DNA of 64,000 nucleotides from positions 1-64,000 of IMG/VR virus record IMGVR_UViG_3300032116_011488. One strand, given 5' to 3'. Of the stretch, positions 1-64,000 are shown piece after piece; position 1 is the stretch's first letter, and every line of letters begins with the position of its first letter. The translations under genes and the position numbers were made by a program. The stretch is from an uncultured virus (IMG/VR IMGVR_UViG_3300032116_011488) (Duplodnaviria > Heunggongvirae > Uroviricota > Caudoviricetes). The notes beneath the pieces were generated by a model. The model had not been told where the DNA came from, searched no databases, and saw only the letters and a program-made list of their open reading frames with translations.

Positions 1-114
1 AGTAAGTTCCGTAAAAAGTATGGTGACGAATGGAAAGACTATCTTTGGGCATCAGCATCAGCCGCAGCATTCAGACAAAGTGGTGGTAAAAGTGATGATA
101 AGCGGAAAAAATAA
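1..114 (+). CDS. 3' end of a hypothetical (probably head-associated) protein, truncated by window edge
   Basis: Frame 1 is open from base 1 (SKFRKKYGDEWKDYLWASASAAAFRQSGGKSDDKRKK) to TAA at 112-114, which overlaps the next ATG (TAATG). Confidence 0.7.
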   Translation, partial: SKFRKKYGDEWKDYLWASASAAAFRQSGGKSDDKRKK

Positions 115-1301
115 TGAAGTATTCATCATTTTTTAATTTTGAACAATACCACCATCCTCACAAAAGACACGACCCACCTGGGTCAGAAGATGCAGATGTG
201 AATAATGATGGTAAAGTTGACAAAAATGACAAGTATATAATGGCAAAACGCCGGTTATACAGACAATATCAAGCAGCACAAAAAGATAAAAAAGCTACAG
301 AATTTTCTACACCAAAGTTGGAGAACAACATGATTAGATTGTCAGCACTAGTGAATCTACAGGCATTAAAAGAAGAATCACACGAAGAACCAACACCAGC
401 TCCAACTGTAGCTGTTGATAAAAAGTCACGGGTTGAAATGAAGCTTAAGAAGCTTAAAGAAATGCAAATGACCCCAGACCAAGAAAAGAAAGTTGATGAA
501 CTCTTGGCTCAATATGAAGAATTGTCTGCTAAACAAAAACAACTTGATGTAGACAAAGACGGCAAGATTGAAGGTGATGATTTAGCAAAACTTCGTGCAG
601 GTAAAACTGACGAAAAGTTAGATGCTGTCGGTCAAGAAGATGGTGATGTTGATAATGACGGAGATAAAGACTCATCTGATAAGTACTTACAAGCTCGTCG
701 GGATACTATTGGTAAGGCAATGAAGAGTGAAGGTAGTGGTGAAGACCACGAAGCATCTATGGCAAACTCTACTTTAGATTCAATTATCAAGCACGCAACC
801 GAACTTAAGGGTAAGATTGGAATGGAAGAAAAGGACATTCCAGCATGGATTCAAGACCACATCGCAGTTGCTGAAAATAATCTTGACCAAGCAAATACCA
901 GTTATCACGAATATGGCGATGAAGAAATGACTGATAAGCCAGTTGACCAAGATATGGCAGCTATGGCAGAATCAGTTAACGAAGGTGCTCCCGAAGGATG
1001 GGAAAAGACCGTTAAAGCAATGAAAAAACACAAGGAAATTGATAATCCTTGGGCACTTGCAAACTGGATGAAGAAGAAAGGATATAATCCAAAAAAAGAA
1101 GAAACCGAAGAAGCAGTAACTATAAAACCACAAGGTGGGTTAGCAGCTGCTATCTCGGCATATAAAAATACACCAACACATAGTTCAAAGCAACATGTAC
1201 AAGTGATGCCAGCACACAAACCAGGTGACACTTGGAAGACTGACAGTGGTAAGACAGCAAAGAAAAATTCAGATGGAACTATTTCTTACACAGTAAATTA
1301 A
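114..1301 (+). CDS. Putative internal/head protein with three EF-hand/dockerin-like DxDxDG loops
   Basis: 395 aa and acidic. Contains DADVNNDGKVDKNDKY, LDVDKDGKIEGDD and DGDVDNDGDKDSSDKY. Lies upstream of the portal gene. Confidence 0.6.
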   Translation: MKYSSFFNFEQYHHPHKRHDPPGSEDADVNNDGKVDKNDKYIMAKRRLYRQYQAAQKDKKATEFSTPKLENNMIRLSALVNLQALKEESHEEPTPAPTVAVDKKSRVEMKLKKLKEMQMTPDQEKKVDELLAQYEELSAKQKQLDVDKDGKIEGDDLAKLRAGKTDEKLDAVGQEDGDVDNDGDKDSSDKYLQARRDTIGKAMKSEGSGEDHEASMANSTLDSIIKHATELKGKIGMEEKDIPAWIQDHIAVAENNLDQANTSYHEYGDEEMTDKPVDQDMAAMAESVNEGAPEGWEKTVKAMKKHKEIDNPWALANWMKKKGYNPKKEETEEAVTIKPQGGLAAAISAYKNTPTHSSKQHVQVMPAHKPGDTWKTDSGKTAKKNSDGTISYTVN

Positions 1302-1302
1302 T

Positions 1303-1659
1303 ATGGTAGCCAAATTTATTTCTCTTTTACTTTCTAGTAGACAACAAGCACACATCTTTCATCTTCAAACTTCTTCATATGCTGCACATAAGGCGTTACA
1401 AGAATATTATGAAGGAATCGTGGATTTAGTTGACGCTTATGTAGAAGCTTATCAAGGTCGATATGGTATTCTCAAAGGATATATGCCAACTAATACTATT
1501 TTAGAAGATGACTCAGTAGTTAGCTATTTTACAGGTCTTCAAAAGTTTGTAGACGAAACCCGTGGTCAACTTCCACAAGACGGTGAACTTAATAACACTG
1601 TTGATGAAATTGCCGCAGTAATATCTAGTACGATTTATAAACTCAAATTCCTCAAATAA
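1303..1659 (+). CDS. Ferritin/Dps-like four-helix phage protein (DUF5856-like)
   Basis: AHIFHLQTSSYAAHKALQEYYE...DAYVEAYQG...YKLKFLK pattern resembles the Dps ferroxidase helices. Confidence 0.65.
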   Translation: MVAKFISLLLSSRQQAHIFHLQTSSYAAHKALQEYYEGIVDLVDAYVEAYQGRYGILKGYMPTNTILEDDSVVSYFTGLQKFVDETRGQLPQDGELNNTVDEIAAVISSTIYKLKFLK

Positions 1660-1660
1660 T

Positions 1661-1963
1661 ATGAAATACAGAGATTTTTTTCCAGAAGGATATTCAGACG
1701 GTACTTCGTTTCCCCAAACCAAAGCAGATTTTGGTCAAGAAAAGCCAGAAGAAATGCCAGAAACCGACCCACAAGATTTAGCAGTTCGGTCGGCTCGTAT
1801 CAGTGATATTCTCGAACGAAATACCCCAACCAGTCCAGAAAAGTGGGCGAAGGCAAAGGCAGCAGCACGTTCGAAGTTCAAGGTTTATCCATCTGCTTAC
1901 GCCAATCTCTGGGCAGCAAAGAAATATAAGAGTATGGGCGGTGGTTGGAAGAAGGGAAAGTAA
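1661..1963 (+). CDS. Small phage protein with basic C-terminus (putative internal protein)
   Basis: 100 aa. Ends KWAKAKAAARSKFKVYPSAYANLWAAKKYKSMGGGW. N-terminus is MKYRDFFPE. Confidence 0.65.
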   Translation: MKYRDFFPEGYSDGTSFPQTKADFGQEKPEEMPETDPQDLAVRSARISDILERNTPTSPEKWAKAKAAARSKFKVYPSAYANLWAAKKYKSMGGGWKKGK

Positions 1964-2118
1964 TGATTAAGTTAATGGACCTTATACCAGAAGAATGGAC
2001 AAAAAAGTATAAGAAATCCATTAATTGTAGTAATCCCAAAGGCTTTAGTCAAAAAGCCCATTGCGCTGGTCGCAGAAAGCGGAAGCGTGGTGGTACAACT
2101 AAATCAAAACCAGTATGA
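1963..2118 (+). CDS. Small basic protein, 51 aa (absent from ORF track)
   Basis: MIKLMDLIPEEWTKKYKKSINCSNPKGFSQKAHCAGRRKRKRGGTTKSKPV. Coupled by TAATG upstream and ATGA downstream, filling the gap exactly. Confidence 0.75.
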   Translation: MIKLMDLIPEEWTKKYKKSINCSNPKGFSQKAHCAGRRKRKRGGTTKSKPV

Positions 2119-2444
2119 CACAATTCGCTGATATATTAGTTGAAGTATCAATCGACCTTGACGAAAAGTACAAGACTAAAGGTAGTCTTGGTAAGTGGCT
2201 TCGTCAAAAGTGGGTTGATATTTCTCGTAAAGATAAAGACGGTAAGCATCCACCGTGTGGAGCTTCCGCTGGTAAAAAGGAACGAAAGGGCGGGTCATCA
2301 AAGTATCCAAAGTGTCGTCCAGCTCGTTCCGCAGCAGCAATGAGCAAAGGTGAAAAGCGGTCAGCAGTAGTTCGTAAGAGAAAAGCAGGTAATCCAGGTG
2401 GAAAACCAACAATGGTGTCCACATTCAAGAAGGAAGAAGAATAA
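2115..2444 (+). CDS. Small basic phage protein (putative internal protein)
   Basis: 109 aa, K/R-rich, with LGKWLRQKWVD...PCG...YPKCRP. Translationally coupled on both sides. Confidence 0.65.
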   Translation: MTQFADILVEVSIDLDEKYKTKGSLGKWLRQKWVDISRKDKDGKHPPCGASAGKKERKGGSSKYPKCRPARSAAAMSKGEKRSAVVRKRKAGNPGGKPTMVSTFKKEEE

Positions 2445-2860
2445 TGGAAAACTTAACTGAAGCTTGTTGGGAAGGATATAAGCAAGTAGGGATGAAAGAC
2501 AAAAGTGGTAAAATGGTCCCAAATTGCGTTCCTATCAACGAAGAAGATATCATTGAAGAATATTGTCCACGTTGTTTGGCAACTGAAATAGTACGGGCAG
2601 CAACTCAACCATTAGAAGAAGCCGAATATCACGGTCGTAAAGTTTCTCTTGGAAAACCAATGCGTGGGGACGTAAAAAAGTTCAAGGTGTTTGTCAAAGA
2701 CCCAAGTACCGGAAACGTCAAGAAGGTTAACTTCGGTGACAAGACGATGCGAATCAAGAAGTCCAATCCCGCTCGCCGTAAGTCATTTAGAGCAAGACAC
2801 AACTGCGATACCCCAGGCCCACGGACAAAGGCAAGATACTGGTCGTGTCGGAAGTGGTAA
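2444..2860 (+). CDS. Basic phage protein (DUF6321-like C-terminus)
   Basis: CWEGYKQVGMK...VPNCVP module followed by KKFKVFVKDP...KKVNFGD...RRKSFRARHNC...RYWSCRKW. Confidence 0.65.
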   Translation: MENLTEACWEGYKQVGMKDKSGKMVPNCVPINEEDIIEEYCPRCLATEIVRAATQPLEEAEYHGRKVSLGKPMRGDVKKFKVFVKDPSTGNVKKVNFGDKTMRIKKSNPARRKSFRARHNCDTPGPRTKARYWSCRKW

Positions 2861-2861
2861 T

Positions 2862-3071
2862 ATGAAAGTCTCCAGAAAGATATCTGACGCTATATTAAAG
2901 AAAATGAAGTATACATTCAATCCAGAAGAATTTCATATGGGAATGAATGTAGAGATGGAACATCAAGATGTGACTAATGGAAATGTGGTCAAAACAGCAA
3001 AAATAGCTGCCGCCCACTTGACAGAGAACCCAAAATATTATACATTACTTAAGAAGTATGTGGAGAAATAA
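2862..3071 (+). CDS. Small phage protein (DUF5661-like)
   Basis: GMNVEMEH...KIAAAHLTENPKYYTLL motif. ATG at 2862 lies right after the upstream stop and is preferred over the track start at 2691. Confidence 0.65.
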   Translation: MKVSRKISDAILKKMKYTFNPEEFHMGMNVEMEHQDVTNGNVVKTAKIAAAHLTENPKYYTLLKKYVEK

Positions 3072-3072
3072 A

Positions 3073-3411
3073 ATGGCATTATTAAAAGATTTACTCAGCG
3101 AAGTTACCAGTCAAGTTCCACGTAGAGTTCAATTGATGCGTGTAGAAGCGGTATTAGAAAACATCGCACCACAACTTAAGGAAGCTGACCAAAAGAAGCT
3201 TGCAGAAGTGTATATTGAATTAAAGCAATTAGCAGAAATGCTAAACGAAACTCCATATACTATCTTTAACGCAAACCAATGGGGTTTACTGGAAATGGTA
3301 TTAAAGGGTAAAGTAGCGGAATTCAAGTTACTCGCAGAAGATATTGCAGAAGATAATAAAGATGTCGATGTCTGGCCATTGGCAACAGCACTCGACACCG
3401 TTCTCATTTAA
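3073..3411 (+). CDS. Hypothetical helical protein
   Basis: ATG at 3073 (MALLKDLLSE) follows the upstream stop. 112 aa. Confidence 0.65.
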   Translation: MALLKDLLSEVTSQVPRRVQLMRVEAVLENIAPQLKEADQKKLAEVYIELKQLAEMLNETPYTIFNANQWGLLEMVLKGKVAEFKLLAEDIAEDNKDVDVWPLATALDTVLI

Positions 3412-3421
3412 GTGAGGGGTT

Positions 3422-5308
3422 ATGGCAGATACTAGTATTTACGGCCGCCTACGGAAACTGTTCGCAACAAATACAGTTGTCCGAAATGTAGGTGGAAAGA
3501 AGTTAAAAGTCGCTGATACCGACAATATCCAGTCGTTTATTAATAGACGGGGCATTGACCGATATCATCGAGTTTATTCGTCTATGACAGGTGGATATGG
3601 TGCTTCGGGTGGTCGTTATGAATCCGCAGCAGCATTCCAAGGGTCACGTTTACAATTGTTCCGTGATTATGATATGATGGATAATGACCCAATCATTTCA
3701 TCAGTAATGGACATCTACGCTGACGAATCAACCGTAAAGGACGAATTCGGTCAAGTACTTAGTATCCGCTCAAAAAATCAACAAATCCAAGATATTCTCC
3801 ATAACTTATTCTATGACGTATTGAACGTTGAGTTCAATCTCTGGCCTTGGGTCAGAAATATGGCTAAGTATGGGGACTTTTTCTTATTCCTAGATATTGA
3901 TGAAAAGTATGGTGTCGTAAACGTCATTCCTCTTTCTGTGTACGAAACCATCCGTATTGAAGGCCAAGACCCAGGCAATCCATTCTCTGTTAAGTTCAAA
4001 GTAGAAAATGATTTCTTGGCACTTGGTAAAAAAGAATTTGACAATTACGAAGTTGCACATTTCCGACTACTTTCAGATACTAACTTCCTTCCATATGGTA
4101 AGGCAATGGTTGAAGGTGGTCGTCGTGTGTGGAAGCAATTGCAATTGATGGAAGATGCGATGTTGATTCATCGTATCATGCGTGCACCAGATAAGCGTAA
4201 GGTGTTGGTTGATGTTGGAAACATTCCACCAGCAGAAATCGATACACATATGCAACGTATCATCGACCGTATGAAGAAGGTACCACTCGTTGACCCAAAG
4301 ACTGGTGATTACAATCTTCGTTACAATATGATGAACATTACAGAAGATTTCTATCTTCCTGTTCGTGGTAAGGATTCTGGTACAGATATTACGAATCTTC
4401 CAGGCCTTCAATTCAATGCTATCGAAGATATTGAATACCTTCGTAACAAGTTAATGGCAGCATTCAAGGTACCAAAGTCATTCCTTGGATACGAAGAAGA
4501 TAATAGTGGTAAAGCATCATTGGCAGCACAAGACGTTCGTTTCGCACGAACCATTGAACGTATTCAACGCATTATGGTGTCAGAACTTACCAAAATTGCA
4601 ATCATTCACTTATACGTTCAAGGATTCACCGACGAAGACCTTATCGACTTTGAATTAGAAATGACTTCACCATCGGTCATTTACGAACAAGAAAAGTTGA
4701 ATCTTTGGAAGGAAAAGGTTGGATTGGCTAAGGATATTGCAGATAGTAAGTTCTTATCACGTGACTGGATTTACCATAACATTCTTCAAATTGCAGAAGA
4801 TGATGCACGGTCAGAACAAGAAAAGATAGTGAAGGATGTGGAATGGGTTGGTAAGGCAGAAGCAGTACAACAACAAGCCGCACAACCACAACAACCGCCA
4901 ATGGGCCCAGAGGGACAACCTGCTGAACCAGAAGCTGGAGAAGAACAGCCAGCGGAAGAACCAGAAAAATTAGATACCGTAGACGCGGTGTTAGCCTCAT
5001 TAGAAGACATGCCAGAAGAAGAGGAAGTTGTAGATGATACAGAATTGGAAGAAGCCAAAATGGGTCGTCCTAAGACTGGTATGCAATTTGGCCAAGATAG
5101 TCACCCACGCGGTCGCGACCCATTAGGTCATAAAGAAAATCTTGGCGCACTAAGAGTAGGGCAACAACGTAAACCATCTAGAAAATCCCCACTTTCGTTA
5201 GAAAATCACGAAGTTTCTAACTTAATTAAACAATTAAACGCCCATAAAATCGCACCAGAAACCTCTAGTATCTTAAACGAAGAAAATATCTTAGACATAG
5301 AAAACTAA
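3422..5308 (+). CDS. Portal vertex protein (T4 gp20-like)
   Basis: T4 gp20 hallmarks QLQLMEDAMLIHRIMRAPDKRKVLVDVGNIP, EDFYLPVRG, ITNLPG, EDIEYLRNKL, DVRFARTIERIQ. SD GAGGGG. Acidic C-terminal extension. Confidence 0.93.
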   Translation: MADTSIYGRLRKLFATNTVVRNVGGKKLKVADTDNIQSFINRRGIDRYHRVYSSMTGGYGASGGRYESAAAFQGSRLQLFRDYDMMDNDPIISSVMDIYADESTVKDEFGQVLSIRSKNQQIQDILHNLFYDVLNVEFNLWPWVRNMAKYGDFFLFLDIDEKYGVVNVIPLSVYETIRIEGQDPGNPFSVKFKVENDFLALGKKEFDNYEVAHFRLLSDTNFLPYGKAMVEGGRRVWKQLQLMEDAMLIHRIMRAPDKRKVLVDVGNIPPAEIDTHMQRIIDRMKKVPLVDPKTGDYNLRYNMMNITEDFYLPVRGKDSGTDITNLPGLQFNAIEDIEYLRNKLMAAFKVPKSFLGYEEDNSGKASLAAQDVRFARTIERIQRIMVSELTKIAIIHLYVQGFTDEDLIDFELEMTSPSVIYEQEKLNLWKEKVGLAKDIADSKFLSRDWIYHNILQIAEDDARSEQEKIVKDVEWVGKAEAVQQQAAQPQQPPMGPEGQPAEPEAGEEQPAEEPEKLDTVDAVLASLEDMPEEEEVVDDTELEEAKMGRPKTGMQFGQDSHPRGRDPLGHKENLGALRVGQQRKPSRKSPLSLENHEVSNLIKQLNAHKIAPETSSILNEENILDIEN

Positions 5309-5376
5309 CGAAGTGGGAATTATCATACTATTTAATATATGATAAGGTATTTATTCACTTATGGCGGATTATTTTT

Positions 5377-6249
5377 ATGAAATCAAGTATTAAGCATAAT
5401 AAGTTGAGAAACACCGGCATCCTCTTTGAATTGTTAGTCCGTCAAATCACATCTGATGTGATGGAAAACAAGAAAGATGGGGCAGCTGTTAAGTTAATGC
5501 GTGAATTCTTTAATTCCAAAAAGGAATTGGGGAAGGAACTTATGTTATACCGTGCATTTTTCAATGTTCAGAATCTATCTGAGCAAAAGGCATTCCAATT
5601 GTTGAAGTTGGTTACCGAACAACGGAAGAATCTCGACCAACATGCATTAGACACTCAAAAATACCTTTTAATTAAAGAAATTAAAAAGAACTTTGACTTG
5701 AAGGAATTCTTTGCAGCACGTATTCCATCGTATAAGATTTACGCATCAATCTACAAGAGTTTTGATGCAGCAACTAACGGAATCAGTGATACGACTACAA
5801 TTGAAGAGTTGGCAAACAGTCAATTCACTATCGTAGAACATCTTTCTGGTAAGATTCTTACAAAAGAAATTAAAGAACATAATGAATTGGCATCTATCGT
5901 TCGTAGTCAAGATGATGATATCCGTTTCCTTTCTTATAAGATTTTAGTTGAACGTTTTAATGAAAAGTATAAGGGATTAGACGAAGCACAAAAGAAATTA
6001 TTACAAGAATATATCTATAACATTTCTAATACATCTAAACTAAAGACATATACCCAAGGTGAAAGTCGTAGATTAGCAAAGGAAATCGCACAATACAGTA
6101 AGAAAGTATCGGACAAAGTTGTTCGCATTAAGTTATCGGAAGTTGTATCCCAACTTCAAAAGGTACAAATTGCTGTTGTGATTAAGGAAAATCACATGAC
6201 TGCGATGTTGATTGGATATGAAATTCTTAAGGAGCTTAAGTCATTATGA
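5377..6249 (+). CDS. Hypothetical head-module protein
   Basis: 290-aa helical ORF between portal and protease, with its own upstream TATTTA motif. Confidence 0.7.
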   Translation: MKSSIKHNKLRNTGILFELLVRQITSDVMENKKDGAAVKLMREFFNSKKELGKELMLYRAFFNVQNLSEQKAFQLLKLVTEQRKNLDQHALDTQKYLLIKEIKKNFDLKEFFAARIPSYKIYASIYKSFDAATNGISDTTTIEELANSQFTIVEHLSGKILTKEIKEHNELASIVRSQDDDIRFLSYKILVERFNEKYKGLDEAQKKLLQEYIYNISNTSKLKTYTQGESRRLAKEIAQYSKKVSDKVVRIKLSEVVSQLQKVQIAVVIKENHMTAMLIGYEILKELKSL

Positions 6250-6734
6250 CAAACGAAGAAAAACTCCGCACTATCATCCGTAAAATGTTACAAGAAGAAC
6301 TAGACGAAATGACAACCACAGCAAATGTTGCTGGGTATAATATTCCTATGGCATTTCAAGGAAATAATCCTAAGAATAAGGCACGTAAGAAGGGTATTGC
6401 AACACAATTAGGAATGCAATTAACTCCTAAAGGTGAAAAAGATTTAAACCGACCAGCAGATAAACTAGAAACCCTTGCAGAAGCAAAGGTAAGATATCAC
6501 GAATATAAGAAAGATGAAAGTGCAACTCCAACACAAAAGATTGCCAAGGCCATTTCAGAAGTCAATCGTAGTCTTGAAGAAATGGAAAGAGTGTTAAAGA
6601 TGAATACTCGTTTACAAAAGGAATCTGGAATTGCTAGTGAAGCACTTTATCGCCGTACTCAACAAGGACTTTTAAAACTAGAAGCACGGTTACTTCACCT
6701 CGCCGGTAAAGTACGGGACATCAGAGGAAAGTAA
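6246..6734 (+). CDS. Hypothetical prohead-core-like protein
   Basis: 162 aa, ATGA overlap, coiled-coil character, LDE/LAE candidate protease sites. Confidence 0.6.
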   Translation: MTNEEKLRTIIRKMLQEELDEMTTTANVAGYNIPMAFQGNNPKNKARKKGIATQLGMQLTPKGEKDLNRPADKLETLAEAKVRYHEYKKDESATPTQKIAKAISEVNRSLEEMERVLKMNTRLQKESGIASEALYRRTQQGLLKLEARLLHLAGKVRDIRGK

Positions 6735-6735
6735 T

Positions 6736-7323
6736 ATGAAGAACTTATTAGTTGAATATAATGTCATTGAATATGGAAAGGATTTATTAGCTGAAGCGGC
6801 TGATGTTAGTAAGCCATTAATGTTAAAGAATGTCCTTCTCCAACGTGCTGAAGCAAAAAATCAAAACGGACGTATTTACCCACGTGAAGTATTACAACGT
6901 GAAGCTGGATTGTATAAAGAAAACTTTGTAGTCCAACGCCGTGCACTTGGGGAATTAGACCATCCAGAAAGTCCAGTAGTTAATCTTAAAAATGTATGCT
7001 GCAATGTGACTGAACTATGGTTTGAAGGCCAAGATGTTCGTGGAAATATTGAAATTCTTTCCACTCCATCAGGTAACATTGTCCGTGAACTCATCAAGAA
7101 TAACATTCGTCTTGGTGTATCTTCTCGCGGAATGGGTTCAGTAAGTCCAATCGGTGAAAATACCGTAGAAGTTGGTGATGACTTCGCACTTATCTGTTTT
7201 GATATCGTCAGTAACCCAAGTACCCACGGTGCATTCATCAACGAAAGTAAGAAGGCACAAATCGTTACTCAATACTCACGTATCGACTCTCTTGTATACG
7301 ATTTCCTCAGTGAAGTAAAATGA
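6736..7323 (+). CDS. Prohead core protease (T4 gp21-like)
   Basis: NQNGRIYP, ALGELDHP, LSTPSG, GVSSRGMGS and DIVSNPSTHGA motifs. Confidence 0.93.
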   Translation: MKNLLVEYNVIEYGKDLLAEAADVSKPLMLKNVLLQRAEAKNQNGRIYPREVLQREAGLYKENFVVQRRALGELDHPESPVVNLKNVCCNVTELWFEGQDVRGNIEILSTPSGNIVRELIKNNIRLGVSSRGMGSVSPIGENTVEVGDDFALICFDIVSNPSTHGAFINESKKAQIVTQYSRIDSLVYDFLSEVK

Positions 7324-7883
7324 AACTAGCGAAGGAATTTGTTAAGTTTACCATTAAAGAATTGGGATTAAAATCATTACCTAAGAGCATTAAGTTCGAA
7401 GGTGATGATTATTCTGCGCAACATTTAACATTTGGAACTTACAATCCTTCTACTGATGAAATCGTTGTAGTCAAGGGGCAACGTCATCCTATCGATGTAT
7501 TACGTACGTTAGCTCACGAATTGGTGCATCACAAACAACGTGAAGATGGACAAGAATTGAATGGCGAAGATGGGTCAAATACAGAAAACGAAGCAAATGC
7601 AAAAGCTGGCGAATTGATGAGAAAATTCAGAACCGTTCGTCCAGAAATATTTAATGTTGGTCCTTGGGGATTTCATACCAATATGGAAAATAAGATTCAA
7701 TCTATCCTAAGTGCAGCAAAAACTGGTAAACCAGCAAAGATTGATGAAACCTACGTAGACCAATATACTGCCAAGTTATTAATTACAGTGGCACACAATC
7801 TATCCCCAAAGAATAGAACAGAGTTTTACAACGAATCCATCGATAAGATGGTAGAATTAGCATATAAATTAGTTACTCGGTAA
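7320..7883 (+). CDS. Putative zincin-type metallopeptidase (HExxH)
   Basis: LRTLAHELVHHKQ, with a downstream E in ENEANAKAG. Confidence 0.65.
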   Translation: MKLAKEFVKFTIKELGLKSLPKSIKFEGDDYSAQHLTFGTYNPSTDEIVVVKGQRHPIDVLRTLAHELVHHKQREDGQELNGEDGSNTENEANAKAGELMRKFRTVRPEIFNVGPWGFHTNMENKIQSILSAAKTGKPAKIDETYVDQYTAKLLITVAHNLSPKNRTEFYNESIDKMVELAYKLVTR

Positions 7884-7895
7884 CCCGGAGGTAGT

Positions 7896-8114
7896 ATGTA
7901 CGTTGAAGTAAAAGGTGATAAACAATCTGATTTAGAACGAGCACTCCAACAGTTCGTTAAGCAAGTCAAAAAAGCAGAATTGATGGAAGATTTAAAGAAG
8001 AAAGAATTCTATTTGAAGAAGTCCAAGAGACTCCAAAAGAAGAGCCAAGACGCCCTCCGCAGAAGAAAGCGTGAAGAGAGTAAGGCGCAGAAGAAGAACA
8101 ATAATACATTTTAA
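7896..8114 (+). CDS. rpsU: Phage-encoded 30S ribosomal protein bS21
   Basis: 72-aa basic protein, VEVKG..DLERALQQFVKQVKKAELMEDLKKKEFYLKKSKR..ALRRRK, matching the bS21 pattern. SD GGAGG. Confidence 0.85.
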   Translation: MYVEVKGDKQSDLERALQQFVKQVKKAELMEDLKKKEFYLKKSKRLQKKSQDALRRRKREESKAQKKNNNTF

Positions 8115-8119
8115 CTAAA

Positions 8120-8160
8120 AATTGATGTTTTACAAAAAACAGTAATATATATTTAATAGT
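8120..8160 (+). promoter_or_regulatory. Putative late promoter region of the scaffold/capsid operon
   Basis: AATTGATGTTT...AAAAAACAG...TATTTAAT, closely repeated at 13672-13704. Confidence 0.5.
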
Positions 8161-8246
8161 ACACCTCATTTGGGGTGTGATTTTGTTGTATATAATCTGT
8201 TAATGACTCATAATAGTCATTTTAATTCTCATAGGAGAGAAACTTT

Positions 8247-9527
8247 ATGGCAGAGTTCGAATTTACGAACAAGCTTTTAAAGGAAGCAATCGCAGATGCA
8301 GAAGCAGTTCGTCAAACTGCTATTGAAAACGCAAAGCTTTCATTAGAAGAAACGTTCACACCCCAAATCAAGTCTATGTTATCACGTAGACTCCGTGCAG
8401 AAGCAGAAGGCATGGAACACGATGCAGAAGAAAAGGATGTAGAAACAAAGGAAGCACCAGAAGCAGAAAAGGAAGCACCAAAGGCAGCTCCAGTTGCTTC
8501 AGCAGAACCAAAGATGGAAACCGCAAAGGAACTTCCATTCCAAGACGGTGAAGCAGAAGGTTCATCAGAAATGCCAGCAGACTCATCAGACATCGGTGCA
8601 GGTGACAATAAGGAACCATCCGATGCATCATTCGATTCAGCAGATGACGACATGAGTGGTGAAGATGCAGGTGAAAGTGATACCGATTGGTATGACGATT
8701 GGTCAGATGCAGATTTCGACCTTGACGAAGTAATCAAGGAACTTGAAGCAGACCTCAAGGAAGTCTCACATGACGAAGAAGAAAAGGAAGAAATGAAGGA
8801 AGAAGTAGAAGGCGAAGAACACGAAGAAGAAAAGGAAGACGAGAAGGAAGAAGAAATGGCAGATGAAGCATACCCAGCAGAAAATCCAGAAGCTGGTGTT
8901 GCAAAGCCAGAAATTCCAGCTAAGTCTTCAGATATCGGAACAGAAGCTGCACACACCGCAGCAGATGTAAATACTTTCGTAACTGAACCATCAGATGTAA
9001 ATAAGATGGAAGGTGAAGAAATGGGAATGGAAAAAGGTCACGAAGAAGAAGGCGAAGAAGAACTTGATTTAGAAGCAATTCTCGCAGAATTGGAAGCCGA
9101 AGATGAAAAGCATAAGGCATCATCCGAAAAAATGGCAACCCTAGAGAAAGAACTTGCAGAATATCGTCAGGCTGTAAAGCTCCTACGAGGCAAGCTACAC
9201 GAAGTCAATCTTCTCAATGCAAAGCTCTTGTACACCAATAAGATTTTCCGTAAGGAAGGTTTGACTACTGAACAAAAGGTAATGGTCGTAGAAAACTTCG
9301 ATCGTGCAACCACTGTTCGTGAAATCAAGATGGTATACACAGTTTTGGTAGAAACATTAACTTCCGCAGCAAAGGTAGTAAAGGCAACAAAGGCACCAAG
9401 TAAGGTGGTAGCAGAAGGGTTCGCAAGTAAGGCAACCCCAAGTACCGCTCCAAAGACTGAAGCACCAGCAGTTATCGCAGAAAACTCTGTTGCTAAGCGT
9501 TTACAACAACTCGCAGGAATTATCTAA
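8247..9527 (+). CDS. Prohead scaffold/core protein (T4 gp22-like position)
   Basis: Highly acidic, low-complexity middle with helical ends. Immediately precedes the capsid gene. SD AGGAG. Confidence 0.75.
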   Translation: MAEFEFTNKLLKEAIADAEAVRQTAIENAKLSLEETFTPQIKSMLSRRLRAEAEGMEHDAEEKDVETKEAPEAEKEAPKAAPVASAEPKMETAKELPFQDGEAEGSSEMPADSSDIGAGDNKEPSDASFDSADDDMSGEDAGESDTDWYDDWSDADFDLDEVIKELEADLKEVSHDEEEKEEMKEEVEGEEHEEEKEDEKEEEMADEAYPAENPEAGVAKPEIPAKSSDIGTEAAHTAADVNTFVTEPSDVNKMEGEEMGMEKGHEEEGEEELDLEAILAELEAEDEKHKASSEKMATLEKELAEYRQAVKLLRGKLHEVNLLNAKLLYTNKIFRKEGLTTEQKVMVVENFDRATTVREIKMVYTVLVETLTSAAKVVKATKAPSKVVAEGFASKATPSTAPKTEAPAVIAENSVAKRLQQLAGII

Positions 9528-9545
9528 CCTCATAGGAGATTAAGC

Positions 9546-11141
9546 ATGTCAGACGTAAATTCATTAATCAACGAAGCCGGCTCAGCACACAAGGTTATCG
9601 TTGAACAATCCCGCCAATTGGCAGGAAAGTGGGAAAAGTCAGGCCTTCTTGAAGGCATGAAGGGAGCAGAGAAGCAAGGTATGGCAGTAATGCTTGAAAA
9701 CCAAGCTTCACAACTTCTCCAAGAAAACTCATACACCAACCTCGCAGGCACCGCAGGTGAACAATGGGCAGGTGTAGCACTTCCATTAGTTCGTAAGGTC
9801 TTCGGTTCAATCGCAGCTAAGAACTTCGTATCAGTCCAACCAATGAACCTTCCTTCAGGACTTGTGTTCTACATGGACTTCAAGTACGGCACAACTGTAA
9901 ACGGAAAGACCTCAGGAACCTCACTCTATGGTAACGCACTTGGTTCACCATTTGGTGGCTTCGGTAACTCAGATGAAGGCGGCTTATACGGCGCAGGTCA
10001 ATTTGCTTACACAGTAAATGATGCATCTTTGACCGGATTAACTACAGCTCCAGCATCTGCATCAGCATTATCAGACATCAACTTCAACTCAGATTACTCT
10101 GCTTCATTAGCAGCAGGTAACCTCTCGAAGTACTCAATCGCAACCAGTTCATTAACTGGTCTTGACAAGCTCGCAGTCCGCTCATTCATCCCATCAGGAT
10201 CAGTAGTTGACTTCGCAGCATTAGTACTTCCAGAATTCACCAAGATTGTTGGTGCAAACGTAGTGTTTATCGTTAACACCAACGTAGCAGCAGGCAAGAC
10301 CATCAACTCAGTTGCATACAGTAAGCAACCAACCGATTCAACCCGTGGTGATTTCGAAGATACAACTGGTGCAGATTTGAACATCCCACAAATCGACTTA
10401 GAACTTAAGTCAGAAACAATCGTAGCAAAGACCCGTAAGTTGAAGGCAGTCTGGTCACCAGAACTTGCACAAGACTTGAACGCTTACCACAGTGTTGATG
10501 CAGAAGCTGAATTAACAGCAATGTTAAGTGATTACATCTCAACCGAAATCGACCTCGAAATCCTTGATATGTTAATCGCAGCTGTTCCAACTCAAACCAC
10601 TGAATACTGGTCAGCTGAAATCGGTCGTGTGTACAACTCATCTTCTGGTGCATTCGCAGCATCATCATATACTGGTACTGCATGGACCAACATGACCTGG
10701 TTCCAAACTCTCGGTCAAAAGATGCAAAAGGTAAGTAACAAGATTCATCAACTCACCATGCGTGGTGGTGCAAACTTCGCAGTATGTTCACCAACCGTCG
10801 CAACAATCCTTGAAACCATCCCAGGCTTCATGGCAAACACAGATGGTGACAAGATGGAATTCGCAGGTGGCGTAACCAAGGTTGGTTCATTCCAAAACCG
10901 TTACACTATCTACAAGAACCCATACATGAAGGAAAACGTGTTGTTGATGGGCTTCCGTGGAAGTAACTTCCTCGAAACCGGTGCAGTATACGCACCATAT
11001 ATCCCACTCATCATGACTCCGCTCGTGTATGACCCAAACAACTTCACACCACGCCGTGGTGTAATGACCCGTTACGCAAAGAAGGTTGTACGCCCAGAAT
11101 TCTTCGGAAAGGTGTACATCGACGGATTAAACTTAATCTAA
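9546..11141 (+). CDS. Major capsid protein (T4 gp23-like)
   Basis: VQPMNLPSGLVFY, AKTRKLKAVWSPELAQDLNAYHSVDAEAEL, YAPYIPL, NFTPRRGVMTRYA. Confidence 0.96.
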   Translation: MSDVNSLINEAGSAHKVIVEQSRQLAGKWEKSGLLEGMKGAEKQGMAVMLENQASQLLQENSYTNLAGTAGEQWAGVALPLVRKVFGSIAAKNFVSVQPMNLPSGLVFYMDFKYGTTVNGKTSGTSLYGNALGSPFGGFGNSDEGGLYGAGQFAYTVNDASLTGLTTAPASASALSDINFNSDYSASLAAGNLSKYSIATSSLTGLDKLAVRSFIPSGSVVDFAALVLPEFTKIVGANVVFIVNTNVAAGKTINSVAYSKQPTDSTRGDFEDTTGADLNIPQIDLELKSETIVAKTRKLKAVWSPELAQDLNAYHSVDAEAELTAMLSDYISTEIDLEILDMLIAAVPTQTTEYWSAEIGRVYNSSSGAFAASSYTGTAWTNMTWFQTLGQKMQKVSNKIHQLTMRGGANFAVCSPTVATILETIPGFMANTDGDKMEFAGGVTKVGSFQNRYTIYKNPYMKENVLLMGFRGSNFLETGAVYAPYIPLIMTPLVYDPNNFTPRRGVMTRYAKKVVRPEFFGKVYIDGLNLI

Positions 11142-11168
11142 TCCTCGTAGTAACGGTGGGAATAAATG

Positions 11169-11197
11169 GGGTGGCCGAAAGGTCACCCTTTTTATTT
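11169..11197 (+). terminator. Intrinsic terminator after capsid gene
   Basis: GGGTGGCC-GAAA-GGTCACCC stem-loop followed by TTTTTATTT. Confidence 0.85.
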
Positions 11198-11262
11198 GCC
11201 TTAAAATACTACTTAATGATTTAATAAAACTATTTATTGTAAGTCCCTAATTAGAGATTATT

Positions 11263-12417
11263 ATGGAAACACAAGAACCAATATTCTATGATGGTAGTCC
11301 TTCAAATCCATTTGGAATAACTCCATTCGGATTCTATGATAGCGATTCTGAATTCCAAACGGATGCTCCAAGAGCAGCAGAATTCGTTGCAAGAAAACTT
11401 GGATGGCCTGTTGTAGAAGTTGAATTAATTGATAAACAAATTTATGCGTGTTTTGAAGAAGCTATTACCACATATGGTAATCAAGTCAATCAATTTAATG
11501 CGCGTGAACATATGATGACTTTACAAGGGGTATCAACAGCTACTTCCGCAACACAACGTAATATCGTCGGGTCTGCTATTCCACAAGTAGTAAAGTTAGC
11601 AACAGACTATGGCGTAGAAGCACAATCTGGTGGTGATGTTACCGTAAAACAAGGTTATATCTCTGCTTCTATGGGTACACAAAGTTATGACATTAAAACT
11701 TTGTGGGCAGATGTTAGTGAAAGTGGTAAGAAGTTAGAAATTCGTCGTATTTACCATTACATGCCACCAGCAGTCGCTCGTTACTATGACCCGTTCGCAA
11801 CAACTGGTCTTGGGTTGACTAACTTGATGGCAGAATTTGGATTCGATGGATATTCACCACCGGTGACCTTCGTGATGATGCCAGCCTACGAAGATTTACT
11901 CCGTATTCAAGCAATCGAAATCAACGATATGATTCGTAAGAGTCAATATGGATTCGAAGTGTCAAATAATATTATTAGATTCTCACCAGTATTTAAAGAA
12001 TCAAAGACAATATGGTTTGACTATATGATAGTAGATGATAAGCAAGCAAATACATTCCAATCTGGGTCAAATATCGCAAGTGATTTATCGAATGTCCCAT
12101 ATACCAATATCAATTACACAAAAACCAATGATATGTCACGACTATGGATATTCCGTTATACACTTGCATTAGCAAAAGAACTTCTTGGTATCATTCGTTC
12201 TAAGTTTGAAAATATTCCATATCCAGACGGACAAATTCGTTTGGACGGCGAAATTCTTAGAAGAGAAGCTATTGCTGAAAAAGAAGGATTAATTAAAGAA
12301 CTTCGTGAAACACTTGAAGAAACTGGAATGCAAGCACAAATGAAGAAGCAAATGGAAAATTCAGAAAATATGCAAAAGATGTTCAAGAATGTTCCTACTC
12401 TCATTTACATAGGTTAA
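11263..12417 (+). CDS. Neck/head completion protein (T4 gp13-like)
   Basis: RKLGWPVVEVEL near the N-terminus. WIFRYTLALAKELLGIIRSKF..IP..LDGE near the C-terminus. Confidence 0.75.
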   Translation: METQEPIFYDGSPSNPFGITPFGFYDSDSEFQTDAPRAAEFVARKLGWPVVEVELIDKQIYACFEEAITTYGNQVNQFNAREHMMTLQGVSTATSATQRNIVGSAIPQVVKLATDYGVEAQSGGDVTVKQGYISASMGTQSYDIKTLWADVSESGKKLEIRRIYHYMPPAVARYYDPFATTGLGLTNLMAEFGFDGYSPPVTFVMMPAYEDLLRIQAIEINDMIRKSQYGFEVSNNIIRFSPVFKESKTIWFDYMIVDDKQANTFQSGSNIASDLSNVPYTNINYTKTNDMSRLWIFRYTLALAKELLGIIRSKFENIPYPDGQIRLDGEILRREAIAEKEGLIKELRETLEETGMQAQMKKQMENSENMQKMFKNVPTLIYIG

Positions 12418-12420
12418 TCA

Positions 12421-12879
12421 ATGGCACGCTTCGTTACAAAACGAGATTTTGAATTTATCCAACACATCACTCGGGAATTGATTGATGAAACGATGGATGT
12501 TGCTGTTGTATTATATAAAATTGTAGTGGAATCTGCTAAGGTAAATATCTATGGAGAAAGCACTGTAAAACCTAGATATACTCCTGTCAAAGTTAACGCT
12601 ATCGTCAAATATGATAAAAATACACTAGCAAGAGATGAAGGATTTGGACTAAATCAAGAACAGCAAACAGAGTTTAGATTTGCTCGTCGTATGTTACAAG
12701 ATGTTAACACCTATCCAGAAATTGGTGATATTATCGGATATAATAATCATTTTTATGAAGTCCACAATATCACAGAAACACAACTTATTGCAGGTAAGCC
12801 AGGGTTTAATACCGCAATCATTTGTATGGCACACTTAACTCGTCGTACAAGTATTGATATTGAAGAGGCACAAGTATGA
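12421..12879 (+). CDS. Head closure/neck protein (gp14-like)
   Basis: Position after the neck gene. NIYGES and YPEIGDII motifs. Confidence 0.6.
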   Translation: MARFVTKRDFEFIQHITRELIDETMDVAVVLYKIVVESAKVNIYGESTVKPRYTPVKVNAIVKYDKNTLARDEGFGLNQEQQTEFRFARRMLQDVNTYPEIGDIIGYNNHFYEVHNITETQLIAGKPGFNTAIICMAHLTRRTSIDIEEAQV

Positions 12880-13673
12880 CCTTCGACCCAGAATATAAAG
12901 AACCTGTAAAGATTGTTAATGATAGCCAACAATCCCCAAGGTTACAGAGTAGAGCAGACGATACGGTAACAGATTCTCCAGCAATTAAAGTTACATTATA
13001 CACAGTTGATAATGCAATTTTAAAATATATGAATGACCGCATTAAACCAATTGTAACACAAAATGGGTCACAAGTTAAAGTACCGGTATTGTATGGTGAC
13101 CCAGAACGATGGAAGTCTGCTCAACGGGATGGAGTTATGCGTGATTCTATTGGAAAGATACAACTTCCAATGATTATGCTTCGCAGAACATCAATGAAAA
13201 AGACTCTAATTAATTCTGCGGTCAACAAATATTATGACAGAACATTTTATTCTGGGTGGAACAGACGGACACCATATGACCAATTTAGTGTTGTAAACAA
13301 AGTAGTTCCAAGTCGAGAATATTTTAATACAACGGCAGCTCCAGACTATTATGAATTTACATATAAATGTATGGTCTGGACTGAATATATGGAACAGATG
13401 AATAGTATTGTTGAAAATATCTCATTTGAAAGTGACGAATTTTGGGGCGAAAGAAACAACTATAAATTTCGTACTATTATTAAGGGATTTGAACCACTTA
13501 CCGAACTACCAAATACCTCCGACCGCGTGGTACGCACTCAATTCGATATGACCGTATACGCATACCTATTACCAGAGTCACAATTAGATGTTGGTGGTAA
13601 TAGAGGATTGGTCACAAAGAAGCGCTATGGAGTCAAAAAAGTGGTCACTTTTACTGAAATAGAAAGTGAATAA
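12876..13673 (+). CDS. Tail completion/sheath stabiliser (T4 gp15-like)
   Basis: KVPVLYGDPERW, IQLPMIML, EQMNSIVENI pattern, and gene order. Confidence 0.65.
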   Translation: MTFDPEYKEPVKIVNDSQQSPRLQSRADDTVTDSPAIKVTLYTVDNAILKYMNDRIKPIVTQNGSQVKVPVLYGDPERWKSAQRDGVMRDSIGKIQLPMIMLRRTSMKKTLINSAVNKYYDRTFYSGWNRRTPYDQFSVVNKVVPSREYFNTTAAPDYYEFTYKCMVWTEYMEQMNSIVENISFESDEFWGERNNYKFRTIIKGFEPLTELPNTSDRVVRTQFDMTVYAYLLPESQLDVGGNRGLVTKKRYGVKKVVTFTEIESE

Positions 13674-13704
13674 TTGATGTTTAGGTAAAAAAACAGATAT
13701 TTAT
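13672..13704 (+). promoter_or_regulatory. Putative late promoter region of the tail operon
   Basis: AATTGATGTTT...AAAAAACAGATATTTAT, similar to 8120-8160. Confidence 0.5.
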
Positions 13705-13739
13705 TATACGAGTTGTATTGTACACAAAAAGAGGTTATT

Positions 13740-14006
13740 ATGGCTGAAATCACAAAAGAAGAGCTGGAACAAATTAGTAGTTTGCGAAATAAGCTCGCAA
13801 CGGTAGTCTCTGATTCTGGACAATTGACATTACAAATTCAATTACTCCAAGCAGATATTGTAGAACTGAATAATAAACTTGGTGAACAGACTAAGTTGTT
13901 CAAGGGGCTGTTAGAAGAAGAACAAGTATTAATCAAAGGGTTATCTGAAAAGTATGGCGCTGGTCAAATCAACTTTGAAACCGGCGAATTTACACCAGAG
14001 AAATAA
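13740..14006 (+). CDS. Small coiled-coil protein
   Basis: ATG at 13740 after GAGG. Heptad pattern, ending KYGAGQINFETGEF. Confidence 0.7.
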   Translation: MAEITKEELEQISSLRNKLATVVSDSGQLTLQIQLLQADIVELNNKLGEQTKLFKGLLEEEQVLIKGLSEKYGAGQINFETGEFTPEK

Positions 14007-14031
14007 CAAAATTTAGTTTGGAGAATACCGT

Positions 14032-16368
14032 ATGGCAGAAAGAATCGTGTCGCCTGGTGTCTTTACACAAGAACGCGACCAAACATTCCTCGCTCAAGGC
14101 GTTGCTGAAATAGGCGCGGCGTTTGTTGGTCCAACCACAAAAGGACCAGCATTCGTAGCTACCCCAGTTCAAGGACTAGATGGATTCGTCACCTCATTTG
14201 GTGAACCAGATGGTACTTCTTATATGGGATACACCGTTAAGAACTACCTTCAAGAAGCAGGTAGTGCAACAATCGTTCGTGTTCTTGGTTTAGCTGGATA
14301 CACAACCAGTGTCGCAACTATCTTCGCTTCTGGTTCAGCTGGAAATAAGGTATTCGCAGTTCTTCATCCGACTGTATCAGGAAGTTCACTTAGTAGTGTA
14401 GTGGTAGGTGGTACCACATCAAGTTTCAGTGTAGTGGTCAGTAGTTCCGCTGCAATTCATTATTCAGCAAGTGTAGTAAGTCCAACAGAAACAAATTCTT
14501 CATTCATCAACCAAGTATTTGGTACCGATGCACAAGGTAAGAGTTCAACTATTCCTGCATATGTTTATGCAGTGTTTCCAGATGCACTCAGTCAAGTTGG
14601 TTCATTCGCTGGAGAATTAATCCATTTCTCAGCAAGTATTAACACACTAAATTTAGCAACTCAATATGATAATGCAACCACTCCTTTTATTCGTTCACAA
14701 ACCATCGGTGGTACAAAGTATAACTTGTTTAAGGTACACACATTAAGTGATGGTACTGGTGCAAACAAAGAAATTAAGATTTCTATTACTGGTATTTCAC
14801 CAAGTACAAATCCAGACAGCGATTATGGTACATTTACTCTCAATGTTCGTGAATTTGGTGACACGGACACATCACCAGTTGTACTTGAAAGTTTCAATAA
14901 TTTAAACTTTGACCCAACTAGTCCAAACTATATTGCACGGGTCATCGGTAACAGTGTACCAACATATGATTCAAGCACGGGATTAACTAATTATGAAGGT
15001 GATTATCCAAACCTTTCAAAGTATATTCGTGTAGAAATGAGTGAAGATGTAATCCCAGATACCGCAGTACCATATGGATTCGCAGCATTGAATTCAATAT
15101 TTTCATCAACCGCAGGTGAAGTACCGTTACACGCATATGTAAACAGTCGTTGGGTAAGTGCAAGTGTTGCTGGATACAATGCAGACGCAACTGGTCCAAA
15201 CACTAACTACTACGGATTCAACTTTGATGGTACATACGTATCTGGTAGTGGTTTTACCGCAGAATCATATCTCGCACCAACAGTAGGTTCAAATACGGTT
15301 GGTGGTGAATTCAATATTGAAAATCTTCCAGCAACAGAAGTTAATGGAAGTTCAATTTCATTAACCAATCGTGACCACACAACCTATCGTCGTTTCTCAG
15401 TTCCATTCCAAGGTGGATTCGATGGATTTAAGCCAAACCGTGAAATCGCACTTGGTGGTGCAATCACCGCAACAAATACTCAAGGATTCAATCTTAACGG
15501 TGCAGCAGCATCTGGTTCAGTAGAATACAAGAGAGCATTAAATCAATTAAGTAATGCAGATGCAGTAGACTTCAACCTCTTGGTCGTACCTGGTGTTATC
15601 TACTCGCAACACACCAATGTTGCACAAACTGCAATCGACATCTGTGAACAACGTGGAGATTGCTTTTTCATTCTAGACCTCGATGTACTTGAAGCAACAA
15701 TTACTTCAGTGACTTCATACGCAGAACTTCTTGATACTAATTACGCAGCTGCTTACTATCCTTGGGTTCGTGTTCTTGATGACATTACTGGTAAGTTTAT
15801 TTATGCACCTCCTTCAGTAGTACTTCCAGAAGTGTATCAATATAGTGATAATGTTGGCGCAGAATGGTTTGCACCAGCAGGCTTGAATCGTGGTGGTATT
15901 CCAGGCGCAATCGGTGTCAAGGCCAGATTAACACAAGCACAACGCGACGAATTGTACGAATCAAGAGTCAATCCAATCGCACAGTTCCCAGGCCAAGGTA
16001 TCTGTGTATGGGGACAAAAGACACTTCAACGCCGTGCATCAGCACTTGACCGTGTAAATGTCCGTCGTCTTCTTATCACTGTTAAGAAGTACATCGCAAG
16101 TTCAGCACGTTACTTGGTCTTCGAACAAAATACCGAAGCAACTCGTACACGTTTCTTGAACATTGTCAATCCATATCTCGCAGGTATTCAACAACGTTCT
16201 GGTTTGACCGCATTCCGTGTGGTTATGGACGAAACCAATAATACACCAGATATTATTGACCGTAACATCTTGGCTGGGGCAATCTTCCTCCAACCAACTC
16301 GTACCGCAGAATTCATCCAGTTGGATTTCAACATTCTCCCAACTGGTGCAACCTTCGATACCATCTAA
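14032..16368 (+). CDS. Tail sheath protein (T4 gp18-like)
   Basis: SPGVFTQERD, FVGPTTKGP, WFAPAGLNRG, LYESRVNPI, WGQKTLQ, DRVNVRRL, DETNNTPDIIDRN, PTRTAEFI. Confidence 0.95.
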   Translation: MAERIVSPGVFTQERDQTFLAQGVAEIGAAFVGPTTKGPAFVATPVQGLDGFVTSFGEPDGTSYMGYTVKNYLQEAGSATIVRVLGLAGYTTSVATIFASGSAGNKVFAVLHPTVSGSSLSSVVVGGTTSSFSVVVSSSAAIHYSASVVSPTETNSSFINQVFGTDAQGKSSTIPAYVYAVFPDALSQVGSFAGELIHFSASINTLNLATQYDNATTPFIRSQTIGGTKYNLFKVHTLSDGTGANKEIKISITGISPSTNPDSDYGTFTLNVREFGDTDTSPVVLESFNNLNFDPTSPNYIARVIGNSVPTYDSSTGLTNYEGDYPNLSKYIRVEMSEDVIPDTAVPYGFAALNSIFSSTAGEVPLHAYVNSRWVSASVAGYNADATGPNTNYYGFNFDGTYVSGSGFTAESYLAPTVGSNTVGGEFNIENLPATEVNGSSISLTNRDHTTYRRFSVPFQGGFDGFKPNREIALGGAITATNTQGFNLNGAAASGSVEYKRALNQLSNADAVDFNLLVVPGVIYSQHTNVAQTAIDICEQRGDCFFILDLDVLEATITSVTSYAELLDTNYAAAYYPWVRVLDDITGKFIYAPPSVVLPEVYQYSDNVGAEWFAPAGLNRGGIPGAIGVKARLTQAQRDELYESRVNPIAQFPGQGICVWGQKTLQRRASALDRVNVRRLLITVKKYIASSARYLVFEQNTEATRTRFLNIVNPYLAGIQQRSGLTAFRVVMDETNNTPDIIDRNILAGAIFLQPTRTAEFIQLDFNILPTGATFDTI

Positions 16369-16425
16369 TCAGTTTTTTCAATAACCACTATTTATTAAAG
16401 TACCAATCTATATCTGGAGAGCCAT

Positions 16426-16914
16426 ATGGCAAATTTGGTCAATGAACAAGAACTATTTTTCACCGCATTCGAACCAAAGACTGCGAATCGCTATATTATG
16501 TCTATCGACGGAATTCCTTCCTATCTTATCAAGAAGGCAGACCGTCCAAAGATTACCCAAGAAAAGAAGCGTTTAGACCACATCAATCTACAACGCTACA
16601 TCAAGGGTAAGACTGTATGGGATGAAATGGTATTAGAATTATATGACCCAATCGTACCATCAGGTGCACAAGCAGTAATGGAATGGGTTCGTCTTCACCA
16701 CGAATCAGTCACCGGCCGTGACGGATATGCAGAATTCTACAAGAAGGACATCATCATTAATGTTCTTGGTCCAGTAGGTGATAAGGTTGAAGAATGGATT
16801 CTTAAGGGCGCACAAATCACCAAAGTTGAATTCGGTGAAATGAGTTGGGAAAAGGACGACCCTATGTCCATCTCATTGACCATCCAACCAGACTACTGCA
16901 TCCTCAACTACTAA
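16426..16914 (+). CDS. Tail tube protein (T4 gp19-like)
   Basis: Follows the sheath gene. YIKGKTVWDEMVLELYDP...YKKDIIINVLGPVGDKVEEWILKGA. Confidence 0.88.
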   Translation: MANLVNEQELFFTAFEPKTANRYIMSIDGIPSYLIKKADRPKITQEKKRLDHINLQRYIKGKTVWDEMVLELYDPIVPSGAQAVMEWVRLHHESVTGRDGYAEFYKKDIIINVLGPVGDKVEEWILKGAQITKVEFGEMSWEKDDPMSISLTIQPDYCILNY

Positions 16915-16929
16915 TATTGTAGTAAAAGC

Positions 16930-16959
16930 AAAAACCCCACCTAAAAAGTGGGGTTTTTT
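16930..16959 (+). terminator. Intrinsic (possibly bidirectional) terminator after tail tube gene
   Basis: AAAAACCCCAC-CTAAAAA-GTGGGGTTTTTT. Confidence 0.85.
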
Positions 16960-17016
16960 GTTATATACCAATACTTAGTGATACTTATATAAAGGTGTAT
17001 TTTTTCGAGGAAGACT

Positions 17017-17355
17017 ATGGCAGAAATTACTGAATTCAACATTGGTCAAGGGGAAACTTTCAAAATATTGACCAGCCTAGAAAATATAGATACAGATTCT
17101 TACTTAGATATAACAAATTATACATTTACTGGCCAAGTTCGTGAAAATTTTAGCACGGATGAAATTGCTGCTACATTTACGATTACAAAAATAAATCCAC
17201 AGACTTCGGGAAGTTTCTATATAGAATTAAGCCCTTCGGATACAAGTGCATTAACACAGCGTAAGTATGTGTATGATGTCAAGATGACCAGTGGTTCCAT
17301 CACTCGTCGTGTTCTTGAAGGATACTTTGTCGTTCGCCCAGCTGCTACGAGATAA
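17017..17355 (+). CDS. Small beta-sandwich structural protein (baseplate/fibre adaptor-like)
   Basis: IGQGETF...LDITNYTFTGQVR...YVYDVKM...RVLEG pattern seen in T4-like virion proteins. Confidence 0.6.
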   Translation: MAEITEFNIGQGETFKILTSLENIDTDSYLDITNYTFTGQVRENFSTDEIAATFTITKINPQTSGSFYIELSPSDTSALTQRKYVYDVKMTSGSITRRVLEGYFVVRPAATR

Positions 17356-17358
17356 TAG

Positions 17359-18438
17359 ATGAGTAATTTTATCGTCAATACCGATATTCCAAATCTTCGG
17401 GTTGTTGTTAGAGAAGGTGACCAATATAATATAAACATCGTCCCAGGTAGAATTACTACACAAGTCACTGGGTCGTTTACTAGTTACGCAGATATGGCCG
17501 GAATGGCAGCATCTGCTTCATATGTTAGTGGTGCAGGTGTATTCGCAGAGTTTGCAACATCGGCAAGTTATGCACAAACCGCAGAAACTATAAATTTTGC
17601 AACGGTAACAGATAATAGAAGATTTCCTGTTGTATTTATCAGCGGTTCCCGTATATCCACAGATACGACAGGACATTTTGGATTTAATCCGAACACGCAC
17701 ACAGTAACTATTAGTGGTAGCCTTGACCAAGATGGTGGAGTCGCAAGTCTATCACCACGAAGTATACTATTCTTTTCCGGTAGTAGTTCTGCAATATTAG
17801 ACAAGTATGGAATGTATGCTAATTCCGAAGGTAAACTAATAGGATTAGCATCGAACCCATCACAAATAGATCCATTTTTATCGGGTAATACCGACCCTGC
17901 AATATTTCTTACATCGGGTAGTGGATTTAACAGTGCATACATACCAGTACAATTTCAAGCATCAGGAAGTTATACCGACGGTCGGGTAACAGTAAATACT
18001 CCACTTTTAGCAAAACAAAGTGTAGAAGTCACTGGATCAGCTACAATAACGGAATTTGTAAAATCTAATGAATACAAGTTAAATGCAGGTACAGTTTCAA
18101 TCATATTCACGGGTTCAATTAATCAAGGTATATTTGGGGTAACTGAATATATCCAACCCTACATTTCTACCACAGAATACTCAGGAATGACAGTAGAATA
18201 CCTCGCCCAACGACCAGGCGCATGCAGAATGGGTATTATTATGGCATCGTGGTTAGATACAGCCAGTATTGTATTTACTGATATTTCCACTACCGATATC
18301 GGGGATACAAGTGATATAACATTTAGATTTTTAAGTAGTTCAAATGAATTACGGTTACGGGTCAATAGTGACGGGTCAGGCAGTGGAGCTTGGACTGTAC
18401 AAAGTTTATTCAAATTGTTTCCAAATTTGAGTTCTTAA
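17359..18438 (+). CDS. Putative fibre/structural protein
   Basis: S/G/T-rich with SASY motifs. C-terminal domain is similar to that of 18487-20943. Confidence 0.65.
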   Translation: MSNFIVNTDIPNLRVVVREGDQYNINIVPGRITTQVTGSFTSYADMAGMAASASYVSGAGVFAEFATSASYAQTAETINFATVTDNRRFPVVFISGSRISTDTTGHFGFNPNTHTVTISGSLDQDGGVASLSPRSILFFSGSSSAILDKYGMYANSEGKLIGLASNPSQIDPFLSGNTDPAIFLTSGSGFNSAYIPVQFQASGSYTDGRVTVNTPLLAKQSVEVTGSATITEFVKSNEYKLNAGTVSIIFTGSINQGIFGVTEYIQPYISTTEYSGMTVEYLAQRPGACRMGIIMASWLDTASIVFTDISTTDIGDTSDITFRFLSSSNELRLRVNSDGSGSGAWTVQSLFKLFPNLSS

Positions 18439-18486
18439 AGAAGTATTTAATATTTATATACAATAAAACCCCGTTGGGAGAACCGT

Positions 18487-20943
18487 ATGGCAAATGAATT
18501 TATTGCACGTAAAGGTCTGATAGTCCTTGCGAATGGCGCGAAGGTAACAGGCTCTTTAGGTGTTCAAGGTGATATTAACGCAACTGGCTACAATGTCACG
18601 GCATCAAACCTCCAGTTACTTGGAAGTGCAAGTATCAATGGTGACATTACCGTTGGCGGAAATCTTACAGTCGGTAATGCGGATATTGATGTCGTCAAGT
18701 TCCTGGCCGAAGTTAGTTCATCTATCGTACCAGATATTAATAATTCGTTTGACCTTGGGTCTGGTTCTAAGTCATGGAAAGACTTATATGTGAGTGGAAC
18801 CGCATATGTTAACAATGTTGCAGCAACAAGTATAACTGGTTCAATAACCGGTTCGTTTACTGGTAATGTAAACGCAACAACATTTAGTTTTGATATAGAC
18901 GGATTTGGTAGCGACCTAACTGGTATCACAGTTGCCGGTACAGACAAATTAATATTATCAGATGGTGGCACCGATGGTCGTATCAATGTCAGTCAACTCG
19001 CTACACCACTTGCAGGAACTGGACTTGAAGCAGATGCAGGTACCATTCGTATCGCATCATCAGCAGCAGGTTCTGGTTTAACTGGTGGGGCGGGTTCCGC
19101 ACTTGCAGTTGGTGCAGGTAGTGGTATTACAGTAAACCCAGAAGATGTCGAACTTAATACTGGATCTGCACATTTCGTAACTGGTGCAAGAGCAACCATT
19201 TCATCCACTGATACTACAGGTGCAAGTGGTATTAATCTTAGATACAATCCTGCAACTGGTGTCATCTCTGGTTCTCTTGTTAATAGTTCAGTAACAGTAA
19301 GTGCAGGTAGTGGTTTAAGTGGCGGTGGTTCAGTTAGTCTTGGTGGTACTACTACAGTCACACTTGATACATCATCTGCTCACTTTACTGGTGGTGTTAA
19401 GGCTAAATTAAACGTAGATAATGTTGTCAGTAGTTCAATACAAATTGACCACGATGCAACTACAAACTTTGTAGCAAACGAACACATCGACCACACTGCA
19501 GTCAGTATCACAGCAGGTTCTGGTTTAAGTGGTGGTGGTGACATTACCACAACTCGTACAATCACACTTGATACATCATCTTCTCACTTTAACGATGGTG
19601 TCAAGACTAAGTTAAACACAGAAGGTATATTCAGTAGTTCTGTACAAACCGATGTTCGTAACACCACTGGTATTGCAACCATTGCAACTACTGGTTCAAA
19701 CACCTTTACTGGTATTCAAACAATCAGTAACACTACCAACAGTACAAATTTTGCAGATGGTGCATTAATTGTACAAGGTGGTGTTGGTATCACTAAGGAT
19801 GTAAACATCTCTGGTAGTTTGACCGTTACTGGATTGTTGACCGCAGTATCCAGTTCTATCCAATATGTTACATCTTCACAACTTAATATCGGTTTAAGCA
19901 GAATCACGGTAAATGACGATGACCTAGTAAGATTTGCTGGTCTATCCGTTATTGATTCTGGTTCTACATTTGGTACTGGTTCACTACTTTGGGACAGTCT
20001 GAATAATCACTGGATAGCTGAAGTTGACGACCAAAATTATAATTCTACTATTTTAATTGGTGGTCCAAAAAATAGTGGTTCACTTGGAAGTGAAATTGGA
20101 TTAACCGCAAATCGTGTTCCAGTAGCAGTAGACACAAACCACATTGATAGTAGACTAGAATCAAGTTCTATCCGTGTTGATTTCCCATCACGACTTACTC
20201 ATATTGAAGCTGGACTGGTTGTAACGGGGTCAGTAACATCTTCAGTAGGATTCTCTGGTGATGGTAGTCAACTTACAGGTATCGTTACAGAACTTGCACT
20301 TACTGGTTCAGATGGTGGTACGGGTACTGTCTCACTTAAGACACAAGCACTTACTGTAGATGGTACAAATGGTCTAACCGCAACCGTTAGTGGTCAAACT
20401 ATTACCATCAGTGGTAGTAATGCAACAACAACTACAAAGGGTGTTGCATCATTTACTGGTTCAAACTTTACCGTCATTGGTGGTGAAGTAAGTTCCAATC
20501 CAATTAATTTCAACGGTGCAAATATCAATCTTGGTGGGACGCATTCATTTGGTCTTGCAAACATTACTTCACAAGGTGCAAGTACTGCCGACCAAGTTAC
20601 ATTCAACGGTGGGGCAATTGTACATGGTGTTCTCTTTACTTCTGGTAGTAATCTAGATATTGATAGTGGTACAGAAGTTATTGCATCGGTATCAACTGGA
20701 AGTTTTGACGCAGCATACTTTGATTATGTTGTAAAGAAAGAAAGTAACTATAGAGCAGGTACCGTGACCGCAGTATGGGAAGCAGGTACAGGTAACGTTG
20801 AATTTACCGATGTATCTACCAACGACTTAGGAAATACTGCAGATGTAGTACTCTCAGTAGACCTAGCTTCAGCAACCGCACGGTTGAAGGCAACGGTAAC
20901 CTCAGACAATTGGATAGTTAAGACCGCAGTAAGAGCATTATAA
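18487..20943 (+). CDS. Fibre-like structural protein
   Basis: 818 aa, G/S/T-rich, AGSGLSGGG repeats. N-terminus [11 protein letters not shown] is shared with the next gene. Confidence 0.75.
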   Translation: MANEFIARKGLIVLANGAKVTGSLGVQGDINATGYNVTASNLQLLGSASINGDITVGGNLTVGNADIDVVKFLAEVSSSIVPDINNSFDLGSGSKSWKDLYVSGTAYVNNVAATSITGSITGSFTGNVNATTFSFDIDGFGSDLTGITVAGTDKLILSDGGTDGRINVSQLATPLAGTGLEADAGTIRIASSAAGSGLTGGAGSALAVGAGSGITVNPEDVELNTGSAHFVTGARATISSTDTTGASGINLRYNPATGVISGSLVNSSVTVSAGSGLSGGGSVSLGGTTTVTLDTSSAHFTGGVKAKLNVDNVVSSSIQIDHDATTNFVANEHIDHTAVSITAGSGLSGGGDITTTRTITLDTSSSHFNDGVKTKLNTEGIFSSSVQTDVRNTTGIATIATTGSNTFTGIQTISNTTNSTNFADGALIVQGGVGITKDVNISGSLTVTGLLTAVSSSIQYVTSSQLNIGLSRITVNDDDLVRFAGLSVIDSGSTFGTGSLLWDSLNNHWIAEVDDQNYNSTILIGGPKNSGSLGSEIGLTANRVPVAVDTNHIDSRLESSSIRVDFPSRLTHIEAGLVVTGSVTSSVGFSGDGSQLTGIVTELALTGSDGGTGTVSLKTQALTVDGTNGLTATVSGQTITISGSNATTTTKGVASFTGSNFTVIGGEVSSNPINFNGANINLGGTHSFGLANITSQGASTADQVTFNGGAIVHGVLFTSGSNLDIDSGTEVIASVSTGSFDAAYFDYVVKKESNYRAGTVTAVWEAGTGNVEFTDVSTNDLGNTADVVLSVDLASATARLKATVTSDNWIVKTAVRAL

Positions 20944-21007
20944 GATAATAAGTAAAAAGGTTGTAATACAATAGAAACTTACCTTTGGATAATGAAGAAG
21001 GGGAAAT

Positions 21008-24000
21008 ATGGCAAATGAATTTATAGCCAGAAAGGGACTGGTTGTCCCTACTGGTAGTATAATAGTTTCATCTGGTTCGGTTACCGCAAATGATTTCTTC
21101 GGAACTGCAAGTCGAGCAGTTACCGCATCATTTGCGTTAAACGCAGCAGGTTCAGGATTCCCCTTCAGTGGTAGTGCAGTCATCACCGGGTCACTTAATG
21201 TAACCCAGGCGGTGACTGCATCGTTTTTTAAGGGTGACGGGTCACAAATTACAGGATTAAATACTTTAAGTAGTTCAGTAAATATTGATACACATACTTT
21301 CCAAGGTGATGGCTCTACCTCAAACTTTGTATTATCTCAAAGTTATGAACTGTCCTCATTATTTGTTTCTGTCGATGGATTATCGCAAACAAGTATCACA
21401 GACTATAGTATATCAACAAACATTCTTTCATTTGTAGAAGCACCGCCTTCACAATCAAGTATATTAGTTAGAGCCTTAATAAATGTAACCCAAGGTGCTA
21501 CGGGTTCATTTAGTGGTTCATTTCAAGGTGTAATTACAAGTGCAAGTTATGCAGAAACCGCTAGTTTTGCACTAACCCCATCAGGAACTTCTGGTAGTTC
21601 GGGAACGTCGGGTACATCGGGTAGTTCTGGAAGTACAGGCACCTCGGGTTCATCAGGTAGCACAGGAACTTCGGGTAGTTCCGGTTCAACAGGAACGTCT
21701 GGTTCATCTGGATCAAGTGGTATAGATGGTACTTCAGGAACATCAGGTTCATCAGGAACCTCTGGTAGTTCTGGTTCTACGGGAACCTCAGGTAGCTCGG
21801 GAAGTACAGGAACGTCTGGTAGTAGTGGTAGCACGGGTACCTCTGGTAGCTCGGGTTCAACCGGTACATCGGGTAGTTCAGGCACATCTGGTACTTCTGG
21901 TTCAAGTGGGACTGCTGGTTCTTCTGGAACAAGTGGTACGCTTACATTAACGGGTACCACAGATAATGGATTGATTACTCTCAATGGTTCAGCTCCAAAT
22001 GCAACCGTAGAAAGTAATCTTACCTTTGATGGTAATTCGTTAGTAGTTACAGGAGCAATCACAGCAAGTACTATACGAGTTAATGGTACTGCATCATTAC
22101 GATATTTAGAAACACAATTTGTAACCGCTTCAGTTATCTATGAAAGTGGTTCTACTAAGTTTGGTGACAGCTTTGATGATGTACATCAACGCACTGGTTC
22201 ACTAGAAATTACTGGCTCACTTGTAATAAACGGAACTTCGTATACCGCAGCAACTTCTGGAACATCAGGTACTGCAGGAAGCGCGGGCACATCAGGAAGT
22301 AGTGGTACTTCTGGAACATCTGGTTCATCAGGCAGTACCGGAACCTCAGGCAGTTCAGGAACATCAGGCAGTTCTGGTTCTTCAGGAACAACAGGAACTA
22401 GTGGAAGTAGTGGAACTTCGGGAGAAAATGGAAGTAGCGGAACCTCTGGTAGTTCGGGCACAACAGGAACTAGTGGTAGTGCAGGAACTTCAGGTTCTTC
22501 CGGTAGTTCGGGTACTTCAGGAAGCGCCGGTACATCAGGTACCGCTGGTAGTAGCGGTAGTACGGGAACCTCTGGAAGCGCAGGAACAGCTGGTAGTAGT
22601 GGAACAAGTGGTTCTTCTGGGTCAACGGGCACCTCAGGGTCAAGCGGTTCAACTGGAACTTCTGGTAGTAGCGGCTCAACAGGAACATCCGGTAGTAGCG
22701 GTAGTACAGGAACTTCAGGTTCATCCGGATCAACAGGTTCATCTGGAACCAGTGGAAGTTCGGGAAGTACTGGTACAAGCGGATCAGCAGGAACAAGTGG
22801 TACTACCGGTAGCTCAGGAACATCAGGTACATTAACGCTCACAGGCACCACTGATAATGGATTAATTACATTAAATGGAACCGCACCAAACGCAACCGTA
22901 GAAAGCAACTTAACATTTGACGGCAGTACCTTAACAGTGGTTGGTAATGAAGTTATATCCGGTTCCACTACAATTACAGGTAACCTCACAGTTCTTGGGT
23001 CATCATCAATTGGATATCTTACCCAAAGTCAATTAAATATCGGTACCAATTTAATCACAGTTAATGCACTCAATCCTGAATTCCGTTTTGGAGGATTAGC
23101 TGTTATTGATTCAGGATCATCACCAAAAGTTAGTGGTTCGTTATTATTTGATTCCATTAATGACCAATGGATATTCATTCATCAACAAGTAGCAGGGGCA
23201 GGTACTACATCATCCGTATTATTAATGGGCCCGCAAACCTTTAATGATGTTGGGAACGAAACGAATTTAAGTACAAATAGAATTCCAAAGAGTAATAACT
23301 CAGAACATCTCTCAGACTCCATCATTACGGATAATGGGTCGCAAATAACTGTTAGTGGGTCGGTATCTGCATCCTCATTTACAAGTTCTATTTCAAACGG
23401 AGTTGGCTTCTTTGGCACCGCATCTTATGCATTAACTCCTGCGGGAACTGCGGGTAGTAGTGGAACATCTGGTAGCTCTGGCACATCAGGTTCATCAGGT
23501 AGTACAGGAACCTCTGGTAGCAGTGGTAGTGCGGGAACCTCTGGCTCGTCTGGAAGTACGGGAACATCAGGAAGCTCAGGAACAACAGGTACTTCTGGAA
23601 GTTCGGGTACATCTGGAGCAGGGGGAAGTTCTGGAACCAGTGGAACAGCTGGTAGTTCGGGAACTACTGGAACTAGTGGCAGCGCAGGAACTTCTGGTTC
23701 GGCAGGAACTAGTGGTAGCGCAGGTACATCTGGAACCGCAGGTAGTTCTGGTACTTCTGGAGCAAATGGTTCATCTGGCACTTCTGGCTCATCAGGAAGT
23801 AGTGGAACTACGGGAACCAGCGGTAGTTCGGGTACTTCTGGAGCAAACGGTAGTTCCGGTACCTCTGGTAGTTCAGGAACATCAGGCAGTTCTGGTACGT
23901 CGGGCTCATCAGGAAGTAGTGGAACTACGGGAACCAGTGGTAGTTCAGGCTCCACAGGAACAAGCGGTTCTTCTGGTAGTACAGGTACATCTGGAAGTAG

Positions 24001-25867
24001 CGGTAGTACTGGAACATCTGGATCTTCTGGAACAGCTGGTAGTTCTGGTACTTCTGGGGCAGGAACCATTAGTGGCGGAGCAGCCAACAGAGTTGCATTC
24101 TACTCAGGAGAAACATCACTCACAGGAAGTGCAAATCTTACCTATGATGGTAATTCACTAGTAGTTACTGGTCCTCTTACTGCAAGTGCTTTAAGAGTTA
24201 ATGGTACAGCATCAATTAGATATTTAGAAACACAATTCGTAACATCATCTATTATCTTTGAATCTGGTTCTACAAAATTTGGTGATAGTTTTGATGATGT
24301 TCACCAAAGAACTGGTTCGCTAGCAATTACCGGTTCGTTAACTATAAATGGTACCTCGTATACAGCAGCAACTTCTGGAACATCGGGTACTTCTGGTAGC
24401 GCAGGTACATCAGGCACCAGCGGTAGTTCAGGTACCTCTGGTAGTTCTGGTTCTACGGGAACAAGCGGTTCATCAGGTACATCCGGATCATCTGGCACAT
24501 CAGGTAGCTCAGGATCTACAGGTACCTCAGGCTCATCTGGAACCACTGGTACATCAGGTTCTTCTGGAAGCACTGGTTCATCGGGTACCTCGGGTTCTTC
24601 TGGAACTACGGGCACATCTGGAAGTTCTGGTACCAGTGGCTCTTCAGGAAGTTCTGGTACAACCGGGTCTAGTGGTACCACGGGAAGTAGTGGTACTTCG
24701 GGTACATTAACATTAACTGGTACTAAAGATAATGGTTTAATTACCTTAAACGGGTCTGCCCCAAACGCCTCGGTCGAAAGTAATCTAACCTTTGATGGAA
24801 ATTTATTAACCGCTATCGGTAGTGGTAATTATCAAGCAGCAATTAGTGGAAGTACTGCTGCAGCATATACACAATTGTATATCAACGGTACTGGTCGTGC
24901 TTATGGCATTGGTGTTGGTAACGCAAGTGAAACTACATACGGTGTAGCAAACGAATTCTTCCTATTTGACCACAATGCAGCAGCAATGCGATTGGCAGTT
25001 GATATCAATGGTAACATTGGTGTCGGTACAACCAGTCCAGTAAACAGATTACAAATTGCGGGTAATGTCTCAGCGTCATCATATACCAGTTCTATTTCTA
25101 ACGCAGTAGGATTCTTTGGTACCAGTAGTGTAGCAGTATCTTCGTCACATGCAACCACCGCATCATTCGCACTAAATGCTGGTGGAGCTGGTTTCCCATT
25201 CAGTGGTAGTGCAGTTATTACGGGTTCATTGTATGTATCGGGTAGTAATATCTCTGGGTCATTTGTTGGCGATGGTAGTGGATTAACCAATGTAAACGCC
25301 GCACTGAATGTAATTGAATCTTCATTTGTTGGAGATGGTACCACCACATCATATTCACTGGGAGCTAGTTATCCAGCAAAATCATTAATTGTTACAGTGG
25401 ATGGATTAAGATTTAATGCTCCAGACGATTTCACTATGTCTGGAAACAATGTAGTATTTACCTCAGCACCACCATCTTCATCAACAATATTCGTTTCGGC
25501 GCTAATAAACACCGCAACAAATGTTACGGGGTCATTTAGTGGGTCATTCTTTGGTAATATTGCTAGTGCAAGTTTCGCAACTAGTGCGTCATATGTACAA
25601 CCAAGCGGGTTACCATCTGGTGTAGTCTCAGCTTCTTCACAAATTAGTATAGTGGCTGATAACCATGCATTAGTGGGGGACGGGACCACTACTATATACA
25701 CACTATCCCAATCGTATTCGCCGGCAATACTAACGGTGTCGATTGATGGATTGGTAAATACATTGACGGAAGATTATACAGTATCTACGAATCAACTCAC
25801 ATTCGTTTCCGCACCTCCGTCCTCGTCAAATATCTTGGTAAAAGGTATTAGAATAGCACTAATATAG
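21008..25867 (+). CDS. Large modular fibre protein with Ser/Thr-rich collagen-like (Gly-X-Y) blocks
   Basis: 1619 aa. Four (GTS/GSS)n blocks separated by repeated beta modules, plus three GDG...VSVDG...APP domains. Confidence 0.8.
21580..21940 (+). repeat. Gly-X-Y (GTS/GSS) coding repeat, block 1
   Basis: Imperfect 9-bp periodicity encoding GTSGSSGST. Boundaries are approximate. Confidence 0.85.
22250..22830 (+). repeat. Gly-X-Y coding repeat, block 2
   Basis: Same triplet repeat. Boundaries are approximate. Confidence 0.85.
23440..24065 (+). repeat. Gly-X-Y coding repeat, block 3
   Basis: Same triplet repeat. Boundaries are approximate. Confidence 0.85.
24370..24705 (+). repeat. Gly-X-Y coding repeat, block 4
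   Basis: Same triplet repeat. Boundaries are approximate. Confidence 0.85.
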
Positions 25868-25937
25868 AGGTAAAAAAATGGTTTTATTAGAGGTTTCTTT
25901 ATATTTATATCAGATAACTCATTTTTAGAGATTATAA

Positions 25938-28139
25938 ATGGCGATAACTAGACTTACCGGTGTATTGATTAAGAGCGGAAGTATTCCTACACATGCTTTA
26001 AGTGGTGGGGTAGTTTCTAGTTCGGCGCAGATTACCAGTTTACTACCCGCGGGCGCGGTTAGTAGTTCTGCACAAATCAATACTGGTTCATTTACTGGCT
26101 CTTTTACTGGTTCACTATTTGGCACCGCGAGTTATGCAGACTTTGCATTAACTCCCGCAGGTACTGCTGGTAGTTCGGGTACATCTGGTTCTTCTGGAAC
26201 CAGTGGCTCATCGGGTACAGCAGGAAGTAGTGGAAGTACAGGTACCAGTGGAACATCAGGTAGTTCTGGAACAGCCGGTAGTAGTGGAACCTCAGGATCA
26301 TCTGGTACAACAGGCTCTTCAGGAAGTACAGGTACATCAGGAAGTAGCGGTTCTACTGGCACGAGCGGCTCATCAGGTTCTACCGGAACATCTGGTAGTA
26401 GCGGAACTTCTGGTTCTTCGGGTACCAGTGGAAGTTCTGGAAGCACTGGCACAAGCGGGTCATCTGGAACCGCAGGAAGTAGTGGAACAGCCGGTAGTTC
26501 AGGTACTAGTGGAACACTCACTCTTACAGGCACCACCGACAACGGATTAATCACACTTAATGGCTCTGCACCAAACGCAACCGTAGAAAGCAACTTAACA
26601 TTTGACGGAAGTACCTTACGAGTTACGGGGTCCGCAATTATTACTAGTAACTTGACGGTACTCGGTACATCTTCTATTAGTTTTGTTTCTCAAAGTACCT
26701 TAGATATTGGTACCAATGTTATTACCGTTAATACATTATCTCCTGGTACAAGATTCGGTGGTCTATCGGTAATTGACTCTGGTTCATCACCAAAAGTAAG
26801 TGGTTCAATATTCTTTGATTCTCTCAAGGACGAATGGATATTCATTCATCAACAAGCAGCAGGTGCAGGAGTTACCTCATCTGTATTTATGATGGGCCCA
26901 CAAACATTTGATAGTGTTGGTAATGAACTTACTTTAACTACAAATAGAATTCCAAAGAGTCAAAATGCAGAACATCTTAGTGATTCTATTATCACTGATA
27001 ATGGGTCACAAATTACTGTCGCAGGTACCGTATCAGCTTCCTCATTCACAAGTTCGATTGTAAATGGCGTTGGATTCTTTGGTACCGCATCATTCGCATT
27101 AACTCCAGCAGGTACAGCAGGTTCCTCTGGAACATCTGGAACCGCAGGAAGTAGTGGAACCGCTGGCTCATCGGGTACAGGCGGCAGTTCTGGTACCACG
27201 GGTACATCTGGTAGTAGTGGAACAGCGGGAACATCTGGTAGTTCAGGAACATCTGGTGCAGCAGGTACATCAGGTAGTTCGGGAACCAGTGGTAGTTCAG
27301 GAACATCTGGTTCTTCTGGAACTACAGGTACATCAGGTAGTTCGGGAACAGCCGGAACCGGCGGTAGTTCTGGTACATCAGGAGCAAACGGAGCAACAGG
27401 AGCAACGGGTGCGGCAGGAACCAGTGGTAGTTCTGGTACAGCAGGTACTTCTGGCGCTGGAACTATTAGTGGTGGTTCCGCTGACAGAGTAGCAATATTC
27501 TCTGGAGCTACAACACTCACAAGTAACACAGGACTAACATATAGTTCACCAAGACTTACTGTATCTGGTGACAGTCCAAATATTTACTTAAACTCTGGTA
27601 ATGACGATTCCAGAATATATTTCACGGGTCTAGATAGATATATCCAAGGTTCAGCTGGCTCGGCCTTAAAATTCATCACACAAGATGGTCAACGCGCCCA
27701 TATGGATTCATTTGGTGTGTATGTTAATGCGGCACTTGGTGTGGGTTCTCAACCAACTACGGGATGGACTGGTGGTGAAATCCGCGCAACTAATGAAATT
27801 ACCGCATACGCATCGGATGCACGATTAAAGAATTTTCATGGAACTATTCAAGATGCGGTCAAGAAAGTATTATCAATTAATGGGTACTACTTCACAGAAA
27901 ACGAAGTGGCTAAGTCACTAGGATTCAATAAAGATGCAATGCAAGTCGGTGTCAGTGCACAAGAAATACAAGAAATACTTCCAGAAGTCGTTGCACCAGC
28001 TCCTGTTAATAATGAATACCTAACCGTGCGTTACGAACGGCTTACTGCATTATTAATTGAAGCAATTAAAGAACAACAAGGCACTATTGACAAATTACAA
28101 GAAAGAATTACGATTCTTGAAACAAATAATAAAGGTTAA
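25938..28139 (+). CDS. Fibre protein with Gly-X-Y blocks and C-terminal peptidase S74 intramolecular chaperone
   Basis: Two GTS/GSS blocks. C-terminus SDARLKN...[15 protein letters not shown]...[18 protein letters not shown]. Confidence 0.85.
26158..26515 (+). repeat. Gly-X-Y coding repeat, block 5
   Basis: Same triplet repeat. Boundaries are approximate. Confidence 0.85.
27108..27462 (+). repeat. Gly-X-Y coding repeat, block 6
   Basis: Same triplet repeat, including GANGATGATGAA. Boundaries are approximate. Confidence 0.85.
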
Positions 28140-28151
28140 CGGGAGTACGGT

Positions 28152-28328
28152 ATGGGTATAATACCAGCAACCGGTTCGGAAATTGCGATGGGGCGGGTGC
28201 GAAACGCATACGGCCTTTCGGGACAAGTCGCACTGCGTGCCAATCTAGGTGCTCAAATTGGTATTACTACTGGTCAAATTCGTTTGTCTATTGATTTCGG
28301 TGGCAGAACCACACCAAATAATTATTAA
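28152..28328 (+). CDS. Small protein, 58 aa, putative fibre-tip cap (absent from ORF track)
   Basis: MGIIPATGSEIAMGRVRNAYGLSGQVALRANLGAQIGITTGQIRLSIDFGGRTTPNNY. SD GGGAG. Directly after the S74 fibre gene. Confidence 0.7.
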   Translation: MGIIPATGSEIAMGRVRNAYGLSGQVALRANLGAQIGITTGQIRLSIDFGGRTTPNNY

Positions 28329-28337
28329 TACTGGGAC

Positions 28338-28366
28338 TTGACAAGTTTAGTAGTATAATATATATT
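28338..28366 (+). promoter_or_regulatory. Sigma70-like promoter at start of the modification island
   Basis: TTGACA-17 nt-TATATT, overlapping a TATTTA motif. Confidence 0.65.
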
Positions 28367-28398
28367 TAAATACGGTTATCTAATAAGGGGTTACTTTT

Positions 28399-28857
28399 AT
28401 GAGTGAAATAACATTCGAAACATTATTGGCAGCAGTAAATACTAACCCATCGGAATACGAAGAAAAGTATGTCCGATGGGTTTCTATTGGGTATGACAAA
28501 AAAGTTTTGGCAGAACTATTGTATGAATTACAATATCTGAAAGAGAAAGACGAATGGCCAGAACGAATTAAATTTTTAGAAGGTATTCTCGCCCAATATA
28601 ATCCACAACATTTATTGAATTTATTAAACGGTGAAACGCAAACGACACGATTTGCGTTAATTGAAAAGTGGTCACGTCAAGGGGCTATGGAAATACTCAT
28701 CTTTGATAAGTACAGTATCGATACATTAAATACTGTCACACAGTTTCCATTGGCAGATTATCAACTCTTTGTCAAACGAGTACAAGAAATTGTCACTATG
28801 ATTCGTGAAATCACCAGCCAAGCAGCAACATTAGCATCCGGAGTCGCCGGGCTATGA
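28399..28857 (+). CDS. Hypothetical protein
   Basis: 152-aa ORF with SD AGGGG. ATGA overlap with the next gene. Confidence 0.7.
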   Translation: MSEITFETLLAAVNTNPSEYEEKYVRWVSIGYDKKVLAELLYELQYLKEKDEWPERIKFLEGILAQYNPQHLLNLLNGETQTTRFALIEKWSRQGAMEILIFDKYSIDTLNTVTQFPLADYQLFVKRVQEIVTMIREITSQAATLASGVAGL

Positions 28858-29552
28858 AGAACATCTACGACTTGACGATTTGGCAAACTAGACCTACAAA
28901 ATTAGCGATTCTTATTCCATGCAGAGAATCTGTATATAGTTTATTCACTGCGTCCTTAGTTGAGTTGGTCAAGACTACGACGATGGCAGGAATAGATGTT
29001 CATGTCATTTATGACCAAAGTACGATTTTACTCACACAACGAGAAAGATTGGCACAGCAAGCATTAGCGATGAAAGCAGATTATGCTCTGTGGTTGGACT
29101 CGGATATGATGTTCCCAAGCACCACCGCGATGCGTTTAATGGGACATAATGTTGATATCGTATGTTCCAACTATATGAAACGGTCGGTCCCACTTCAAAC
29201 AGTCGCATATCCAGAACGAGGAAACTGGGAAAACTGGTTACCACTAGAGGGTGACCAAGAACTGCAAGAAGTGGAAGGTGTGGGTATGGGATGTATGATG
29301 ATGAAAACCGAAGTACTGAACAAGCTGGTTCCTCCATATTTTGCCTTTGAATATAAGGACAAAGAATGGCACGGGGAAGATTTCTTTTTCCAGAGTAAAT
29401 TGCGCAAAGCAGGATATAAGATACTCGTAGATATGAATCTCAGTTTCCAAGTTCGCCATGTAGGACAATGGGCGTTTGGGCCAAGTATTGCTACTAATGA
29501 AGAACAACGAATTAAGAGACATACAAAAAAGGTAAAGAAAAATGCTGAATAA
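28854..29552 (+). CDS. GT-A fold (GT2-like) glycosyltransferase
   Basis: AILIPCR, ALWLDSDM (DxD), GVGMGCMMMK, GEDFFF, VRHVG. Confidence 0.75.
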   Translation: MKNIYDLTIWQTRPTKLAILIPCRESVYSLFTASLVELVKTTTMAGIDVHVIYDQSTILLTQRERLAQQALAMKADYALWLDSDMMFPSTTAMRLMGHNVDIVCSNYMKRSVPLQTVAYPERGNWENWLPLEGDQELQEVEGVGMGCMMMKTEVLNKLVPPYFAFEYKDKEWHGEDFFFQSKLRKAGYKILVDMNLSFQVRHVGQWAFGPSIATNEEQRIKRHTKKVKKNAE

Positions 29553-30651
29553 TGAGTCGTGGTTAGCACATAGTGATTTATTTAAAAAATATTGGGTAGT
29601 AGAAATTAAACCGTGGGTACGTAGTTTGGGTTGGTTTACTGACTATATGGAAACTGTAAAGGACGCAGATGGTTGGGCACAAGCAGGAGAAAAAGAATTA
29701 TCAGTATTTGATTATGTTCAGATTGTAGACCAACCGTTAGCTGAAAAGAAATTATATCGTTGTATTAATAGTGTTTCTTGGGAGCACATTTCTGGTCCTG
29801 TATTATTTGTCGTTCGTAAAGATAACGAGCAAGTGTTTATTGCAGGGTGGGCGGGAGAACGGAAGATTATTGAAAAGATGAAACAAGAAAGTGATGACCC
29901 ATGGCAATGGTCAGAAAAGATGATTGTCGAAGTTAATCCCGCATCTGCAATACGAACTGTGCCGACTGCAAAAAGACCAAAAGACAAAACTGTTCCTGTA
30001 TTTTTCGTCAGTAATGGGGAAAGTAATGCAGATGAAAATTGGAAGCATTTAACTAACTTATATCCACATGCAATTCGTATAGATGGAATAAATGGACGAA
30101 GAAAGATGTTTCATCGTTGTGTTGATTTAGCTAGGGACGCAAAGCAATTCTTTGTAATCACTGGCAAAAATTACATAACTGATTTAAATGTATTTAATTA
30201 TCCGGTTGAAACGGTTACAGATGCTCACATTATATTTCATGCAAAGAATATGAGTAATCGTTTGGAATATGGACATATGGGTATCGTCTGTTATAATAGC
30301 AATCTTGTACTGAATACTCCAAAAAACTTTGGATTGGATTTCACACAATTTAGTAAGACCGTTACTATTCCAATGACAGTCAGTGAAGCACACTTTGCAA
30401 CATCTCCGTTCGAAGCATGGAGAACTGCGTTCCGTGAAGCAGTTAAGTTATCTATGACACACACTCCAGATGCACATCTGTGGTTACAACGGTGGACTGC
30501 CTTTGCTGAAGGTCCAAACGCTAACTGGGTATTAAAGGGTACGGAAGACGGTATACAGTACGCAGAACAGTATGTAAAGAATCCAGATGAATTACAAAAA
30601 ACTGTGGATTGGAATTGGTTACAAGAAAAGTTTGAAGAGTTGCATGATTGA
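29542..30651 (+). CDS. Phage protein, C-terminal part possibly GT-A-like
   Basis: NADENW...RIDGING...LEYGHMG...SPFEAWRTAFREAVKL. Function inferred weakly from pattern and context. Confidence 0.5.
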   Translation: MLNNESWLAHSDLFKKYWVVEIKPWVRSLGWFTDYMETVKDADGWAQAGEKELSVFDYVQIVDQPLAEKKLYRCINSVSWEHISGPVLFVVRKDNEQVFIAGWAGERKIIEKMKQESDDPWQWSEKMIVEVNPASAIRTVPTAKRPKDKTVPVFFVSNGESNADENWKHLTNLYPHAIRIDGINGRRKMFHRCVDLARDAKQFFVITGKNYITDLNVFNYPVETVTDAHIIFHAKNMSNRLEYGHMGIVCYNSNLVLNTPKNFGLDFTQFSKTVTIPMTVSEAHFATSPFEAWRTAFREAVKLSMTHTPDAHLWLQRWTAFAEGPNANWVLKGTEDGIQYAEQYVKNPDELQKTVDWNWLQEKFEELHD

Positions 30652-31313
30652 CAATGACAATAAATCCAAACAATTTAATTCCTATATCAACTATCAACGA
30701 TACGTTAATGATAAAGTCATCACGCGTTATTCAATGGATGACAACAATACGTGAATGTCCTCCTGGTGCACGTTATAGAATACTTGAAAATTTTTGGGAA
30801 AGTCAAATACGTAGTAAATGTTGGTTAGTGAATTCTATAAAAAAGCATTTGCCTGCATTAACTGGACGAGTTTATGTAATTGGCGGATGGTATGGAATAT
30901 TATCACAATTGATAGTAGATAATTTTCCTACTATAGTATATAATGTAGATATAGATGATAGTTGTATAAAGTATGGTAAACTACTTTCAAACGATGATTC
31001 TAGAATACAATTTATAACAAATGATATGGCAAAGTTCAACAAATATGTCGATGCCAAGTTGATAATCAATACTAGTACAGAACACGTTACGGAAGAAAAA
31101 TACAATGAGTGGTTTTCAGGATTACCAGAAAATGTACCTATTGTTGTTCAAGGAAATGATTTTCATGAATGCGAAGACCATATAAGAACTACAGAATCAT
31201 TAGATGAGTTTAATAGAGTTAGTTTATTAAGAACTATAATATATTCAGATAAAATAGAATGTCCGGGTGTAGGTAAACCATTTCACAGATTTATGACAAT
31301 AGGATATAAATAA
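30648..31313 (+). CDS. Class I SAM-dependent methyltransferase-like protein
   Basis: VYVIGGWYG motif I, NVDID, IINTSTEH. Confidence 0.65.
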   Translation: MTMTINPNNLIPISTINDTLMIKSSRVIQWMTTIRECPPGARYRILENFWESQIRSKCWLVNSIKKHLPALTGRVYVIGGWYGILSQLIVDNFPTIVYNVDIDDSCIKYGKLLSNDDSRIQFITNDMAKFNKYVDAKLIINTSTEHVTEEKYNEWFSGLPENVPIVVQGNDFHECEDHIRTTESLDEFNRVSLLRTIIYSDKIECPGVGKPFHRFMTIGYK

Positions 31314-31314
31314 T

Positions 31315-32727
31315 ATGAGCGCATCGGAGTTATTTAGAAGCACAAAAAGAAAACTGGACGTTATTAGTTCAACAATGTGTTTAGCAAAGTGGCAACAAGT
31401 TACAATTCATTTAGGTAACGGAACGACTCATAGCTGCCACCATCCTAGGGTTCATTTAATTCCTTTAGAAGAATTAGAAAATAATCCATCTGCTTTACAT
31501 AACACACAGTATAAAAAAGAATTAAGAAAGCAGATGTTAAATGGAGAACGTCCAGACGAATGTGATTATTGTTGGAGAGTAGAAGATAATCCACGTGGTG
31601 ATACGGATGGGGATGTATATAGTGACAGAATTGTGAAGAGTTCTGAAAATTGGGCTGCTCCGCACTATGACCAAGTTAAAAATATGCCGTGGAGCACCAA
31701 TATAAATCCATCATATATGGAAGTTGATTTCGATACTACTTGTAATTTTAAGTGTGCGTACTGTTCTCCGCTGTATTCTACTACGTGGATGCAAGAAATT
31801 AAACAACACGGTCCATATAAATTACCAACTATGGTCTTTAATAACATAGATCACTTAGAACGTGGTAAAGGATTACCTATTTTACAGTCTGAAGAAAATC
31901 CTTATATTGATGCGTTCTGGAAGTGGTGGCCTGATGCTGTACGTCACCTCCATACGTTTAGAATTACTGGTGGGGAACCACTACTAAGTAAGAATACATT
32001 TAAAGTTCTTGACTTCTTAATTGACAACCCACAACCACAGATGGAATTTAACATCAACAGTAATTTGGGTGCACCTAAGGAAATTGTAGATAAATTTATT
32101 GAAAAAATTGCAATCATACAAGACAAAAAGGCTGTCAAGGAATTTAAGCTATTTACTAGTAATGAAGCTCACGGCAAACGAGCAGAATATATTCGTTTTG
32201 GTTTAAACTACGATTACTGGTTAGGTAATGTGGACAGAGTTTTAAGCGAAGTGCCCGATAGTAAAGTCACTATGATGAGTACGTTTAATTTATTGTCTGT
32301 TACTTCTTACTTAGATTTCTTAAAGGATATGTTGGAATTGAAATTACGTTATTCACATCAAACAAAGAGACAAATACCATTAGCAGTAGACGTACCATAC
32401 CTAAGACATCCAGACTTTTTAGCAGCATGGGTGTTAACTGAGAATTATCTTGATTATATTGGAGAGTGTGTAACTTTCATGTATAGAAATCAAGAATTTG
32501 GCAGATGGTATCCGTTGGCTACCAAGGGATTCTTTGAACATGAAATTCACAGAATGGAACGGTTGTATTATTTAGTTTCTAAACAAATGGGAGTTAATAA
32601 ACCAGAAAACATAGAACAGAGAAGAAACTTTGGCCTATTCATTGATGAATATGATAAGCGTAGAGGAACAAATTTCACACAAACCTTTCCAGAATTAGAA
32701 GATTTTTACCGTTTCTGTAAGATTTGA
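31315..32727 (+). CDS. Radical SAM enzyme with N-terminal twitch/SPASM-like domain
   Basis: CNFKCAYC, TGGEP, N-terminal C..SCHH..CDYCW. Confidence 0.85.
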   Translation: MSASELFRSTKRKLDVISSTMCLAKWQQVTIHLGNGTTHSCHHPRVHLIPLEELENNPSALHNTQYKKELRKQMLNGERPDECDYCWRVEDNPRGDTDGDVYSDRIVKSSENWAAPHYDQVKNMPWSTNINPSYMEVDFDTTCNFKCAYCSPLYSTTWMQEIKQHGPYKLPTMVFNNIDHLERGKGLPILQSEENPYIDAFWKWWPDAVRHLHTFRITGGEPLLSKNTFKVLDFLIDNPQPQMEFNINSNLGAPKEIVDKFIEKIAIIQDKKAVKEFKLFTSNEAHGKRAEYIRFGLNYDYWLGNVDRVLSEVPDSKVTMMSTFNLLSVTSYLDFLKDMLELKLRYSHQTKRQIPLAVDVPYLRHPDFLAAWVLTENYLDYIGECVTFMYRNQEFGRWYPLATKGFFEHEIHRMERLYYLVSKQMGVNKPENIEQRRNFGLFIDEYDKRRGTNFTQTFPELEDFYRFCKI

Positions 32728-32728
32728 G

Positions 32729-34108
32729 ATGAAGAGAATAAATTTTTTGTATGAGTTTATAACACCGAACGGCGTATTACCGCTGGGATATCAAAAAACA
32801 GATCTTCCAATAATCTTTAGTGAAATTAATGAAGTATTAATAGGAGTAGACCACGCTACTATTAGAAGCGTGAATGCTCCTAAGTTTAGAGTGTCATCAC
32901 CAGCATATGATATTTTTGATATCATATCAGATTACTTTGAACCATATAAAGATATACGTAGAGTATTACTTAAAGATTTAAGTGAAGCAGAACTTAAAAA
33001 TGATTATAATATTTTTGCAATAACTAGTACACATGACCAATCTATTGTCGAGTACATATCTGGATTAGACTTTGATGATATGTTTACTAGTTCGGCGTTT
33101 TCATTACTTAAAAAGCATGATAGAGTAAAATTGGTGTTTATTGATAATAAAGAAGGCGGGTTTCAGTACCCAGATAAATTTTTTAAATCTATTCACACGT
33201 TTGTTGATAAGCATAAATTTAATAAAAACAAAATAATTTTTATAACTAATACTTCTAACATAAAAGAAATTTATGAAAATTATTTAAAAAAGTCACAATT
33301 ATATTCATTTATGATTTGTGAGTCCATTAACTTTTACATTAGTGGTGAACCTGGTAAAAATATTGTACGGTATGAAAACACCACTAAAAACTATCTAGTA
33401 GATAAGATAGTAGAACATGATATGGAGTATTCCTTGGATATGTCTCCATCAAGTAATCTACGCAATAAACACTTCTTATGTATGAACAGAAATAGTGGTA
33501 GACTGCATAGACCCAAATTAATATTAAAATTAATACAAGAAGGAATATTTGATAAAGGATTGTCGTCTTTATTAAGGTCCGACGAATTTAATAGATTCTG
33601 CGAAAAACCAGAAAATATAGATTATAAAACTAATATAAAAGAAAAGTATCCATTTGTGATAGATTATGAAAACGCAGATTATGTTGCGGGTATGCACAAT
33701 TATTTCACAAAAAAAGAAATGTGGAATGATACTTACTTCTCGATAGTAGCAGAAAGTTGTATAGAAACAGGTCCGGTGTTTATTACAGAAAAGGTAGTAA
33801 GACCTATGATATATTTTCATCCGTTTATAGTTTATGGTAATCCAAACACGTTGTCAGAACTACGTAAACTAGGATTTAAAACTTTCCCAGAATTTTTTGA
33901 TGAAAGTTATGATTTAATTGAGAACGAAGATGAACGTTTATCAATGATTGTAGAAAATATAAAGCGTATAAGTAATATGACATTGGAAGATGTACATAAG
34001 TTATATAACTCTGTATATCCAAAATTAGTCCACAACAGAAATTTGTTAGCTAAAATGGCAAAAGATAATTTTGTTGGTAACAAGTTTTTAGATACTATAA
34101 ATTTATGA
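32729..34108 (+). CDS. GT10-like (GT-B) putative glycosyltransferase, paralog 1
   Basis: FLCMNR..RLHR...FSIVAES...FITEKVVRP..HPFIVYG..LRKLGFKTF..FDESYD. Confidence 0.55.
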   Translation: MKRINFLYEFITPNGVLPLGYQKTDLPIIFSEINEVLIGVDHATIRSVNAPKFRVSSPAYDIFDIISDYFEPYKDIRRVLLKDLSEAELKNDYNIFAITSTHDQSIVEYISGLDFDDMFTSSAFSLLKKHDRVKLVFIDNKEGGFQYPDKFFKSIHTFVDKHKFNKNKIIFITNTSNIKEIYENYLKKSQLYSFMICESINFYISGEPGKNIVRYENTTKNYLVDKIVEHDMEYSLDMSPSSNLRNKHFLCMNRNSGRLHRPKLILKLIQEGIFDKGLSSLLRSDEFNRFCEKPENIDYKTNIKEKYPFVIDYENADYVAGMHNYFTKKEMWNDTYFSIVAESCIETGPVFITEKVVRPMIYFHPFIVYGNPNTLSELRKLGFKTFPEFFDESYDLIENEDERLSMIVENIKRISNMTLEDVHKLYNSVYPKLVHNRNLLAKMAKDNFVGNKFLDTINL

Positions 34109-35538
34109 AAGACATTTTTTTAGTGCATGATTATATAACACCGTATGGTGAGTTGGAAAACGGTTTGAATTTTGATTATTTTTATTCTTATATTGAAAAG
34201 GATTTCAACAAATACCACGACATCATAGCCGATTTACAAAAAAAATATTACGATGGTGTCTCTGTATGGATTGGACAAGGTACTATCTCGTATGCAGTAA
34301 AGGAAGAACTATCCACATATGATGTATTTGCAAATAATCATAAAACCGATGGTGTGTATCTATATCCTATATCTCCATTTGGTGGAGCTAGTTGTGCGTT
34401 TGGAATAAACCATAGTTTACACCAGAACAGGTCATTTTTCTTTTTCATACCAGAGAAAACAAAATACTTAATTAGAACTTTAGAAAATTTCTACTTATTT
34501 ATAAATTATTCCAACGAAGGTACGTTGGATACTAATTTTTTTGAAGTAATATATAAAGATGCAGAAGAATTCAATATTCCGTTCGAAAAAATAATATTCT
34601 GTATATCTGATTATGATATAAAAATGAGTTTCGATGCTTGGTATCAAGGATATAAAAACAGACCAGATGTAAGTTCAAACATATCCAAAATCAAGATTTT
34701 GTATCACACATGGTCATTGAGAGACAAGGCAAAGGAGTTTAAAAAAATATTAAACAACGAGGCCACGGTATTTAATCACAATAAAAACAAATGTACAGTC
34801 GTAACAAAAGAAGAAGTTACAGACAAAATTGTTAGACAAAAACGATTTTTAATGTTGAATAGAAGATTAAGACCGCATAGGTTATACTCTATATTACTAT
34901 GCAGCCATTTGAATTTGCTAAACGAGTTTTATATTTCTTATGATTTAAACAATATGGAAGTGTTTGAATTAGAAAAATCAATGTATACAACCGACCATCT
35001 TAAAAATGAATTTCCATTTGAATTAGTAGAAGAAGAATACAAAAAATTAAAGATGACAGCTCCGGTTAGTACGCTAGATTTTAAAAATTTACAAGATGTG
35101 TGGGGATTTAATTTTGAAGATAAACGAATTTATCAGCAATCATACATACACATAACTTCGGAAACTAATTTTTTTGAAAATGGTGGATATTTTTCTGAAA
35201 AGACATGGAAACCCATCGGCCATCTCCAACCGTTCATTTTTCTTGGACCAGCAAATGGATTAAAAGAAATTAAAAAGTTAGGATTTAAAACATTTTCTCC
35301 ATTTATAGATGAAAGTTATGATGAAGAAAGAAATAATGCAAAACGATTTAAAATGATAATAAATGAAATAGAAAGATTAGCAAAATTGCCATTAGAAGAA
35401 ATTCATAATTGGTATCATTCTATTTTTGAAGATATTTTAATATATAATCAAGAGTTGTTTATACAATATGAAAATGATGACTTGATGAAAAATTTTTTCA
35501 CTAAAAATCTGTTTGAGGTCTTGGATGTTAACACCTAA
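34105..35538 (+). CDS. GT10-like putative glycosyltransferase, paralog 2
   Basis: FLMLNRRLRPHR...HITSET...FSEKTWKP..QPFIFLG..LGFKTF..IDESYD. Confidence 0.55.
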   Translation: MKDIFLVHDYITPYGELENGLNFDYFYSYIEKDFNKYHDIIADLQKKYYDGVSVWIGQGTISYAVKEELSTYDVFANNHKTDGVYLYPISPFGGASCAFGINHSLHQNRSFFFFIPEKTKYLIRTLENFYLFINYSNEGTLDTNFFEVIYKDAEEFNIPFEKIIFCISDYDIKMSFDAWYQGYKNRPDVSSNISKIKILYHTWSLRDKAKEFKKILNNEATVFNHNKNKCTVVTKEEVTDKIVRQKRFLMLNRRLRPHRLYSILLCSHLNLLNEFYISYDLNNMEVFELEKSMYTTDHLKNEFPFELVEEEYKKLKMTAPVSTLDFKNLQDVWGFNFEDKRIYQQSYIHITSETNFFENGGYFSEKTWKPIGHLQPFIFLGPANGLKEIKKLGFKTFSPFIDESYDEERNNAKRFKMIINEIERLAKLPLEEIHNWYHSIFEDILIYNQELFIQYENDDLMKNFFTKNLFEVLDVNT

Positions 35539-36532
35539 TGTAAATAATGAATGGGGACAACTTAAAAAAATAATACTGGGAAGTTCTTTCGGTGCGCAAA
35601 TTCCTACTACGAAGGATAAAGGACTGCATTGTGTAGATTACGCTCATTATACTGATGAAGAGTTTTCTACAATACCAACTGGTTCATATCCATTACAAGT
35701 CTTAGAAGAAACACAACAAGACTTAATGCAGATAGAACAAATTTTAACTGGATTGGGAGTCGAGGTATATCGTCCACCCTCTATTCCGAAAAATAGACCA
35801 TTTAATGACTCGTATTATGATTATTGTCCACGGGATTCTATGTTGGTAATTAAAGATAAAGTTATAGCTACTCCTATGACATTACGTCAACGAAGAGATG
35901 AAGCGGACAAATACAGACAACTATTTACGCCGGAAAGTTGGGTAACCTTTCCAAAACCAGTTGCAGATGATAGCTTATATGACCGTAGTGATTTGTCGAG
36001 AAGTACGTTGATGAATACTGAGCCCGTATTTGATGCAGCAAACGTACTTAAAGCAAACTATGATTTATTATACTTGGTATCAAATACTGGAAACAAGGCT
36101 GGAGCTGAATATTTACAAAATTGGTTACACGACAACATATCAGAACACTATAGAGTACATCTTGCAGAGAATATATACGCATATATTCATATAGACACCA
36201 CGTTTGTTTTCTTACGAGAGGGGTTGGTATTGACAAACCCAGCTAGAGTTAATGTAAACAACATGCCAGATTTTCTAAGAAGATGGGATGTATTAAATGC
36301 ATCGGAACCATATCCGACTCAAGTTATGTCAGATTGGTGTCCGGCGTCACCGTGGTTAGGTATGAATATTTTGTCTATTAATGAAAAACTGGTTATGGTA
36401 GAAGAACACCAGATTATGTTAATGAAAATGTTAAAAAAGTTTGGAATTGAGTCAATACCAGTTAAATTACGCCACGCAAGAACATTAAGCGGCGGTCCTC
36501 ACTGTATTACATTGGATATTGAAAGAGAGTAA
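35525..36532 (+). CDS. Amidinotransferase (glycine/inosamine-phosphate amidinotransferase family)
   Basis: NEWGQLKKIILG, YCPRD, FDAAN, HIDTT, GMNILS and catalytic GGPHCIT. Confidence 0.88.
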   Translation: MLTPNVNNEWGQLKKIILGSSFGAQIPTTKDKGLHCVDYAHYTDEEFSTIPTGSYPLQVLEETQQDLMQIEQILTGLGVEVYRPPSIPKNRPFNDSYYDYCPRDSMLVIKDKVIATPMTLRQRRDEADKYRQLFTPESWVTFPKPVADDSLYDRSDLSRSTLMNTEPVFDAANVLKANYDLLYLVSNTGNKAGAEYLQNWLHDNISEHYRVHLAENIYAYIHIDTTFVFLREGLVLTNPARVNVNNMPDFLRRWDVLNASEPYPTQVMSDWCPASPWLGMNILSINEKLVMVEEHQIMLMKMLKKFGIESIPVKLRHARTLSGGPHCITLDIERE

Positions 36533-36536
36533 CCCC

Positions 36537-36565
36537 TTGACATATTTACAAAAAAGTATTATAAT
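36537..36565 (+). promoter_or_regulatory. Consensus sigma70 promoter
   Basis: TTGACA (36537-36542), 17 nt, TATAAT (36560-36565). SD AAGGAGG downstream. Confidence 0.8.
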
Positions 36566-36593
36566 TAATTAACCTTTAAGGAGGGTAAGTGTT

Positions 36594-37376
36594 ATGAAAG
36601 AATGGAAGTATATAACGACAGAAGAACAACAGCAAATGTTATTCGCATGGCGGTACATTGGTTTCGTTAATTTGGAACTTTTGACCGAAGAAGAAGTAGA
36701 CGAAATAAACGAAGAAATGGATACACTTCGCCGTGCAAGAACAGGAACTACTTCACCCGATGGAAAGGTTTGGGGAGAATGGGATCCATTCTCATATCCA
36801 CACAAGTTATCTCCTAAATTAGCAAAGTTGTATTCACACCCAAAGATTCTTGAAGCATCAGAATTCTTAATGGGAACAGAAATCATCGGTATGCAAAGTT
36901 GGGGATATTTCAAGCCACCCGGACAGCTCGGACGGGATATGCATCAAAACGCATTCTATACTAAGTGTGGCCCAAATGAAATCATCAATGTGGCTATTGC
37001 ACTAGATAACCATGACCCTGTGAATGGTGCGGTATGGAATTACGAAGGTTCGCATCTTCTCCCAGTACTTCCAATCGAAGTTGATGAAGAACGGACAAAG
37101 ACCAATCCAGCATTCTGGCACAATGAACGCGGTAAGCCTTGTGTAATGCCAGAAGGACATGGGTTCCGAAAGATTGAAGGTTTCCAACGAAAGGGAACGA
37201 TGACTCTTCTTCACTCCCACGTTGTCCATGGCTCTGAACCAAATGTATCAAATAGAATGCGCCGTAACTTCATCGGCGGTTATTTGAAGAAGGGAGCACC
37301 TTTCGCTTCTGGAAATCAAATGAAGCGTGAACCAATCGATATGTACGCAATGCGAAGGGAGCATTGGGGGTTCTAA
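36594..37376 (+). CDS. Phytanoyl-CoA dioxygenase (PhyH)-family Fe/2OG enzyme
   Basis: FKPPG..MHQN, IALD...NGA...GSH, HSHVVHGSEPN.S.RMR. Confidence 0.8.
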   Translation: MKEWKYITTEEQQQMLFAWRYIGFVNLELLTEEEVDEINEEMDTLRRARTGTTSPDGKVWGEWDPFSYPHKLSPKLAKLYSHPKILEASEFLMGTEIIGMQSWGYFKPPGQLGRDMHQNAFYTKCGPNEIINVAIALDNHDPVNGAVWNYEGSHLLPVLPIEVDEERTKTNPAFWHNERGKPCVMPEGHGFRKIEGFQRKGTMTLLHSHVVHGSEPNVSNRMRRNFIGGYLKKGAPFASGNQMKREPIDMYAMRREHWGF

Positions 37377-37377
37377 A

Positions 37378-38346
37378 GTGAAAGTATTATTAACTGGTGG
37401 TGCTGGTTATTTAGGTTCTATAATCACCAACAAGCTACTTAATGACGGATACGCGGTGACTGTGTTAGACTCTTTGGAGTTTAACCAGCTATCGCTGCTT
37501 CCGTATGTCAAAAATAAAAACTTTACTTTTATTTACGGTGATGCTAGAAATAAAACCATCCTTAAAAAATTAATAGAATCACACGATGTAATCATCCCGC
37601 TAGCAGCAAGAGTAGGATTTCCAGCGTGCGATGCTGACCCTCTTACCGCAACGCAACTGAATTACGAACAAATCGTTGATGTGGTTAAGTTTGCAGATGG
37701 TAAAGCTAAGATACTATTCCCAAATACTAATAGTGGATATGGAGTGGCAGAGGGTGGACAGGTTTGTAAAGAAACTAGTCCACTCAATCCTATTTCTCAC
37801 TATGGAGTAACTAAGGTAAACGCAGAACGATTCTTATTACAGAATAGTGATGCTATATGCTTTAGACTCGCTACTGTATTTGGTCCATCCCCACGAATGA
37901 GAACCGATTTGCTGGTGAATGAATTCGTGTATAAAGCCATAACTGACAAATATATTGTATTGTTTGAACCACACTTCAAGAGAAATTACATTCATATTGA
38001 AGATGTGGCAAATGTATTTTCATTTATGTTAGCAAATTATGACACACATAAGAACGAAGTATTCAATGTAGGATTATCTGATGCTAACTTGTCAAAGTTG
38101 GAATTAGTTAATCTGATTAAAAAATATGTTCCAGATTTTGCTATAAGTGTTTCTGATTATTACGAAGACCCAGACAAGCGGGATTACATCGTATCTAACG
38201 AAAAGATTGAAGCAACCGGATGGCGTCCACAATATAGTATTGATGATGGTATCGTGGAACTTATTAACACATATAGAATGATTGTTCCTAGAATGTCATC
38301 TGAATTTAGAAACGGATTTCCATTGGGATACGCAAACAATCTCTAA
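37378..38346 (+). CDS. NAD-dependent epimerase/dehydratase
   Basis: GTG start, TGGAGYLGS, YGVTK (YxxxK), RLATVFG. Confidence 0.88.
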   Translation: MKVLLTGGAGYLGSIITNKLLNDGYAVTVLDSLEFNQLSLLPYVKNKNFTFIYGDARNKTILKKLIESHDVIIPLAARVGFPACDADPLTATQLNYEQIVDVVKFADGKAKILFPNTNSGYGVAEGGQVCKETSPLNPISHYGVTKVNAERFLLQNSDAICFRLATVFGPSPRMRTDLLVNEFVYKAITDKYIVLFEPHFKRNYIHIEDVANVFSFMLANYDTHKNEVFNVGLSDANLSKLELVNLIKKYVPDFAISVSDYYEDPDKRDYIVSNEKIEATGWRPQYSIDDGIVELINTYRMIVPRMSSEFRNGFPLGYANNL

Positions 38347-38347
38347 T

Positions 38348-38899
38348 ATGAACTATAAATATACTCGCTGGAATGACTTTGAGGTTCGTCCATCAAAAGT
38401 ATTTGGTGACGAAGTTCCTATGTTTTCTCCTACATCATATCAAGAATTTCGCGGGGAAATCTGGACCAGCTATCATTCTAAGTTCCATCCGATGAAGGAT
38501 TATATTAGTTATATGACCGACCCCGTAATACACGATAGACATTCTCGGTCGTATAAAGGTGTATTGCGGGGACTACATTATGACCATAAAACTTGGAAAA
38601 TGGTTCAGGCGCTAGTAGGTGACATTTATTTAGTGGTACTGGATGTTCGGGAAGATTCATTTACCTACGGAAAATGGGAATCATATATAATCTCAGAAGC
38701 CAATAAAATGCAAGTACTTGTCCCACCTGGGTTCGCTAATGGCCATTATGCATTAACTGACTGTATATTTAGTTATAATTTATTTTATGACGGTGATTTT
38801 GTTGACGTAGATAAACAATTAGTTATCAAATGGAATGACCCCAAGTTTGGTATGGAATGGCCAACCTCTACCCCAATATTACAAAAACGTGATTCATAA
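38348..38899 (+). CDS. rmlC: dTDP-4-dehydrorhamnose 3,5-epimerase family
   Basis: SRSYKGVLRGLHY, VLDVREDSFTYGKW, VPPGFANGH, KWNDP. Confidence 0.85.
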   Translation: MNYKYTRWNDFEVRPSKVFGDEVPMFSPTSYQEFRGEIWTSYHSKFHPMKDYISYMTDPVIHDRHSRSYKGVLRGLHYDHKTWKMVQALVGDIYLVVLDVREDSFTYGKWESYIISEANKMQVLVPPGFANGHYALTDCIFSYNLFYDGDFVDVDKQLVIKWNDPKFGMEWPTSTPILQKRDS

Positions 38900-39609
38900 T
38901 GAAAAGGTACAATCATGTATTATCTTTCGGATGTAGTTTTACCGAAGGTGGTGGGCTGGACTCACCAGAACATTATAGATATGTAAAAGGTAATTGTAAT
39001 ATAGGAAAAAGTACACTAAAAACATATATGTCGGACCACGCATATCCAGCGGTTTTAGCAAAACAATTAAAATGCGTTCACACAAATAAAAGTATTTCTC
39101 GTGCATCAAATGAATTAATTTTCAAAACTTTGTATGAAAATACAAAAAATATTTTTGATGGAACTGGATTATTAGTAACAATACAAACAACTATATTATC
39201 TAGATTACTATTATACCTTGAAGATAATAAGCAATTTCAGACGGTTAATGGATTGTATGGTCCCGATTATATTCAACAATACTATGAACTATACATAAAA
39301 CATTTTTATAACGCAAAAATTGAATACGCAAAATTATTACAAAATATAGATGTGTACAGTCAGTATTTAAAAAATAAAAATATAGATTTTGTTTGGTTGT
39401 TAGGGGACACAGACGGAGAACCAGTGGTAGCAAACAAATATACGATACCATTTGAACATGAAAGTTTACTGTCATTTATCAGTAGTAATAAATTAAGAAT
39501 ATGCGATTTACCTAATAACCCGTTCGTTGATTATCATATTTCTGAACGTGGCCACGAAGTAGTTTCAGAAAAAATAATAAAGCATTTAGAGGAATATTAT
39601 GGTTACTAA
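38899..39609 (+). CDS. SGNH/GDSL-like protein
   Basis: FGCSFTEG, SISRASNE, C-terminal DYHISERGH. Confidence 0.6.
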   Translation: MKRYNHVLSFGCSFTEGGGLDSPEHYRYVKGNCNIGKSTLKTYMSDHAYPAVLAKQLKCVHTNKSISRASNELIFKTLYENTKNIFDGTGLLVTIQTTILSRLLLYLEDNKQFQTVNGLYGPDYIQQYYELYIKHFYNAKIEYAKLLQNIDVYSQYLKNKNIDFVWLLGDTDGEPVVANKYTIPFEHESLLSFISSNKLRICDLPNNPFVDYHISERGHEVVSEKIIKHLEEYYGY

Positions 39610-40231
39610 TTTAGAAAAATATCCAGTAGTCAGAGACATTTTACATACAACCGACGATTTAATTTTATTTGAAGATAAAATTGTACAGCATTGGGAAGAT
39701 GGTAAGATTCGTGGTCCTGTTCATCTTTCGAATGGAAACGAAAGTCAGCTTATAGATATTTTCAAACGTATTAAAACAACTGATTGGGTATTCTCAACAT
39801 GGCGTTCACACTATCATGCCCTACTCAAAGGAATCTCACCAGAGTGGATTGAATCGGAAATTCTTCAAGGTAAATCAATTACGCTATGTAATATAGATGA
39901 AAAGTTTTATTCTTCTGCCATAGTCGGAGGAACTCTTTCTATCGCTCTAGGTGTAGCCACGGCTATCAAGCGTGACGGCGGGAATGACAAGGTGTGGTGC
40001 TTTATTGGTGATATGTCGTTTGAAAGTGGTATATTCTATGAAGTTCATAAGTACGCCAGAAACTTTGGATTACCATTATATTTTATTGTAGAAGATAATC
40101 ATGTTTCTACTAATACACCAACAGAAGCCACTTGGAATTATACCCTACGGGATATTCCAGAGGATGTTATTTATTATAATTACAAGTCAAAATATCCTCA
40201 TTACGGCACTGGAAAATGGGTAGTGTTTTGA
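39599..40231 (+). CDS. TPP-dependent E1-alpha-like subunit
   Basis: GPVHLSNGNE, STWRSHYH, SAIVGG, TPP motif GDMSFESG...EDN. Confidence 0.85.
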   Translation: MVTNLEKYPVVRDILHTTDDLILFEDKIVQHWEDGKIRGPVHLSNGNESQLIDIFKRIKTTDWVFSTWRSHYHALLKGISPEWIESEILQGKSITLCNIDEKFYSSAIVGGTLSIALGVATAIKRDGGNDKVWCFIGDMSFESGIFYEVHKYARNFGLPLYFIVEDNHVSTNTPTEATWNYTLRDIPEDVIYYNYKSKYPHYGTGKWVVF

Positions 40232-40235
40232 GTTT

Positions 40236-41435
40236 ATGCGGTATAATTCTGAACAGCACAACTTTAAAAAATTTATAAAAGAGTGGGATACTGACTCCGA
40301 ATATGTTTTATTTGGGGCAAGTAAAGAGTGCGTTCAGTTTATCAGAAGTTTGGATTTGTTGATGGGAGAAGGAACGCTAAAGATAAAGTATATAGTTGAC
40401 CATAATCTTAAGAGTTCTACGACAGTTGACAGTATACAAGAAATAAGTTCATTCTATCGGCAGTCCAAGAAAATAGATAACAAACGTAATAACTTAAGAT
40501 TAGTTCATATAGATGACTTTAATGATTCCGAAGCAAAGGTCATTATTACAACTGACGAATTTAGAAACGAGTATAAAAAGTACTTAGGAGAAAGAAACAT
40601 AAAATTTACTTGGTACAAAAATATAGCAGCTATTTGGCCGTTCGAACATAAAAACAAAGTCCACATATTTCAGACAGACATATTGGTTACGGAACGCTGT
40701 AACTTGAATTGTTCTCACTGTAATATGTTTATACCGCATTATGAAACCCCCACACATAGAGATGCGGATATTATGATAAATGATATTGATTTGTTATTTA
40801 CTAAGGCAGATTATGTAAGTATACTTCATCTGGTCGGAGGAGAACCGTTTTTATATCCTAACATAGATGCTGTGATTAAGCATATAGTGTACAATTATAT
40901 CAATAGAATAGATAAGTTTATTATCACTACCAACGGCACGGTCACTCCAAAAGATACCACTATGCAATTATTACGAAATAGTGATGTAATATTGAGTGTC
41001 AGCGACTATTCCAATAAACTAGAAAAACTTAAGACCAAAGTAACCAAAAACATAGAGAATTACCAGAACAATAATATCACACATTATGTTCGAAATAATA
41101 TAGAGTGGTATGATTTTGGTGATTTACGAGTAAAGAAAAACCTACCAGAAGATGAGTTAATACAACACTTTGATAGCTGTACAGCTCCGTTCCGTGGACT
41201 AAATGAAGGTAAATTCTACTATTGTCACTTGAACACCAGCGCGGTATTAACTAAATTGTTCCCACAAAACAACAATGATTATGTAGACTTAAAGTCGGTA
41301 TCTCGGGAAGATTTTCTAAAATTTGATTTGGGATATACAAATTTGGGATACATTACATTCTGTGATAACTGTAATGGATGTAATACTGGAATAAAAATAC
41401 CAGTTAGCTATGAAAAACAAGGGGTACGTCAATGA
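40236..41435 (+). CDS. Radical SAM protein
   Basis: TERCNLNCSHC, VGGEP, TTNGT, C-terminal Cys cluster. Confidence 0.85.
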   Translation: MRYNSEQHNFKKFIKEWDTDSEYVLFGASKECVQFIRSLDLLMGEGTLKIKYIVDHNLKSSTTVDSIQEISSFYRQSKKIDNKRNNLRLVHIDDFNDSEAKVIITTDEFRNEYKKYLGERNIKFTWYKNIAAIWPFEHKNKVHIFQTDILVTERCNLNCSHCNMFIPHYETPTHRDADIMINDIDLLFTKADYVSILHLVGGEPFLYPNIDAVIKHIVYNYINRIDKFIITTNGTVTPKDTTMQLLRNSDVILSVSDYSNKLEKLKTKVTKNIENYQNNNITHYVRNNIEWYDFGDLRVKKNLPEDELIQHFDSCTAPFRGLNEGKFYYCHLNTSAVLTKLFPQNNNDYVDLKSVSREDFLKFDLGYTNLGYITFCDNCNGCNTGIKIPVSYEKQGVRQ

Positions 41436-41905
41436 TTGTTATAGTTGATATTGACGGTACGGTTGGTACCCATAAGAAAAGAACTGAGCTAGCGACAGAT
41501 AGTAATGGAGTATTTGATTGGGATATTTTCTATGCTCACGAAAATGTTATGTCTGATGAACCTATTTGGCAAACCATTTACAATGTTCGCCGGTATAAAA
41601 GTCAAAATTTTAAGATAGTAATGTTTACCGCTAGACCTGAATTTGTAAGGCGTTCTACTGAGGAATGGTTAAACTTGTATGATATACCATTCGATGAGTT
41701 ACACATGCGGAGCGCTGAAGACCATAAGATACCCGCGGTAGAATTAAAAAAGAAAATGTATGAAGCGTTTATTGATGATAGGGTGTTTTGTGCGTTTGAT
41801 GACAGAGATGAAATAATAGAACTGTGGTCATCATATGGGATACCAACATTTAAAGTAGATTATGAAATCGATAGATTACCAAACAAAATTATTACTGAGA
41901 AGTAA
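41432..41905 (+). CDS. HAD phosphatase (T4 PseT 3'-phosphatase-like)
   Basis: DIDGT, FTARP, K, FDDR motifs. Confidence 0.8.
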   Translation: MIVIVDIDGTVGTHKKRTELATDSNGVFDWDIFYAHENVMSDEPIWQTIYNVRRYKSQNFKIVMFTARPEFVRRSTEEWLNLYDIPFDELHMRSAEDHKIPAVELKKKMYEAFIDDRVFCAFDDRDEIIELWSSYGIPTFKVDYEIDRLPNKIITEK

Positions 41906-42863
41906 AGATTTGCGAAGCCCCAAATCATTTGAAGATTTGGGGTACATATATTTTGGACCTTTATTGTTTAATTTTTTTGTTTGGCTGAAACGTGAAGTAA
42001 ATGGTTGCGATAAAATTTTGTTTAATTCCAGAGAAGGATTTTTTCTTGAACAAATGTATAAAATGTTTCAAGAAAAATACCAACTGCCAGAGTCAGTTTA
42101 CTTTAAAACTTCAAGAAAACTTTCCTCTATGGCAGCATGTTTTACTAGAGAAGATATATACAAAACATTTGAATTACATAGATATTCTGGTCATCTATCC
42201 AATTTATTGAGAGATAGGTTTGGAATCTGTCCTAAAGTTGAACATGATTATGTATTAGATACACACATTACTACTCCTTTTTTAGACAATTATATAGATG
42301 AAATTTTGGATAAGGCTAAATACTTACGTAATGAATACAGTACATACATTAGTAGTATAGTAGCTAATTCTAAAGACATTGTAATGGTTGACAGTGGATA
42401 TCAAGGAACCACACAATACTATATTCAAAAGGCATATGGGTTGACATTTAAAGGTAGATATTTTACTTTTAAAGGTAACGAATATTTGAAAAATGTGTCT
42501 GGATTCTATGATTTTAAAACAACTATGTTGCCAAAAAATATTATATTTTTTGAATCAGTTTTTATAGATAATGTCGGTTCTTATATAGACATAGTAAACG
42601 GTCAATTTGTAAATGAAAAACTTGAGGAACAAGTTCAATTCTTTGAAGAGAAAAAAGAAATAGTTCTAGGAGCACAACGGTTTATAAAAGATATGTTAGA
42701 GAATAACATAGATATTGAGTATAACTCAGCCACATACTCAGACTATCTGTTTAGTCTTATGTGTACGAAAGATTTTATCAAAAACGTAGAGTTGATGGAC
42801 ATTTTTTATCACGATAACTATTATACTAGAGATAGTATTAAAAAAGTAATTGCAAAGGACTAA
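41862..42863 (+). CDS. Protein resembling the C-terminal part of HAD-like proteins of polysaccharide loci
   Basis: GPLLFNF..W, FNSREG, TSR, VDSGYQGTTQ. Confidence 0.55.
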   Translation: MKSIDYQTKLLLRSKDLRSPKSFEDLGYIYFGPLLFNFFVWLKREVNGCDKILFNSREGFFLEQMYKMFQEKYQLPESVYFKTSRKLSSMAACFTREDIYKTFELHRYSGHLSNLLRDRFGICPKVEHDYVLDTHITTPFLDNYIDEILDKAKYLRNEYSTYISSIVANSKDIVMVDSGYQGTTQYYIQKAYGLTFKGRYFTFKGNEYLKNVSGFYDFKTTMLPKNIIFFESVFIDNVGSYIDIVNGQFVNEKLEEQVQFFEEKKEIVLGAQRFIKDMLENNIDIEYNSATYSDYLFSLMCTKDFIKNVELMDIFYHDNYYTRDSIKKVIAKD

Positions 42864-42864
42864 T

Positions 42865-44052
42865 ATGAATACGTCTTTAAATTTTATATTCCTCAATGAC
42901 ACGTTGACAGCAAATGGAGATGGGTTATTCGGCACATCTGGACCATTTTTTAATTATATACAAAAGGAAAACTTTCAGTATAGCCTCAGTGGGACAATTA
43001 AAGATGGGTGTAAAAATATACTACCGATTGAAATTTCCAAAGGCGGTATGGGAATTAAAGAAATACCTAACGAAATTTTTGATTTTGTCAATACCAATGA
43101 CATAAAGTTATTAATAATAAACTTAGCGGACCCGACTGCTAAGAATCAATATATACAGTGCCTAAATTATCTAAAGGATAGGCATTTGGATTTTGATAAA
43201 TTAATTTATGTAGATAGTAATTTACAATTATCAAAGCTTAAAACAAATTTTACCAATAAAATTTATACGTTTAATTATTTTATAGAAGAGGCAACGTGGA
43301 CAAAGGATGGGTTTTATGACACCAATAATGATCTCGGGTATGTCAGTAAACATATAGAAGTAAGTGAATTAGACAACTTCAGAAGTAAAAAGTTTTTATG
43401 TTTTAATAGAAATATAGATAGAGCACATAGATTTGTTTTGTTATATGAATACATAAAAGGTGTATTTCATAACTCATACTTTAGTTTTCTCAGGCCTATA
43501 GATTATTTTAAAGAAAATCAACACTTCATTGAAAATTATAATCAAACCATTTTAACAGAAGAAGATATAGATTTTTATAACCAAAAGCTTCCAATTGAAT
43601 TGGATACACAAAATACAGAAAAAAAGCATGGATTTTCAGTTACAAATACTTTGAAAAAAGATTTATTTTTAGATAGTTGTATTCATCTTGTTACGGAAAC
43701 CAAATATATAGATAATGAACTGTTTTTATCGGAAAAGATACTGAAACCAATATTAGGGTATCAGCCGTTTATTGTATTCGGACCTCATGGATATTTAAAA
43801 GAGCTAAAAAAATACGGATTTAAAACTTTTTCTGATATTTGGGATGAATCATACGATGACATAAAAGACCCAGTTGAGAGAATGAAATCTCTAATTTCTC
43901 TAGTAAAACAACTAAATAATAAGAGTATAGAAGAGTTGAATGATATTTATAGAAGTACGAAAGAAATCTGCATACACAACAGAGATTTGTTTTATAGTTT
44001 AGAGTTAGATACATTAAAAGTTATTTTTGAGGAAATACAAAATGAATGGTAA
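42865..44052 (+). CDS. GT10-like putative glycosyltransferase, paralog 3
   Basis: FLCFNR..RAHR...HLVTET...LSEKILKP..QPFIVFG..YGFKTF..WDESYD. Confidence 0.55.
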   Translation: MNTSLNFIFLNDTLTANGDGLFGTSGPFFNYIQKENFQYSLSGTIKDGCKNILPIEISKGGMGIKEIPNEIFDFVNTNDIKLLIINLADPTAKNQYIQCLNYLKDRHLDFDKLIYVDSNLQLSKLKTNFTNKIYTFNYFIEEATWTKDGFYDTNNDLGYVSKHIEVSELDNFRSKKFLCFNRNIDRAHRFVLLYEYIKGVFHNSYFSFLRPIDYFKENQHFIENYNQTILTEEDIDFYNQKLPIELDTQNTEKKHGFSVTNTLKKDLFLDSCIHLVTETKYIDNELFLSEKILKPILGYQPFIVFGPHGYLKELKKYGFKTFSDIWDESYDDIKDPVERMKSLISLVKQLNNKSIEELNDIYRSTKEICIHNRDLFYSLELDTLKVIFEEIQNEW

Positions 44053-45025
44053 AAGGGTTCTGATTACAGGCGCCAACGGTTTAGTTGGTAACTACATGAT
44101 TGCAAAATGTATAAACCGTGGGGCATTAGTTACCGCAGTAGATATTGTAGAACCAACTAATCAAATTAAACAATATAAAGAAAATTATTGGTATAAAGAT
44201 AATTATAATTTCATCCAAGCCGATTTACGTGAATTTAGTCAATGTAAAGAAGTCGTAAAAGGTCAAGATATAATATTTCATATAGCCGGAGTAAAGGGTT
44301 CCCCCAAGAGAGCGATGGAACAACCCGCAGATTACTTCGTCCCAATGTTACAATTTAATACCAATATGATGGAAGCCGCTCGACTCGAAGATGTCGAGTG
44401 GTACGTTTTTACGTCTACCGTAGGCGTATACCAACCCGCAGAAGTATTCATTGAAGATGATGTGTGGAAGACCTTCCCATCAGAAAAAGATAAGTATGCT
44501 GGTTGGGCTAAACGTCTTGGGGAACTTCAAGCCGAAGTATACCAAGTATCCTATAATTGGAACAAAGCATCTATTGTCAGACCCGCCAACATTTATGGCA
44601 GACACGATAATTTTGGTCTAGAATCTACCGTTATCGCTTCATTAATTAAGAGATTGTTTGGCGAAAAGGAACACCCATTAGTATGTTGGGGTGATGGTTC
44701 GCCTATTCGTGATTTCATTTATGCAGGTGACGTAGCTGATGGTATCATCCAAGCATACGAACAACGTATCACACAACCAATCAATTTGGGTAGTGGAACT
44801 GGAGTGACGATTAAGGAACTTGCAGAAACTTTAGTGGAAATATATGAAGAAATGTACGGTGTTAAGGTTGCAATCGAATGGGATCCTACAAAACCAAATG
44901 GTGATGCCAAGAGATTGATGAGTACTGAACGAGCAGAATCGTTTGGTATTAAACAAAAAGTATCATTAAAAGAAGGATTGAAAGAAACTATAGATTACTA
45001 TCTAACACATTTTAAAGGGAAGTAA
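44042..45025 (+). CDS. NAD-dependent epimerase/reductase (GDP-fucose synthase/GME-like)
   Basis: TGANGLVG, RPANIYG, WGDGSPIRDFIY, NLGSG, KPNGD. Confidence 0.85.
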   Translation: MNGKRVLITGANGLVGNYMIAKCINRGALVTAVDIVEPTNQIKQYKENYWYKDNYNFIQADLREFSQCKEVVKGQDIIFHIAGVKGSPKRAMEQPADYFVPMLQFNTNMMEAARLEDVEWYVFTSTVGVYQPAEVFIEDDVWKTFPSEKDKYAGWAKRLGELQAEVYQVSYNWNKASIVRPANIYGRHDNFGLESTVIASLIKRLFGEKEHPLVCWGDGSPIRDFIYAGDVADGIIQAYEQRITQPINLGSGTGVTIKELAETLVEIYEEMYGVKVAIEWDPTKPNGDAKRLMSTERAESFGIKQKVSLKEGLKETIDYYLTHFKGK

Positions 45026-45028
45026 GTT

Positions 45029-46012
45029 ATGAATAAGACAGATAAGATTTTAGTTACTGGAGCTAGTGGATTTATTGGTTCACGTTTATTGAAGATGTTA
45101 CATGAAACCGGGTATACTAATTTACGTGCTACATCTTGGAATAGAGAATTACGTGATACTTTATCAGATATAGAACATATTAAGGGTAACTTACAAGATG
45201 CAGACTTTTGTGAAGTAGTATCAAAAGACGTTGACGTAGTATTTCATTGTGCAGCTAATACGTCGAACGCTCTTGATACCAAGTTCAATCCTCTTCTTCA
45301 CGTTACTCCAAACGTTGAAATGAATGTGAACCTTATGGAACAGAGTTGGAAGAATAAGGTTCGTAAGTTTATTTTCATCTCATCAAATACCACGTATCCA
45401 GATATGGGTGACATTCCTTGCAAAGAAGATACAAACGTTCAAACCCCAGACATCGTTCCAGTCTATAAAGCGGTAGGTTGGATGAAACGTTATTGTGAGA
45501 CTTTGTGTGATTTCTTTTCTAATCAAATCCACAATCCTATGCAATGTGTAATTATCAGACCTTCAAACGCATACGGTCCTAATGACAAGTATGATTATGA
45601 AAAGTGTCACGTAACACCAGCTAATATCCGTAAGGTAGCAGATGGACTCAACCCAATTCCAGTTTGGGGTGACGGTACAGAAGTCCGTGACGTAATTCAC
45701 GTTGATGATATGGTCAGTGGATTTATTACCGTGGCTGAAAAAGTAGACACCTATGACATTTATAACGTGTCGTATGGAGAGGGATATACTGTTATAGAAG
45801 TTTTGAATGCCATCAAGGAAATTGAAGGTAACACAAATCCAGTCAACTTTGTAAACAACAAGGCACCAATGATTCCAGTTCGATTACTTGATAACACCAA
45901 GTTAAAGAGCTTGGGATGGTCACCCAAGTATGACTTACGTAGTGGCTTGGCAGATGCATTGCGGTGGTACAAGGAAAACAAGCACCAATTCAACCCAAAT
46001 TCACAGCCATGA
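45029..46012 (+). CDS. NAD-dependent epimerase/reductase
   Basis: TGASGFIG, RPSNAYGP, WGDGTEVRDVIH. Confidence 0.85.
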   Translation: MNKTDKILVTGASGFIGSRLLKMLHETGYTNLRATSWNRELRDTLSDIEHIKGNLQDADFCEVVSKDVDVVFHCAANTSNALDTKFNPLLHVTPNVEMNVNLMEQSWKNKVRKFIFISSNTTYPDMGDIPCKEDTNVQTPDIVPVYKAVGWMKRYCETLCDFFSNQIHNPMQCVIIRPSNAYGPNDKYDYEKCHVTPANIRKVADGLNPIPVWGDGTEVRDVIHVDDMVSGFITVAEKVDTYDIYNVSYGEGYTVIEVLNAIKEIEGNTNPVNFVNNKAPMIPVRLLDNTKLKSLGWSPKYDLRSGLADALRWYKENKHQFNPNSQP

Positions 46013-46524
46013 GCTACAAAGATGAATTAACAAATGCTATGAAACTGTTGATGGATAAACCAGAAACAGTTTTCATCGGTCAACAAATCGTGTACTACGG
46101 TAATCCTATGTCAAAAACAATTGAGGGACTACCAAAAGAACGAATGATAGAAACTCCCGTTATGGAAGAAACTCAGATGGGAATGACACTGGGTATGGCT
46201 ATGGCTGGTAAATTAGTAGTAAGTTTCTATCCACGGTGGGACTTTGTAATTTCTGCGATGAACCAATTGGTAAATCACCTTGATAAGTACACACTTATGA
46301 CCGGTAAAAATGTTCATGTGATTATACGTGTTGGTAAAGGTTCGGATAAACCTCTGGACCCGGGCCATCAACATAAGGCAAATTACATAAAGCCGTTTGG
46401 TGAAATATTAAAAACGATAACCTTACTAGATTGCACAACAGTAGAAAGTGTAAGAAAAAATTATAATACAGCAATAAACACACCAGGTATCTATATCATA
46501 AACGAATATCCTGAGGTATATTAA
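46009..46524 (+). CDS. TPP-dependent E1-beta/transketolase pyrimidine-binding subunit (short)
   Basis: IETPVMEETQMGMTLGMA, NQLVNHLDK, PGHQH. ATGA overlap. Confidence 0.8.
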   Translation: MSYKDELTNAMKLLMDKPETVFIGQQIVYYGNPMSKTIEGLPKERMIETPVMEETQMGMTLGMAMAGKLVVSFYPRWDFVISAMNQLVNHLDKYTLMTGKNVHVIIRVGKGSDKPLDPGHQHKANYIKPFGEILKTITLLDCTTVESVRKNYNTAINTPGIYIINEYPEVY

Positions 46525-46525
46525 T

Positions 46526-47395
46526 ATGCAAAATGGAATATTATTTTTAGGTGATAGTTTTACATGGGGAGAGGGATTAGAACTTTATTGTGATACACCT
46601 AAATGGATTGAAGAACGAACCCAACAAAATGGTTGGCCAACATTATCAACTAAACAAGACGAAGATGGTATTCGTTTTCGTGAAGAAAATAGATTTTCTA
46701 GATTAGTTGCTAATCATTTTGGTAAAATTGATTGTGTTAATGACACAAATGGAGGATGTGTAGCGGGGTATATTAATGTTGCACATAAGTTTTTATTTGA
46801 TCCTGATATAAGAATTGACACCATTATTATTCAATTTTCTATACTTGACCGAGAGCCTATTCATGGAAGTTTTAGTTGTGTGTGTGACTTTTGTAAAGCA
46901 ACGGGATATCATCGATATTTTGAACAAGTAGAACACGTTATAGCAGCACTTATAAATGGTAATTTAACTGATAATCAAAAAGAAGCTTTAATATTTTTCG
47001 AAAAAAAAACAAATAGAAAGGCAACTGACAACGATTTTTTAGATGCTCTTATTAATGTAAGAGGAATCTGGTATTCCAATTTAGTACATGATTTTTATGT
47101 CAATCATATTTTACACTGGGAAGCTTCTGGGAAACGAAAAATATATTACATAGATTCATGGGATAACGAAACAAGTTATAAATTACACAATTCAATTATA
47201 CCTATAGATAAAAAAGGAATTCCTTTAATTGGAGAAGATGATAGAAAATATCAAATATGGACCAAGTGGGAGAATTCATTCGAATTTAAAAACATATCAC
47301 AGCAGTTTGTGAAAACTGGAAACGGTCACCCTACATTAAAACAACATCAACATTTAGCAAAATCTATTATACAATTTTTAGAAGAAAGACAATAG
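46526..47395 (+). CDS. SGNH/GDSL-like protein
   Basis: FLGDSFTWGEG, C-terminal GHPTLKQH. Confidence 0.65.
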   Translation: MQNGILFLGDSFTWGEGLELYCDTPKWIEERTQQNGWPTLSTKQDEDGIRFREENRFSRLVANHFGKIDCVNDTNGGCVAGYINVAHKFLFDPDIRIDTIIIQFSILDREPIHGSFSCVCDFCKATGYHRYFEQVEHVIAALINGNLTDNQKEALIFFEKKTNRKATDNDFLDALINVRGIWYSNLVHDFYVNHILHWEASGKRKIYYIDSWDNETSYKLHNSIIPIDKKGIPLIGEDDRKYQIWTKWENSFEFKNISQQFVKTGNGHPTLKQHQHLAKSIIQFLEERQ

Positions 47396-47408
47396 GAGAA
47401 ATAGTATT

Positions 47409-47537
47409 ATGTTTAAGTTTATTAAAAAAATATACAATTCTTATTTAGAAAAGAAAAAAAAGAAGCAGTTAGAAAAATTATACAAAGAACGGTTAGAAGA
47501 ATTAAGAAAGCGTGATCCGTTCGTGTACAAGCATTGA
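47409..47537 (+). CDS. Small basic protein, 42 aa (absent from ORF track)
   Basis: MFKFIKKIYNSYLEKKKKKQLEKLYKERLEELRKRDPFVYKH. SD AGGAG upstream. Fills the intergenic gap. Confidence 0.7.
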   Translation: MFKFIKKIYNSYLEKKKKKQLEKLYKERLEELRKRDPFVYKH

Positions 47538-47543
47538 TATTAC

Positions 47544-48797
47544 ATGCATAATAAAGAAACGTTTTGTATATTGCCATTCGTACATTTCTACACCCAACCA
47601 GACGGTGAGGTAAAGCCTTGCTGTATCGCAGGTGGATTTGACAATAAACAATCTTTGCGGGATAAAAATCTAGAGGATATATTTAATTCTGATGAATATA
47701 AACAACTCAGAAAAGATATGTTAACGGGAAAACGTAACAAGATGTGTGATATATGCTATAAAAAAGAGGATGCGGGGGAGTTTTCCCCTAGACATAATTA
47801 TAATAACAATCTTACAATTGGTGGTCCATGTGAATGGACTACTCCCGTGATACACGAAGATTATTCTGTACCTATCGAGTTTCAGCATATCGATATTAGA
47901 TTTTCTAATCTATGTAATTTTAAGTGTAGAATGTGTAATCATTCCTTTTCTTCCCATTGGTATGAGGATTCCCAGAAAATAAAAGTGGGAAATCATCATA
48001 TATATGCGACAAACGAGAACACAAAGATAATAGAAGCAAGTAAAACAATTATCGAAGATTTACTACCGTACTTAAAAAATTTAAAGAGTGTATATTTTGC
48101 AGGTGGTGAACCATTAATTAATGAGAAGCATTACAACTTGTTGGTTTGGTTAAGTGAAAATTTAGAGGATACCAATGACACTAATGGATTGGGTGCTCGT
48201 AAAAAGTTATCGATGCACTATAATACCAACTTGTCAGTTTTGAAATATCGTGATTATGATTTTGTGAAGTATTGGAAGAAATTTAAACGCGTACACTTAG
48301 CTATATCATGTGACGGAATCGGTAATGTAGGAGAATACCAACGAGTTGGATTTAATCATACTACATTTATAAAAAACTTAAAAGAATTACAAACATACGC
48401 AATATCAAAGTCAACAACAGGACAAATAGATAATATTTCGTATAGTTTTCAGTACACTACTACAATTTTTAACATAGAACACATATTTGAATTTATAAAT
48501 TTTATGATGGAAAATAAATTCATTGATAGTGAAGATTGTATTAATTTTTATTATGCATGGGGTCCATTGATGTCAGTAAACAATATGTCCGATACTGATA
48601 AAAGAAGAATTACGGATATGTTTACAAAAAATATAAATAATATTTCATCAGAGATTACAAAAAGTCAGTTGACGGCGATAGTAAATTATATGAATAGTTC
48701 ACCTACACATGAAATCAGTTTACTTAATGAATTGGTTACAAAACTAGATGATTTACACGGAACCGATTACAAAACTATAACTAACATACGACTATAG
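47544..48797 (+). CDS. Radical SAM enzyme with N-terminal twitch/SPASM-like domain
   Basis: CILPF...KPCC...CDICY, NLCNFKCRMC, AGGEP. Confidence 0.88.
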   Translation: MHNKETFCILPFVHFYTQPDGEVKPCCIAGGFDNKQSLRDKNLEDIFNSDEYKQLRKDMLTGKRNKMCDICYKKEDAGEFSPRHNYNNNLTIGGPCEWTTPVIHEDYSVPIEFQHIDIRFSNLCNFKCRMCNHSFSSHWYEDSQKIKVGNHHIYATNENTKIIEASKTIIEDLLPYLKNLKSVYFAGGEPLINEKHYNLLVWLSENLEDTNDTNGLGARKKLSMHYNTNLSVLKYRDYDFVKYWKKFKRVHLAISCDGIGNVGEYQRVGFNHTTFIKNLKELQTYAISKSTTGQIDNISYSFQYTTTIFNIEHIFEFINFMMENKFIDSEDCINFYYAWGPLMSVNNMSDTDKRRITDMFTKNINNISSEITKSQLTAIVNYMNSSPTHEISLLNELVTKLDDLHGTDYKTITNIRL

Positions 48798-48803
48798 AAC
48801 AAA

Positions 48804-49742
48804 ATGAAATATATATTAGCTACGGGATGTTCATTTACAAACAATATAAGATTGAATCCAGATATACCGCAACAAGATACGGAACACAAAAGACGTTCTT
48901 GGCCGTATTATTTACAGCAAGAACTTGGAAATGAGTATTGTGTTTTAAATTATGGTGGAGCAACTAATGATAATGTGTCAATGTGTAGAATTATATTATA
49001 TCACATAAATCGTTTGTTGAAAGAAAACATAGACCCAAAAGATATAAAGATTATACTCCAATGGTCATCTGGTACTAGACAAGCAATTTATATGAGTAGA
49101 CAGATGGATAAATATTCTCATAGTATGGGGCACACATTGGTCTATCATAATAATTGGGAAACAACACCCGGAGTGTTTTATTTGACAGGTGGGTTTGACC
49201 CCCCGATGGGACCTGGTAGTGCAATAGAAAAATTTGGTATATATAATGCGATAAAGTACTGGCAAGCGGAAATTATGTGGGATAACCATATCAATACCGT
49301 TATGCCTTGGTTAGAAATGTGGTTATTACTAGAAAAAACTTGTAAAGAATTGGGCATTGATGCGTATTACATGAATATGTGGGATAACTTTTCCCACCAA
49401 TCGGAGTCCAATTTTACAAAAAATGGTAATAGCTTGCAGTTATATGGTAATCCAACCACAGATATTTGGATGGATAAAATTGAAGTTTTAAAACCATACC
49501 TTGACAAGTTACCAATAAAGTCTGATAGACACTGGCATCATGAAAATTATAAGGGATTACTGGAATGGGCCATAGATACTAGAGATGATAATATACCTGT
49601 ATTCCAAGAGTTCGATGAATATAAAGCAAAAACGTTTGAAGAGTATTTATATGCTACTGGTGGAAATTCGTGGGGACATCCTTCCGCTGAAATGATGGGA
49701 ATATTTGTTAGAACAGAACTTCTTAAGTTGATAAAATTATGA
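48804..49742 (+). CDS. SGNH/GDSL-like protein
   Basis: ATGCSFT, SWP, NYGGATNDN, QWS, WGHPS. Confidence 0.6.
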   Translation: MKYILATGCSFTNNIRLNPDIPQQDTEHKRRSWPYYLQQELGNEYCVLNYGGATNDNVSMCRIILYHINRLLKENIDPKDIKIILQWSSGTRQAIYMSRQMDKYSHSMGHTLVYHNNWETTPGVFYLTGGFDPPMGPGSAIEKFGIYNAIKYWQAEIMWDNHINTVMPWLEMWLLLEKTCKELGIDAYYMNMWDNFSHQSESNFTKNGNSLQLYGNPTTDIWMDKIEVLKPYLDKLPIKSDRHWHHENYKGLLEWAIDTRDDNIPVFQEFDEYKAKTFEEYLYATGGNSWGHPSAEMMGIFVRTELLKLIKL

Positions 49743-51850
49743 ACTTATACAAAAAGAAATATCTATATGCGAATGGTTCTTCCGTGACTGCAGGTGGTGG
49801 GTTTGAACCAATAGAAAAAAGAACGGATGTACGGCCATTTTATGAACAAAAAGGAATCAAATTGCCCGATACACAAATTGAGTGTTCTTATCCTTATTTT
49901 ATCGCAAAAAAATTGAATCTTGAACTAATAAACGAAGCTAAAAGTGGTAGTGGTATCGATAGATTGATACGAACCACCCTAGATTGGATATTAGCTAATG
50001 AAGATATAGTAGACCAAACAATCTTTATATTAGAACCACAGGTTGGTATACGTCTAGATTGGTATGTTTTTGAATGGCAAGACTATGGTGTGTTGAACGC
50101 ACATAGGAATGGACAAGGAGAGTACCCGTTTACTCTGGTCAAAGAATATTTCGAAGACGATGTAGAGGAGCAAATCGACTGGAATCTAAAATATAAGTCA
50201 GCGATAGATGGATATTTCTCTAATTTTTATGATCCAGATGAGCAATATAAATCTGAGTTCAAGCGATTAATATTATTTTTGGAATTTTTAAACAGTAGAA
50301 AGATAGATTATCTTGTTTCAATGCCAAGTCATTTGGATTTTGGATTGTACGAACAGTTTAAAAAAGTTATTCCGAAAAAATGTAATCTATTTTATGCATT
50401 TAAAGAAGCAATAGCAAAAGCTTCTCCTAATGGTTGGGCAACAACCGGTCCTACTTGTGTATGGGAATATGCAAGATATTCTGAAATTTTAATATATAAT
50501 GAAACTGATAGTGAAGATAATCACATAGGTTACAAGGGAAATCAAATCGTAGCAGATATAATCACGGATTATATCAGATACAACAATTTCATCAAATATT
50601 ATTCTGACAAACATTCGTATAATTTAGATGGAAATATCTATGTAAAAAATTTATCAATAAAGTTTGATAGAGTAGAAAATGTTGAAGATGCAGATTTTAT
50701 ATATTTGGGTGATATGAACATATTCAATTATGAGCATGTACTCAGACATTCTGGTGTATTTCACAATATCGTAGGTTATAGTGACACATTCCAAAAAATG
50801 GAAGATTATGTAAAATCAGTTGATGAAACTTGGTCATGGTTGAGGGAAATCAATAAGAAGGGAAAAAGATTTTTTATAAAACTGTTTCATGAAAGAGTAT
50901 TTACAACAACATTTATACATTTTCTTGATTTTATGGAAAAAGAATATGGTATAAAATCTTCACAGATATGGTATCTGGACTGTAATATAACAGACTATCC
51001 ATGTACTAATACTGTACCGTTGGAATTAAAACTTAGATCATTTGCTGCGTTAGATGCCTCAGAGGGTATAGTGGATGTAGATGTTTTTAATAAACCGGAT
51101 GATAACTTTAGAAACAAAAAACTAATTTCGTTGAATAATAAAGTTACCTTTAATAGATTGTTGGTATTTGATAGAATATTAAAAGAATACAATGACCACA
51201 ATTTACTAAGAAAAGAGAACATAATTTCTATGAGAGAGGATGGTGGAGTAAATGTACCATCAAATGAACCTCTATTTTCTCGTAACTTGAAAAATGATAT
51301 ACGTAGGTATGCGGATATACAACTCCCATGGTATATTGATTCTTGGACCAGAGAAACACAACAAGTAAACGCAAGTGAAGTGTTATTGGATATTATAAAT
51401 TATCATAGACAATGCATATTTTCAATAACAAACGAAACGGAAAGACAATTATATTATGAATATGATATGACACGTGATTATGAACTGCTAAAAGAAATAC
51501 AGTTCAGTGAAAAATGTATAGTGCCTATACTTGGGGGAGTATTTCCGTTCATCATAACCGATGGATTATTTTATAGAAATATGGAAAAAATTGGATTTGA
51601 CTTTAGTTATCTTAAAAAGTTCTTTGACATAGATTATTTAACAAATACCTTAAGTCAAAATACAGAATCGGTTTCAAAAATAGCAAAGTTTGTAGCAAAC
51701 ACATCTATTGAAGAATTAAACAAATTTAGAAAAGAAAACTATCACTATATTAAACATAATAGAAAATTATTATTAGATATTATGATAGGTGATTGCGGAG
51801 AAACAGAATTGAAATTTTGGGAAAGGCTTAGTGGAAAAAGCCTACGATGA
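49739..51850 (+). CDS. Fusion of an SGNH-like domain and a GT10-like domain
   Basis: N-terminal ANGSSVTAGGG...NEAKSGSG...NHIG. C-terminal SLNNK..NR...SITNET...FSEKCIVP..FPFI..IGFD...HN. Confidence 0.55.
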   Translation: MNLYKKKYLYANGSSVTAGGGFEPIEKRTDVRPFYEQKGIKLPDTQIECSYPYFIAKKLNLELINEAKSGSGIDRLIRTTLDWILANEDIVDQTIFILEPQVGIRLDWYVFEWQDYGVLNAHRNGQGEYPFTLVKEYFEDDVEEQIDWNLKYKSAIDGYFSNFYDPDEQYKSEFKRLILFLEFLNSRKIDYLVSMPSHLDFGLYEQFKKVIPKKCNLFYAFKEAIAKASPNGWATTGPTCVWEYARYSEILIYNETDSEDNHIGYKGNQIVADIITDYIRYNNFIKYYSDKHSYNLDGNIYVKNLSIKFDRVENVEDADFIYLGDMNIFNYEHVLRHSGVFHNIVGYSDTFQKMEDYVKSVDETWSWLREINKKGKRFFIKLFHERVFTTTFIHFLDFMEKEYGIKSSQIWYLDCNITDYPCTNTVPLELKLRSFAALDASEGIVDVDVFNKPDDNFRNKKLISLNNKVTFNRLLVFDRILKEYNDHNLLRKENIISMREDGGVNVPSNEPLFSRNLKNDIRRYADIQLPWYIDSWTRETQQVNASEVLLDIINYHRQCIFSITNETERQLYYEYDMTRDYELLKEIQFSEKCIVPILGGVFPFIITDGLFYRNMEKIGFDFSYLKKFFDIDYLTNTLSQNTESVSKIAKFVANTSIEELNKFRKENYHYIKHNRKLLLDIMIGDCGETELKFWERLSGKSLR

Positions 51851-51851
51851 T

Positions 51852-52565
51852 ATGAAAGTACTATATTCCAATGGAGATTCCGTTATCTGGGGAGCAGAAT
51901 TAGAAAACAAAACAGAGGAAAGATTTTCAAAGTTATTAGCAGATAAGTTGAAAATGGTTGATTGCAACAATGCTTCTGCTGGGGTGTCAAACGACTATAT
52001 CTACCGACAAACGATGAGAGATGTCTCTCATTGGTTAGACACTAAACAAATATGGAGTGAAGAATCTGATTGGGTCAGCGCAGATGAAATCCTTATAATT
52101 ATTGGGTGGACCTCCCCTACCAGATTTGAATGGTGGAACGGACAACAATACATTCAAGAAAGATTGTGGACAGGATATGATAAGTGGGGCAATCCAGACT
52201 TACATAGAACTACAGAAGATGAGTTCGTATTGCATCAAACAGAACTTATTCCATCTTATATACGAACGCTAAACCATATTAATGCTTTACATGCATTTCT
52301 TACAGTAAATACAATTCCTCATTATTTTTTCAATGTGTTCTATGAATATGAAGACTTATACGAACCAACGGATAAAATAGACACTTTTGGTAGAAAAAAT
52401 TACCAATTATCGACAAATTCTTTGTTAAAACTCACTCCAAACTCGTTTAGAAGCAAGACGATGTATAATTATATAAAGGAGAACGGGGGTGGATTTTTAC
52501 CTAGAAATCACCCCGATAAACTGTCCCACAAGTTATGGGCGGAGTTTTTATTTAAGGAGGTTTGA
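51852..52565 (+). CDS. SGNH/GDSL-like protein
   Basis: SNGDSVIWG, NNASAGVSND, IGWTSPTR, NHPDKLSHKLWA. Start is at 51852 (ATG) or 51831 (GTG). Confidence 0.65.
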   Translation: MKVLYSNGDSVIWGAELENKTEERFSKLLADKLKMVDCNNASAGVSNDYIYRQTMRDVSHWLDTKQIWSEESDWVSADEILIIIGWTSPTRFEWWNGQQYIQERLWTGYDKWGNPDLHRTTEDEFVLHQTELIPSYIRTLNHINALHAFLTVNTIPHYFFNVFYEYEDLYEPTDKIDTFGRKNYQLSTNSLLKLTPNSFRSKTMYNYIKENGGGFLPRNHPDKLSHKLWAEFLFKEV

Positions 52566-54196
52566 TGTACATAATTGGAATATCGTGTTTCTATCACGAT
52601 TCGTCTATTTGTTTGTTCAAGGATGGTGAATTGGTTTTTGCGTGTGAAGAAGAAAGGTTTACTGGCAAAAAACACGATTCGTCGTTCCCCCACAACGGAT
52701 TGCGTTACATATTAGACACGTACAAGATACGTTTAGATGAAATAGAAAAGTTTTGCTTCTACGAAACCCCAGCACTAAAGCTGGGCAGAATAGTCAAAAA
52801 CTACATCCGACATCCTATTTCGTCGTTTTCATTTACTAAACAATCCTTGATAAACTGGTATAAGAATGCCCAAACTCTACGAAAAGAGGTTGGGAATAAT
52901 GTCTATTACCAGCCACATCATCATTCCCATCTATATTATTCGTACTATACATCTATGTTCAAAGATGCAGTAGTTGTATCGGTCGATGGTGTGGGGGAAA
53001 CAGATACCGCAACCGTAGCGATTGTCAAAGACGGTAAATTTACATTCAAACCACTAATGAAATACCCACAGTCATTGGGACTATTTTACTCTGCGATGAC
53101 TTCGTTCTTAGGGTTCAAACCCAACAACGGCGAATATAAGTTGATGGGGCTAGCTGGGTTTGGTAATCCTCACATATACTACGACAGAGTTAGTAGTTTA
53201 AGTATGAAACACTTTGTATGGGACAAGTCTAATGAAGTAATGTTCAATGAGAACTTATCAAAGGAATTAGGAATCCCAAATAGACTCCCAGAAGAAGAAA
53301 TATTACAAGTCCATAAAGATATTGCCGCAGCAACTCAACTGGTATACGAACATAATTTGTTCTCGTTGTTAGACCAAGTAGCCAAAGAAACCGATATCAG
53401 AAACTTGTGCCTCGGTGGTGGATGTGCATACAACGGGGTGGCTAACGGTAAAATAAAGAACATCACTCCGTTTACAGAATTATGGATACCACCCGCTCCA
53501 TCTGATGCTGGGTCGTCTGTTGGTGCCGTACTAGGATATTTACGACACCAAAATGGATTTGAACATCGGGTAAAAGAAACCCCGTTCCTAGGACCAGAAT
53601 ATTCTGACGAAGATATTATCAACCAACTACCAGGAGTAAAGCTAAAGAAAGTCAGTGATAGTAAATTATACGAACTGGTTTCCCAAGAATTACAGAAGGG
53701 GAAAGTAGTTGGGTGGCTCAGAGGTAAGTCTGAATTCGGTGCAAGAGCATTAGGGCATCGGTCAATCCTAGCAAACCCATTCATCGATGGAACCAGAGAT
53801 AAGGTAAACAGTATCATTAAGAAGAGAGAAGGGTTTCGTCCGTTTGCACCTATGGTCCGCTATGATATTCAATCTGAATATTTTCACGAAGAGGACTATG
53901 TTCCGTATATGAACCAAGTGGTTAATGTCAAGGAAGAACATCGAAACTTATTGAAAGAAGTGTCAAATGTCGATGGTACGGCTAGAATACAGAGTGTGAA
54001 ACGGGCTGAGAACCCTACCATCCATAAGTTACTTACGAAGTTCTCAGAAGTATCGGGTAATCCACCCATCCTATTGAATACATCATTTAATGTTCGGGGT
54101 CAAACGATGGTCTTGACACCACGCATGGCATATGATACATTTATAAGTACCGATATTGGCGTACTAGTATTAAATAATTTTATTATAATAAAGTGA
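52565..54196 (+). CDS. O-carbamoyltransferase (NodU/CmcH/TobZ family)
   Basis: YHDSS, EEERF, HHHSH, DGVGE, GEYKLMGLA, GGCAYN, PSDAG, EFGARALGHRSIL, REGFRPFAP, LLNTSFN. Confidence 0.93.
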   Translation: MYIIGISCFYHDSSICLFKDGELVFACEEERFTGKKHDSSFPHNGLRYILDTYKIRLDEIEKFCFYETPALKLGRIVKNYIRHPISSFSFTKQSLINWYKNAQTLRKEVGNNVYYQPHHHSHLYYSYYTSMFKDAVVVSVDGVGETDTATVAIVKDGKFTFKPLMKYPQSLGLFYSAMTSFLGFKPNNGEYKLMGLAGFGNPHIYYDRVSSLSMKHFVWDKSNEVMFNENLSKELGIPNRLPEEEILQVHKDIAAATQLVYEHNLFSLLDQVAKETDIRNLCLGGGCAYNGVANGKIKNITPFTELWIPPAPSDAGSSVGAVLGYLRHQNGFEHRVKETPFLGPEYSDEDIINQLPGVKLKKVSDSKLYELVSQELQKGKVVGWLRGKSEFGARALGHRSILANPFIDGTRDKVNSIIKKREGFRPFAPMVRYDIQSEYFHEEDYVPYMNQVVNVKEEHRNLLKEVSNVDGTARIQSVKRAENPTIHKLLTKFSEVSGNPPILLNTSFNVRGQTMVLTPRMAYDTFISTDIGVLVLNNFIIIK

Positions 54197-54205
54197 GGAA
54201 GTGTT

Positions 54206-54610
54206 ATGAGTGAAAGAAAGTATTTGCCCACCTTAGCAGAGCTTGTGGATAGACTATCTATTTCGCAGCTGAAAGAAGTATTCATCCCACAACATAAGGG
54301 TGAGTATTCACAAGAAATTAAAGATATTGTTCACGATATTCAACTAGTACTGGACGAACAGCAAGGTGCGATTACCGCCGAAACTATTCGTGCTATTGTA
54401 GTATTGGCACAGATGAATCTACACATTTGGCATAACGAATCAAACTATCGTAAGGGTATCAAGGAGGGTAACAATCTTGAACTTACCCACGGTATCAATG
54501 GTATTCGTAACACCGCCAAGAACAAGATTCAAGAAATCGTTGGTGGTCGGAAGGACTACAAGATTGATTGTTTAGCGGCTGAATTTAAAGATTGGGAAAT
54601 TAGCTGGTAA
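54206..54610 (+). CDS. Hypothetical helical protein (possibly DUF6165-like)
   Basis: TLAELVDRLSISQLKE...IWHNE...NGIRN..KNKI. SD GAGG. Confidence 0.55.
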   Translation: MSERKYLPTLAELVDRLSISQLKEVFIPQHKGEYSQEIKDIVHDIQLVLDEQQGAITAETIRAIVVLAQMNLHIWHNESNYRKGIKEGNNLELTHGINGIRNTAKNKIQEIVGGRKDYKIDCLAAEFKDWEISW

Positions 54611-54611
54611 C

Positions 54612-55568
54612 ATGAAGAAATATAAATATTTGGTAGTGTGTGGATGTTCGTTATCATACGGTCAGCACTGTCCTGCCAATCAAACTTATGCGAAATTATT
54701 AGCAGATAAGTTAGGACTGACACTAATAAATTTGTCTACTCCAGCTACTGGTTGGTACTCGGTGGAAACAAATATAACATCATTTATACAAAATAACAAA
54801 AGTATACTTGATGAATGTTTTTTCATACTACAAAAATCAATGTTGGATAGGCGAGTGAACTACGAAGAGGTTTCTACATGTAGAACAGATGTGTGGGAAA
54901 AATGGAACATAAAGTATATGTCACCTATCAATGTGTTATTTCATGGATTTAATGATTGGTATACATATTTTGGACAAGACAAAGCAAGGATATATACTAC
55001 CAAAGATGTATCTATGTCTGAATTAGCAATATCAATTTTTCCAGAGCATAAGCGTTCTATAGACCGACATAATCAAGGTTCATTTTACTGGAAATTGCAA
55101 GAAGGCATGTTAGATGTACAAGCAGTTTTTGAGGAAATCATGTTACATTGGGCTATGCGAATAAATTCGTTTCACTTGTTCCTTAAAAATTTAAATCTTG
55201 ACCATATAATTGTTGATGGGTATTCTCCATTTTTGTCATATAAATTAAATTTTACAAATTATTATGATACCGACGATGATTACGAAATGGTAAAAAGATT
55301 CTGGTCAACCCAACCAACCACCACTCACGCAAATACTGACTTTATTTTTGATTTTAAAAATATAAAAGCAGGATGGATATTTGATTCTATAGATACAAAA
55401 TATAAGATAGATGACGTAGTACTTTGGGGATTGTATTTATTCAAGCAAATAGGAACAGCTTGGAATATCGATGGAGGTCATGCTGGACCGCTGGGCATGC
55501 AACTGATAGCAAATACGATATATAAGAATCTATTGAATAAAGGTTGGTTTTTGCCGGAGAATACATGA
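54612..55568 (+). CDS. SGNH/GDSL-like protein
   Basis: VCGCSLSYG, NLSTPATG, GGHAGPLG. Confidence 0.6.
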   Translation: MKKYKYLVVCGCSLSYGQHCPANQTYAKLLADKLGLTLINLSTPATGWYSVETNITSFIQNNKSILDECFFILQKSMLDRRVNYEEVSTCRTDVWEKWNIKYMSPINVLFHGFNDWYTYFGQDKARIYTTKDVSMSELAISIFPEHKRSIDRHNQGSFYWKLQEGMLDVQAVFEEIMLHWAMRINSFHLFLKNLNLDHIIVDGYSPFLSYKLNFTNYYDTDDDYEMVKRFWSTQPTTTHANTDFIFDFKNIKAGWIFDSIDTKYKIDDVVLWGLYLFKQIGTAWNIDGGHAGPLGMQLIANTIYKNLLNKGWFLPENT

Positions 55569-56290
55569 AGAAAAAATTATTAATAGGAGGATGTTCCTTC
55601 TCACAGTATCAAGGCCCTCCAACAGAAAGTCGTAAACCAAAATGGAAGCCGTGGACGGATTTTTTGATGGACGAATTTGAAGAAAAATTTAAAATCATAA
55701 ACCGTGCGCAGAGTTCATTTGGCCAAGGTATGATTGCGCAATCTATTGTCGAAGAATTAATAAGATACAATTTTGAAGTTGATTATGTAATAATACAATG
55801 GTCAGCTATAGGTAGGTCTTATTCATTGAATAAAAAAGATTTCATCGATAGAGTAGTTCAGCATGGAGAATTACAATTCGCACCACATATGGAGGAGTAC
55901 GTTACTGGTAAGCCAGAAGGGCAGGTAACAGGTAACAATCCTCTTATGGATGTGATAAATGAAACTTCTTCACATTTTTATACAGCATCTCTAATAAAAA
56001 TATTGATGACGAAGGCACTATTGGAAAACAAAAAGATTCCATACATAATGTTCTGGGGATGGCAGCAAATTACTACGGAAATTGAATACGAAAATAAAAA
56101 GATAATAGATTCAATTTATGATGAAAATTTTTGGAGATTTAATGATAATGGTGGAATGAACGAGTACATAGTATCTAATTTAGGAAAAGAGATAGGATTG
56201 GTGGGTAAAGGTGATTTTCATCCATCTACCACTGGGCAAAAGTTTTTTTATGATAATATAGTTAAGTCTTGGAAGTTTTTATGGGAGTAA
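55565..56290 (+). CDS. SGNH/GDSL-like protein
   Basis: IGGCSFS, NRAQSSFGQ, IQWS, DFHPSTTG. Confidence 0.6.
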   Translation: MKKKLLIGGCSFSQYQGPPTESRKPKWKPWTDFLMDEFEEKFKIINRAQSSFGQGMIAQSIVEELIRYNFEVDYVIIQWSAIGRSYSLNKKDFIDRVVQHGELQFAPHMEEYVTGKPEGQVTGNNPLMDVINETSSHFYTASLIKILMTKALLENKKIPYIMFWGWQQITTEIEYENKKIIDSIYDENFWRFNDNGGMNEYIVSNLGKEIGLVGKGDFHPSTTGQKFFYDNIVKSWKFLWE

Positions 56291-56490
56291 TAGAAACTAA
56301 GAAAAGAACTATGTTTAAAACTATTAGTTGGAGATTGGTTGCGATATTAAATTCATTTTTAATTTTAACTATGAACCTAACTACAAACAATTTACTCAAT
56401 GCGATATACATGAATATTACTGGGTTTTTTGTTTTCTATTTTTTTGAAAGAGTTTGGGCCAATATACAATATGGGAGATACATAGAGTGA
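56281..56490 (+). CDS. DUF2061-like small membrane protein
   Basis: ETKKRTMFKTISWR...YFFERVWANIQYG. Confidence 0.7.
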   Translation: MGVIETKKRTMFKTISWRLVAILNSFLILTMNLTTNNLLNAIYMNITGFFVFYFFERVWANIQYGRYIE

Positions 56491-57686
56491 TATATGTTTT
56501 GGATATAGATGGTTGGCCGTTCGATTCACAGTGGCCCAGTAATAAGGAACCATTTCAATATGTAACATTAGAATACTTTATTAAAGATTTTTTGTTTAAA
56601 GGGAAACAAATTGCGGTACATAAAATAGAAGGCAATAACAAAATTTCCCCAGAGGCTGTAGATAAAATACTGACAGAAAATACAGATATTAAAGTATTTG
56701 CCTGTAATTTAGATGCATTTGAAGACAAGCAGTCATTATTATTATATGATGAACAACTTTGTCAAAAATATCCGAACGTATTTTTTATATTTTTTTACCA
56801 CGAATTAGATTTTACATTTTTAGTAGACTCGACTAGCAAAGGTATAAAAAATATAAGTTATGTCGTTAATTCGTTCACTACAAATGATTATGAAGAACTT
56901 AATAAAAAGATATTTCCATACTATGTTATAAATTCCTACCTACAGAAAAATTATGAATCGATGTACAGAATGTACCATCCGAACTATAATCTAAGAAAAA
57001 TTAAGAAATTTAATTTTCTAAATGGCATACATAAACCGCATAGATTAGCTGCGTACGAATTGATAAAAACGCATAATATGTTAGATGATGGTTTCTTTTC
57101 TTATTTAGATTACACAAAATTTTTAAAGAATGACCAACACAAAGAAACAACAGCTAACTGGTTGGACATAACCATAGAAGAACTAGAAACCAGATTATCT
57201 AACCTTGAAGTTCCTTATTTGTTAGAAACATACGAACCAAAGAACCAACCTGGGGTATTTGCTGCACCGTTCTTAATTCCCTTTATATATTCTTGGCAAA
57301 GTTATATTTCGATTACATCTGAAACAAATTATATAGAACGTACAAACGTGGTATCCTTATCAGAAAAATCATTTAAAGCATTCGCTGGGTTTAATATTCC
57401 ATTGATATATGGACAACCCAATCTAGTTGAATATTTAAAAAAGTTAGGATTTGATATGTTCGATGATTTATTTGATAACACTGTTGTAAACAGCAAAGCA
57501 GAAACATTAAGTAAACTGGATAGAAATTTACAAGTTATTAAAAATATGTCGTTAGAAGAATTACACAATTTCTATGTAAAAAATTACAATAGGGTACAAA
57601 ATAATTTTTATAATCTAATTTACAAAATAAAAGATAGACACTTTAACCAAATTCAACAAAATGTTAATGAAATATTCAATAAGTGA
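56487..57686 (+). CDS. GT10-like putative glycosyltransferase, paralog
   Basis: GTG start in a GTGA overlap. FNFLNG..KPHR...SITSET...LSEKSFK..PLIYG..LKKLGFDMFDD. Confidence 0.55.
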   Translation: MIYVLDIDGWPFDSQWPSNKEPFQYVTLEYFIKDFLFKGKQIAVHKIEGNNKISPEAVDKILTENTDIKVFACNLDAFEDKQSLLLYDEQLCQKYPNVFFIFFYHELDFTFLVDSTSKGIKNISYVVNSFTTNDYEELNKKIFPYYVINSYLQKNYESMYRMYHPNYNLRKIKKFNFLNGIHKPHRLAAYELIKTHNMLDDGFFSYLDYTKFLKNDQHKETTANWLDITIEELETRLSNLEVPYLLETYEPKNQPGVFAAPFLIPFIYSWQSYISITSETNYIERTNVVSLSEKSFKAFAGFNIPLIYGQPNLVEYLKKLGFDMFDDLFDNTVVNSKAETLSKLDRNLQVIKNMSLEELHNFYVKNYNRVQNNFYNLIYKIKDRHFNQIQQNVNEIFNK

Positions 57687-58293
57687 TTCGTGGGACTGGG
57701 TTACACATTTTGAAAATACTATAGCAGAGTATTGTGGGTCACGGTATGCAGTTGCGTGTGATTCCAACACCAATGCAATACGACTTGTATTACACTATCT
57801 GGGTATACAAAATCAACGCATACATATTCCGGCGAGAACATATGTGTCTGTACCGAACCAAATTATACTATCAGGAAATACACCAGTATTCGTAGATATT
57901 GATTGGCAAGGGTTGTACAATATTGGAAATACTTCTATTGTTGATGCGGCTACCGCATTTTATAAGGGAATGTACCAAGAAAAGTATACCATATTATCTT
58001 TTCATCTTAAGAAAATTTTGAACATCGGAACGGGTGGTATGATTCTGACCAACGATAAAGAGTTTGAACAATGGGCACGCCCTATGATTTATGATGGTAG
58101 ACATAAGAACAAAATGTACGTTGATGACCAATTTGAGTGTGTAGGTTGGCATATGTATATGACTCCAGAACAAGCCAAGCGTGGATTAGAAATATTTCAT
58201 TCCGACAAAATTAAAGATTGGAACTCTCCGTGTGGTGGAAGTTGGTTATACAAAGATTTACGAGAACAAAATGTTTTTAAGAGTTACGTATGA
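57667..58293 (+). CDS. DegT/DnrJ/EryC1/StrS PLP aminotransferase (short form)
   Basis: FENTIAEYCGSRYAVACDSNTNA, IPARTYVSV, VDAA, SFHLKK (PLP Lys), GGMILT. Confidence 0.8.
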   Translation: MKYSISDSWDWVTHFENTIAEYCGSRYAVACDSNTNAIRLVLHYLGIQNQRIHIPARTYVSVPNQIILSGNTPVFVDIDWQGLYNIGNTSIVDAATAFYKGMYQEKYTILSFHLKKILNIGTGGMILTNDKEFEQWARPMIYDGRHKNKMYVDDQFECVGWHMYMTPEQAKRGLEIFHSDKIKDWNSPCGGSWLYKDLREQNVFKSYV

Positions 58294-58637
58294 CAAATTT
58301 AGTTTATTTTTTCTATTCTCTGGGATTATTTATTTTAGGTTCATTTGGTCACTGGTATATTATGTATTGGCAATTTAAGAATCCTAATTGGATTAAAATG
58401 CCGACGCCATACATACTAGCAGCAGCGTCCGCATTTTTCTGGATTTCCGCATCTCATTACGGGGTTAAAGCATTCAACGGTGAGATGTGGTCAAACAGAT
58501 TTTTGTTTTTCGTTACTGGTATAATGGTAGCAGCAATACTTTATCCTTATCATTTTAATCAACCATTTACAGGAAAGACGTTTGTACAACTACTTCTTTC
58601 ACTAACCATAATTCTTGTAAGTTTACTTTGGAAATAA
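58290..58637 (+). CDS. Small integral membrane protein
   Basis: 115 aa with about four hydrophobic segments. Confidence 0.65.
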   Translation: MTNLVYFFYSLGLFILGSFGHWYIMYWQFKNPNWIKMPTPYILAAASAFFWISASHYGVKAFNGEMWSNRFLFFVTGIMVAAILYPYHFNQPFTGKTFVQLLLSLTIILVSLLWK

Positions 58638-58638
58638 T

Positions 58639-59343
58639 ATGAAACAAAAACTATTTCATTATGGGTGTTCGTTCACAGAAAACATTCGTTCATTTAAACT
58701 ACATAACTTGTTTACGGACAAGTATGATTATCATAATCACGGTTTAGCTAGTTCCGGTAACGGATTGATTTTTGATACTTTTAAGAAAACCGCAGAATCA
58801 GATTCTATAGCTATTTTACAGTGGTCATCTCTTACTCGTCCTCGGGATGAAAATTATAAAATATTAGAAACGTCTGATAATCCATTGTATGATTATTTGG
58901 AAGAATGGTATGGTACCTTATCCGAAGCAAGAGAATTTTCCAATAAAAATAATATAAAACTAGTACAGTATATTGGATGGGCTGAGTGGAAGGACTCTGA
59001 GTTAAACGATTATCATAGAAATAAACTTCAATCGTTTGGTATACATTGGTTTAAGTCTAAAAAGCAGTGGGACATAATTGCATCAAATTGTTTTCAATTT
59101 GAGGATCCTTACGAATGGAGTTCTCCTCCCAGACAGTTACCAGATGGAGAATATTTCCTTTGGTCAGATATAGAATGGGGCGGCATGAGTGAATGGATTA
59201 GATCAAATATAGAGATACACGATAGATATAGGGGATGGACGGATGACACAGTTGCGGGAACCACATATTATGACCCGCACCCATCGGAGTATGCTAGTAT
59301 TCAGTTTATAAAGGAATTTTTATTAAAAACATTGGAAATGTAA
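58639..59343 (+). CDS. SGNH/GDSL-like protein
   Basis: HYGCSFT, NHGLASSGN, LQWS, DPHPS. Confidence 0.6.
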   Translation: MKQKLFHYGCSFTENIRSFKLHNLFTDKYDYHNHGLASSGNGLIFDTFKKTAESDSIAILQWSSLTRPRDENYKILETSDNPLYDYLEEWYGTLSEAREFSNKNNIKLVQYIGWAEWKDSELNDYHRNKLQSFGIHWFKSKKQWDIIASNCFQFEDPYEWSSPPRQLPDGEYFLWSDIEWGGMSEWIRSNIEIHDRYRGWTDDTVAGTTYYDPHPSEYASIQFIKEFLLKTLEM

Positions 59344-59344
59344 G

Positions 59345-60142
59345 ATGAAAACTATACTTTCTATTGGTTGTTCTTATGCTCTTGATTTAAATCAACACTA
59401 TAAAAAAACTAGTACGCTTAGATTTTCATATGATGGTGCCTCGATAGAAACAATACTGGAAATGGTTAAGTATTTAGAAAGTACGGAAGAGCACTCAACT
59501 GAAAATTGGGTTGTGGGTATAACTCAAATAGGTAGATTGAATAAACAAATTCCAAAAGGATTAGAATGGCAATCTCCAACATTAATAAAACCTAGAAATT
59601 TATTTTTCGACAAAGACCATAAATGGTGTTTTTTCTCGGAAGGACAAGAAGAAAAAGAAATGTCCTCTAATTTTTCATCAGAGTGGTGGAAAACCGAACA
59701 TATCTCACACGTTTCCAAGCCAATAGAAGAACACATTAGAAATTATCTGAATGCTATTGTTGAAATACAAAATATTTTGAAAGATAAAAAATTTGTAATG
59801 TTTTTGATGAATAATACATTAGATGGTTGGGTTTATAAAAAAGATGGTAGATTATCACATATATATTCTGAATATAAAGGTTTCGACATACCAGAATTTA
59901 ATGACACATTCACATTAGAAAAGATATGTCCCAGAGAGTGGTCTAATATAGATTTTAGTAAATTTTGTTTGTATGAACACATGCAAAGTAAGTTTGGTGG
60001 GCTTGATGAATACACTATACACAAGTATGGAGTAAATCATTTTGGTACGTATCAATCGGCGGATAAAAATGTATTTGGACAACATCCTATACACGAAGCA
60101 CAATGGAATTTTTTCAATGAGGTCATAAAACACAGATTATGA
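59345..60142 (+). CDS. SGNH/GDSL-like protein
   Basis: SIGCSYA, GASI, GITQIGR, GQHPI. Confidence 0.55.
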   Translation: MKTILSIGCSYALDLNQHYKKTSTLRFSYDGASIETILEMVKYLESTEEHSTENWVVGITQIGRLNKQIPKGLEWQSPTLIKPRNLFFDKDHKWCFFSEGQEEKEMSSNFSSEWWKTEHISHVSKPIEEHIRNYLNAIVEIQNILKDKKFVMFLMNNTLDGWVYKKDGRLSHIYSEYKGFDIPEFNDTFTLEKICPREWSNIDFSKFCLYEHMQSKFGGLDEYTIHKYGVNHFGTYQSADKNVFGQHPIHEAQWNFFNEVIKHRL

Positions 60143-60924
60143 TAAATAAAAAAACAGAATGGGATTTTAATAAATCCGAATATGGATTTGGCAGAACTAA
60201 AATTGATAATTTCTTGGACGAAAACACCGTTCGGGCTTTATATGAAGAATGTGTAAACGCACCAAAGGGCGGATGGACTGTGTTTACTCGCGCGGGTTCT
60301 CGTATGGAAGAGTTTAACGACTTGATTTCTTTACCGACCGCACACAGGATTACATATGATATTATGCACTCCGGTGAGTTCTTATATGAACTAGAACAAA
60401 TGACTGGTATCGTTGGATTACTACCAGACCCACATTTAGTTGGTTCGGGATATTCGATTATCAGAAATGGTAACACACTTGGGTGCCATTACGACTTTAA
60501 CTGGAATGACCGTATCCGATTACATAGAAAATTGACATCATTGTTGTACATTACCCCAGACTGGCAAGACGAATGGGGTGGACATATTCAATATTATGAT
60601 GATAATATAGATGTTAATCCGAACGCAAAACTAATTGAATCGGTGGCACCAAGATTTAATAGATTTGTTATCAACGAGAATATTAAGCACGGACCATATC
60701 ACAGAGTAAGTGCGGTAAATGCACCAGATGATATTGGTCGGTGTGCTATCAGGTTCTTCTATTATATCAGTACTTCTGATCCAGATAAAGACAATCCACC
60801 ACACAGAAGTACTTATAAATCCAACGAATATTCACATCACAAGCTATATGAAGAAGAAACTTGGGATGGGCATTTCGTAGGAAATGGCGGGGAAGACTAC
60901 GGATATAACCACACGAATAAATAA
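60139..60924 (+). CDS. 2OG-Fe(II) oxygenase
   Basis: PDPHLVGSG, CHYDFN (HxD), LLYITPDWQDEWGG, PRFNR, YHRV...R. Confidence 0.85.
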   Translation: MINKKTEWDFNKSEYGFGRTKIDNFLDENTVRALYEECVNAPKGGWTVFTRAGSRMEEFNDLISLPTAHRITYDIMHSGEFLYELEQMTGIVGLLPDPHLVGSGYSIIRNGNTLGCHYDFNWNDRIRLHRKLTSLLYITPDWQDEWGGHIQYYDDNIDVNPNAKLIESVAPRFNRFVINENIKHGPYHRVSAVNAPDDIGRCAIRFFYYISTSDPDKDNPPHRSTYKSNEYSHHKLYEEETWDGHFVGNGGEDYGYNHTNK

Positions 60925-61571
60925 TGTATTGTGTTTTCCACTTACCGAGAACAGGCTCAAGATATTTACACAGTTTAATTAATAGTAGCTTGTCATATCT
61001 TGACCCAAGACACATAGGTACACATTTAGAACCATTCAATCCTGAGTTCAACACTTTAAATGATATTGAACATAAGTTTGAAGAGTTCACTAATAACGAA
61101 CCACCGACAACCGTGAAAATGGTTATCAATCATTATCCGTGGTTAGCGGATAAATTCATACAGCACCAAAAATACACTACGATTTTTATAAAACCTTTAA
61201 ATTATAGAAAACGTTTATTGAAAGCACTGGTAGAAAAACATTTCAGAACATACAGTAACGGAACGAATAGAAAGGATGTAAGAGAGCCATTTGTGGGTAA
61301 ATTAAAGTTTTCTGATGAATTAATAGAAGAACGTTTTTTTCATTACAAACTTCATATGGAATATGAAACACGATGCGACTATGTTTTTTATGATGAGTAT
61401 TTATTCACGCATACAACTGACGTATTAACTAAATTGAATTTACCATTAGTTACTACAAGATATAAACGGGTGGCACCATACTATTCAGATGAAGATATGC
61501 TAGAAAATATTGATGAGTTCAACAAACAATACGATAAACTTAGTGTAAAAATTTTTGGATATGTTGTATGA
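60924..61571 (+). CDS. Sulfotransferase-like protein
   Basis: N-terminal LPRTGS (PAPS 5'-PSB-like loop), EPFN. Confidence 0.6.
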   Translation: MYCVFHLPRTGSRYLHSLINSSLSYLDPRHIGTHLEPFNPEFNTLNDIEHKFEEFTNNEPPTTVKMVINHYPWLADKFIQHQKYTTIFIKPLNYRKRLLKALVEKHFRTYSNGTNRKDVREPFVGKLKFSDELIEERFFHYKLHMEYETRCDYVFYDEYLFTHTTDVLTKLNLPLVTTRYKRVAPYYSDEDMLENIDEFNKQYDKLSVKIFGYVV

Positions 61572-62149
61572 TAACAAATGAATTGTTAAAAATAGAACGT
61601 ATCAAACCTACTGATATGGTAGGTATAATGTTGTCTGGTGGAATGGATAGTGCATTATTATTATATCTACTAGCTAAAAATTTAACTAATCAAATAATTC
61701 CGTTCACTGTTCCAAAAACAGATGGTGCGAAACATTACGTCGTACCGATTGTTACGTGGGTAAATAATAAACTAAATAAAAACATACCAGAACCACAGTT
61801 GATAGGAAATCCATCAGTATATCATTCTCAAATAATAAACCATTCTTTAAAGGAAATAGAAGAAATGTACGATGTTTTATACTTTGCAGGAAATTCATAT
61901 CCAGAAAATATATTGCCTGGCGGACCCAATCGTACTAAAAGAACAAATTCCAAACATTTACAACCATTTTTTGAGTTATATAAAACAGATATCTTACGAG
62001 GATATATAACTTATGATATAATGGATTTAATATTACTAACTCATACGTGCACAGAATTAGAATATGGTAGATGTAATGTCTGTTGGCAATGCAAGGAAAG
62101 AGAATGGGCCTTCAAAGAACTAGATATATTAGACAGAGGGATACAATGA
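61568..62149 (+). CDS. QueC-like PP-loop ATPase
   Basis: MLSGGMDS, QPF..LYK, THTC...CNVCWQCKER. Confidence 0.7.
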   Translation: MITNELLKIERIKPTDMVGIMLSGGMDSALLLYLLAKNLTNQIIPFTVPKTDGAKHYVVPIVTWVNNKLNKNIPEPQLIGNPSVYHSQIINHSLKEIEEMYDVLYFAGNSYPENILPGGPNRTKRTNSKHLQPFFELYKTDILRGYITYDIMDLILLTHTCTELEYGRCNVCWQCKEREWAFKELDILDRGIQ

Positions 62150-62165
62150 TAATAGAGATATTAAT

Positions 62166-62801
62166 ATGTATTGTATAGTTGCATTACCTAAAACTGCTTC
62201 TACACTTACATGGCACATAATTGATGACGCACTGAAACGAAATAATTTAAACTGTGATTACGGAGATATAGAACCATTTAATCCATATAATAAAAATTAT
62301 ACACCTAGATTAGAAAACCAAGAAATTATTTATCAACGTTTGTTGATTAGTAAACCGTTACCATTGATAAAATTATTAACTAACTATAACTACAATATAT
62401 TTAATTGGTTTAATAATTCACCGTATCAATTGATTTTTTTAAAACCAAAAAACATTAGAAAACAAATACTTGGTTCATTAATAGGCAACGTGACAAAAAA
62501 TTATTTTGGTATAAGAGAAGAACGATTGGAGTTGAAAGGTAAGTTAAAATTTGAAAGATATAAAATAGAACAAAAAGTGTTCGCATACAAAAAACATATG
62601 AGACTAGAACGATTCTGTAAATACAGTTTTTACGATACAGAAATCATAACCAATCCAAATTATTTATTAGAAACTTTAAAGTTACACAAAACAGAAACAG
62701 TATATAATAATTACACACTACCAATTATCAGCGATGATGATATGTTAGAAGATATTGATGAGTTTAATAAACTATATGAGGAGTGTATTAATACATTATG
62801 A
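62166..62801 (+). CDS. Sulfotransferase-like protein, paralog of 60924-61571
   Basis: MYC...LPKTAS, EPFNP, GKLKF and DMLE.IDEFNK.Y are shared with the 60924 ORF. Confidence 0.6.
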   Translation: MYCIVALPKTASTLTWHIIDDALKRNNLNCDYGDIEPFNPYNKNYTPRLENQEIIYQRLLISKPLPLIKLLTNYNYNIFNWFNNSPYQLIFLKPKNIRKQILGSLIGNVTKNYFGIREERLELKGKLKFERYKIEQKVFAYKKHMRLERFCKYSFYDTEIITNPNYLLETLKLHKTETVYNNYTLPIISDDDMLEDIDEFNKLYEECINTL

Positions 62802-63019
62802 CAGTTCATATAAAAAGACATATTGCAAAAGCAATTACATATAGAATAGTAGGTACCTTGACAACATTTATTATTTCGTATATATTTACGGGTAGTATAT
62901 CTCTATCATCCGCGATAGGGGCCACAGAATTAATAGTCAAACCCGTCAATTATTTTTTACACGAACGGGCGTGGTATAAGTGGATTAAATTTGGTCTTAC
63001 TAATAAGAACGAGGAATAA
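62798..63019 (+). CDS. DUF2061-like small membrane protein
   Basis: RHIAKAITYRIVGT...YFLHERAW. Confidence 0.7.
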   Translation: MTVHIKRHIAKAITYRIVGTLTTFIISYIFTGSISLSSAIGATELIVKPVNYFLHERAWYKWIKFGLTNKNEE

Positions 63020-63022
63020 TAT

Positions 63023-63787
63023 ATGAGAATTTTGGTTATGGGATTGCCTGGGTCTGGAAAGACTACATTATCTAAGGTATTGGCGGAAAAGTTAGATGCC
63101 GCTTACTTCAATGCAGACGAAGTACGGAAACAGTTCAACGATTGGGACTTTTCTGAAACTGGTCGTAAACGTCAAGCATATCGGATGCGGGAACTTTGTG
63201 ATATGTCAGAAACGTATCATACGGTGGCAGATTTTGTCTGTCCCACAGAAGAAACCCGTGAACTCTTCTTACCAGATTTTATTGTGTTTATGAATACAAT
63301 AGATGCTGGGAGATTTGAGGATACCAATAGAGTGTTTGAGGTACCCGAAAAGGTAAATGTATTGGTGAATGGATGGATAGACACAAATACACAAGCAGAT
63401 ATTATCATTGAACAAATCAAGAAAGTGGACGTACATTTTGGTTGGCAGAATCCTACGGGACTGATGATTGGTCGGTTCCAACCATTCCACGATGGGCACT
63501 TGAAGTTATTTGAGACTATCTTGGAGAAGGAAGGTCAGGTACTTATTGCGGTCAGAGACACCTATAATACCGACGAAAAGAACCCATTCAATTATGTGGA
63601 GGTTATCGAAGGAATCCACAAGAAGCTGGAAAATAAGTACCGTGGAAAATACTATATAATGTCTGTCCCGAATATCACTGGGGTCTATTATGGTCGGGAT
63701 GTGGGATATAAAGTCGAGAAAATCAATCTGGACCCACAAACTGAATCGATTTCTGCTACCCAAATTCGGAAGGAAATGGGGAAGTAA
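63023..63787 (+). CDS. Adenylylsulfate kinase-like domain fused to an HxGH nucleotidyltransferase domain
   Basis: GLPGSGKT, NADEVR..DFSETGR, DFVCP, then IGRFQPFHDGH...ISATQIR. Confidence 0.75.
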   Translation: MRILVMGLPGSGKTTLSKVLAEKLDAAYFNADEVRKQFNDWDFSETGRKRQAYRMRELCDMSETYHTVADFVCPTEETRELFLPDFIVFMNTIDAGRFEDTNRVFEVPEKVNVLVNGWIDTNTQADIIIEQIKKVDVHFGWQNPTGLMIGRFQPFHDGHLKLFETILEKEGQVLIAVRDTYNTDEKNPFNYVEVIEGIHKKLENKYRGKYYIMSVPNITGVYYGRDVGYKVEKINLDPQTESISATQIRKEMGK

Positions 63788-63802
63788 ACGATATTTATTA
63801 GT

Positions 63803-64000
63803 ATGCAAGTAAATGTACCTGCGAATTGTGAAAGAATAAATGTTTTGTTTTCTGGAGGGGCAGATAGTTCACTATTGGCGTATCTGTTGATAAAGCAAAA
63901 TACTGATATACCGATAGTTCTTCATTTTATGAAACATAGGCTGGATTTTCAGAGTCCACACATGACTAACTGCCACAATTGGTTAGAACGACATTTTAAT
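63803..64000 (+). CDS. QueC-like PP-loop protein, 5' part (truncated by window edge)
   Basis: MQVNVPANCERINVLFSGGADSSLLAYLL... is open to the end of the window. TATTTAT motif at 63792. Confidence 0.65.
   Translation, partial: MQVNVPANCERINVLFSGGADSSLLAYLLIKQNTDIPIVLHFMKHRLDFQSPHMTNCHNWLERHFN

Follow-up and report, generated by a model that had tools for sequence, protein, structure and literature searches.

An uncultured lake phage carries a block of about 40 kb of sugar-building and sugar-decorating genes directly after its tail-fibre genes. The window analysed was the whole stretch of 64,000 nucleotides (positions 1 to 64,000 of IMG/VR record IMGVR_UViG_3300032116_011488), in which the island spans 28399 to 63787 and comprises 39 ORFs of at least 80 aa, every one on the + strand, with small ORFs besides; a first-pass annotation had counted about 40 same-strand genes. 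Beyond the window the island goes on to about contig position 67991, and an SNF2 helicase gene at 71302 marks its boundary. These data support a real, large phage-encoded pathway that makes, transfers and decorates sugars, and the region is most likely a lineage-conserved, separately promoted and phage-encoded glycan factory right behind a long tail-fibre gene. All window genes given below with coordinates are on the + strand.

Tail fibre 1 (21008..25867; 1619 aa) matched Pfam Collagen (E 4e-83), Phage_T7_tail in its N-terminal domain (E 2.9e-9) and many PHROG tail-fibre families. It contains 413 S, 255 T and 319 G (S+T = 41%), and its four Gly-X-Y blocks, collagen-like (G-S/T-S/T)n runs of 40, 64, 69 and 37 triplets, hold 254 S and 133 T at the X/Y positions. 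Tail fibre 2 (25938..28139; 733 aa; Collagen E 3e-30), which shares 77% identity with a part of fibre 1, has two such blocks of 40 and 39 triplets (84 S and 50 T) and ends in an S74-type intramolecular chaperone domain (Peptidase_S74 E 2.7e-7) that is kept in the fibres of relatives G005-G008. The resulting counts of 387 and 134 bear out the hundreds of Ser/Thr residues reported earlier for the Gly-X-Y blocks of the two fibres.

A long chaperone-bearing fibre gene was located just upstream of the sugar genes in 9/9 records with both sides visible (G001-G008 and L062). This adjacency persists despite differing gene order and capsid proteins that are only 57-59% identical; here the cassette comes after the capsid module, and in G006 and G007 it precedes the capsid gene by 15-17 kb. 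The junction is kept in G005 as fibre, promoter, homologue of the first island gene (28399..28857; 152 aa; no Pfam, PHROG or NCBIfam match) and then a GT-A-type glycosyltransferase-like gene; the first-gene homologue is 39% identical there and 90% in L062. A genetic tie of the island to the tail-fibre gene across the whole lineage is thus supported, and it could reflect inherited synteny or a fibre that co-evolves with receptor-modifying enzymes. A specific link between the island and the collagen repeats, for which co-occurrence with GTS/GSS fibres had been proposed as a check, fails in both directions: neither collagen nor the repeat pattern gave any match (0 each) in the cassette-bearing G006 and G007 (complete, 276-289 kb), a 65%-complete relative and fragment G005, and of the 61 distinct viral contigs on which G-[STA]-[STA] repeat ORFs were verified, only 1 had the island within 10 kb.

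The conserved core cassette opens with a twitch-domain radical-SAM (N-terminal) gene at 31315..32727 (NCBIfam NF033640, E 1.2e-95), of which a second copy lies at 47544..48797 (E 1.6e-90). Three SDR epimerase/dehydratases start at 37327, 44027 and 45029: the first is a nucleotide-sugar dehydratase/epimerase (Pfam Epimerase E 3e-31) paired at 37327..38899 with an RmlC-like 3,5-epimerase starting at 38282 (dTDP_sugar_isom E 4e-33; NCBIfam rmlC E 3.5e-33, under cut-off), and the others form a GDP-fucose-synthase/GalE-like pair at 44027..46012 (Epimerase E 1e-38 and 9.5e-45) that is 86-89% identical in relatives with capsid proteins 57-59% identical. An E1-alpha-like ThDP-binding subunit (39599..40231; 210 aa; E1_dh E 4.9e-16), with 44-46% identical homologues in cyanophages S-SM2 and P-TIM68, is complemented by an E1-beta-like pyrimidine-binding subunit (45964..46524; 186 aa; Transket_pyr E 1.3e-6; NCBIfam PDH E1 beta E 4e-12, under cut-off). 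A DegT/LegC-type aminotransferase-like protein (57661..58293; DegT E 2.6e-24) is short at 210 aa, and since its G006 homologue (207 aa, 75% identical) conserves this length it is not a broken gene. The three epimerases, RmlC, DegT and TPP E1 pair named in the first-pass annotation were therefore all recovered as Pfam or NCBIfam matches. A mobile module of three genes at 40236..42863 encodes the third radical-SAM protein (Radical_SAM E 1e-11), a PNKP-type HAD phosphatase (HAD_PNKP E 5e-20) and a HAD-associated domain protein; relatives either have it or lack it as one unit, and its Atlas look-alikes occur as fusions with HAD, RgpF and capsule-synthesis proteins. At 63023..63787 lies a bifunctional P-loop kinase and nucleotidyltransferase (Pfam AAA_33, CTP_transf_like and weak APS_kinase; phrog_10255 kinase E 1.5e-59).

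For sugar transfer, the GT-A-type glycosyltransferase-like protein (28854..29552; 232 aa) has STIV A197 as its best solved relative (PDB 2c0n, E 6.9e-5), matched phrog_1574 (E 1.9e-20) and other glycosyltransferase PHROGs, and gave a weak Anp1 match (E 5.8e-6, under cut-off); its G005 homologue behind the fibre is 51% identical. It had been labelled GT2-like, of which the glycosyltransferase part stands and the family gives way to a weak GT-A assignment nearest A197. Five paralogues termed GT10-like are GT-Bs, without Pfam support for GT10 (no match for any of the five even at E<=5): two at 32729..35538 (459 and 477 aa; fold taken from the third), one at 42850..44052 (400 aa), one forming the C-terminal domain of a protein with an N-terminal SGNH-like domain (49739..51850; paralogy and SGNH alignment) and one at 56454..57686 (410 aa; paralogy). 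In the AF2 model of the third (pLDDT 91.9), every Foldseek match was a GT-B, and T4 DNA glucosyltransferases, GT10, exostosins, a chlorovirus GT and serine-rich-repeat glycosyltransferases were statistically tied (VIA Z 11.1-10.1). The family has 274 unannotated metagenomic homologues and 31 viral loci; none of 50,697 deposited phages gave a match, and the genomes of 185,579 species yielded only 2 loci, one of them on a phage-like contig; judged by these searches it looks virus-restricted.

The decorating enzymes include nine SGNH-like domains within the window, where a single SGNH-type acyl function had been listed. Besides the fused domain, these were found by alignment at 38899..39609 (Block I G-C-S and C-terminal His in alignment A3), 46526..47395 (classical G-D-S block), 48804..49742, 54612..56290 (two proteins) and 58639..60142 (two proteins), and by AF2 modelling at 51831..52565 (pLDDT 75.9; DUF6071 E 2.3e-5, under cut-off), for which SGNH/GDSL enzymes made up 50/50 of the structural matches listed (Z 14.8-9.9). 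The carbamoyl, radical-SAM and 2OG-oxidation functions of the earlier list were likewise matched by Pfam or NCBIfam: besides the three radical-SAM proteins above, there are a NodU/CmcH-type O-carbamoyltransferase (52562..54196; Carbam_trans_N E 2.6e-60, Carbam_trans_C E 3.8e-58), a PhyH-type 2OG/Fe(II) dioxygenase (36594..37376; PhyH E 3.3e-19) and a 2OG-Fe(II) oxygenase of the P4H-type family (60139..60924; 2OG-FeII_Oxy_3 E 1.5e-12; 85% identical in G006). The amidino enzyme (35513..36532) holds up as an ADI/amidinotransferase fold through a weak match (ADI E 3.2e-5; phrog_25854 E 2.5e-27). Two sulfotransferase-like paralogues (60924-61571 and 62166-62801), 34% identical to each other, flank a PP-loop ATPase (61568-62149; QueC/Asn_synthase PP-loop matches); their sulfo label is a language-model lead only, drawn from Atlas look-alike clusters in which 14-42% of members have Stf0 domains. 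The proposed methyl function stays putative: of two family-less genes at 29542..31313 (369 and 221 aa), the second is a candidate methyltransferase, and neither had a family match or more than non-significant PDB matches.

From the observed gene content, folds, synteny and promoter-like signals, we infer the sugar chemistry, order of steps and acceptor as follows. The core cassette of three SDRs, RmlC-like epimerase, minimal two-subunit ThDP (E1 alpha/beta-like) enzyme and twitch-type radical-SAM protein would start from a host nucleotide-hexose and yield an unusual sugar, which is probably of the branched 6-deoxy type. An oligosaccharide would then be assembled in the cytoplasm by the A197-like GT-A and the five virus-specific GT-Bs, and decorated by nine or ten SGNH-like enzymes, the carbamoyltransferase, the two sulfotransferase-like proteins, the amidinotransferase-fold protein and the oxygenases. 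The leading candidate acceptor, put forward tentatively and from sequence, is the phage's own virion protein, the adjacent fibre first; fibres of this phage's sub-clade have acquired (G-S/T-S/T)n blocks, which could serve as hundreds of O-glycosylation sites.

A virion acceptor is favoured by the fibre-then-sugar-gene order in all nine records and the conserved G005 junction, and by a GT-B family whose restriction to viruses fits a virus-specific acceptor better than host O-antigen. In a comparison of this phage with the complete relative G006, identity is 59-88% for sugar and tailoring enzymes and 45-60% for virion core proteins, which indicates a chemistry conserved across the lineage and also favours this acceptor. 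Among the ORFs of the contig, no envelope enzyme for initiation, polymerisation or export could be recognised, nor any phosphoglycosyl transferase, flippase, polymerase, ligase or AT3 acyltransferase family. Membrane helices are commonly missing from O-antigen glycosyltransferases too, so this absence lends the virion acceptor weak support. Precedents add to the case: passages of PMC10551542 describe A197 as the glycosyltransferase of STIV, whose capsid protein is glycosylated, glycans on mycobacteriophage capsids and tail tubes are reported as summarised in PMC12619734, and sections of PMC9614988 describe Mimivirus fibril-glycan clusters of 9-12 genes and L230 as a collagen-glycosylating enzyme.

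The same acceptor is weakened by the failing collagen link, by the dispersal of about 25 island homologues over at least 8 loci in G006, by the GT-B fold tie with T4 DNA glucosyltransferases, by three small membrane proteins in the island and by its sigma70-type start. Ahead of the structural and fibre genes stands a TATTTAT box; the island start has instead a conserved sigma70-type promoter-like site (TTGACA-N17-TATATT; 28338..28366, +) in the gap ahead of its first gene, a pattern also seen directly after the last fibre gene in G001-G005. A perfect site (TTGACA-N17-TATAAT, 12/12 matches; 36537..36565, +) occupies an intergenic gap and is kept ahead of the homologous gene in G004. This difference speaks against the island being expressed purely late together with virion genes, contrary to the late expression previously anticipated. 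The original virion O-glycan reading accordingly keeps a phage-encoded sugar pathway tied to the fibre gene and loses its tie to collagen repeats and late expression.

Host surface and phage DNA, both named at the outset as alternative acceptors, remain live. Host-envelope remodelling, which we consider somewhat unlikely, would make the island a 'host recognition cluster' whose enzymes supply unusual nucleotide-sugars and act at the cytoplasmic face on host lipid-linked surface-glycan intermediates, with export by host machinery; the altered receptor of the neighbouring fibre would block superinfection or spare progeny loss on debris. Clusters of this fibre-plus-glycosyltransferase kind are already described in aquatic T4-like myophages: passages of PMC7029224 report a variable island of the structural region (mean 44.6 kb) that combines fibres and glycosyltransferases with radical-SAM cassettes and LPS-type genes, and read such islands as host O-chain modification, and part of PMC12801897 interprets similar genes as modifying the cell surface. 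Cyanophage S-SM2 shares the E1-type enzyme (44% identical) in a 20-kb sugar island that adds GT11 and GT25 genes. Fibre-receptor co-evolution would account for the fibre linkage, sigma70-type sites suit unmodified host polymerase, and the fast divergence of the GT-Bs among relatives (30-48% identical) is expected if they track variable host glycans. The nearest structures of the SGNH-like proteins are carbohydrate esterases and surface-polymer O-acetyltransferases, but these proteins open at the catalytic block without a signal peptide and are thus cytoplasmic. The membrane proteins, an addition to the first-pass annotation, comprise two 73-aa DUF2061 proteins (56269..56490, E 1e-5; 62798..63019, E 3.6e-20) and a family-less 115-aa protein with at least 3 hydrophobic segments (58290..58637, overlapping the end of the DegT-like gene); they offer some support, but none matches a flippase family, and the report that Wzx, Wzy and ABC proteins are lacking stands, as does the absence of the envelope families above. 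Further against host-envelope remodelling, the GT-B and SGNH-like families hardly occur in cellular genomes and are distinct from the CAZy families seen in host O-antigen clusters, and the sugar enzymes outdo capsid proteins in conservation across relatives that probably differ in host.

DNA hypermodification is a more doubtful proposal, in which, as in T-even phages, RB69 and DLP3, a C5-hydroxylated or hydroxymethylated form would take the place of cytosine, and the GT-Bs would build a DNA sugar chain from phage-made nucleotide-sugars that shields from host nucleases. The GT-B model has the phage HY126 glycosyltransferase as its top Foldseek match (E 2.2e-4) and T4 alpha-/beta-glucosyltransferase among its best structural matches (Z 11.1), with HY126 DNA containing arabinosylated 5-hydroxycytosine according to passages of PMC13326640; that fold match only ties with the non-DNA enzymes above. 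Each of the 3 tested complete relatives with the cassette (G006, G007 and G009) encodes a divergent 232-aa ThyA homologue, whose best solved relative is CMP 5-hydroxymethylase MilA (E 4e-6) and which retains the catalytic Cys and has Asp at the cytosine-specifying position. This gene lies at least 80 kb from the cassette in G006 and G007, occurs also in 3/4 other near-complete genomes without a cassette SDR orthologue, and was not found in this contig or G001-G005, all of which are fragments. The GT-B family is virus-restricted, as the T4 enzymes are, sigma70-type promoters suit pre-late expression, and published DNA-sugar clusters share GT-Bs, a HAD-type phosphatase and a bifunctional kinase/nucleotidyltransferase with the island; such clusters are found beside structural genes (abstract of 10.1101/2023.12.21.572611). 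Against this, DNA glycans known so far are mono- to trisaccharides, among which six transferases and about 20 tailoring enzymes would be unprecedented, and the conserved fibre adjacency is left unexplained.

A soluble product (a modified nucleotide-sugar or free glycoconjugate that might serve, for instance, as an inhibitor, a signal or a storage compound) or use on several acceptors is improbable, since no aglycone-forming enzyme (such as PKS, NRPS or terpene synthase) or exporter was found and the conserved position behind the fibre gene is left unexplained, even though the separate G006 loci suggest separable sub-functions, two longer GT-B forms are fused to SDR sugar enzymes only, and the carbamoyl, sulfo-like, acyl-type and amidino-fold set resembles that of tailored small glycoconjugates.

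Two minor features complete the island: a third sigma70-like match at 62858-62886 falls inside the second DUF2061 gene, and a family-less 134-aa protein (54206..54610) is conserved at 74% identity in G006 and 81% in G005.

The contig is 73,316 bp in total, the window being its first 64 kb, and every gene of the window lies on the + strand; an 80-kb viral contig (G001) represents the same phage, with 100% identity at an offset of 16,729 bases. Family scans placed a T4-type virion module at 3422-20943 (portal, PF07230; prohead protease; Gp23-type capsid protein; sheath; tube). A search of the capsid protein against 50,697 deposited phages returned top identities of only 51-54%, to Flavobacterium phage immuto, Microcystis phage Mel-JY01 and a 484-kb uncultured phage. 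Fibre 1 (21008-25867, + strand, 1619 aa) contains 413 Ser and 255 Thr residues and four unbroken Gly-X-Y blocks (40, 64, 69 and 37 triplets) in which nearly all X and Y residues are Ser or Thr, with some Ala. Fibre 2 (25938-28139, + strand, 733 aa) carries blocks of 40 and 39 triplets, and neither Pro nor Lys was found in X or Y positions of the collagen blocks of the fibres. These counts and compositions confirm the pair of Ser/Thr-rich collagen-like fibres described in the first-pass annotation. Both were taken as true fibre genes because fibre 1 begins with the Pfam T7-tail-fibre domain and fibre 2 ends in an S74-type intramolecular chaperone domain. GC content was lower in the sugar-gene island that follows (0.28-0.39) than in the virion module and fibres (0.35-0.47; 28000-64000 compared with 1-28000).

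The island comprises 39 ORFs of at least 80 aa between 28399 and 63787, in agreement with the earlier count of about 40 genes on the same strand after the fibres; about half of them had no family match in Pfam and NCBIfam scans. The same scans recovered the proposed NDP-sugar synthesis set, namely three SDR nucleotide-sugar enzymes, an RmlC-like epimerase, a DegT-like protein and a ThDP pair made up of an E1-alpha-like protein of 210 aa and an E1-beta-like protein of 186 aa. The DegT-like gene is short but was not considered broken, because its length of 207-210 aa is kept in a relative. The carbamoyl, amidino-fold, radical-SAM and 2OG classes of decoration enzyme were likewise recovered, with matches to a NodU-type carbamoyltransferase, an ADI/amidinotransferase-fold protein, three radical-SAM proteins (two of N-terminal-twitch family NF033640, E 1e-95 and 2e-90) and PhyH and 2OG-Fe(II) oxygenases; a HAD phosphatase, two PP-loop proteins and a kinase/nucleotidyltransferase fusion were also matched. 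Paralogues at 60924 and 62166 resemble viral clusters (atlas score 0.96) in which 14-42% of members carry a Stf0 sulfotransferase domain, and for this pair a sulfotransferase identity is no more than a lead. At 41862 the encoded protein is similar to a domain that occurs fused to HAD hydrolases in capsule and rhamnan proteins of bacteria. A methyltransferase assignment for 30648-31313 found no support, the sole PDB match being non-significant (E 0.77). Sugar-type genes continue past the end of the window with a PP-loop protein, a cytidylyltransferase (contig 65919-66344) and an SGNH-like gene (contig 67080-67991). Between the PP-loop and cytidylyltransferase genes lies a 499-aa subtilase (contig 64393-65892, L001:1394-2893; Peptidase_S8, E 1e-26), and an SNF2 helicase at contig 71302 forms the far boundary of the island region.

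Flippase, bactoprenol transferase, polymerase and AT3 acyltransferase families were absent from all ORFs in the Pfam and NCBIfam scans. The earlier statement that no Wzx, Wzy or ABC export gene is recognisable holds at the level of families, but three small membrane proteins are predicted in the island. Two of these are DUF2061 paralogues of 73 aa each, hidden in apparent intergenic gaps at 56269-56490 and 62798-63019 (both +; E 1e-5 and 3.6e-20, respectively), the second lying between the sulfotransferase-like gene and the kinase/nucleotidyltransferase gene. The other is a 115-aa protein (58290-58637, +) with at least three hydrophobic segments, whose start overlaps the DegT-like stop; no family was assigned to it even at E ≤ 10, and a 31% homologue occurs at 34758-35099 of the related genome G006. 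We take its size and topology to be reminiscent of small lipid-linked-sugar flippases. Searches of the three proteins for flippase, polymerase or ABC families gave no match. A near-absence of membrane proteins, as judged by hydropathy (19-residue window, threshold 1.6), was overturned by these small ORFs.

Nine otherwise unassigned window proteins can be read as SGNH-like, with an N-terminal block-I-like G-[DC]-S motif and a terminal His block (starts at 38899, 46526, 48804, 49739 for its N-terminal half, 51831, 54612, 55544, 58639 and 59345), and the tenth gene, at contig 67080 past the window, has Cys in place of Ser. In an alignment of 20 sequences, G15 and H227 were invariant and S17 was present in at least 90%. 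No curated family profile was significant for these proteins (Lipase_GDSL, E 0.16), DUF6071 (E 2.3e-5, 24.6 bits) falling under its 27-bit cut-off; searched against PDB sequences, the SGNH-like profile gave weak matches of which 9 of 10 were SGNH/GDSL enzymes (best E 0.084). For a structural model of 51831-52565 (pLDDT 75.9), all 50 of the 50 matches listed were SGNH/GDSL enzymes (Z 14.8-9.9), many of them carbohydrate esterases or O-acetyltransferases. The protein encoded by 49739-51850 fuses an SGNH-like domain to a GT-B domain. The SGNH-type assignment was supported by fold, block I and His, and its extent was revised from a single domain to nine within the window.

The transferases previously called GT10-like are five paralogous ORFs (32729, 34105, 42850, 56454 and the C-terminal half of 49739). 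They gave no significant Pfam match even at E ≤ 5, Glyco_transf_10 included, and no NCBIfam match, and a profile of the five returned nothing meaningful from PDB sequences. The 400-aa member retrieved 274 homologues (E ≤ 1e-3) from a large protein collection, all unnamed and without a Pfam domain, and no match was found among deposited phages by tblastn with the GT-B or by megablast with 24 kb of the island. In a set of prokaryotes with one genome per species (185,579 species), only two loci were found. One of them (L207), a 23-kb contig with a GC content of 27%, was binned with a Pelagibacterales MAG and has the complete cassette of core sugar genes on a single strand, in the order seen in phages. 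This contig is most likely a phage fragment that was co-binned, and its binning is at most a weak hint of a host. With only two loci, one of them phage-like, cellular context was set aside as a clue to the role of the family. The island holds two Pfam-orphan families, of which the GT-B one is largely virus-restricted.

An AF2 model built from a 42-sequence alignment (pLDDT 91.9) predicts a GT-B fold for the paralogue family, and its Foldseek matches at E ≤ 1e-3 were GT-B glycosyltransferases without exception. VIA alignment gave Z scores of 11.1 for the T4 alpha- and beta-glucosyltransferases, 10.7 for an Actinobacillus glucosyltransferase and the H. pylori alpha-1,3-fucosyltransferase (FucT), 10.4 and 10.3 for FUT13 and FUT9 among plant and human GT10 enzymes, 10.3 for the exostosins EXT1/2 and a chlorovirus GT, and 10.1 for Gtf3 of serine-rich-repeat glycosylation. 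GT10, T4 AGT/BGT, EXT1/2 and the chlorovirus GT are tied within 1 Z unit in this comparison, and the fold therefore cannot separate a protein, glycan or DNA acceptor. What stands of the earlier description is five paralogues with a predicted GT-B fold; given the tie and the missing Glyco_transf_10 match, GT10-like is a possible label rather than a demonstrated one. The C-terminal donor-binding motif of GT10 enzymes ends in [ST]-E-K, and in the 42-sequence alignment E295 and K296 are invariant and S294 nearly so, the comparison extending to these residues only. Two longer metagenomic forms (P0123 and P0124, 724-756 aa) are fused to SDR epimerase/dehydratase domains; being only two and having SDR partners, they were uninformative on the acceptor. 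Charge was also discarded as a test of DNA binding, because T4 a-gt, a proven DNA enzyme, is itself acidic (pI 6.1; b-gt, 9.05), like the paralogues (pI 5.3-6.2).

The GT-B alignment retrieved 31 viral loci, most of which contain the same core of 11 kb, with its genes in an unvarying order: twitch radical-SAM, GT-B, SDR, RmlC-like, E1-alpha, GT-B, SDR, SDR, E1-beta, GT-B. The fibre-then-GT order was found in 9 of 9 records in which both sides are visible (G001-G008 and L062), among them G006 (288,673 bp, complete, with terminal repeats), G007 (275,970 bp, complete) and G008 (65% complete). Fibre genes with the same C-terminal chaperone domain occur in three copies each in G006-G008, and one was found in the G005 fragment; in every one of these four records, the sugar genes are immediately preceded, on their own strand, by one chaperone-bearing fibre gene. 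In G005 the series starts with a 1630-aa non-collagen fibre, and after it come a promoter-like site, a homologue of the first island gene at 28399 (39%) and one of the A197-like GT-A gene (51%); additional genes, a GT2-like gene and two GT7-lectin fusions then separate these from the cassette. The fibres of G006-G008 (1667-1845 aa) precede one or two Ser/Thr-rich proteins, a pair of conserved unknowns, a GT2-like gene, GT7-lectin fusions and the cassette. The order is kept even though the position relative to the virion genes is not: in G006 and G007 the cassette lies upstream of the capsid gene, at a distance of 15-17 kb, and in the window phage it comes after the virion module. The analysis shows a real phage-encoded island of about 40 kb for making, transferring and decorating sugars, as first proposed, and a conserved fibre-to-island junction with a promoter-like site of its own.

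In the relatives, the lectin fusions (L026:1432-4298, L020:923-4220, L226:12257-15093) consist of paired GT7 (beta-4-galactosyltransferase-like GT-A) domains joined to a ConA-like lectin (Laminin_G_3); they occur between fibre and cassette and are absent from the window's island. Giant ORFs of 1502-1735 aa directly follow the cassette in G006 (L026:16027-20535) and G007 (L020:15276-20483) and combine cytidylyltransferase-like, HD and poly(A)-polymerase-head (CCA-adding type) domains. A 487-aa ORF of extreme low complexity at 234836-236299 of G006 includes a stretch rich in Pro, about 25 Ser in a row and (E-T-K)n repeats.

Homologues of about 25 island genes are distributed over at least eight loci in the complete G006, and because of this dispersal the single island is read as a consolidation in the sub-clade of the window phage. 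Between G006 and the window phage, identity is 59-88% for sugar and tailoring enzymes, 30-47% for the GT-B paralogues and 45-60% for the virion core (portal, capsid, sheath, tube), which falls below the sugar enzymes; the SDR is 86-89% identical between the window phage and its relatives. This conservation points to gene exchange among related phages or to very strong constraint.

The co-occurrence of GTS/GSS fibres with the island, put forward in the first-pass annotation, was not borne out. Matches to the G-S/T-S/T fibre pattern numbered 124, 44, 57 and 32 in the close relatives G001, G002, G003 and G004, respectively; the pattern was absent from G005, and collagen-profile and repeat-pattern searches gave 0 matches in the cassette-bearing G006, G007 and G008. 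Scanning for GGN-WSN-WSN repeated eight times in succession gave at least 157 viral stretches, and 77 fetched loci corresponded to 66 distinct contigs after merging of same-contig loci; in 61 of these contigs a G-[STA]-[STA] repeat ORF was verified, the longest being about 4900 aa. The island was present within 10 kb of the repeat ORF in 1 of the 61 contigs (L062, a close relative), and three more had a single weak homologue; these counts apply to 10-kb flanks, to contigs of which many are fragments, and to the island's own glycosyltransferase families. An association of the collagen repeats with the island is not supported beyond one sub-clade.

Glycosylation of virion proteins, the fibres first among them, appears to be the single most likely reading of the island, and we hold it tentatively. 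It was ranked first because the junction is conserved, an A197-like enzyme stands at it, the transferases are virus-restricted and the sugar chemistry is kept across the lineage. The GT-A-like protein encoded directly after the fibres (28854-29552) matches STIV A197 (E 6.9e-5), described in the available part of PMC10551542 as an essential GT-A enzyme of a virus with a glycosylated capsid protein, its donor and acceptor being still undetermined according to the same text. A fuller version of the virion-protein reading is possible but more doubtful. It would have an aquatic, uncultured T4-like lineage (genomes up to 289 kb) perform virus-specific protein glycosylation with GT-B and SGNH-like families of its own and with a branched-sugar cassette whose conservation exceeds that of the capsid protein, coating the adjacent fibre with a heavily tailored glycan, the fibre of one sub-clade now being a mucin-like (G-S/T-S/T)n collagen with hundreds of O-sites. 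Glycosylation might also stabilise the proline-free triple helix of the fibre.

Virion glycosylation in mycobacteriophages relies on few transferases and on host sugars, whereas the pathway in the window spans about 40 kb and includes its own sugar synthesis. The two have in common phage glycosyltransferases near structural genes (Freeman et al. 2023, as summarised in the portion of PMC12619734 available). In mycobacteriophages, glycans are reported there on virion proteins, whereas the window phage is known from genes alone; the same portion places a 'moraphage' lineage outside the T4 group, and an identity of that lineage with the present one found no support. The Mimivirus fibril clusters and L230, and the chloroviruses, share with the island cytoplasmic, host-independent nucleotide-sugar synthesis, transferases and tailoring enzymes, and in giant viruses the pathway acts on fibre-like virion proteins, a viral enzyme glycosylating viral collagen-like proteins (PMC9614988, in the sections available). 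These viruses have eukaryotic hosts, however, and the homology shown with the island is one of general folds; Mimivirus collagen is glycosylated on hydroxylysine (PMC9614988, same sections), whereas the collagen blocks in the window have no Lys or Pro. BclA of the Bacillus exosporium, in the partial description available, is also a Gly-X-Thr-rich collagen-like filament, with O-linked oligosaccharides that end in an unusual tailored deoxy-sugar, but it is a bacterial spore protein, and glycosylation of the window's fibres is hypothetical.

Remodelling of the host envelope is a rather doubtful alternative. No export gene family was found in the island, which argues only weakly against a host-surface role because O-antigen transferases often lack membrane helices. 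The same general architecture is known as the host recognition cluster (HRC) of pelagimyophages and cyanomyophages, read as a means of host O-chain modification in the available part of PMC7029224. There, too, an aquatic T4-like myophage has an island of tens of kb, within its structural module or adjoining it, that contains tail fibres (some with collagen repeats), glycosyltransferases, deoxy-sugar genes and radical-SAM cassettes, its content varying among relatives. The HRC phages are nevertheless not close relatives of the window phage, whose capsid matches are to Flavobacterium and Microcystis phages at 51-54%. HRC transferases are of families GT8, GT11 and GT25 as far as that part describes them, whereas the window has Pfam-orphan, virus-restricted GT-B enzymes and nine or ten SGNH-like genes. 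The HRC position is between VrlC and the neck protein gp14; neither gene was identified in the window's contig, in which the island comes after the genes for sheath, tube and fibres. S-SM2 has a comparable island of 20 kb with an E1-type enzyme 44% identical; across S-SM2 and P-TIM68 the ThDP E1-type enzyme is 44-46% identical (a single fused protein in S-SM2), and both share with the window nucleotide-sugar epimerases, kinase and nucleotidyltransferase genes and fucosyltransferase-superfamily transferases. The S-SM2 island, however, adjoins ribonucleotide reductase and tRNA genes, whereas the window's adjoins fibres, and S-SM2 and P-TIM68 have neither paralogues of the window's GT-B family nor an annotated SGNH expansion.

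Sugars may also be destined for DNA. T4-like phages place mono- to trisaccharides on 5-hydroxymethyl- or 5-hydroxy-cytosine by means of a ThyA homologue, GT-B enzymes and phage-made nucleotide-sugars, according to the available parts of 10.1101/2023.12.21.572611 and PMC13326640. With the systems of T4, RB69, DLP3 and HY126 covered by those parts, the window phage has in common a T4-like background, nucleotide-sugar supply genes of the same type and a GT-B enzyme structurally as close as any match, and a cytosine-type ThyA homologue is present in its relatives. In each of G006 and G007 there is one normal ThyA-family gene and a divergent 232-aa homologue (L206:1195-1893 and L205:1204-1902, respectively), whose nearest solved relative is CMP 5-hydroxymethylase (E 4e-6) and in which the catalytic Cys is kept. 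In the alignment this homologue has Asp where canonical thymidylate synthase has its cytosine-excluding Asn, a position that probably corresponds to N177. It occurs on 47 viral contigs at 73-100% identity, and phages carrying it probably make C5-modified cytosine. It is present in all three complete cassette-bearing genomes (G006, G007 and G009), but the cassette's SDR orthologue is missing from three of four other near-complete genomes that carry it. Neither the window's 73-kb contig nor G001-G005 (fragments 13-33% complete) yielded the ThyA-like gene. In the relatives the gene is unlinked to the cassette, and T4-type DNA systems use a far smaller enzyme set. DNA hypermodification, the least likely of these readings and an unlikely one, is, like remodelling of the host envelope, still a serious rival to virion-protein glycosylation.

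Sugar islands beside fibre genes in aquatic T4-like phages are already published; what is new here is the enzyme families, the conserved junction, the scale (six transferases and about twenty tailoring enzymes) and the repeat fibres as an experimental handle. Large sugar-gene islands near tail-fibre genes are common in abundant aquatic phages and have so far been read as serving host-surface modification, and to our knowledge none of those beside aquatic-phage fibre genes has been tested. The window's island offers an unusually clean test case, with virus-restricted transferases, a deeply conserved junction and an easily assayed repeat peptide. Should the sugars be placed on fibres, environmental T4-like phages would join giant viruses and mycobacteriophages as viruses that encode the glycosylation of their own virions, with bearing on host recognition, particle stability, and grazing or immune recognition; should they be placed on DNA, the pathway would surpass all known DNA glycan pathways in complexity by a wide margin. 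In both cases, the GT-B family, the G-[DC]-S SGNH-like family and the minimal two-subunit ThDP sugar enzyme are biochemical targets.

The strict motif TTGACA-N17-TATAWT occurs three times in the window, all on the + strand, against 0.08 expected, and 0 of 100 shuffles reached three. Two of the sigma70-like sites are intergenic (28338, +, 5' of the first island gene; 36537, +); an intergenic placement was rejected for the one at 62858, which falls inside the DUF2061 ORF. In G001-G005 a variable-spacer form (N16-18) lies directly 3' of the last fibre gene. Overall, TATTTAT shows no enrichment (26 occurrences, 33.6 expected), and by a post-hoc positional reading 6 of 9 + strand boxes in 1-28139 lie 15-37 nt 5' of structural or fibre gene starts (5348, 11231, 13698, 16389, 18451 and 25902), compared with 1 of 10 boxes at such a distance in the island. 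This heptamer, which in reverse complement comes close to the T4 late consensus, is a candidate element of late promoters; the T4 late-promoter consensus TATAAATA itself gave 9 matches against 9.8 expected, that is, no enrichment. No RNA runs containing the contig sequence were listed. Late expression of the island, as initially anticipated, is at odds with promoter-like sites of sigma70 type at the island start and TATTTAT before structural genes instead. The island may form its own transcription unit for unmodified host polymerase, in which case it would not be simply late. Within the 259-bp gap between fibre 2 and the promoter-like site lies an unannotated 58-aa ORF without a Pfam family (28152-28328), which ends 10 nt 5' of the TTGACA box.
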